The position numbers were made by a program, and so were the translations under genes. This document shows positions 1 to 32,738 of a stretch of 32,738 nt of DNA, piece by piece. Source of the stretch: Fonticula-like sp. SCN 57-25 (Eukaryota); assembly GCA_001724245.1 (NCBI GenBank), contig MEDX01000041.1, positions 1 to 32,738 of the forward strand. The letters run 5' to 3'. The first letter of the stretch is position 1. Each line of letters begins with the position of its first letter. The notes beneath the pieces are model-generated. The model was not told the DNA's origin. It saw only the letters and a program-made list of their open reading frames with translations, and made no database searches.

Positions 1-982
1 CCCTTGCGCGACCAGTAGCGGTACTCGTCGCCGCGCTTGTGCAGCTGGATGCGCTCGCCGTCAAGCTTTGGCTCAATAAAGTACTCCCCTATGCTGCGTC
101 AGCACTGCAAAGAGCAAAAAAATAACGCACCATTGAGCTTTTCGACGATTTCGTTAAAGGGAACGCGCTGCGCAAACATAGGCTTGAAAGGGGCAAAAAT
201 CTGGATGGCGTGCTCCGCGAGGCGCACGCTGCGGTCCTTTAGCTCGCGGCAGACGCGCTGCAGGTCAGAGCAGACGTGGTAGAGGTCCAGGGCGTCGGGG
301 TGAAAGGCGGCAAGCACAGTGTTTTCGCTCATGCCAAGCTTCAAGTCGCGCAGAATTATTCGAATAATCCACTTTGTTTCAACGGCGGTGCACTGGCTGA
401 CGAGCGTGCGCATGATGCGCTCCTTGTCGCCGCGGTCGACCGAGGTGTTGAGAGTGTCGAGAACGTCGTTCACCTGCTCGACGGTGAGGCGGCCGACGGG
501 GGCGCAGCGCAGGCGAAGCACGCCAAAGGCAACTGCAGCAAAGTCACCGGCATCCTAAAGGAAGGTAAATATAAGAAAGAACTAAAAAACCAAGCCCGTG
601 CCTGGGAAGATGTCGGGCGCCGCCAGTGAAGCAAGCTCTGGGCGTCAGGGCTGTCTCTGGCGAGATTAAGCGCCTGAATGATACTTTTTGCAAGAACAGT
701 TTCCTTCATGCCATACGTCGTGCGCTCAACGTCAAGCTGATGAAATTGTTAGTGCACAACAGCGTTGCTCGAGTGGCGCACCTGCGGCACCAGCAGTCGC
801 ATGAGCGGATACGAATCGTCGTCCTGGTCTTTCCACTCGGTGATGCACTGCTCCACCGCCTGCCGCTTCTGAGCACCGTGCAGCTGCCCAAGCCTCTCCA
901 TGACAGCGGCAACCTGCGCAAAGAGCGTGCGGCGAGCAAGCCCCCCGACCTTGCCAGGAGACGGCGCACTCGCCGACGCCAT
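1..982 (-). CDS. LIG4: DNA ligase IV, N-terminal part (continues past the left edge); exons 982-782, 736-602, 554-131, 88-<1
   Basis: Spliced translation gives YGMKETVLAK...DAGDFAAVAFGVLRLRC, KWIIRIILRDLKLG, FHPDALDLY, FKPMFAQR and adenylation motif I EPKLDGERIQLHK...YWSRKG, typical of ligase IV. Intron 601-555 is GC-AG. Confidence 0.93.
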
Positions 983-1017
983 CCCTGAAAGTTGGTAATG
1001 CTGACTGTCACAAGTGC

Positions 1018-1030
1018 TTTCCCGCGCAAA
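1018..1030. promoter_or_regulatory. Candidate overlapping double E2F-type site (TTTCCCGCGCAAA) in the 53-bp LIG4/METTL21 divergent spacer
   Basis: Contains TTTCCCGC on + and TTTGCGCG on -, resembling the E2F consensus TTTSSCGC; position between two divergent ATGs. Confidence 0.4.
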
Positions 1031-1035
1031 TCATC

Positions 1036-1692
1036 ATGGACCCACCCGCGCGATGGGAGACACACTTGCTTGACGAGTACGAGTTCCGCTTCCGGCCGCC
1101 GGGGGAGGAGGAAGAAGTGTCTTTGCGCGTCAAGCAGATCCCTTCGACAGAGTTCCTTGGGCACTCTGTGTGGGACGTCGGGATCTGGTCGTGCAACTAT
1201 GTCCAGCGGGATGTGGCGCTTCGGCGGGCGTTCGCATCGCACGCAAGGGTGCTGGAGCTGGGAGCTGGCTGCGGCCTGCTTGGCATAGTGGCGGGGTGCT
1301 ATGGCGCGCGTGTTACCGCGACCGATCTAGAAGGCGTGATGCCCTTGCTGCGCGCAAACATTGACGCGCACGAGGCGCTCGTGCGGCAGCATGGCGGGTC
1401 AATTGTTTCCGAAACATTAGAATGGGGGCCCGGCCCAGCAATGCCATTCGATGTTGTATTAGGGGCAGACTTGGTTTATTACGAGGAGAATGTGGAGCCG
1501 CTCGTGGCTACGCTGCTACGCGTGTGCACGGAAAAGACTATTGTCTTGCTCGCGCATGAGAATCGCCAGCCTGCAGTGCAGCGCCAGGCCCTTGCGGCCC
1601 TTTCGCCGCACTTTCGCTATAACAAGTTGGACATGAAGAAGGAAGGTGGCGAAAATTTTGAAGCATACTTTCTCAAGCGCAAGCGTAGCTGA
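1036..1692 (+). CDS. Protein-lysine methyltransferase, METTL21/Methyltransf_16 family (single exon, 218 aa)
   Basis: GHSVWD, motif I VLELGAGCGLLG, ATDL, LEWG and FDVVLGADLVY (DxxY) motifs. Confidence 0.9.
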   Translation: MDPPARWETHLLDEYEFRFRPPGEEEEVSLRVKQIPSTEFLGHSVWDVGIWSCNYVQRDVALRRAFASHARVLELGAGCGLLGIVAGCYGARVTATDLEGVMPLLRANIDAHEALVRQHGGSIVSETLEWGPGPAMPFDVVLGADLVYYEENVEPLVATLLRVCTEKTIVLLAHENRQPAVQRQALAALSPHFRYNKLDMKKEGGENFEAYFLKRKRS

Positions 1693-1812
1693 GGCGCTCC
1701 TGTGTATATTTGTATCATTGGCAATGCAATTTGGGGTCTCGTTCTGGCTACTTTATTGTGTTGACAATGTATGCCATGCAATATGCGTGGTATGTCCAGT
1801 CGACGTGCAGGC

Positions 1813-2599
1813 TTACGCGTCGAGGTTGAGCTCGCTCACCTCGGCCTCGGTGAGCTCACCAGAGCGGACGATGACGACGTCCTTGGTGGGCCTATCGCGG
1901 ACAGTCTCGAGGTTCTCAATGGTGGTGGCGATGTCCATGCCCTAAACCAGTGTTATTACAAGCGCAAAATAACACAAAGATAATAACGTACGCTGACGAC
2001 CTTGCCGAAGACGACATGGCGGCCATCGAGCCAGGAGGTGGTGACAGTGGTGATGAAGAACTGCGAGCCGTTCGTGTTGGGGCCGGCGTTGGCCATGCTG
2101 AGGACGCCGGGGCCAGTGTGCTTAAGCTTGAAGTTCTGCAAAATATAAATTCAGCACAACGCTCTAGTCAATAAAAAGCCGAACCTCGTCGGCAAAGCGC
2201 TCGCCGTAGATGGACTTGCCGCCGGTGCCGTCGCCCTTGGTAAAATCACCGCCCTGGAGCATGAACGAGCGAATCACGCGGTGGAACTTGGAGCCCTCAT
2301 AACCAAAGCCATTCTAAAAACAACAAGAAATGTACAATATGTGGCAGTTAACACCATAGCCAAGCTGGAATTGGCCGTACCTCGCCAGTGCAGAGAGCGC
2401 GGAAGTTCTCAACCGTCTTGGGGACGGTCTTGCCGTAGAGACCCATGACGATGCGGCCGGCATCCTCATCTCCGATCTTGATGTCAAAGTAGACATAGTT
2501 GGTGATAGCCGGGCCCTTGGCGGCGGCAGCAAAGCTGAGGAGCGCAAGCACGCCGAGGGAGAGGAGGGCGATGCGCCCGACCCAGGTAGAACCCGCCAT
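1813..2599 (-). CDS. PPIB: Cyclophilin B-type peptidyl-prolyl isomerase with signal peptide; exons 2599-2381, 2313-2185, 2135-1992, 1941-1813
   Basis: Hydrophobic N-terminus followed by [72 protein letters not shown]; three GT-AG introns restore frame. Confidence 0.95.
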
Positions 2600-2727
2600 C
2601 TTGAGGAGAGACTTCAGGTTGTCGAAAACATGCTACCCCGATGAGGCTCGACGGTGTTAAATAGCGTCACCCTGATCGTAAGCGTGACAAACAATCAAAA
2701 CCGGGTCCTGGTGCTGACCCCCGCGCG

Positions 2728-3653
2728 ATGCTGCGACCTGCGTGCGGTACCTTGTTACTCCTCTGCCTTTTCGCCAGTCATGCCTTTGCAGAGTCTAGCG
2801 GTATGTCTTTTGGCCTGCTGTTTACCTCTTTGCTGACGCTTCTTTGCAAGCGTTCGTCAACATGACGGCCGCCCTTGGCTCGTCCTCGGCCTACTATGGC
2901 GCGCAGGTCCCCTTTGACGTGGTCGTCCTCTTGTCGGACGATGTTGTCGATAGCAACCCGGCGAGCTGCGACCCGGACTGCCGTATGGTGACGCTGGCCG
3001 TCAACATTGCGCTCTCGCCGCCGCCTGTCTCGAATCTCGAGCTCATGTCGGCTATGGCCGTCACGTTGCGCGGCGTGCCGTGCAAGCTCAACATCCTGTA
3101 CGCAAGTGAGGTTTGCCAACCATGCGCTAACTGCACTGTGCTTCAGAATTGGCCAATTCGAGTGCCCCTACTATGTTGCGCCATTCCCGAGTGGGACGCC
3201 GCTCACCATTCATGGCGATCTCTCGGTCAATGGTCTCGAGTGCGTAGCTCTGCCCAGTCTTGTATCCCGAACTGACACACGCGGCAGGGACACGCACGGC
3301 GTCACTGATTTCCCTCTCCAGCTTACCTTTCGCGCAATTACCCTTGCCCTGGAAGATGCCAAGGTGACTGCCCCCGCTGTCCCACTTACGATCACCGGCT
3401 ACACGCCCGTGACATATACCTATGAAAGCACCAGCATGCCATTGTGCGTAGCAGCCCTGCGTGCCATTGGCCCCGTTACTAAACATATGTGTCACTTTGC
3501 AGTACATATTCGTCAGCCAGTATTCATGCTACGGTGATCAGTGTCAGCGTCATCGGCATGGTGCTCAGCACGGCCGTCCTCGCCGTCACCATCCTCTTTG
3601 TTGTCTTTTGGTATGATATCAAGGGATTTATTTCGGGCCCCGGCTCGGTGTAG
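2728..3653 (+). CDS. Uncharacterised single-pass (type I) membrane protein, ~255 aa; exons 2728-2800, 2851-3097, 3147-3443, 3503-3653
   Basis: Three introns with good donors and branch points join into one ORF with signal peptide MLRPACGTLLLLCLFASHAFA, a Cys-containing ectodomain, TM helix VISVSVIGMVLSTAVLAVTILFVVFW and a short tail. Confidence 0.75.
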
Positions 3654-3694
3654 ACCGCCCCGTGCCGTCTTTTATATGCTACATATCCAGGACA

Positions 3695-4469
3695 CTAGCT
3701 AGGAACAGAGTCCGCCGTCTCGACCGCCGCCTCTTCCTGGCATGCCCTCTTTCCACCCTTACTGTACACGTGAAATGTCATGGCCCCCTTGCCGTAGCTG
3801 TACCGTCCCCGATGCGACAATGTCCACTCTGAAGTCTCGGGCAACTGCCGCGTCGTCGTGATGACGCGCGCGGTCGGCTTGAGCGAGCCGATCGCCGAGC
3901 TCAGCTTGGCCATGCAGTCATCGTCGAGGCACGTGGTCGATACAAAGACAACATCCGCGGTCGATTGCCAGTCAGTCTCAAACATGTCGCCCTCCTTGAC
4001 AGTGACCACGCGCTGGCCGCCCACAAAGAAGCGCTCGGCAGCGCGCTGGCCGGCCTCGGCGAGCGGGCGAACCAGCTCGATGCCGAGGCAGGACTCGGCT
4101 CCGAGATGAGCTGCCACACAAAGGGCCTTGCCGGTGCCACAGCCGAGATCTACAAAACGCTCACCGCACTTGAAAGCCGCCGGGCCATTGAGCAAAGAAG
4201 CAAAGGACTGCACATTCACCTCTCCGTACGTCAGGCCGGGGAGCCGCTCACTGTGCGGTGCAAAAGCTGAGCGCAGACAATCGCAACCATGGAATCGCGT
4301 ACTTTTTTGAGCGTCGCTCCTCCTGCGCCTTTGACGCAATAAGGTACCCGTCTATCCCCTCAAAAGCCGCATTCACCGCTCCGAGCAGCTGCTCGTTCTC
4401 TTCTCCCCGCTCGATCGACCCAAAGTGGTCGTCGTCACGCGCTCTCTTGGCGGCAGCACGCGGCGCCAT
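3695..4469 (-). CDS. Stand-alone DOT1-like class I SAM methyltransferase, ~240 aa; exons 4469-4303, 4250-3695
   Basis: LTYGEV and FVDLGCGTGK, GIEL, EGDM, ADVVFVSTTC motifs characteristic of the DOT1 domain; one 52-nt intron. Confidence 0.8.
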
Positions 4470-4505
4470 TCAAATGCTGACTGTACATCATCGCTTGGCC
4501 AAACA

Positions 4506-6971
4506 ATGAAGGTGCGGATAGGCCGAGCACTCGGCCGCGGCGGCGAAGGGCGCGTCTATGAGGTGCGCAAAATATTAGGTTTTTGGTGTGCTAACGTGGG
4601 GCATAGGCCACGGACGAGGAGACGGGCGCGTCAGTTGCGGTTAAAAACGTGAAATACGATGCCGGCAAGGAGGATCAGTTAGCTCGCGACAAGGCCGTGT
4701 ACCAAAAGCTCGTCTCACTGCGGCACCCGCATCTAGTGGAGCATCTTGACGTGTGCAGCCTGTCTGATACGCGCTTGCGGATTACGATGGAGCTTTGCAC
4801 TGGAGGCTCTCTGCTCGATGCCATGAAGCGTACGCGTGCAGCCCCGCGCTTCTCCGACACTCATCCAGTGTAGTGCTTGATCGACCGCTGGGCGCGCAAG
4901 AGATCGCCGTCGCGCTCTACAGCGCATGTAGCGCGCTTTCCTTTCTTCACTCTGTTGGTTTTCTCCACCGCGATGTCAAGGCGAGCAACCTGCTCATGAC
5001 GCTCGATGGCACGGTCAAGCTTGGTGCGCCTCATTGACCTTCTTTCCAATGTCTAACGATGCGCAGCCGACTTTGGCGCTAGCACAAACGCGGAGCGCTC
5101 AAGGCACAGCACGTATGCTGGGACGCCGTACTGGATGGCGCCCGAGCTGCTCGTCGCGCAGCACGGCGCCGAGGCCACGTACGACGCCAAGGTCGACATC
5201 TGGTCGCTCGGAATCACGGCCATCGAGCTCGCGACAACGGAGCCCCCGCTCGCGTCACTAGCACCGCTACAGGCCGCGTTCAGGATACCAGTAGATGAGC
5301 CGCCACGGCTCCAATCCGCCGACAAGCCGTACGTGAAATATAAGACGAAGTTATGTGACTGACTTGTGCAGTCTGGCCGACTTTGTGGCGAGTTGCTTGG
5401 TGAAAGACGCGTCGGAGCGCCCGTCCGCCGACGCACTTTTAAATGTACGATTTTATTTATTTATATTTGGTTGCTAACTGTTTAAAAGACGGCTTTTTTG
5501 GTCGACGCCCGACGTCTCCCGCTTACACTGCTTGCGCCACTTGCCGTGCGCGTCAAAGACGCACGCCAAGCCTTTGTTTCCCGCATGGAAGCGCAGGAAA
5601 CGAACGATGGTAAGCCAGATGATGCGGAAATTATTGGACTGAGTGATGCATTATCAATGGCGCCGTTGAATGAGACACAACAGACGACGCCCGCCGCTCA
5701 GATCGCCTCGTCAGGCCCGTTTCGCCTCACCGGACTTGTCTTACCATCCGACCGACTCGTGTATCACTGCGCCGACATTTTTGGTATGTTTTATGCTTTA
5801 TGTTCTTGTTTTACTAATGTGTGTGCAGATGGAACACTTCTTGTGGGCCACTCGGGCGGTCTGTCGGCCAAGTCGCTCGCCGCCGGCAACCGAAGTACGT
5901 CATATTGGTCGTAATAACGTTTTTTAACGTGTTTTGCAAAGCAATACACCCGCTTCTCACTGGAGTCGGCATTCGTCAAATATGCCTTTTGCCTGCCTAC
6001 GGCATCTGCCTCCTCGTTGTCGGTACTATTCACTTTTTAGTTTAACTTTCCTCTAACACGTGACCAGTTGACGGCCGGCGGTGGTCGCTCATGGTCATGT
6101 CGCTCGACAGCCTTCGTCACCACATTGACCGCGTCATCTTTTTCCGCGGCGGCTCTTCTGCACCGCTGCCATTTAAGAAGCACTCGGGGGCGATCGCCGT
6201 CGATGATGTTCCGAATAGGCCGATGTCGGTGCGCGTCATGTGGGGGGCGGACGCGGCGTACGTGCTTGTCACTGCGAGCCCGAGCGTACTTGTGCTGAGC
6301 TGGATGGCCGAGCCGCTGCACCGCTTCATGGTCGCATCGGTGCATCTTTCGGTAAATGCGATATTTTGAATGCTGAATTCATGTTATTATAGGCGAGGGA
6401 ATGGCCAGGCGCATCGCTGATCGCAGCCGACATTTCGAATTCGAGGCTCAACAGCGTTATAGGTACATTTTCATGGAAAGGGAATAGGCTTGGAATTTCC
6501 ATGGCTCACAAATTGCGCAAACGTGCTATTTTAGTGCGAGCAGAAAATGGCGTCTATCTCGCCGATCACAAGCTAATTAATGAGCGCCTTGTGGCTGGCG
6601 TCGACGGGTCCTCTGACTTTACCTGCGTATTTGATATGGTAACATCTCAAGGCATCTGCGCCACTGGTACGCCCCTCACGTGGCCAAACCACCGCTCACT
6701 TTGTATAGATGGCGTTTATTTGATGACGAGTGGGGAAGCGAGAAAGGCGTTTTCTTGGGCGGCGCCGCTGTCGGCCGCGGTCGTGCTGTGGCACGCGCGC
6801 TACTTTGTGTGCGTGCGCGGGTCGGCAATTGAAGTAGTTCGATCGTCGTCGGGTGACCTCGTGGCGCGCCTTGAAGTTGGGGAGGGCAGCGCCGTTGAGC
6901 TGATTGGGGCGACGAATGCTGGTCTGGTTCTTGTCGCGGTAAACGGCGGAATTGCCGCTCTCGTCTGCTAA
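4506..6971 (+). CDS. STE20-family MAP4K-like kinase with C-terminal CNH-like domain; 11 exons
   Basis: [44 protein letters not shown]-terminal WMAEPLHRFM resembles the CNH motif of MAP4Ks. Ten introns (donors 4563, 4830, 5024, 5328, 5445, 5784, 5895, 6023, 6340 or 6352, 6462) keep frame to TAA at 6969-6971. Confidence 0.82.
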
Positions 6972-7164
6972 TTTGCGAACTTTTATGCACTTTTGTATCA
7001 TTATATCATGCATCGCATTGGTGTCTGTTCCCGGATGCCTTGCAACTTTTTTGATGTCTACCAATGTGCGTGTACTTTTGTATAATATCATCATTTCTTG
7101 CATATTACCACCCTGAATGTGCGCGTATACAAATCCCATACATTCTACATACTACAAACAAAAT

Positions 7165-8707
7165 CTACGCCTCGCTGCGGTGCACGCCGGTCCAGCCAGC
7201 GCGCTCAAAGTTCTTTGGCGCCCACAGCTGGAGCAGCCTCGTCGGCGTCTTGTGCGATTCGGACAAGACCGCCTGCGGCAGCAGCGTCTCGATGGCTTTG
7301 TAGATGAAGGACGGCTTGTCCGACGCCGCGCTCGATGGCTTGATAAAGTCAAACACGCAGTCGGGGCTGCGCTGGTGCCGAATCTCAATCTCGTGCAGCG
7401 GCATCTTGCGGAACATGAGCAGCATGAGCTTGGAGCAGTTGAAGAGCGGCGACGGCACATTCGACATGTTGTTGTCGCGGTTCAAGCGGATCCAGCACAG
7501 GTTTTCAACGAGGCGGAAGCTCCACTTTTCGGCAACTTGCAGCATGTCCGCAACAAGGCGCTTGTCCGTCCACACGAAGAGGAAGCCGTTCACGCACAGG
7601 TCCTGAATAGGAAGCGTCGACTATAAATAAGGAGCATTAGGATTGCTATGAGGGGCATGGAAAATATCGACAATGTTCGCACCAATTCCTTCATGGAGAT
7701 GGACCCGGCCGGCGGCGAAGGGTCGTCGCCGAGGTGGATAGGCGCATCAATGTAGATGCCCTGGTAGTTATTGCCAAGCTTCTTGACGGTGGCCTTGTCC
7801 AGCGTCGGCAGCGGGGCCTCGAGGTAGCGGAACGCGCTCGGCTCGACCTTGGCGGTGCCAAACGGCTTGATGATGTGCGCCCACGAGAGGGGCAGCGGGT
7901 ACGAGGGGATCTTGGTGTACGTCGGCACGGACGGGTCTACATGGCTAATGTACACGTGGTCATGTGATTAGACAAGGGAAATAATTAGGAAAAGCGCGCG
8001 AACCGGACGCGGCGCTTGATGGTGAACAGGTTGCCATTGCGATCCGCAAGCTGGTAGTGCATGATCTTGTTGACTGTGAAAAGTTTGGTTTAGCATACAT
8101 AAATATTACAACAACTGTGTACGTACCAAGCCTGACGGGGCGCTCAGTTTCGCGGCGCTTGCGTGACCCGCCAGAGCCGCCGCGGCGGCCGGATGCCGGA
8201 ACCTCGTCGTCGTCGGCATCGTCACCAAAGAACATGTACTCGTCCATTCCGTCCCTGTCCATCGCCGTCAATACACAAAACAACCCCAATTATCACGCAC
8301 TCGTCAAAGCCAAGCTGCTCGTTCCAAAATTCCTCGTCGTCCTCGTTGTAGTCATTGCGGAGCGCGAGGGCAACCGTGTAGCTCGATGTCCGCTTGAAAA
8401 TCTCGTTCAGCTGGTCCTCATCTAGTGTGTCAACCGCGGGTTCCTTCCCCTGTCCGTCCGACTCTGCAGCTTCGCCGGCCGACGACTGAGAGGCAGCCGT
8501 CTTTGACGAGCCGATCTCGGTCTGGTACTCCTCCAGCGCCTGAAACTTTTTCATGATAGCCTCGACGCTCTCATCGTCCTCGACATAGCCGACAAAGTGC
8601 GACGCGCTGCAAAACATTTCGCGCGTCAGAGAACGACGCAACTGTTGTGGAGCGTACCTGATCTTGTGCGGCGCCGCCTTTTTCGTGCGACGCGCCGGCC
8701 TTGACAT
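7165..8707 (-). CDS. MT-A70 family protein, AMT6/7 (MTA9/MetB)-like non-catalytic subunit of the ApT DNA 6mA methyltransferase, ~423 aa; exons 8707-8658, 8606-8301, 8254-8127, 8073-8004, 7944-7683, 7620-7165
   Basis: Five introns join four separate ORF-track pieces in frame (1272 nt). C-terminal GFLFVWTDK, VENLCW, SKLMLLMFRK, EIRHQRSPDCVFDF, KPSFIYKAIETLLP, LLQLWA...RAGW match the MTA9/AMT6/7 clade as recalled; catalytic DPPW is replaced by DAPI. Confidence 0.82.
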
Positions 8708-8766
8708 GTTGGCGCGCTCGTTGCAAGGATGAAAACGGTTCAAAGTGCGCGCCCTTTGCCCCCCGA

Positions 8767-8816
8767 TGATTGGCTGGCTTTTTTCTTCCGCTCACGTGAT
8801 TGGTCCGTCCCCGCCT
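8767..8816. promoter_or_regulatory. Composite bidirectional promoter: two TGATTGG (CCAAT) boxes 30 bp apart, TCACGTGA E-box and a GC box
   Basis: TGATTGG at 8767-8773 and 8797-8803, TCACGTGA at 8792-8799, CCCCGCC at 8809-8815, all within the 137-bp spacer between the MT-A70 and ACAD8 ATGs. Confidence 0.55.
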
Positions 8817-8844
8817 CTTGTCCTCTTGAAGCATCCTCTCTGCC

Positions 8845-10257
8845 ATGGCGCTGCGCATCGTGTCAAACAGGCTTGGCGGCGCTGTTCGCCGCGTGGGCGT
8901 CCGTTCGCTAACCATTTGCAACCGTATGACGGCAATATTTCACTTGTTGTATATTTGTCTAACCAACATTTCCGCTTCAGCTGCCGATGGGCTCGGCGAG
9001 GACCAGCGCATGGTGCAGGAGACTGCTCTGAGCTTTGCCAAGTCCGAGCTCGCGCCGAATATGTCCAAGTGGGACGAGGACGAGCACTGGGACGCGGAGA
9101 CGTTCCGCAAGCTTGGTAGCCTTGGATTCGCCGGCATCTACGCCAAGGAGGAGTTTGGCGGTACGGGACTGTCGCGTCTGGACGCGTCGGTCATCTTTGA
9201 GGCGCTCTCGACGGGGTGTGTGAGCACGACCGCCTTCCTCTCCATTCACAAGTGCGCAATAATAGAGTGATAAATATACGTTGCTAACATTGATACAGCA
9301 TGTGCGTGTGGATGATTGACCAGTTTGGCACGCCCGAGCAGCGCGCCAAGTACCTCCCCGACATGTGTGCCATGAAGGTACGCCCGTTTTGCTTCTCTCA
9401 TCGAGCTCACCGCCACACAGCTGTTTGGCTCATACTGCCTGACTGAGCCCGGCGCTGGCAGCGACGCTGCTTCTCTTTCGACGAGCGCTGTCCGCGACGG
9501 CAACGAGTTTGTCCTGAACGGCTCCAAGATGTTCATCTCTGGCGGCGGCTTCAGCGACATTTACGTCGTCATGGTGCGGACCGGCAAGCCCGGCCCCAAG
9601 GGCATCTCGTGCGTTATCGTGGAAAAGGACACGCCCGGCCTGTCGTTTGGCAAGAAGGAGCGCAAGGTCGGGTGGAACTCGCAGCCGACGCGCGCTGTCA
9701 TGTTTGAGGACTGCCGCATCCCGGTGGACAACCTCGTCGGCGAGGAGGGCCAGGGCTTTTCCATCGCCATGAAGGGCCTCGACGGCGGGCGCATCAATAT
9801 TGCGTCGTGCAGCCTGGGAGGCGCGCAGTCGTCGCTCGAGCAGGCGATCGAGTACCAAAAGGTCCGCAAGCAGTTTGGCCAGCCGCTCGCCAACTTCCAG
9901 GTGCGCGTCCAAACATAGACTGCACGCGATTCTGACATTTTGTACTTTTAGCACAACCAATTCAAGTTGGCCGAGATGGCGTCCGACATTGTCGCGTCGC
10001 GCCTGATTGTGCGCCAGGCTGCAACGCTGCTGGACGCGGGCGAGCCGACGGCCACGGCCTACTGCGCCATGGCCAAGCTCTTTGCCACGGACAAGTGCTT
10101 TGACGTGTGCAACCGCGCTCTGCAGCTCTTTGGCGGCTACGGCTACCTCAAGGACACGGCCGTGCAGCAGTACATGCGCGACACGCGCGTGCACCAAATC
10201 CTCGAGGGAACCAACGAGGTCATGCGCATGCTCGTGAGCCGCGAGCTCTTGAAGTAG
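8845..10257 (+). CDS. ACAD8: Isobutyryl-CoA dehydrogenase, mitochondrial; exons 8845-8923, 8981-9251, 9299-9377, 9421-9900, 9952-10257
   Basis: Arg-rich presequence; [77 protein letters not shown] match ACAD8. Confidence 0.93.
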
Positions 10258-10299
10258 AGTTTCAAGTGTGCAACAATAGAATAGACAGTTTTGTCAATG

Positions 10300-10317
10300 A
10301 ATAAAGATTGATTTATT
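10300..10317. terminator. Back-to-back poly(A) signals (AATAAA on each strand) between convergent ACAD8 and hemerythrin genes
   Basis: AATAAA at 10300-10305 and TTTATT at 10312-10317 within a 72-bp intergenic gap. Confidence 0.5.
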
Positions 10318-10329
10318 TGACTATGAGAG

Positions 10330-10830
10330 CTACATGGTGGTTTGCGGCGCGCGCGCGGCCGTCGTGTCCAGCGGCGGGAGCTTGAGCGACTGCTTGGTGT
10401 GCATGAACGTCACGCCGCGGCGGCGCAGCTCCTCGCTGGTCGTGTTCTGGCGAATCATCGGAAACAACTCCTCCTCTTCTTCTCTGACGTGGCGCTTGAC
10501 GTTCTTTTCAAGCTCGAGCAGCAGCCTGTCAAACTCGGGATCCGCGAAATCCACCTTGGTGATCTCCTTGAGCAACGTGGCGACGGCCTTGTGGTCCTGC
10601 ACGGCGCGCCGCGCCTTGGTGTGGGTCGCCGCGCTCACGCCCTCCAGGATCGGGTAGACAAGCCGCTCCTCAAGCGCCGAGTGCATTTCGAGCTCGTTGG
10701 TGAGCTTGGTGAAAAGCCTCTCCCGGTCCGAGCCCTTGTCCTTGAGCTGCGCAAACAGGTGGTTCATGCCCTCATGCTCGGCGGCAAGAATGTTGAGAAG
10801 ATCCGGCTCTTGATGACTCGGAGCGCCCAT
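10330..10830 (-). CDS. Hemerythrin-like / HHE cation-binding domain protein (single exon, 166 aa)
   Basis: Repeated H...HxxxE ligand pattern: LAAEH, MHSALEERLVYP, VQDH, RHVREEEEELFP. Confidence 0.9.
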   Translation of the reverse strand: MGAPSHQEPDLLNILAAEHEGMNHLFAQLKDKGSDRERLFTKLTNELEMHSALEERLVYPILEGVSAATHTKARRAVQDHKAVATLLKEITKVDFADPEFDRLLLELEKNVKRHVREEEEELFPMIRQNTTSEELRRRGVTFMHTKQSLKLPPLDTTAARAPQTTM

Positions 10831-11583
10831 GACTACTGTCCGACGTATGCAGAAAGGAACGCAGCCACAAACAACTGGCCTCCGTTCCTTTTATCCGCGG
10901 CCATCCTCACCCAGGGCGGACCACCCCTCAGGGCGCCCGTCTAGCAACAACATGCAATAATGCAATAACAGGCGAGCCCCAAGCCCACGTGGTCAATTCC
11001 ACGGCCGATCCCCGTCGATCTGATTGGCTCAATGGCGTCGATCGTTCAAGGGGCAACAATCGATGTCCCACCAACATTCTCGCGGTCGGGTCTTTCGGGA
11101 TCCTCGGATCACCCTGGGGACGACCATCCCCGCGGCCCCACCGCCCGCCGCCTCAGCCAGACGGCTGAGCTTGCTCTAATGTCTATTCCGGCGCTCCCGC
11201 GCACATGTGCACACGAGAAGCCAATGACTTTGTGAGGACAAGCACGCCATTGGAACGCTTGCCAATGGTGGGCCGTTTCACTGGAAGGCAGATCTATATT
11301 TCCTTTTTGGGACAGGATGGGTGCAACATTCGCATCGCTCCCACAGTCGCTCACAGGGCGCAACCTTTCTCTTCACCTGCGGTGAAAATCCTTCTCGGGG
11401 ACCAGCGCGTTTTGCCTGCCCCGGCAGTCTTTCGACAAGCTTCCTGTTGCTTTTCTCCGTGTCGAACTGCTCGCCGCTGCCTCGCTATATCTCTCTACGC
11501 GTCCTGTCGATTTAAAGACTGCCTTTGCGAAGGAAGGTGATTTTACGGTGGTAGATCTTGCGTCGGGTGACTTGAAGCGGATC

Positions 11584-12249
11584 ATGGGGACGAGTGTGAT
11601 GGACGGCCCCAGCGGCATGCACGCAAAGCTGCCGAGGGTGCTCGAGATGGAGGTGCTCTTTCCGTCGACGGCGTTGCCGCTGCCGTCAATGAATAGCCTC
11701 TTTCGGTCGGATCCCGGGCTAGTCGGCTTCCGCACGTCGCCGTCGGCCGCCGTTCCGGTGGCGCCGATTCTGTGGGGCACCGCGCCGGCAGTGCAGACGG
11801 GGCATCTGCCCATCACGAGGAGTACTCTCGGCAGCCCCGCGCTGGTCGACGTACAGCCGCATGTCTACCCTCCGCCTCGCCCGGCGGAGGAGGAGCGTCC
11901 GGCCCGCGAGGAATCGGTGGAGGAGAACCGCAACGGATCGCCGGCCCCCGAGGCAACAGCGGCGCCGACCCGCGAGGGAACTCCGCGCGCGCTGCGCTAC
12001 TCGTGCACGCTATGTCGCAAGTCGTTTGCGCGACCAAGTTCGCTGGCGACGCACATGCACTCGCATACGGGCGAAAAGCCCTTTGTCTGCACGCGAGACG
12101 GCTGCGGCAAGAGCTTTTCGGTCATGAGCAACCTCCGCCGCCATCTTCGCATTCATGTCAAGTACACGCACGAATTCCTCGGCCGGGACAGCATCTTCAA
12201 GATGAACGGCGTTACCGCCGCTCGCCCGGATGAGCCGCGCCCGCTGTAA
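11584..12249 (+). CDS. Two-finger C2H2 transcription factor, FlbC-like (start codon 11584 or 11599)
   Basis: CTLCRKSFARPSSLATHMHSHTGEKPFVCTRDGCGKSFSVMSNLRRHLRIH matches the fungal FlbC-type finger pair (RPSSL.TH...FSV.SNLRRH); Pro-rich N-terminus with LPLPSMNSL. Confidence 0.85.
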   Translation: MGTSVMDGPSGMHAKLPRVLEMEVLFPSTALPLPSMNSLFRSDPGLVGFRTSPSAAVPVAPILWGTAPAVQTGHLPITRSTLGSPALVDVQPHVYPPPRPAEEERPAREESVEENRNGSPAPEATAAPTREGTPRALRYSCTLCRKSFARPSSLATHMHSHTGEKPFVCTRDGCGKSFSVMSNLRRHLRIHVKYTHEFLGRDSIFKMNGVTAARPDEPRPL

Positions 12250-12637
12250 GGTCGGCGTTTATTTTGTGGTTTTGGGCACAGTGTTGTGTAAGTCTAGCTA
12301 GATCGTTTTGCGTGCCATGGCTCTTTTGTCAGCCATGCGCCTCGGCTGGTTATACTTTTTTTTTATGTTTCAAGTGCCTCTACTGTGCAGTATCGATACT
12401 CATTGTTAATGTCCAACCCAACCTTTCTGGGTCATGTGTTTGTAGTTTACCTCCCTTTTTTAAAACCTTCTTGTGCATCAGCATCGCAACTCTTACTCGG
12501 CGCATCCCGTCAATACATATATTAATCACTCTATTACACTGATACTCTTGCCAAACATTACCTAGTTCATATGCCCATACACATTATTACACATTTGCCA
12601 ACATTTCGCACGATATACTGCTGTACACGCATTGTGA

Positions 12638-13960
12638 TTACCGCTCTGCATTGTAGAGGTAAACCTTTCCGTTGCTGTACCCCGTCACGATGGATCCCCC
12701 TGCTACCGCTACGCAATCAACCGCCGCGCCATTGAGCTCGCGCTGGCACAGCGGCCCCATTGGCGTTGCCGGGCTGCGCAGGTCCCACAGCAGCAGCCTC
12801 GAGTCCTGGCCCCACGACACGACGCGGTGCGGCCTGTCGACGCCGTCGTCGCCGCCCGGCGCCCCAAACAAGCCGCTCACAAACTCTGCGCCGTATACTT
12901 CGTCCGTGTGGCCCCTGAGGACGGCGCGCGGCTCGCGCGACTGCAAGCTCCACAGGCGCACCGTGCTGTCGTAGGACGCCGAGAGGACGACCTTGTCGCG
13001 GCCTTCCGAGATGCTGACGGACATGACAGTGTCGCTGTGGCCTTTAAACTTGCCAGCCAGCCGGTACGGGAACGGCGTGCGAAGAGCCGCCAGCAGCTCC
13101 TTGCCGGCGCGCGCGGCCAGGCTGTCGGCCGCTTCGGCGGCGGGCAGCGCGTGGCCGCAGCCGTCGAGGCTGTCCCATGTGCGCTTGACGGACCGCGAGC
13201 GCTCCATGAGAACCATGTTGCCAGCAGAGCCGCCAACGATGAGGTAGCCGTCCTGGGAGGCGAGGCTCAGTACCTGGAAGGGCACGCTGATCGCCGAGAC
13301 CAGCTCGCGGTTCGCGCGGTTCCATACGCAGACGAGCTGCTCCAGGTGGCCGGTGATGAGAAGGTCGTCGGTGACAACCATGCAGGTTATGTGCGGCGCG
13401 AATAGGCTCTTAAAGGTCGCGCGAAGCTGCCAGGTTGCGGGATCCCACGCGTGGACACAGCCGTCAAAGGCGGCAGAGTAAACCGTGCCGTTCGGCGCCG
13501 TCGCGAGCGTCGAGACGGGGCCACGGTGCGCCGTAATTTGGCGGCAGACATGGTGGCGCGTGCGGTCGTACGCGACGATGAAACCGTACTCGGTGCCTGT
13601 CACGACGAAATCTGGGGTGAGGCAGAGGCTGAGGCACGACGAATGATTAAGAGGGAGCCGCGTGACAGTGAAAGGCCTCCGCGCCCACAGCTGCTCCTCG
13701 CGATAGAGCGTCAGGAAAGCACGCTGGAAAAGGCGCGCTTCGGCTGGAGAGGGGAATCGGTGCGACTTTATAAAGCAGTGCCACAGGTACGAATCTTCCA
13801 GCACGTTCTTCCATCGCCGGCACACGCGGGCCAGCGACGCAAGCGTCCCAATATGAACAAACTCGAAAATACGCAATAGACACTCGGGTGGGAACAACCC
13901 AAGCGCAATTATGGCGTTCGACTCGCCCGAGCCGGCTACAGAGCCTTGACTCGGCAGCAT
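12638..13960 (-). CDS. F-box/WD40 repeat protein (single exon, 440 aa)
   Basis: F-box FPPECLLRIFEFV...LARVCRRWKNVLEDSYLW followed by WD40 repeats (AHRGPV...VHAWD, GHSDTV...VRLWS, GHTDEV...LLLWD). Confidence 0.92.
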   Translation of the reverse strand: MLPSQGSVAGSGESNAIIALGLFPPECLLRIFEFVHIGTLASLARVCRRWKNVLEDSYLWHCFIKSHRFPSPAEARLFQRAFLTLYREEQLWARRPFTVTRLPLNHSSCLSLCLTPDFVVTGTEYGFIVAYDRTRHHVCRQITAHRGPVSTLATAPNGTVYSAAFDGCVHAWDPATWQLRATFKSLFAPHITCMVVTDDLLITGHLEQLVCVWNRANRELVSAISVPFQVLSLASQDGYLIVGGSAGNMVLMERSRSVKRTWDSLDGCGHALPAAEAADSLAARAGKELLAALRTPFPYRLAGKFKGHSDTVMSVSISEGRDKVVLSASYDSTVRLWSLQSREPRAVLRGHTDEVYGAEFVSGLFGAPGGDDGVDRPHRVVSWGQDSRLLLWDLRSPATPMGPLCQRELNGAAVDCVAVAGGSIVTGYSNGKVYLYNAER

Positions 13961-14048
13961 GGCGAAAATTGCTTGTTTGAATTGGGTGCCAATGTGCCAC
14001 GCACTGCCATCGAAAACTCCTTGTTTAGTTTGCGCGCCTTATTTGACG

Positions 14049-14090
14049 CTGATTCTCGATTGATTTTCGCCTGATTTTGCCTGATTCTCG
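14049..14090 (+). repeat. Four-copy degenerate tandem repeat (YTGATTYT core, 10-11 bp period) immediately upstream of the focadhesin ATG
   Basis: TGATT cores start at 14050, 14061, 14072 and 14082. Confidence 0.7.
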
Positions 14091-14091
14091 G

Positions 14092-17000
14092 ATGGCGAGC
14101 GTGTCGGTTCGCGCCAAAACAGCGGATCTCGTGCACGACGAGCCGCGCCCGGCGGTCCTGCTGCAGCGGCTCAGGCGAGCGAGCGCGCGCGCCGGCAATG
14201 AAATAGCACAGCAGTATGTGTGGGCTGTGGCGACACGCGGCACGATGCCGGACTGGGCGGTTGCAGCCGCATGCGACGTGCTGGTGCGCATACCCGATTT
14301 TACTTGCGCGACTGACGCAGGACTCAGGTGACGTGGGTAAAGACGGGCGCGCTTGACGCTCTGGCGGCAGAAAAGCAGCTTTTAGTGGCTATATTAGCGC
14401 TTCAAGTAGAGCATGCAACCATCCTGCTTGACGCGCTGCTGTCCATTCTGCCCCTGGATAGTCGCGACGCCCTTCTCGCCATCGCCCGCCAGCGGCCCAA
14501 CCTGATGGGCGCCATTCTACGCCAGGCACCCACGCGCATCCCGCTCGTTCGTTTTCTTGCAGCGGCGCCGGACCGCACGTTGAGGTCGCATTTCCCAGCC
14601 CACTTTGCGCGCGCCGCCTTTAGCGGCGCCGCCGAAGACGACCAGGTCGTGTGCCTCGAGCTATACTTTGCCGCCCTGGAGGACTTTCAGGCGGACGAGG
14701 CGCTGCTCGTGATTGAAGAGTTGCTTTTGCGGCGTGAAAAACTGACGCGTAGTGACGATATTGCCTATATTCTGCTTGAATTTTCCCTGCGGGCTTCCTC
14801 CCTTGGTCTTTCAAAGGTCGTTGCCGCTGCCTTTCGCGCCGCCCACATCCTCCTTGGCTCGCAAAATACCCAGCTCTTGTGTTGCGTTGGCGCAGCCCTC
14901 ATTTGCAGCGCACTTTCGAGCGTTGATATTTGCTGCGCTGTGCTCGATAAAGTTCCCGACGCCGCATGCCTCGCGCTTCCGCTCCACCAGCTGGTCTGCG
15001 TGCTCGGCCCCGGCCAGCTCCGCGATACTGTCGCCGCCCGATCCCGCGCCTGCAGTTTGCTGACAGCGATTGAATGTGATGACTTTTCCTCGCGTGTATT
15101 GTGTCCTCGCGTATCGCTTGTGGCGGCACTTGCGGCGGCGGCGCGGCAAACCCCGGGCCATTTCCTTGACCAGGTTGCCCCCAAACTCGCCTCTGCGCAC
15201 TTTGCCGACGTCGGCATCATTCTGCCGTTTGTTGGCGCATTTGCGCACATGAATGATGCTTCTCTGAGGGCGTCGGCTGTTACTGCGCTCGGCTCTGTCG
15301 CGCGCCGCGACGCCAACCAAGCTGCGATGCTCGTCTCGTTTGCGCTCGCCGTCATTGCCACAGAGCGCGACGCCGAAGCGCTTTCTGCCATGCTCTTTTC
15401 GCTGCCTCTTTTCGCGACAGGCCCCGCCGCGTCTGTGGCCGTGCTGCGCATCCTGCGTGGCTTTGCCTCGAACGCCGGCCTTCGCCCCACCGTTATCCGT
15501 GTCCTGATGACGCTCGTTGCGACGCGAGGCGAAGGCTTTTCGCTGCTTCACGTTCTCCTACACAAGACGCTCGCTGAGGAGAACGGCCCCGCCGCCGCAC
15601 GAATCGTTGCCGCGCGGACAGTCCACCAGCTGCTTGCCGACCGCGCGACGGCCCTCGTGAAGCCTCTCCTTGCCATGGTCATTACGTTTGTCCCGCGCGA
15701 GCGCGACCAGTTTGTCCGCGCGGCGCTGCTGGACGGCCTCGTCGAGTGCTGTGCGATGGAGCTTGTCGGCTCGCTGGCCGCATGGTCGCACGTCGTCGAT
15801 CGCTCGGACCTCTTGAAGGACGCACGCGTGCCCGTGCGCGCCGCCATCTGCCGCCTCGGCGAGGCCATCCTGGCCGACACGGCCGACCTTGCGCATCGCC
15901 TCGAGGGCGGCCAGGTCCTTTCGCCCAACGCGCTGCGACTGCTCGACATTCGTGCAGCGGCCATGCGAGTTCTCGTGCAGACCGCGTCGCAGGGCAACCC
16001 GTCGCAGGCGCACGTGGCTGCTGCACTCGTGGCTTTGGCCGGCGTATCACAGCGCACCGTTGAAGCCGACGGCGTCACGCTCGTGGACGGCCTTGCGCAC
16101 GATGCGGCGCTTGTCGTCGGCCAGCTGGGCCATGAGAGCACGCCGGCGCTGCGACCCGCTGAGGAAGAGGCGACGGCGGCGTTTCTGCACGCTGCAGCCG
16201 CCTTTGAGGCGTCTCACGCGCGGCGCGGGCCGGCGTCCGGCCACGTGTCCAGGCGCGCCGCGCCGCCGGCCGGTCCGCTCGTCGAGACGGAGGCGTTCCT
16301 CGCGACCGCCGCTCAGCGTGCAACTTCGTCGGCACAGCGCGCTGCCATGACAGGCGCGCTTGCGTTCTGCCGCACGTCGCTCGCGGCGTCTTGGCTCCAG
16401 GACAGCCTCGCTGCCGAGATGCCGTCCGAGCCGTGGCTCATGCGAACCGCATGTGAGGGTTGGTCGCGACTTTTTACGGCTCACTTTTCCGCCACCGACG
16501 ACGAGGTACAAATGTTTTCTTTCGGTGTCTTTTTACTGACAACTTCATAGGGCAATGTGCGTGAAATGTTGTCGACGCTTGCACAGATGGCGTCGCAGCG
16601 CGGCCTGTCTTCTGGCCGCCGCGTCGCCGTCCTGTTTGCCCTGGCGGGTCTCGCGAGTGCGGCGCGCCACCGCGACGTACCGCTCTTTTACCCGGCCGAG
16701 TCCGCCGTCGACGCCTTTTTGGCCATCCTCGAGGGCGACGACGCGCTGAGCGAGGTGAGGAGCGCCTCCGCCATTGCTTGCGCCGTTGCCGCCGCGTGCC
16801 TTCACTCGGACGACGCGACACGGCTGCCACGCCTGCTTGCCGTCCTCGCGCGCCTCCATGCCAGCGCCGACGACGAGGACTGCCAGTCGGCCGCGGCCAT
16901 TGGCTACGGTGTGCTGACGTCAGCGCACAAGGCGACCGGGGTTGCCCCGCAGGCGACCTTTGCCACCAGCGGCGCGCTCATTGCGCACTGGCAGGCGGCG

Positions 17001-18680
17001 GCGCTTTGTCGTTCAGACGCGCCGCTCCCTGATATTCCGTCGGCGGCCGCCATTGGAAAGGCCATGTCGGAGCGGCTTCCCAAGGTGCTTGCCTTCCTGC
17101 GCCCGCTGGGCGACGCGCTCATGTCGCCGTCCCTTTCGGCGGACCAGCTCGACACGCTCAGGTCGACCGCCCAGATGCTCGAGAGCCTTATTCTGTCGGT
17201 ACGTCAACCGGTTTTGTGAATTTTTTTGGTCAATTTCTGACACTTTTTGCAGAGCGGCGCTCACTCGGCCGCCCTGCCTGTCTTTATTCTTTATGCGGCG
17301 GCAGTTCGGATGTCGGCCGACGTGAATGTCCGATTCGAGTACGCGCAGCGTTGGCTTGCCGTTGCGGACGCTGCCGATGGGTCGTCTGACGGTGTCCCCG
17401 CGTGGCACCGCCTCGCCGCCGTCTCCGCCGCCGGCGTCGTCCTTGCCATCGACCCACTTCTGCCGCCGACAACCACTCTCGAGTCCGTCAGCGGCGCTCA
17501 GCTTCAAGAGGCGTCAGCGATGCTCACGCGCATTGTTGGGCACGCGACCGATGCGCGCACGCTCAAGGTCGCCGCGCTCATGCTCGCAAAGGCGGCGGTG
17601 GCGCGCGCGGCGCTCGGCGCGAGCCGACATGATGAAAAGGTGGCGACGCTGACGGCGCTTATGGTGAAGAGCCTCGCGCGGTCGTCGCACGCGTCGCACC
17701 GCCGTGTGCTGATGCGCGCGCTGTGCGCCGCCGCGCCGCGGCAGGTAGATGCAGAGGCGCAGTTGCTCGTCCCTGCGCTGCGTACAAGCCTAATGTCAGA
17801 CGACGAAGCCGGCGCCGCCACGGAATGTGTCCTTGAGCACGCCGGCACGAGCAAGGCCGTCGGCGAGCTGCTCGCTGACCTGCTTAGTGCGCCGCAGCCG
17901 CGCATCTTTGAGCGCCTTGACAAGCTCGTTGCGTGTACCCCGACGAGCGAGGCGCTCATTGCGCGGCTTGACGCCGTCGTGCGCGCGGCGTCAACCGAAT
18001 CGGACTGCGCTGCGCTGCTTGTTGGCTTTTCGCGCGCGTGGAGAGCCGCGGCAGACGCTCGTCAGCCTGTCATTGACGCGCTCTGGTCGGCCACGGCGGC
18101 GTTTTTCAACGGCGCTGCATTGCATTTCCCGCAGCTGGCGAGGCGGGCGTCGGCCGTTCTTCTCCCTGCGGCACCGCATGTGCCCTGGGACGGCGTTCTT
18201 GCGCGCCTCCCCGACGCCTCCTTTTCCATCGCTGCCGCGTGCGCCGTCAAGAGTAGCACTGCCGCCGACGACGCAGTCAAACGCAAGGCGACGCTCGTGC
18301 TGTGGGACTCCGTCGCGCGCCTCGTCGACGAGCCGAACGCCAATCTGGCCGCCGCGGCGCGTGCGATGGCCGCGGGCCTACTGGACGACGAACTTGTTTC
18401 GCTGCTCGACGTGGCGGCGCGCGTCAAGCAGCCGGGCCGCGTCGGCGCGTTGTGGACCGCGACGGCGGTTGAGCGGTGCAGTGCCGCGTCGTGCGCGGCC
18501 AATGGCGAGCGCTTTATTGGGACGCTGGCTGGGCAGATGACGCAGTTTGACGCTCTGCACCGCCGCCTCGGGCAGGCTGGGTTGCAGAGCGTGGACCGCA
18601 TGCTTGTGCTGCAGGGTGCAGCGAGGAAGAGCGCGTGGGCGCTGCCACCGTCTGACTGGGATGCGGCCATTTTTGCATAG
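14092..18680 (+). CDS. FOCAD: Focadhesin/RST1-like ARM-repeat protein, ~1481 aa; exons 14092-14283, 14328-16505, 16551-17198, 17253-18680
   Basis: Long helical Ala/Leu-rich protein. N-terminal YVWAV...AACDVLVTWV and central MLFSLPLFA...VLRILRGFASNAGLRPTVIRVLMTL resemble focadhesin DUF3730 segments; three canonical introns keep frame. Divergent, recognised from memory. Confidence 0.68.
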
Positions 18681-18753
18681 ATAATGAATATACAATGCCA
18701 TAATAAATTATGATTATTATCCTTTTGTACATTGTAATAAGACAAATAATATA

Positions 18754-21035
18754 TTACACAGAAGCAGACTTTTGCAAAGCATCAACGAGCGCCGTCTTTC
18801 GGAAGCGCCTCGCCTCACTAATCACCGCACTCCTCAACCAAGCAGCGTCGCCCGCCGCCACCGCCGCGATCTCGGCCACAACCGGCGCACTGTCCCTCAC
18901 CGCCGACCGCAGCATCCTGAATATGCGTGCTCTCGCCATTCGCGCCTCCTCTGACGGCGCAGCGACCTTCTGCTCGAGCTGCGCGTCAATCCACAGCCGG
19001 ATACGCTTTGCAACTGGCTCGCCCGTGGCCCCGCTCGGTACCTCCTCATCAACGCCCGGCTCGATCGCGACGACGGTCGATGCGGCGCTCTCTTGGTCAT
19101 ACTCGTCGCGGTAGTCAGCGGGCGCCTCCACATTGACGTCATCGCGCTCAGCAGTAATGACATCACGACTGCTCTTTGCCGCCGCCGCTGCTGCTGCGTC
19201 TGCCGCTGCCCGGCCCGACGCGCCGCCTCCCATGGCCGCTCCGCCGAGCTCGTCTGCTTCGTCGACCATCATGGCGGCGCTCCTCTTGAATGGGTTGCCA
19301 AAGTAGGGCTGACGGCGCGCAACGTCCTGTGTCTCATCGACGACGCGCGGTTGCTCACTCTTGGCCATGCGCGGCAGGTAATCGCTCATCTCTGCTATGC
19401 TGACGCTGTGCTTAGCGCCCGTAAAGAGGTCGGCGGCGCGCGGCGCGACGAGAGCAAGTCGCATGCGCAAAAGCTGGTCAAAAATCTGGCTGCGCTCAAT
19501 GTCGAATGCGTTGCGTGTAAAGTCACGCGTCTTTGTGGCGGCGGCGCGCGGCCGCACACCGTTGCGTGGTGGGCGAACCTCAAACTGATTGCTCTCAAGC
19601 GCAGTTTCGCCCTGCTGCAGCATACGCACGAGCAGCGCGCGGTACGGCGATGCCGCGCGCAAATGATCGCGGTGGCGCTGCAACACAGGCTCCATCCACG
19701 GCGTGAGCGACTGCAAAAAGGGAACCATCGTCGGCCAGTAGTAGTGCGGCAGCGCCTGCAGGTACTCGTCCATCGCCTTCTTCCACTCGGCGGGCGGAGG
19801 CGCGTCCGGACCGGCCGCCGTGCACGTGTCCATCAACAAAGAAAGCGTGGGAAAGTTGTACGGCAAGAGGTGGAGCTGCAGGCCGCCGTTCCCCGACGGG
19901 CATAGCAAGGCGCACGGCTGACCGAGGCCCGCCTGCCGCCCGGAATTACGCACATAGACGTGCCAACAGACGCCTGCGCTCGCCTTGGCCAGTGGCGCCG
20001 TTAAAGAACACAGGTCCACGTCAAAGGCACTACGCGGCATGCGCTTGTTCAGCGCGGCCGTCTGGTCGGTTGGTACGACCACAAGTGCGGGCACGGCAGA
20101 ACGCAGCGGCGGCGGCTCGCCGGCAAAGTCGGGCCAAAAGGACTCTGGTACTTTAAGGCTCGGCGCGCCGGGCGTCGGCGGTTCGGCGTACAGAAGCACA
20201 CGGTGGCTGCGCGACGGCTGGCCGCCCTGCGAGGCCTCCTCAAAACTCACCTGCATGCCGGTGAGAAGCTGGCCGAGCGACGGCGGGTACTGGCGCTTTG
20301 CCCGGGACTCTGCCCCGAACTCCATCGTCTGGAGGAGGCGCTTGAGGCTGTGCAGGACAATGCTGCGGCCGCCGGTGCGCTCGGCGAGCGCGCAGAGCGG
20401 CCACGAGGTGATGTGCGAGTCGGAAAGAGTGACGCCGGGGGCGGTGGGCGACGTCAGGATGAGGTTGATTACGCGGTAGTCCCAGCTATAGGGCTCGAGG
20501 CGGAGCTCGCCAGACGAGGTCGTCAAGTTGAGGCGGCTCGTCGCGCCGCCGACATCGGTGATGACAATGAACACGGCGGGGCGAAAGTAATGCGGGTTGC
20601 GACCTTGGCAGTACGTTTCGGAGCGGCGGCGCTGAAAGTTGATGAGATCGAATACGTTCTGGAGACTCGCTGTCGGATCGGCTGGATCTACAGCCGACAG
20701 CATCTTTACCTCATCTAGAAAAGTTATCGTCGAATTGGCATTTGAGTGGCGCTTGAAATACTAAAAATGAATTAGATAAACAATAAAGTCAATATTCAAA
20801 TACCTTTAGGCCATATGGCGGCTCTTCAAAGGTCGAGAGGATGTACTCGTCAGGGCGCGGGCCCCGCGTCTTTTGTCGCCGCTAGAATCAAGGTGAGCGA
20901 CAACCACCAAAAAAACTAAAACAATACCCTAACAAAATGCTCGACGGCGCTCTTTGCACAGTCCAGCATTGTCAGTCCGTGGCTGAACCGCTGCCCCATT
21001 GAGGGGCTCGTGTCCACCACGAATATAAAGTCCAT
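18754..21035 (-). CDS. INTS6: Integrator complex subunit 6, ~730 aa; exons 21035-20928, 20881-20804, 20760-18754
   Basis: VWA start MDFIFVVDTSPSMGQR...LDCAKSAVEHF, QGRNPHYFRPAVFIVITD, LEPYSWDYR, PESFWP, LPYNFP, HSVSIAEM and FGNPFK are conserved INTS6 motifs. Confidence 0.9.
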
Positions 21036-21116
21036 CCTCGGCTGGCCGCGGCTCGCAGCGGCTCGCCGGCTAAATGCTGATGTCACGAAATCAACTTGCA
21101 AACTGCAAACTTCACC

Positions 21117-23432
21117 ATGCGTGGCTCGTGGGTTGTGGAGGATGCAGGCGCGCCGGCCGAAGCTGCCGCGCCAGCCGCGCCAGAAGGCCGCCGCGAGCGG
21201 TGCGCACCATGCATACAGATGGAGTTTCATGGATACTGACACATTGCTTTTGTAGGAAACGCAAGGATGGCCAGCTTGAGGCGCGCCACGATGGCGGCGC
21301 TCCGACTGCCAAGCGCCGGCGCCAGTACGTCGATGCGACGAACGGCCTGCCGTGGCGCCAGGTGACCTTTGACCGTGATGCTATTCACTTTGATATGAGC
21401 GGATTTGGTGGCCTCGAGGAAATCGACGCCGACGACTTTGATGTCGAGAGCCTGCGCACTGAAGCGCCCGAGACGATCAAGGCGGCGGCCGAGAAGAAGG
21501 CGGCCGACAAGATCGCTGCCGACAAGAAGGCGGCCGAGAAAAAGACGGACAAAAAGACAGACAAGAAGGCGAATAAAAAGGCAGACGATAAGAAGGCGGC
21601 GAATACCGACAAGGATGTAAAGGAGCCCCCGACCAAGAAGGCCAAGAAGCCGGCCAAGGGCAAAGCCGCTGCTGCCCAGGGGCAACCCGGAGAAGCGACG
21701 GACGACGCCAATGACGGCGAGGGCTCGCAGGACACGGCAGCGAAGCGCGCTGAACGATTGGCTGCGCAGCGCCTTCAGAATGCGAATGTTGACGTGAGCG
21801 CGTGGGCGCCATTTGGACTTCACGCTGACTTGCTCGACGGCTTGCGTGCGCTCGGCTTCACCAAGCCGACGCCCGTGCAGGAGCGCACGCTGCGCGCTGC
21901 CCTCAAGAATGACCACGACGTTGTCGGCTCTGCCGAGACGGGCTCTGGCAAGACGCTTGCCTTTGGCCTGGCCGTCCTGAACCGCCTCCTGACCGACTTT
22001 TCCGACGCGCCGCGCGGCCTTAAGGCGCTGATCCTGACGCCGACGCGCGAGCTTGCCATGCAGGTGCGCGCGCATCTGGAGGCCGTCGCGCGCTTCACGG
22101 GTATCAGCGTTGTCGCCCTCGTGGGCGGCATGTCCAAGCAGAAGCAGAGCCGCGTGCTGTCCAAGAATCCCGAGATTTGCGTGGCCACGCCCGGCCGGCT
22201 ATGGGAGCTGATCACGGAGGAGGGCCTCGCGTACTTTGGCACGCTTTCGTCGCTGCGCTTTTTCGTGCTCGACGAGGCGGACCGCATGATCGAAAACGGC
22301 CACTTTAAGGAGCTGGACATGCTTGTTGACCTGCTCAACAAGGGCCGCAAGGTGGTCGACTGGGTCTCGCCCGAGGACCGCAAGATCTTTAAAAAGTTTT
22401 CCGCGGTGGAGGACGAGGCCGAGGAGGAGTCGGCCGAGCCCGCCGTGCGCCGCACGTACGTCTTTTCGGCCACGATGACGCTCGGCGACCTGTTCAAGAA
22501 GCAGGTGACGGGCCGCAAGAAGCACGCGTCGGGGTCGCTCAGCGAGCTCATGGCAAAGGTGCGCTTCCGCGACCCGCCAGGGCCCGAGATTGTCGACGTC
22601 TCGCGCACGGGCATCATGGCCGCGTCGCTCGCAGAGTCGCGCATTTTCTGCTCCAACGACGAAAAGGACCTCTACACATATTACGTCATCATGAAGCGCC
22701 CGGGCAAGTACATTGTCTTTGTCAACAGGTACGCTTAAGTCCAATTTATTTGGCTCTTTTAAGCGATTTTATGCTGATTCACTCTTTAGTATTGACTGTC
22801 TTCGCCGTCTCATCCCGCTTCTGTCGCTTCTCGGTGTGACCACGTGGGGCCTTCACGCTCAGATGCAGCAGCGCCAGCGCCTCAAGAACATGGACCGCTT
22901 CCGCGAGGCGACTGGCTCGTGCGTGCTCGTCGCGTCTGACGTGGCCGCGCGCGGCATCGACATCCCCGACGTCGACCACGTCATCCACTACCAGATCCCG
23001 CGCTCTGCCGAGACGTACGTGCACCGCTCTGGCCGCACTGCGCGTGCCAACCGCGCCGGCACGAGTCTCATGCTCGTCGGCCCCGCCGAGCTCGAGTCGT
23101 ACAAGAAATTCTGCGCGGCGCTCCAAAAGCCCGACGGCATCGACGCCTTCCCCGTCGACGAGGTGCTCGCCAAGCAGCTCGCGCGGCGCGTCAAGGTCGC
23201 CACGCAGCTCGACAAGCTGCAGCACAAGGAGAGGCGCGTGACGGCAGACGGCGTTTGGCGTAAGCGCACGGCCGAGGCCATGGGGATCATGCTCGACGAC
23301 GACGACGACAAGCGCGACGACGGCGAGGGCGATAACAGAAAGACGGAGAGCGGGCAGGTGAGGTCGCTGCAGTCGCAGCTGCGCGACCTGCTCGCAATGC
23401 CGCTCGACAGGCTCAAGCGCGCTCACGCGTAG
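21117..23432 (+). CDS. DDX24: DEAD-box RNA helicase DDX24/Mak5; exons 21117-21199, 21256-22728, 22790-23432
   Basis: FGGLEEID N-terminal motif, AETGSGKTLAFG, PTRELA, ATPGRLWEL, LDEADRM, FSAT, LHAQMQQRQRLKN, YVHRSGRTARA. Confidence 0.93.
21481..21610 (+). repeat. Coding low-complexity repeat (KKAADK/KKTDKK) within DDX24
   Basis: Repeated (gac/gag)aagaaggcg(gcc) units encoding AEKKAADK...KKTDKKTDKK. Confidence 0.7.
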
Positions 23433-23519
23433 ACACTCTTTTTTGTATACACTTTCACTTTTGGGTTCAATGCATGTGCTGTATTATCTATCTACAAAAA
23501 ATTGGCATTATCTATCGCC

Positions 23520-24475
23520 CTAGCTGCTCGCTTCGGGCGCGTCCAGGTCCACGCCGTGCTCCGTGACGAGGATGTGCTCGACGTACCGCAGCCACCCCTC
23601 GGTCACCATAGCCTGCGACGACACAAAGGAGGCCTCCAGCAGTGAGTACGCCTTGCGTAACCGTGCGAGCTCGGTGGGAAACTCGTCGTCCTTGGCTTCA
23701 TTCTTGACCAGCATGGACGCCATGACGGTCTGTGCTGACGGGTAGCCCTTTGGCACAAATAGAGTCAGAATGAGGGCGGGAAGAAGGGAAGGCGCACCTT
23801 GTCGGCGGCCTGCTTAAAGTGATGATAGGCCTCCTGGAGATCGGCCTTGGGGACAAACTCGCCGGTCGCGAGCACAATGCCCGTGTAATAGTTGGCTAGT
23901 GTATGGCCCTGTGCATACAGAGTTAGACAGCGAGGGGAAGGGAGAGGGACATGCCTGAGCGCTGGCCATGCGGAGCAGCTCGACCATCCGCGTGGTGTCG
24001 ACCTGGATGCCAGGATGCGAGCCCTAGAGATCAGTGTGAGAAGCTGAGAAACAGCATTGACATACGTACCTTGCGGTGAATCATTGCCAGCTCGTACTGA
24101 GCGGCGGCAATGTTGCCGCCGTACGCCGCCTGATCATAGAGCTCGCGCGCCCTACGGTACTCTTGGTGAGCGTGCATGCCGCGGTGTCCATCGCGCCCAC
24201 GCGTACCTATTCATTCCTTTGTCGTCCTTGACCTGTCCCCGCACGTACATTGCCGCCGCGCTGTGCGCCGCCGCGTGGCTCCCGAGAGCCGCCGCCTTCT
24301 CAAGCAGCTTTATCTTCTCCTCCGGCTTCAAGTTTGCGTTTCCCGCCTCCTTGACCAACCTATCCGCGACATCCCCTTCGCCTGCCGTTGGGGCATCGCC
24401 GCCGCCGATCGACTGCGCCACCTTCCCCGTCCACAGAAACCGCGCCGCGCCGCCGGCACCAAAGCCGCCCCGCAT
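23520..24475 (-). CDS. Sel1-like repeat protein, possibly mitochondrial, >=252 aa; exons 24475(or 24514/24523/24532)-24207, 24151-24070, 24023-23955, 23908-23798, 23747-23520
   Basis: Repeats LLEKAAALGSHAAAH, LYDQAAYGGNIAAAQYELA, LLRMASAQGHTLANYYTG, HFKQAADKGYPSAQ match the Sel1 consensus; intron 23954-23909 is GC-AG. Confidence 0.82.
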
Positions 24476-27185
24476 GGCACTCGCGGCCGCCGCGCCGACG
24501 CTGCGCGCGCTCATCGCCCGCATCACCGACATTGAGCCGGGAACGTACAACTTTACGCTGTGCGAGACGTTTGCAACTGCCAATGTACAGCGGCACAAGT
24601 TTATGGACATTGACGAGCAGCGGACCTCTGAGGGCCTGTGGGCGTACGCGAGCGCCCTTTAGTGGGTATATGGCTGCTAACGCTCTGTGGAACGGTAGGC
24701 TTGTCGAAAAGGAGCAGATCCACGCCAAGTTTGCCAGGGCGCGCGATCTCGAGCGGCTCGCCACCGGCTTTGATACCATCCTCTCGCGGTCGTCGCTGCC
24801 CGTGTCGGTCAAGCGCAATGTCGCAGGCATAGTGTGCATTCTCATGGAGCTGGAGAGCACGGCGGACCCGCGGCTGACCCGACCCGACGACGCTCTGCCG
24901 GCCCCCGCCGTCGCCGCCGAGGAATACGTCTACGAGGTGCGCTGAAATCAGTTACTGTCGGACCGCTAACATGGCGAGCGCAGCCGCCGAGCGACGCCGA
25001 CTCGTTTTCCACTGCAGCCAGCAGCGACGACGACGACTGGCTAAGTGATGCCGAAGATGCTACTGCCGCCAAGTCGTCTGCCGAGCACGGTCACGTCCAG
25101 GACATGTCGGCCCTACCGCTGTACGACCGCGGCGCGTACGAGCACTCTGCGTCAGCGCAGCACCAAATGGAAGCCTCGCGTGACGCGCAGTATTGGCCGC
25201 AGGCACTGCGCCCGTTTGGCGCTCCGCTCTCCGAGTGGGACGCGATGCGCGAGGCCGTCCTGCAGCTCCAGTCGGGCGCGTCGCTCCTCTTTGCCGCGTC
25301 GCCGTCGGGCGACATCTCCGTCCACCGCGGCGCCGCCTTTGCCGACGTGTCGCCCGACGTTGCGCACGCGTCGCTGTCGCGCGTCTGCCCCGCCGCGCGC
25401 GCCGCCGCTCGCATCGAGCGCTTTTGCGGGTGGCACCGCGGCTCAGACAATGCGGTCATGTCGGCGCTCGTGGCGGCGGTGGCCGAGACGCTTCGGTCGT
25501 GCCGCGGCGACGGCCTTGGCCCAATTGAGCGCGCGCTTGTTGAGCAGGAGCGCATGGCCGCCGAAGTGCCGCCGCCGCCGGCGCAGCGCCTGCACGACTT
25601 TGTCGACAGGATCGTCGGGGCAATGTCGACCACCGTCGCGTTCGCCGCCGTCATCGACCGCATGGAAGGACGCGTGGCGCCCAACGCAGGTGCGCATATA
25701 ATGATACTTTATGTATAGCACTTTTGGACTCTTTTTGACACTTTTCGGTGCTTTTCAGCCGCTCATGAGCAAGCTCGCGTTGTTGTGGATGTTCTTCTTG
25801 ACCAACTTGAGGCCGAGCACGCCGCAGATGACCGCCTTCGATTCGACGCCGTCGCACGCGCCCTTCTCGACTGCCTCGCCGCGTATCTGAGCGAGCTTGA
25901 ATCGTGGCTCGCCGGCCGCGGCAGCCGCGCCGTCCCACTTCACCTGTCGGCCGCCTCTCCGTCCCTGCGCACAAGCGCGTCGATTCGCGAGATGGTCTCT
26001 GTTCGTGGCGCCTTTCCCGCGTGCATGTCGGCGTCGGCAACGAGCTGGATGGAGGCCGGTCGCTCGTGCGCGCTGCTGACGCGCCTCTCGCGCGAAGCCG
26101 TGCACCGCTCGCTGGCGCCCTTTTTGTTGCCGCGCCGCCTCGTGGACGCGCTCGGCGACGGCGCCGCGGCGGTTGACGCGCTGTGGCGTGCGCCCGCGCC
26201 GACCGTACTTTTAACCGCCGCACTGACGACCATTGCGAGCGACGCGGCAGCGGCGGTCGGCGTACCGATGGCCAACTTGCTCGCCTCGCACACGTCGGTG
26301 CGCGGCGCCATCGCAGCGCTCCGCAGCGTCTTCCTCATGACGTCGCCGACGATGGGCGCCTTTGCCGCCGAGGTCTTTTCGTTGCTCGACGCGGCGGGCG
26401 GCGACGCCAAGCGCGTCCCAAACCTCACGCTGCGCTTTCGCGAACACTTTTCAGGCGAGCTCGGCGAGTTTGCCGACCGCTGCCTGGCCGAGATTGTTCC
26501 GGCTGGCGACCTCGCTGGAACCGCCAGCGACGCATACTATGGCCGCATCAACGTCATCATGGACGTGCCATGGCCTGGCGCGCTCATCGTCGATGATGCG
26601 CGGCTTGCTGTAGAGTACCGCGGGGCACAAGCAGTGCTGTTGGCAATGTCGGGCGCGCGCCGCGGGCTCGATGCAATGACAGTCGCGCGCGGCCAAAAGA
26701 ACGCAGCAACGCTGACAAGATATAAGGCGCGGTTCGATATGCTTGCCACGATTGTCGCGCTGCAAGAGTTTTATTCAGTTGGTGTTGTGCGGCCGCTGTG
26801 TGCGCAGGCCGACGCTGCATTTGGCGAAGCGGCGAATGCGCACGACTTTTTCCGCGTTCACGAGGCATTTGTCGCGTCGATCAGCGAGCGGTTCATGCTG
26901 GGCGCCAGTCAGCATGCGGCGCATGCGGCGCTCACGGCGATGCTCGGCGTCTGCAGGCGGTTTGGCGACGCATGTGCGCGCGAAAACATGGACAATGATG
27001 ATGATGTTATGGGAAAGTATGGCGCGTTCAGGGAGCACCGCGGGCAGTTGGTGGCGCAAGTGCAGCTGCTCAGCGACACAACTGGGAGAGAACACTGTAC
27101 GAAATGCTTTTTATTGTGTGTTTGCTGATGATGAATGATAGGGAAATCGCTTGCGGACGTTCTTTCCAGCGACATCAGCATATAA
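24474..27185 (+). CDS. TUBGCP5: Gamma-tubulin complex component 5, ~831 aa; exons 24474-24643, 24699-24936, 24984-25689, 25759-27096, 27142-27185
   Basis: N-terminal LRALIARIT...NFTLCETFATANVQRHKFMDID...LVEKEQIH resembles the GCP5 N-terminal helical domain; also QYW, SEWDAMREAVLQL, LRSVFLM and DVPWPGALIV (Spc97/98 family). Confidence 0.8.
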
Positions 27186-27312
27186 AATGCTCACTTTTGG
27201 CCCTGTTTTCGTCCCATTTTTTGACCCATTTTGTTCCATTTTGTTCATGTTTCCTATTCAAGTGTACATAATTACTGTATTAAACAAATGTATGGAAATC
27301 GCACAACACACT

Positions 27313-29094
27313 TTACTCGTCATCCGACATGGCATCGTCGTCCTTTTTCCCCGCCGCTGCGAGCTGCTCCTCCGCCTCTGCGCGCACCGCCGGGTCGAGC
27401 CTGTCCGAAAAGCGCTCGCGGACCGCCGAGATATCCCACGCGTTCCATACCGTGAGCGGCCCCTTGTCGCCCGCCGTCGCAACCAAGAACGCCGCGTCGG
27501 GCGCCACAGACGTATTAAACAGCTTGCCCTAAAACACACAGTCAGCACATGACTTCCAAATCAACAATAAAAAACGTACAATTCCGACGTTGCGCGAGTG
27601 AACGAGCGCCGGCCTCAAGTTTGTCGTGTCCCAGATCTTGACCGTCTGGTCAAACGACGCCGTGACCATGCAGTCAGTGATGAGCGGGTGAAAGTCAACT
27701 GTCGTGCACGCGCGGTCGTGCGCCTGCAGCCTAAACACGGAAGCCGCCTGCCCCGCCGTGTGGTTGCGCACATCAAACACCGTGACGGAACCGTCCTCGG
27801 CGGCGACAGCAAGGTACTGCGCGTTGTGCGGGTTCCACCGCAGGCTCTCGACGTCGGCGGTGACGGCCCAGCGCGCGACGGCGCCGGGGGCGCGCGTGTC
27901 CCACGCAGTTACCGCGTGGTCGTAGCCGCCCGCGGCCAGCACGGTCGTCTCGGTCGGGTTCCACCGGATGCTCTGCACCTTGTCGGCGTGGTGCGAGTAG
28001 ACAGCGACGGACTGCGCGGTCTTGAGGTCCCACAGGCGTATCGTCTTGTCGGCCGAGCAGGACGCGAGGAGGTTGCGGTGCGCGGCGTTCCAGGCGAGGC
28101 CGAGGACCGCGTCAGTGTGGCCGGTGAGCTCGGCGGCGGAGACGTCCTTGCTCTTGCCCTTCTTGCCCTTCTTGCCGCTCTTGGCGGGGGCAGCGGGGGC
28201 AGTGCCGCGGGCGAGCACAGTGTGAGGGAAGAGGGCATCGACAACGTCAAGATCCCAGATCTCGATCTCGGGCTCGAACGTTCCGATCGCAGCAAAGTTG
28301 CCTATTTACACGCGCAATTCGGCGCACATATGAGTAACGCGCATTCGAAACTGAGGCCAAAAACGTACCGAGCGCAGTGCCGTCCGTCGAGGGCTCGTAG
28401 TTGATCCACTCGAGGCAGAGCGGGAACGACGGGAGCATCACGTCGTGATGTGTGTACAGGTTGTCATCGGCCTCTTCGTAAATGTTCACTTCGAGGTTGG
28501 AAATGTCGTCTTCCGTCTTGACAGAGAGAACGAGGCGATCCGACGGCAGGATGGTGAGATCATCATCCTCGTCGTCGCTGTTCTCCTGCATCGTAATATA
28601 GGGATCCTCCTCGTTGGACTGGTGGAACTGCAGACCCTTAAGGCTGGTCAGTAGCGGAAGCTCTGTCCGTGTAGTGTGAGTGGATCATGATGCCGAAAGG
28701 GGGATGCCCGCGTACCGCCGTCCTCGTTATAGTCGTCAAAGCGGTACTCTGCAAGCTCGGGCGGGATGGCATTGTTTGACGCGACGGCGGCCATCGCCGC
28801 CTGCTTGACCGCCTTGCTCTCCTCCTTCACCTGCTTCTTGAGCGCCTTGGCCGCCTTGGTGGCCGCCGCCGTGGCCACCGCCACCGCCTCGGCATCCTCC
28901 TCGTCCATCTCCTCCTCGTCGTCGTCCTCAAAGTCGACGTCCTTTTCGTCGGCGAGCCGCTGCGCCTGCTCGTCCGCGAGCGACGTGTACTGCCGGATCT
29001 GCTCCTCTGTCGGCTGGAAACGCGCGGGCGAGGCGCGCGCGACGCCGCGGCGAACCCACCCGACCGCGGTGATCATGGCGCCGGTCGATTCCAT
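27313..29094 (-). CDS. PWP1: Periodic tryptophan protein 1 (WD40); 4 exons
   Basis: MITAVGWVRRGVA start, acidic region, DPYI, LEVNIYEEADDNLYTHHDVMLPSFPLCLEW, GTFEPEIEIWDLD, GHTDAVLGLAWN; three GT-AG introns. Confidence 0.93.
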
Positions 29095-29617
29095 GGCCGG
29101 CGAGGTAGGTGCGTGGCCGTGGTTCGATCGAATGCGGCACACATGGCCAACGCGCCTGCCACAGTCCTGTGGATTGGAATTCGACCACAATGCTGTGGCA
29201 GTTTCCGTTCTCGGAACAAAAGAAAACAATCGACCAAAGCGAGCCGACTTGTTTTTTCTCTCTCTGCGTCGTGCGCTGCCGCAGCGTAGCGCTTGGCAGG
29301 CTAAAGGGAAAGCACTTCAGAGGGCTCGCCGTGCGACGGATAGACAACCAGTAAGGCGATATTTGCGTTGTGCTGATCGGGACTCTGCAATCGTCGAGGT
29401 TTGATTCTGAATCAATGTACGAAGCACGGGGGTCATGGGGCGTCACCATGGGCTGACGATGGTGATATAGACAGTTTACATCGACGTTGAAAGGAGACGT
29501 AGGACAAGGAAAGCAGTGCTGCGCTGCCTTCTTGCCTTTATTCCTGGATCTCGCCGTTTGACATAAATAGTCGCGCCGAATCCTTTTTGACCCACACAGA
29601 TCGCATTACCGGGCATC

Positions 29618-30823
29618 ATGGTGCGTTACCTAGCGCGGCATGAGCCCCGCACTGACGTTGCGCTGCTTGCTGACCGCGATCCCAATAGTCCTCTTTTGCG
29701 CGCAATGTTGATCCGGAGGATCTCTACGTAAAGCTCGACCGGATCGGCAAGGGCTCCTTTGGCGAGGTTTTCAAAGGGTGCGCATGCCTGCTGCCGCAGC
29801 CTTGCGGTTTTCCGCCCTCGTGTTGCTAACTCTGCGGCGATCTCTTAGTATTGAAAAGGTGAGCAATATGCCCGTTGCTATCAAGATCATTGATCTTGAG
29901 GCCGCCGAGGATGAGATTGAAGACATTCAGCAGGAGATTGCCGTCCTTGCGCGCATCGACTCGCCCTTTGTGACCAAATACTATGGCTCGTACCTCAAGG
30001 ACGCGCGCATCTGGATTGTGATGGAGTACCTTGCCGGCGGCTCGTGCCTTGACCTGATGAAGCCCGGCCCCTTTGAGGAGATTTTTATCCAGATTATTCT
30101 TCGCGAGATCCTCCGGGGCCTCGAGTACCTCCACGACGAGGGCAAATTGCACCGCGACATCAAGGCCGCCAACATTCTTCTCTCGGCGGCGGGCGAAGTG
30201 AAGCTCGCCGACTTTGGCGTCTCTGGGCAGCTCACCGCGACCATGTCCAAGAAGCACTCGTTTGTCGGCACGCCGTTCTGGATGGCGCCCGAGGTGATCA
30301 AGCAGTCTGGCTACGACCAAAAGGCCGACATTTGGTCGCTCGGCATCACCGCCATTGAGCTTGCCAAGGGCGAGCCGCCGTACGCCGACCTGCACCCGAT
30401 GCGCGTCCTCTTCCTCATCCCCAAGAACGACCCGCCAGTGCTCGACGGCAACTTTTCAAAAGCCTTCAAGGAGTTTGTCGCGCTCTGCACCCAAAAGGAC
30501 GCTGACAAGCGCCCGACGGCCAAGGAGCTGCTCAAACACCGCTTCATCAAGGCGGCCCGCAAGACGTCGTACTTGACCGAGCTGATCGAGCGCTACGAGC
30601 GGTGGCTCGCAGAGGGCGGGTCAAAGGACTCGGACAGCAGCGACGACGACGACGACGAGGGGGGGGACGAGGACGGAGAGGACTGGGACTTTGGCACCGT
30701 CACGGCAAAGTCGGCCGCTGCAAAGGGGCTCACGGTACGCACGAAAAAGCTGTTTTAGGTGGGTAAATTTGTGGCAATTTGCTTACTTTTGGTTGGTTTT
30801 CTTTTGATTTATAGACTGCCTGA
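29618..30823 (+). CDS. GCK-III (STK24/25/26-like) STE20 kinase, ~328 aa; exons 29618-29620, 29689-29777, 29849-30734, 30815-30823
   Basis: [87 protein letters not shown], then acidic tail with DWDF. First and last exons are inferred from splice signals. Confidence 0.9.
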
Positions 30824-31384
30824 GCAAGCGAACCTTGGCCTGGCGTGACTGCCCGTGATAAAAGCAAGCCATCGTCTAGAGAAGAAGAGGGCGAAAACGA
30901 TAATTATGTAATTATAGCCGCTGTTTTTCCTTCTTTTTCCCCCAAACATTCATCCTCCTCCTCATCCTCGCTGCCATGACTCGCCACGCTTCTCGCTACC
31001 TTAATCCCCATGCGCTTGATTTCTTTATTTTCGCCTGTCCCAGTATTAAACACTGTTTAACATGATCACTTTTTGCCTATTATGAGATGAGACCAAAAGG
31101 AAAGGCCAAGTACACATGGGTTCATATTGAAAGACCATCAAGTAGGCATTGGAAGGCCACCATTTTCATTGAAAAGGGCACCTTTTGCATCCACTTTGGT
31201 CACAATTAGTTTGATTGAAATGTGACCCATGCTCACAAAACTACTCAAAAGCCCATTATAATGACCATTTTCGCTGCCATTGCCTCTTTCATGGCATGCA
31301 TGAAATGCGCATATAAAATAATAATGTGTTTATTGACGTGAACTTTACCGCCGTATGAATACAAAACAGACCAGAAACGCCTCT

Positions 31385-32738
31385 CTAGACGCTGTCGCAG
31401 TTGAGCGAAGCGCCCGCGAGCCCCGCGCTCTCGACGTCAGAGTCCATAGCAGTGCTCGCTTTAAATGCCACCGCGACCAGCTCGAATGGCGTGTCAGCAA
31501 GTTCGGGGCGCGTGGCGCGAAGGTGGCCAAAGAGCTGGCGGACGAGAGTCGACTTTTCGACGCGGAGGACAATGCGCGAACCATCTTTAAAAAAGAGTTT
31601 TAGTGAGCAAATTTGGCATAAAAAGGTATCAAAAAAGGCACACAACCATGTCCAAGTAACAATGAAACCGCAAATTAATCATGTTCAAGCAATAATATAA
31701 TAGATTTTCCTATTCAACGCACCCTGGAATCTGATCTGGATCCTTGTCGAATTGGGCGCCCCCACCGGCGGCTCCGACAACACAACCGCCTTTGCCGTCA
31801 TTGACGGGTGACTTTCCTGCTTCACCACCTGCTCAACATTGCCCTTTTCATGTCCATTAACGTCCTTTTCATGCTCAACATTGCCACTTTCCTGACCAAT
31901 AACACTGCTTCCATGCCCATTAACATTGCTTTCCGACGCCTCCTGCCTCGCCTGCGTCGACCTAAACTCTGCCTCTGACGCCTCGATAGCGCGCATGAGC
32001 TGCTCCTCCTCGCTCATCTCGCTAATTCTTGGCCGCTTTGTCTCGCCCGCGGGCGCCGTGTACGTCGCGCTCTCCTGCGAGTGCGTCGCCAGAAACTCGT
32101 CGAGCGTCGCCATCAGCTCATCGCGATCGACCGCATACTCGATGAGGAGGACGCGCTCGCGCGTGCGCGGGTCCAGCACGGCAATGTGCGGGAAGCTCGC
32201 GTTGCCGTACGTGGACTGGTACTCGACGCCGTCGGGCAGCGTGTGGCCGTACTGGACGAAAACAAAGCGCGAAAGGATCACAGACTTGATCGCGCCATCG
32301 CGCCACAGATCAAGGTTCTGGGTCTCGCACGCAAACTCGGCGGGGTTCATGAGGTTGACCATGAGCCAGCGGCCGCGCTTGAGGGCTTCGGAAAAGGCGG
32401 CGGAGAGGGGGCCGGAAGTGTACATCAGATCGGTGGGGGGGCGGTACAGATCGGCGAGGCCGGCGGGCTGATCGCCGACAGAGGGCGAGGCGGCGCCAAA
32501 GGCGGAGACGTGGCGGGAGGTCGAAGGTGCGGTGCGCATGCGGCCCTGCGCAACTGGAAAGATGACGCGCAGCATCAGCAACCAGACGAGCATTGGAATT
32601 CGACAATTACGCACCGATGCCAAAGCCGGAACCGTAGGGGTCAGGGTCCATGAGGCGAGCGCGCTGAGGGGCGATGGGCGCGCGAACATACTCTTCGTCG
32701 TCCACAGGGATGGGATCGCGGGGGGCAGAGGGGCGGGA
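31385..32738 (-). CDS. UBX domain protein, UBXN7/Ubx5-like (5' end outside window); exons >32738-32614, 32553-31723, 31584-31385
   Basis: EEYVRAPI, LADLYRPPTDLM, WLMVNL...EFACETQNLDLW (UAS domain), FPHIAVLDPRT, UIM SEEEQLMRAIEAS, UBX TRIQIRFQDGSRIV. Confidence 0.88.

Follow-up and report, generated by a model that had tools for sequence, protein, structure and literature searches.

The 19 protein-coding genes modelled on the window (the whole stretch of 32,738 nucleotides that was analysed) alternate in strand, running -,+,-,+ ... -, with a switch at 18 of 18 neighbour junctions in independent gene models covering the whole window (Table 1). The window is an entire nuclear contig of ~32.7 kb from an uncultured opisthokont protist, and the 19-gene run is cut by both contig ends. 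Coding sequence takes up 79%, short introns 10% and spacers ~10%, and the gene density is 29 genes per 50 kb. To the extent that sequence evidence allows, the nine head-to-head pairs and nine tail-to-tail junctions are genuine and the alternation of the 19 consecutive genes is real. We consider the run, with a probability of roughly 0.6, to be a real and striking local instance, unusually long, of the divergent/convergent preference already known from compact genomes; that known tendency appears here in unusually pure form.

Table 1. Genes and spacers of the window; divergent spacers run from ATG to ATG and convergent spacers from stop to stop.
Feature	Coordinates	Strand	Exons or length	Product, match or motif
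Gene 1	1..982	-		DNA ligase, N-terminal part; cut by contig end; ATG at 982
Gene 2	1036..1692	+	1 exon	Lysine methyltransferase; Pfam Methyltransf_16, E 3.9e-29
Gene 3	1813..2599	-	4 exons	Cyclophilin, signal-peptide-like start; Pfam Pro_isomerase, E 5.5e-18 and 5.1e-6 on two exon ORFs
Gene 4	2728..3653	+	5 exons	N-terminal signal peptide and C-terminal membrane helix
Gene 5	3695..4469	-	2 exons	DOT1-like methyltransferase; Pfam DOT1, E 8.5e-10
Gene 6	4506..6971	+	~12 exons	STE20-type protein kinase with ~330-residue C-terminal part
Gene 7	7165..8707	-	6 exons	MT-A70 family methyltransferase-like protein; Pfam MT-A70, E 3.5e-12
Gene 8	8845..10257	+	5 exons	Acyl-CoA dehydrogenase; Pfam Acyl-CoA_dh_N, _M and _1, E 3e-23 to 8.5e-31
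Gene 9	10330..10830	-	1 exon	Hemerythrin-domain protein; Pfam Hemerythrin, E 2.3e-17
Gene 10	11584..12249	+		C2H2 zinc-finger protein, 5' end uncertain; Pfam zf-C2H2, E 3.2e-12
Gene 11	12638..13960	-	1 exon	F-box plus WD40 protein; Pfam F-box-like, E 8e-11; WD40, E 2.8e-14
Gene 12	14092..18680	+	4 exons	1481-residue alanine-rich helical protein, distant focadhesin/RST1 relative
Gene 13	18754..21035	-	3 exons	Integrator subunit 6-like protein; Pfam INTS6 beta-barrel, E 8.3e-17
Gene 14	21117..23432	+	3 exons	DDX24/MAK5-type DEAD-box helicase; Pfam DEAD, E 1.8e-37; Helicase_C, E 4.6e-23
Gene 15	23520..24532	-	5 exons	Small Sel1-repeat-like protein, presequence-like start; internal borders uncertain
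Gene 16	24474..27185	+	5 exons	Gamma-tubulin complex component; Pfam GCP_C_terminal, E 1.9e-8
Gene 17	27313..29094	-	4 exons	WD40-repeat protein, acidic N-terminal part; Pfam WD40, E 2e-23
Gene 18	29618..30823	+	3 or 4 exons	STE20-type protein kinase, stop at 30758 or 30823; Pfam Pkinase, E 7.7e-61
Gene 19	31385..32738	-		Thioredoxin-like protein, UBX-like end; cut by contig end; Pfam Thioredoxin_7, E 8.9e-12
Divergent spacer 1	983..1035		53 bp	AATGCTGACTGT at 997-1008
Divergent spacer 2	2600..2727		128 bp	Read directly
Divergent spacer 3	4470..4505		36 bp	AATGCTGACTGT at 4473-4484
Divergent spacer 4	8708..8844		137 bp	CACGTG flanked by two GATTGG words
Divergent spacer 5	10831..11583		753 bp	Several CCAAT/ATTGG words
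Divergent spacer 6	13961..14091		131 bp	
Divergent spacer 7	21036..21116		81 bp	AATGCTGATGTC at 21073-21084
Divergent junction 8	24474..24532		No spacer	Starts of genes 15 and 16 overlap
Divergent spacer 9	29095..29617		523 bp	
Convergent spacer 1	1693..1812		120 bp	GC 0.47; TTTGTA on +, AATAAA on -
Convergent spacer 2	3654..3694		41 bp	
Convergent spacer 3	6972..7164		193 bp	GC 0.36; TTTGTA twice per strand
Convergent spacer 4	10258..10329		72 bp	GC 0.29; AATAAA on both strands
Convergent spacer 5	12250..12637		388 bp	GC 0.42
Convergent spacer 6	18681..18753		73 bp	GC 0.18
Convergent spacer 7	23433..23519		87 bp	GC 0.33; TTTGTA on both strands
Convergent spacer 8	27186..27312		127 bp	GC 0.35
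Convergent spacer 9	30824..31384		561 bp	GC 0.43

The gene models combine family matches with spliced-gene prediction. Stop-to-stop ORFs with a coding-like GC pattern (135 in total) were scanned against Pfam, and matches at E <= 1e-8 were found on 16 of the 19 genes, every one on the strand of the model; the only off-model matches among these ORFs were three at E 0.004-0.006, each under the curated cut-off. For gene 1, the DNA_ligase_A_N match (E 1.9e-21) lies on the ORF 102-554(-), with the start of the domain on the ORF 752-1030(-), and in gene 6 three exon ORFs match Pkinase (best E 4.4e-15). The Pfam-supported ORFs served to train an ab initio spliced-gene finder, which initially produced 21 models. 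Two of these were dropped: 15558-16133(-), with a score of 9.8, lay antisense within a + model scoring 254, and 25755-26338(-), with a score of 10.7, lay antisense within a + model scoring 159. Three 5'-terminal exons were added manually: one in gene 4, encoding its signal peptide, and two in gene 13 (INTS6), which gave the latter a VWA-type start and a stop-free joined ORF. Following these edits, all 17 complete models translate without internal stops. An earlier sequence-only reading had described 19 genes alternating without exception, and our own models return the same 19 genes and the same 18 switches.

Homologues further characterized several of the models. The relatives of gene 14 carry the source names DDX24/MAK5, and relatives of gene 18 occur at 54-83% identity in 80 metagenome loci. 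Alignments of gene 19 with relatives in 14 loci cross the intron junction and extend as far as residues 351-356 of 357. Gene 12 has just two outside relatives, proteins of 1770 and 1786 aa (E 2.3e-7 and 3.4e-4), both bearing Pfam DUF3730 and Focadhesin; the homology of its C-terminal ORF to focadhesin was not significant. No Pfam family matched gene 4, Sel1 was found on gene 15 only at E 3.5e-4 (under the cut-off), and family and homologue searches gave no support for the C-terminal part of gene 6. The intron signature of the window was present in 0 of the 29 fetched metagenome loci of at least 5 kb.

A control experiment bears directly on how the alternation should be read, as the finder merged all four genes that were inverted in silico (4/4) into their new same-strand neighbours. 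At spacings like these the finder alone does not resolve same-strand neighbours, and its lack of tandem predictions is therefore no evidence in itself. This behaviour favours an explanation in which the alternation is not strict, either because two same-strand genes were joined in one or more models or because a gene was missed. Stricter donor rules yield two separate + models for gene 6 (4506-5362 and 6091-6369), which would be a tandem pair; additionally, three of the 19 genes have no family match reaching the Pfam cut-off, and the spacers of 388-753 bp could house small or non-coding genes. Support for the merged models comes instead from intron quality, ORF continuity and strain indels, and on these grounds we regard such an artefact as improbable. 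Combined donor and acceptor scores reach at least 10.8 in 49 of 51 predicted introns, the two weak-scoring real introns lying inside continuous ORFs or domains, whereas the eight pseudo-introns bridging the artificial tandem genes (69-200 nt) score 3.6-9.5. Within individual genes, four canonical introns (scores 11.2-17.1) join the five exons of gene 4 stop-free, introns of 45 and 54 nt (scores 16.5 and 18.2) join ORFs of 744, 222 and 479 codons in gene 12, and gene 15 has three introns scoring 16.1-19.2 and one weak intron at 8.7. For gene 6, a continuous stop-free ORF (5486-5911) leads from the C-terminal extension of the kinase into the C-terminal domain, linking the two parts.

Comparison with a related strain, 2-6% divergent from the window, also argues against merged models. 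Of the 12 listed indels, 11 fall within predicted introns, although introns and spacers together make up 19% of the stretch, and the twelfth re-creates the stop codon of gene 8. These include four sites in gene 6, all in introns, and indels in introns 7603-7682 and 8255-8300 of gene 7 and intron 23730-23797 of gene 15. When read in the frame of the model, strain SNPs are synonymous at 10 of 10 sites for gene 8 (those in exon 8981-9251) and 8 of 11 for gene 12, compared with 4 of 10 and 6 of 11 in the best alternative frame. Searches of the window for tRNA genes and for Rfam matches up to E = 1 were negative, and neither coding signal nor family was found in the long spacers (388-753 bp); divergent spacer 5 is without a coding-signal ORF, family or Rfam match, and convergent spacer 9 has no ORF with a Pfam family.

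Each of the nine head-to-head pairs consists of two opposite-strand neighbours whose 5' ends face each other (9/9, from Pfam matches and gene models), at ATG-to-ATG distances of 0-753 bp. Bidirectional-promoter pairs are defined in PMC2871058 and PMC4773876 by transcription start sites at most 1000 bp apart, and the nine pairs probably fall within this distance unless 5' UTRs reach far into the neighbours. The eighth junction is the most compact: the starts of genes 15 and 16 overlap by 59 bp, or share just the palindrome CATG if a later ATG is taken for the minus-strand gene, and the stretch 24533-24601 is coding by score in the + frame of gene 16. The sequence-only reading had given ATG-to-ATG gaps for all nine divergent pairs, all of which were reproduced, and a range of 41-561 bp for the convergent ones (Table 1). 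Seven of nine divergent gaps are at or below 137 bp and seven of nine convergent gaps at or below 193 bp. The view in that reading that paired genes are unrelated in function agrees with the Pfam assignments of the pair members, whereas its chromatin part (nucleosomes, 6mA) is conjectural.

Divergent and convergent spacers form two classes of distinct composition and motif content, a difference that would be expected of promoters and terminators. The convergent spacers are AT-rich (GC 0.18-0.51) and, at 1,662 bp or 5% of the length, hold 10 of the 17 copies of TTTGTA/TACAAA in the window, with 0 copies in the divergent spacers. On at least one strand, TTTGTA, AATAAA or ATTAAA occurs in eight of the nine convergent spacers, the role of these words as signals in this organism being assumed; in four spacers both strands carry such words, and in another two each strand carries a different one. 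In the divergent class, all three exact matches of the 12-mer AATGCTGAYKKY in the window fall in the three shortest spacers; one of them, at 4473-4484, carries a C>A change at position 4477 in the related strain. The words AATCA and CCAATC are enriched in divergent spacers, but not strongly enough to remain significant after multiple-testing correction across the words examined.

CCAAT-type and E-box words are typical of human bidirectional promoters. The shared regions of the window likewise contain both, resembling in this respect the bidirectional promoters of mammals, Drosophila and the sponge Amphimedon, for the last of which E-box enrichment is reported in PMC4773876. The paired genes in those animals also lie less than 1 kb apart and usually have no function in common. 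According to PMC4773876 and PMC2871058, 10-45% of their genes are in head-to-head pairs, set among same-strand neighbours; in the window, by contrast, an unbroken succession of pairs takes in 18 of 19 genes, with much shorter spacers and, in one pair, start codons that overlap. The density of 16 genes per 50 kb given for Capsaspora in PMC4773876 is also below that of the window.

The probability of 18 switches in 18 junctions is 0.5^18 = 3.8e-6 at a switching probability of 0.5 and 5.6e-4 at 0.66, the highest published switching value found (computed from Table S1 of PMC2871058); the window was picked as extreme, and neither figure is a clean p-value. With ~250,000 windows scanned, an event with a per-window probability of 4e-6 to 6e-4 can appear somewhere, and the contig might accordingly be an outlier from a genome with ordinary orientation statistics, in which about half of neighbours share a strand. 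At a switching probability of 0.5, however, only ~0.02 such runs would be expected per 10,000-gene genome, and the very short divergent spacers and the clean split between spacer classes fit sharing as the norm, leaving a chance run with very little probability.

Other compact genomes place the run in context. Cyanidioschyzon merolae, Monosiga brevicollis and Cryptococcus neoformans have 34-37% co-directional neighbours (our own arithmetic from Table S1 of PMC2871058, in which the PDF columns may be off). These small, dense genomes, one of them from a unicellular opisthokont, resemble the window in being 63-66% divergent plus convergent, but the window lies far beyond their average, given how rare an 18-switch run would be at 66%. 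In Nannochloropsis gaditana, divergent and convergent arrangements account for most genes, and alternating runs reach at most 15 genes, a length seen twice in the whole genome (PMC3566019). The authors attribute the pattern to compaction of the genome, in which bidirectional promoters are shared; in many pairs the distance is below 1 kb. The bias in N. gaditana and other photosynthetic stramenopiles is probably of the same kind as that behind the run observed here, although here the lineage is unrelated (opisthokont), the spacers are mostly below 140 bp, and 19 genes alternate on one 33-kb contig.

These comparisons also bear on a stronger claim, the one made in the sequence-only reading, which would mean here that at least 85% of neighbours alternate throughout the genome, which would then be a chain of bidirectional-promoter/bidirectional-terminator units. 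If the window were a random sample, 18 of 18 switches would put the one-sided 95% lower bound on the switching probability at 0.85, and a run cut at both ends already exceeds the N. gaditana genome-wide maximum. Additionally, the spacers are ~10 times shorter than the fungal means (1343 bp divergent, 688 bp convergent; PMC2871058) and therefore leave little room for private promoters. The window was, however, selected as extreme, and no genome in the 64-species table of PMC2871058 exceeds ~66% switching, such that a near-obligate architecture appears doubtful. A single window chosen as extreme is insufficient to establish a genome-wide orientation bias; such a bias is probably real but not obligate, and the local run possibly reflects a stronger bias than in the known compact-genome cases.

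Ultra-compact eukaryotes such as microsporidia and Giardia have promoters and transcript ends inside neighbouring genes. The window resembles them in having spacers too short for private promoters and untranslated regions, and overlapping or bidirectional transcription would be expected here as well. Their genomes have few introns, whereas ~54 introns are present in the 19 genes of the window. In Encephalitozoon cuniculi ~49% of neighbours share a strand (Table S1 of PMC2871058), indicating that density alone does not yield alternation.

Returning to the reading of the run as a pure instance of the compact-genome preference, the region is so dense that each spacer must serve two genes. Each head-to-head spacer would probably be one shared promoter region firing both ways, and each tail-to-tail spacer a two-way poly(A) and termination zone. 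Where the spacer measures 36 bp and where the two starts overlap, one or both transcripts would begin inside or right against the coding sequence of the neighbouring gene. A same-strand junction would place a terminator and a promoter side by side, with the downstream promoter exposed to read-through, and the divergent/convergent preference is favoured because it avoids this adjacency and its risk. Tentatively, and with less likelihood than a non-obligate bias, this organism may have the most orientation-ordered nuclear genome yet seen, with nearly every gene in both a head-to-head pair, its promoter region shorter than one nucleosome, and a tail-to-tail pair with a shared terminator. If this were true, same-strand junctions would be largely limited to recent tandem duplicates.

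The strands of the 19 predicted genes alternate without exception along the window, as the sequence-only reading had claimed. In a Pfam scan of 135 stop-to-stop open reading frames (ORFs) with a coding-like GC pattern, matches at E <= 1e-8 were obtained on 16 genes, whose strands alternate exactly as in that reading; where two consecutive matched genes seem to share a strand, gene 4, 12 or 15, with no strong family match, lies between them. A spliced-gene finder written for this analysis, combining a 3-periodic Markov coding model, with the Pfam-supported ORFs as its training set, and splice and branch matrices learned from a first pass, returned 21 models in iteration 0. Two weak models (scores 9.8 and 10.7) were discarded as lying antisense within + models scoring 254 and 159, and the remaining 19 coincide with the genes of the sequence-only reading. 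Once two models had been extended manually at the 5' end, each of the 17 complete models had an uninterrupted reading frame from its ATG to its stop codon. A finder run with loose penalties, in which everything fused, was discarded, as were retraining iterations 1 and 2, in which genes fused through antisense exons; iteration 0 was used throughout. Every gap size listed previously was reproduced from the models, and by domain content the paired genes are functionally unrelated.

Predicted genes of the window, numbered from left to right, with strand and the basis of each prediction
Gene	Assignment	Coordinates	Strand	Basis
1	DNA ligase		-	Pfam
2	Methyltransf_16		+	Pfam
3	cyclophilin		-	Pfam
4	no strong family match	2728-3653	+	signal peptide in first exon, four canonical introns, C-terminal membrane helix
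5	DOT1-like		-	Pfam
6	kinase		+	Pfam
7	MT-A70	7165-8707	-	Pfam
8	acyl-CoA dehydrogenase		+	Pfam
9	hemerythrin		-	Pfam
10	C2H2		+	Pfam
11	F-box/WD40		-	Pfam
12	no strong family match	14092-18680	+	ORFs of 744, 222 and 479 codons
13	INTS6	18754-21035	-	Pfam
14	DEAD helicase		+	Pfam
15	no strong family match	23520-24532	-	sub-threshold Sel1 only
16	GCP		+	Pfam
17	WD40		-	Pfam
18	kinase		+	Pfam
19	thioredoxin-like		-	Pfam

The window has a G+C content of 60%, and neither tRNA genes nor Rfam matches, even at E = 1, were found in it. Its ORFs are interrupted by short introns; therefore, the window represents eukaryotic nuclear DNA. It makes up essentially an entire contig, the gene 14 helicase protein being on record with a longest contig of 32,748 bases. 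This helicase is only 36-46% identical to its closest named relatives, DDX24/MAK5 helicases of early-diverging fungi. Identical sequence is also present in bioreactor and wastewater metagenome contigs from separate studies, and a strain 2-6% divergent from the window occurs in an aquatic metagenome. With the gene 18 kinase as the query against metagenome contigs, 80 loci were matched, the contig of the window not among them, and the top matches showed 83% identity across a portion of the kinase and 76% across almost its full length; none of the 29 metagenome loci of at least 5 kb resembled the window jointly in tetranucleotide use and intron signature. In 14 of these 29 loci (L008, L009, L014, L017, L018, L023, L027, L031, L035, L040, L044, L045, L057 and L068), a gene 19 homolog lies about 0.7-9 kb upstream of the gene 18 kinase ortholog, with both genes on one strand in 8 loci and on different strands in 6. 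Within the window (29618-32738), genes 18 and 19 are adjacent but convergent, with gene 19 (thioredoxin-like/UBX-like) downstream. The linkage looks old and its orientation changed, the 14 loci not being counted as independent lineages. Additionally, the organism encodes an Integrator subunit 6-like gene (gene 13, with a VWA start and an INTS6 beta-barrel), next to a gene whose nearest named relatives are fungi.

The introns follow a narrow grammar, which was read from gene 8 as 43-57 nt in length with a GTRCG donor and a CTRAC branch about 10-20 nt before YAG. All 54 introns are very uniform, with a median of 52.5 nt, a donor that is mostly GTRCGY and the same branch at the same distance. Four sequencing runs, consisting of DNA contigs and hence silent on transcripts, were compared with the window. 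In run X1, the contigs of the organism have a word depth of about 14-15, and run X4 contains the same sequence. Contigs of the related strain in run X2 differ from the window by 2-6%; 15 indels and 289 differences were reported, of which 12 and 40, respectively, were listed. Eleven of the 12 listed indels fall within predicted introns of genes 6, 7, 8 and 15, with non-coding positions making up only 19% of the stretch compared, and the twelfth lies behind the first letter of the gene 8 stop codon, which is re-created. Among the listed SNPs, the model frame renders all 10 in the second exon of gene 8 synonymous, compared with no more than 4 of 10 for any alternative frame, and 8 of 11 in gene 12, compared with no more than 6 of 11; the other genes have at most three listed SNPs each or are uninformative (gene 10, 3 of 7 synonymous). 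These strain differences strongly back the predicted exon-intron structure and lend modest backing to the predicted strands. Listed contig joints were set aside as other organisms or repeats, having sides of 21-35 letters and mostly touching a GCC-repeat near 19178-19210. This GCC-rich repeat (19177-19210, inside gene 13) draws many unrelated metagenome contigs, and the X1 word depth in its bin is 315 vs. about 15-45 elsewhere, with spurious joints there.

Pfam calls on ORFs and the finder alike cannot tell tandem genes from exons. When four gene-bearing segments were inverted in silico as a control, the finder merged all four with their new same-strand neighbors; it is therefore blind to tandem genes at these spacings, and the introns of the real models were therefore compared with the bridges that it had invented. 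The bridging pseudo-introns of the control (n=8) have donor plus acceptor scores of 3.6-9.5 and lengths of 69-200 nt, vs. scores of 10.8-19.9 for 49 of the 51 real-model introns, most of which are 42-72 nt long. The weak intron 5610-5714 in gene 6 is 105 nt long, in frame and without stops, and the segment may simply be coding or be a retained or optional coding segment; the weak intron 23896-23950 in gene 15 lies within a stop-free ORF bearing the Sel1 match. Under strict donor rules, the finder broke gene 6 up into separate + models at 4506-5362 and 6091-6369, which, if right, would form a tandem pair. A score of 16.9 was obtained for intron 5445-5488, which follows the last kinase exon, and the ORF at 5486-5911 is stop-free from the kinase C-terminal extension into the C-terminal domain. 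Read by eye, with no support from searches, this extension resembles that of gene 18 and the C-terminal domain appears CNH-like; a homology search with the C-terminal exon returned no homolog up to E = 10, and a Pfam search with the exons of genes 4, 6, 12 and 15 up to the same limit yielded no usable match. The ORFs of gene 12 are linked by introns scoring 15.2, 16.5 and 18.2. Among 1.84 billion representatives, this gene has only two outside relatives (E = 2.3e-7 and 3.4e-4), focadhesin proteins of about 1780 aa whose similarity is confined to the N-terminal ORF, around the DUF3730 region; for the C-terminal ORF, BLASTP and a two-sequence profile gave non-significant values (E = 0.2-2.4). 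Gene 12 is described here as a very divergent focadhesin/RST1-like protein.

The window is composed of 79.3% coding sequence, 10.2% intron (n=54) and about 10.5% spacer, and its 19 genes in 32.7 kb amount to 29 per 50 kb, compared with the median of 16 per 50 kb stated for Capsaspora (PMC4773876). Two classes of spacer are present. The convergent spacers (stop-to-stop gaps, n=9), with a GC of 0.18-0.51, show enrichment of ATACAAAA/TTTTGTAT-type words; within 1,662 bp they hold 10 of the 17 TTTGTA/TACAAA words of the window, the divergent spacers (ATG-to-ATG gaps) holding none and the other seven lying unclustered in introns or exons. The divergent spacers have a GC of 0.44-0.59 and carry a AATGCTGAC-type word and CCAAT words, with AATCA and CCAATC enriched at p-values that would not survive correction for word number. 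The window contains AATGCTGAYKKY without mismatch three times, once in each of the three shortest divergent spacers, at 33-44 nt before the ATG of the + gene; if one mismatch is permitted, the count rises to 7, vs. 2.0 expected. By motif and GC classes, every second spacer is therefore 'terminator-like' and the others 'promoter-like'. The two classes, labelled independently by sequence, fit the predicted alternation. A shared word, AATGCTGA(C/T)(T/G)GT, occurs at 997-1008, 4473-4484 and 21073-21084, with every copy on the + strand; two of the copies agree at all 12 bases, and in the related strain (X2 and X5) position 4477, inside one copy, is A, not C.

Genes 15 (-) and 16 (+) have no spacer between them, their start codons overlapping within 24473-24532. 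The gene 16 ATG at 24474 is backed by coding signal between it and the following in-frame ATG, and gene 15 starts either at 24532, for an overlap of 59 bp of coding sequence, or at 24475, for an overlap limited to the palindrome CATG. In either version, the 5' untranslated region of each gene must lie inside the other gene.

Under independent random orientation, 18 switches out of 18 would have a chance of 3.8e-6. By our own arithmetic on Table S1 of one survey (PMC2871058), same-strand neighbors make up about 34% to 58% in the 64 species tabulated, Leishmania apart, the lowest shares there being those of C. merolae (34%), M. brevicollis (35%) and C. neoformans (37%). If 66% of neighbors switch, the probability of a given run of 18 is 5.6e-4, which corresponds to about 2 such runs per 10,000-gene genome, compared with about 0.02 at 50% switching; these values carry a selection effect, the window having been flagged for its extremeness among very many scanned windows. 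In N. gaditana, most genes are described as diverging and converging, with a longest alternating run of 15 genes (PMC3566019); the run in the window, cut at both ends, comprises 19. This run exceeds the maximum given for N. gaditana, yet was picked for its extremeness; it is therefore an argument that this genome has a real orientation bias, the strength of which it cannot fix. A full-text literature search turned up neither a eukaryote described as alternating almost throughout nor any treatment of how genes are oriented in Fonticula or Parvularia. This kind of organization is already known, and the window is a new, unusually pure example in a new lineage.

The proposal that the window is built from bidirectional promoters and terminators holds locally for layout, gaps and the two spacer classes; extended to a genome-wide rule, it is probably too strong. 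Each divergent spacer would act as one nucleosome-free promoter region used both ways, the transcripts of the closest pairs would overlap at their 5' ends, and each convergent spacer would terminate both flanking genes. Same-strand junctions would be disfavored because they need both a promoter and a terminator and expose the promoter to read-through. The presence of an MT-A70 gene in the window is no evidence for nucleosome phasing or 6mA. In the model translation of this gene (gene 7), DAPI appears to stand in the place of the catalytic DPPW-type motif of active members, and its predicted protein may be a non-catalytic partner subunit.

Should the pattern amount to no more than one long run in a genome of moderate bias, it would extend a tendency already known from compact genomes to a new lineage. 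If it extends genome-wide, the organism would provide candidate bidirectional promoters of 36-137 bp and a strong gene-strand prior for annotating metagenome-assembled eukaryotes. It would also be a test case for the minimum size of a promoter serving two genes, for how transcription ends at convergent genes separated by 41-130 bp with both messages left intact, and for whether the avoidance of read-through into downstream promoters can reshape gene order.

Follow-up and report, generated by a model that had tools for sequence, protein, structure and literature searches.

A GCP5-like gene (gamma-tubulin complex component 5, of the microtubule-nucleation machinery) and a divergent Sel1-repeat gene most likely have their start codons in one and the same CATG in an uncultured, gene-dense and intron-rich microbial eukaryote whose genome is a fragmented metagenomic bin of 749 contigs. 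Both genes lie in the window, i.e., the whole stretch of 32,738 nucleotides that was analyzed. Probably, they are unrelated ordinary genes standing head to head with zero intergenic DNA, GCP5 being translated from ATG 24474 and the Sel1 gene mainly from ATG 24475. With AUG starts at both genes it is very likely that no intergenic DNA is left, and the location of each promoter and 5' UTR inside the coding DNA of the partner, as proposed by a sequence-only reading, would then follow logically. Such a zero-gap divergent layout is rare, yet its kind is already known.

The gene pair and its junction

24474..27185, plus strand: GCP5-like gene, 831 aa, no internal stop (five-exon model; Pfam GCP_C_terminal E 2.3e-8)
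24474-24643, 24699-24936, 24984-25689, 25759-27096, 27142-27185, plus strand: GCP5 exons (five-exon model)
23520..24475, minus strand: Sel1-repeat gene, 252 aa from ATG 24475 (gene finder; Pfam Sel1 E 2.5e-5 on exon 4; four repeats in register)
24475-24207, 24151-24070, 24023-23955, 23908-23798, 23747-23520, minus strand: Sel1-gene exons; intron 3 is GC-AG
24473..24476, no strand: shared CATG, a 2-nt coding overlap of GCP5 and the Sel1 gene with aligned third codon positions, phase 123:213 (sequence; bridging contigs)

The gene identities assigned earlier are supported, and the Pfam matches together with intact spliced frames and mostly synonymous strain differences indicate two genuine divergent protein-coding genes. 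The C-terminal GCP (GRIP2) domain (PF04130) exceeds its cut-off, and the gene finder proposed additional, doubtful introns within GCP5 exon 4. The four Sel1 repeats of about 36 residues are in register with a profile based on 8 further repeats encoded in the genome; the best Pfam Sel1 score for a single exon is 25.1 bits at a cut-off of 30.7.

Positions 24473-24476 read CATG and hold both ATG 24474-24476 (plus) and ATG 24475-24473 (minus). The further in-frame ATGs at 24514, 24523, 24532 and 24250 (minus) and at 24603 (plus) are likewise placed as claimed, and one more minus ATG, absent from that claim, occurs in frame at 24610. The open frames extend over 24658-24152 on the minus strand and 24048-24662 on the plus strand. 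Contigs of three out of four sequencing runs bridge the junction (X3, X4 and X5; none is listed in X6). The contigs of X3 (24321-24721, across the junction) and X5 (24349-24553) feature 0 differences, the contig of X4 (24254-24675) differs at 5 letters and has a 3-nt gap, and the ENA contig L002 is identical over the junction. X3 and L002 may share their source with the window; X4 and X5 belong to other studies and other years. In such a fragmented bin, an assembly collapse could have removed a true intergenic region; the crossing of the junction by all four contigs without insertion largely refutes this. A silent Sel1 gene is opposed by its four well-formed introns, its intact frame and 4/4 synonymous changes in the last exon, so that collapse or silence, taken together, is hardly credible. 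The layout is retained in one variant strain, X4, and no more distant relatives fit for testing its conservation were found among the matches listed. Around the CATG, neither a special RNA structure (z 0.95 and 0.81) nor a palindrome or notable repeat was found.

Start codons required by the two proteins

24474..24643, plus strand: GCP5 exon 1, residues 11-51 matching the MZT1-binding N-terminal module of human GCP5 (PDB search)
24209..24313, minus strand: exon-1 part of Sel1 repeat 1 (11.5 bits; 0/5000 random segments as high)
24341..24475, minus strand: Sel1 codons 1-45, a Gly/Ala-rich (20/45) N-terminal stretch without homologues

The earlier claim that use of the next downstream ATGs would delete conserved sequence holds on both sides. 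GCP5 requires ATG 24474 because its N-terminal match lies upstream of ATG 24603. This match, 6l81_A with GCP5 residues 25-66, is the sole one at E<=10 among 177,635 PDB sequences and comes from the N-terminus of the very family to which the C-terminus belongs. The protein thus resembles human GCP5 (PDB 6L81; PMC8789826) in its N-terminal match and its C-terminal GCP domain, and the N-terminal module of the human protein is described as binding MZT1 (PMC8789826), which is also encoded in this genome. As the protein is highly divergent from human GCP5, its MZT1 binding is putative. A start at ATG 24603, which would sacrifice the first helices of this module and open a gap of 70-127 nt, is very improbable. 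Taken by itself the PDB match is weak (E 0.27), no Pfam family matches exon 1, and ATG 24474 carries a C at -3, where just 51/450 predicted starts have a pyrimidine. Nevertheless, besides the identity of the match and the presence of MZT1, the interval 24474-24602 reaches a coding score of 19.1 on the plus strand, whereas the start score of ATG 24603 is 0.05, compared with a 5th percentile of 3.25. The interval 24251-24473 contains no plus-strand ATG in any frame. GCP5 exon 2 gave chance matches only against PDB.

For the Sel1 gene, ATG 24475 or one farther up is needed because Met 24250 lies inside repeat 1; this residue aligns with the conserved Met-Tyr position of the repeat and is probably internal. 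The piece upstream of Met 24250, taken alone, yields just 3.1 bits (Atlas 0.82), and for the whole of exon 1 Sel1 clusters lead the Atlas matches with 0.90. A coding overlap thus results from the starts that the domains require, provided that AUG starts are used, and under this condition the stretch 24341..24475 would also have to hold the promoter and 5' UTR of GCP5. Searches with the short queries Sel1 exon 1, GCP5 exon 1 and Sel1 exon 5, directed at longer proteins only, found no homologues, and an orthologue of the Sel1 protein was not found. Two proteins emerged from the representative search: the window's own and P0002, the latter dismissed as a chance match summed over repeats. Among the matches listed by the metagenome scan, one contig is near-identical.

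The overlap would vanish if the Sel1 gene started at a non-AUG codon (e.g., TTG 24358) or at Met 24250, both genes sharing 24251/24359-24473 as promoter and UTR of unusually high GC content, which we regard as distinctly unlikely. Such a layout is consistent with the weak strand signal of Sel1 codons 1-75 (true minus antisense 4.6, where the 5th percentile across 421 genes is 14.8), with the lower-GC patch containing a GTTTGC word at 24295-24340 and with the frequency of false overlaps in gene calling, in this genome as well as in the account of PMC2803860. Moreover, the X4 changes in codons 1-45 (G3D, V19A) are 2/2 non-synonymous and accompanied by a 3-nt deletion, in contrast to the last exon with its exclusively synonymous ones. 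Yet this single X4 indel preserves the frame, Met 24250 would cut repeat 1, and it is preceded by the out-of-frame ATGs 24396 and 24372 (start scores 6.3 and 4.8), from which no splice route leads into the Sel1 frame upstream of 24290, relaxed thresholds included. The interval 24359-24473 has 74% GC and zero promoter words, unlike the 102 predicted gaps of 60-300 nt, none of which exceeds 67% GC and only 7 of which lack promoter words, a comparison that, like the gene finder's gap statistics, is partly circular, since the finder would count a GC-rich gap as exon. Coding scores are 8.3 for the initial 74 nt and 10.0 for the initial 144 nt of the Sel1 frame, values attained by 0/61 and 0/25 gap windows, respectively. 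The near-cognate GTG 24421 reads GCG in X4. Non-AUG main starts are uncommon.

The in-frame extension and the presequence question

24476..24532, minus strand: optional in-frame Sel1 extension from ATGs 24514, 24523 and 24532, antisense to GCP5 codons 2-20

The same zero-gap layout would also allow a Sel1 transcript beginning above 24517, with translation from ATG 24514, 24523 or 24532. The additional 13-19 residues, encoded on the strand opposite GCP5 codons 2-20, would be dual-coded and belong to a mitochondrial presequence, while ATG 24475 might give a shorter isoform by leaky scanning. This is possible, though unlikely. The gene-finder scores of the 24475 and 24514-24532 starts lie within 1.6 units and do not separate them. 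On charge, acidity and moment just 1.4-3% of 440 predicted N-termini equal or beat the 24514-24532 forms, compared with 16% for the 24475 form. Furthermore, CCAAT 24580 is situated about 70 nt from ATG 24514, near the genome's CCAAT peak at -60 to -90. By eye, a different Sel1 protein encoded in the genome seems to begin with a presequence.

Still, the presequence proposed earlier is weakly supported. The first 30 residues of the extended forms have a net charge of +3 to +4 and zero acids, but one Leu or none. The 20-residue extension alone has a hydrophobic moment of 0.06 and does not look amphipathic; a moment of 0.38 is reached in a window extending beyond Met 24475, and the short form has 0.19. 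Its composition is shared by 55/313 antisense peptides of other genes, which are also open and acid-free with at least 2 basic residues, and its antisense coding score is matched by 6-11% of the antisense frames of ordinary genes. As the third codon positions of both frames coincide, GCP5 Ile codons after a C yield antisense ATGs; each of the three extension ATGs is such a codon read backwards and hence a by-product, and the Ala and Arg codons of GCP5 mostly read back as Ala and Arg. Finally, X4 places an Asp instead of Gly at codon 3 after 24475 (one contig, depth 3.55). A bolder form of this idea, more doubtful again, would have a mitochondrial targeting peptide of the Sel1 protein encoded antisense to the first helix of the GCP5 MZT1-binding module, the transcription start inside GCP5 exon 1 picking the long (mitochondrial) or the short isoform, and zero-gap CATG pairs making up about 1% of the divergent pairs of this intron-rich protist. 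Such recurrence would show that, outside parasites too, polymerase II promoters can lie entirely within coding DNA.

Candidate promoter elements inside coding DNA

24332..24337, plus strand: GTTTGC/GCAAAC word, candidate embedded promoter element within Sel1 coding DNA, about 140 nt before the GCP5 ATG (chosen post hoc)
24569..24584, plus strand: GTTTGC (24569) and CCAAT (24580), candidate promoter elements located 95-110 nt before Sel1 ATG 24475, in GCP5 exon 1 (chosen post hoc)

Under the favored explanation, i.e., two ordinary genes with overlapping starts, RNA polymerase II would start each transcript a short distance inside the first exon of the partner, and the 5' ends of both transcripts would be complementary over approximately the sum of the two UTRs. 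The GTTTGC/GCAAAC word is enriched in divergent gaps of this genome; around the junction GCAAAC was found 2 times vs 0.18 expected, as in 1.4% of coding windows, for a word chosen post hoc. The set of 20 promoter words is not enriched there: its 3 matches compare with 2.9 for coding windows, whereas gaps have 18 per 400 nt. The expected effect of the arrangement would be co-regulation or mild transcriptional interference and no switch.

Origin of the CATG spacing

The CATG palindrome itself is not beyond chance, since 153/313 predicted starts have a C at -1 and hence an antisense ATG; the unusual property is that the Sel1 frame is stop-free up to its ATG. Reachable upstream ATGs inside a partner gene fell at exactly CATG spacing in 6/21 cases, which makes it the commonest landing point (simulation 33.5%). 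As about half of the start codons carry an antisense ATG through the -1 C, CATG is the commonest site for replacing a lost start, and start-codon loss leads to this spacing by default. A function of the palindrome itself was rejected on the basis of these two counts.

Start-codon capture is the likely origin of the overlap in this genome, whose divergent gaps are very short. After loss of a nearer start in the Sel1 gene, scanning ribosomes would have turned to the next in-frame AUG upstream, which GCP5's own C-ATG provided as its reverse complement. What had been UTR or promoter DNA would thereby have become the loose Gly/Ala-rich N-terminal tail of the Sel1 protein, two coding bases would be common to both genes, and the palindrome would be without function of its own.

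Among 163 predicted divergent pairs, with a median gap of 143 nt, three are called at CATG spacing, one of the others being probably a false call and one a further candidate. The gene finder, with these two genes withheld from its self-training rounds, chose the starts 24475/24474; its margin at the junction (7.9) is no larger than that of an overlap judged false in the same window (8.9). Several further short-gap calls were rejected: C11:32817, which is followed by 94 nt containing 4 promoter words and for which ATGs are available farther downstream; C15:21740, which adjoins a 247-nt stretch with 6 promoter words; and window 29075, C13:20715, C5:47102, C2:78188, C4:3302 and C1:20977, the first exons of which are, by eye, tiny or implausible. 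The -1 C explanation accounts for genuine pairs and is equally a caution that gene finders will produce spurious overlaps of this type, as probably happened here at least once.

Comparison with known systems

Known divergent genes with overlapping 5' ends are likewise protein-coding, and RNA duplexes, R-loops and interference have been described for them. Nevertheless, their overlap arises mainly via alternative transcription starts and is avoidable, whereas here, judged from the letters alone, the start codons overlap and the overlap would be obligatory. If confirmed, the pair would provide a natural case of two eukaryotic promoters and both 5' UTRs lying wholly in protein-coding DNA, on which the minimum of dedicated promoter DNA required by polymerase II could be tested cleanly. 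In the titles and abstract openings covered, a range outside which most subscription papers fall, no literature was found on shared start codons in a eukaryote, on overlapping start codons of divergent eukaryotic genes or on nucleomorph overlapping transcripts.

The account of Encephalitozoon cuniculi (PMC2803860) gives very short gaps, such as 35 bp between two head-to-head genes, as well as 5' UTRs of under 7 nt and 9 coding overlaps retained with signals inside adjacent coding sequences, while 120/129 annotated coding overlaps disappeared after start correction. E. cuniculi is an intron-poor parasite, in contrast to the intron-rich organism studied here, with its median divergent gap of 143 nt. 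In prokaryotes, divergent overlaps are given as the rarest class, with 59% of 331 in phase 123:213 (PMC2174442). The GCP5/Sel1 pair differs from them in its capped, scanned eukaryotic messages without Shine-Dalgarno sequences or sigma promoters, and shares the orientation and phase of this prokaryotic group.

Structure of the junction

The window forms an entire contig of a 9.5 Mb assembly in 749 contigs, from a gene-dense eukaryote with a median intron of 53 nt and mostly GT(A/G)CG(C/T) donors. The sequence-only reading described one CATG shared by two divergent starts; 24473-24476 does read CATG with an ATG on each strand, and every alternative ATG named in that reading was found in frame:

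24474 (+), GCP5 start; five exons, 831 aa
24603 (+), downstream alternative; GCP5 residue 44
24475 (-), start of the Sel1-repeat gene; five exons, 252 aa
24250 (-), downstream Sel1 alternative
24514, 24523, 24532 (-), upstream Sel1 alternatives
24610 (-), additional ATG beyond those of the earlier reading

It is quite likely that this pair without a gap is real and probably functional. The junction is spanned without insertion by contigs of three of the four sequencing runs compared and by the ENA contig L002. Assembly collapse is unlikely here, because the runs X4 (a variant strain) and X5 come from studies other than the window's probable source. Neither RNA structure nor repeats around the CATG were unusual.

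The overlap is carried by one domain argument for each gene. The C-terminal GCP domain of GCP5 was recognized by Pfam (E 2.3e-8), and exon 1, compared with 177,635 PDB sequences at E<=10, gave a single match, the N-terminus of human GCP5 (6l81_A, over query residues 11-51), which is weak by E-value (0.27) but is the N-terminus of the same family that the C-terminus names independently. In human GCP5, the N-terminal module is reported to bind MZT1 (PMC8789826); MZT1 is encoded in this genome. A start at 24603 would remove most of this match, in line with the predicted loss of conserved sequence, and has a start score of 0.05, where the 5th percentile is 3.25. No plus-strand ATG occurs in any frame within 24251-24473. 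Against 24474 counts its C at -3, a position that holds a pyrimidine in just 51 of 450 predicted starts.

For the minus gene, a profile made from eight Sel1 repeats, taken from two other genes of this genome, revealed four repeats in register, the first starting 57 residues past Met 24475 and spanning Met 24250, which aligns to Met-Tyr of the profile. The exon-1 portion of repeat 1 (35 residues) scored 11.5 bits, equalled by none of 5000 random proteome segments, and in Atlas exon 1 fell with Sel1 clusters (0.90); the portion before Met 24250 is weak by itself (3.1 bits by profile, 0.82 by Atlas). The expectation that a start at 24250 cuts conserved sequence is supported. The minus strand has just two ATGs within 24251-24473, at 24396 and 24372; neither is in frame, and no donor-acceptor pair was found that would splice one of them into the Sel1 frame at a point upstream of 24290. 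Any upstream Sel1 exon would sit inside GCP5 and therefore enlarge the overlap. Accordingly, every AUG-start model retaining repeat 1 and the GCP5 module leaves zero intergenic DNA; both ATGs are shown to be required if initiation uses AUG, and the zero gap is avoided solely if Sel1 starts at a non-AUG codon or its repeat is truncated.

A two-strand gene finder, run on 974,869 bases plus the window, likewise picked 24475 and 24474. Among the 19 window segments behind its first coding model were two downstream exons of GCP5; the self-training rounds excluded both genes. Scored over its first 74 and its first 144 nt, the Sel1 frame resembles coding starts, at values reached by 0/61 and 0/25 gap windows (600-kb model), and 24359-24473 has 74% GC, whereas the 102 gaps of 60-300 nt all stay at or below 67%, both comparisons with predicted gaps being partly circular. 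Because of this circularity, a junction margin of 7.9, no better than the 8.9 of another window overlap judged false, and a weak strand signal in Sel1 codons 1-75 (4.6, where the 5th percentile of 421 genes is 14.8), support for the overlap comes from the two domain arguments and not from the finder.

Two side observations concern the gene models. Intron 3 of Sel1 (23909-23954, -), 46 nt long, is of the GC-AG type, and GC donors likewise occur among predicted introns genome-wide. Before the GCP5 ATG, its frame stays open over 142 codons (24048-24473, +), running antisense to exons 1 and 2 of Sel1; a comparable frame exists in 15 of 446 genes, and in X4 a change at 24045 abolishes the stop, which would open 210 codons from ATG 24015 (two separate contigs). 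This long frame is probably due to chance.

Origin of the shared CATG

The two frames have third codon positions in common, and a plus-strand in-frame AT after C is therefore an antisense ATG. Its sources are start codons with C at -1 (153/313 starts) and Ile or Met codons after C; 24514, 24523 and 24532 are GCP5 Ile codons. When relocation after loss was followed for each of 258 divergent-gene starts, 52 could reach an ATG further upstream; for 21 of the 52 this ATG lay within the partner, and in 6 of those cases at exact CATG spacing. Of the 16,096 overlaps that arose in 75,000 simulated gap contractions, 33.5% had CATG spacing. CATG is the default landing point for a lost start, which fits the prokaryotic phase bias, with a reported 59% of 331 divergent overlaps in the phase of this pair (PMC2174442). 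It also fits Sel1 codons 1-45, of which 20 are Gly or Ala, for which searches found no homologue, and in which X4 carries the changes G3D and V19A besides a 3-nt deletion. X4 substitutions were synonymous in 4/4 cases in the last Sel1 exon and 12/19 in GCP5, a tally that covers 38 of 39 listed substitutions; the X4 contig at the junction has a depth of 3.55 and, beyond the list, three more differences near its ends. The palindrome is explained by start context, and the Sel1 start may have been acquired by start-codon capture.

The N-terminal extension

A Sel1 start at 24514-24532 had been proposed to add a mitochondrial-like presequence, antisense to up to 59 nt of GCP5 coding sequence. The composition agrees, and the long forms are equalled by just 1.4-3% of 440 predicted N-termini; the extension's own hydrophobic moment of 0.06 and the commonness of such antisense peptides (55/313 open, acid-free and with at least two basic residues; 13/212 under a stricter rule) speak against it. 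In its favour, several mitochondrial-looking proteins of this genome, identified by eye, have values similar to those of the long forms. GCP5 Ala and Arg codons read backwards mostly as Ala and Arg, and the extension owes its composition to GCP5's own N-terminus. The choice among Sel1 ATGs depends on the transcription start; use of the long form is unlikely.

On the minus strand, GCP5 exon 1 also contains the strong donor GTACGT (5.7), and a weak acceptor follows 48 nt later; judged from these motifs, the Sel1 transcript could have an intron in its 5' UTR at 24548-24501. Another Sel1-repeat gene (C2, about 22000-23300, +) has a presequence-like N-terminus by eye; the finder merged it with an upstream electron-transfer flavoprotein-like gene (names by eye).

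Promoters and transcription

Words enriched in divergent gaps of 15 contigs were TCACGTGA, CCAATCA/CTGATT, GCAAAC and TGACGTCA, the vocabulary also listing GCAAACTG; TATA-like words are rare upstream of starts. A 20-word promoter set showed no enrichment near the junction (3 matches vs 2.9 expected). GTTTGC/GCAAAC flanks it at 24332 and 24569, as in 1.4% of coding windows, and CCAAT lies at 24580, both chosen after the fact. Each transcript would begin shortly within the partner's first exon, and the mRNA 5' ends would be complementary. Interference or duplex effects might follow, as reported for INO80E/HIRIP3 (PMC11890862). Nothing indicates a functional link between the two proteins.

Head-to-head overlap is already known from animals, microsporidia and prokaryotes. 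In Encephalitozoon cuniculi, where 129 coding overlaps had been annotated, 9 are reported to have remained after start correction (PMC2803860), a precedent for the present pair and also a warning. Titles and abstract openings searched held no account of eukaryotic shared start codons.

Divergent gaps in the genome

Among 456 predicted genes, 163 divergent pairs had a median gap of 143 nt and a 10th percentile of 54 nt. Short divergent gaps are normal in this genome: 53 nt separate DNA ligase and methyltransferase genes in the window, with Pfam matches beginning at residues 21 and 27.

Very short divergent gaps
Window 4470-4505; 36 nt; contains AATGCTGACTGT
Window 983-1035; 53 nt; contains AATGCTGACTGT
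C3:1113-1139; 27 nt; contains GCAAACTGCAAACTG

CATG spacing was called in three of the 163 pairs, the true frequency being about 1-2. The pair at C11:32817 is probably a false call. A second candidate, C5:10947-10948 (947-948 of stretch L020), joins a WDR26-like minus gene, with a LisH match from residue 20, to a plus gene which we take to be VPS54-like; its plus start is without homology support, an ATG near 11448 being the alternative.

Neighbouring genes, named by resemblance, are presumably POLR3C, TASP1, VPS54, STK24, PWP1 and DDX24, and we take those at 14092-18680 and 18754-21035 of the window to be focadhesin- and Integrator subunit 6-like. The latter has a VWA match, and both sit in a compact protist genome.
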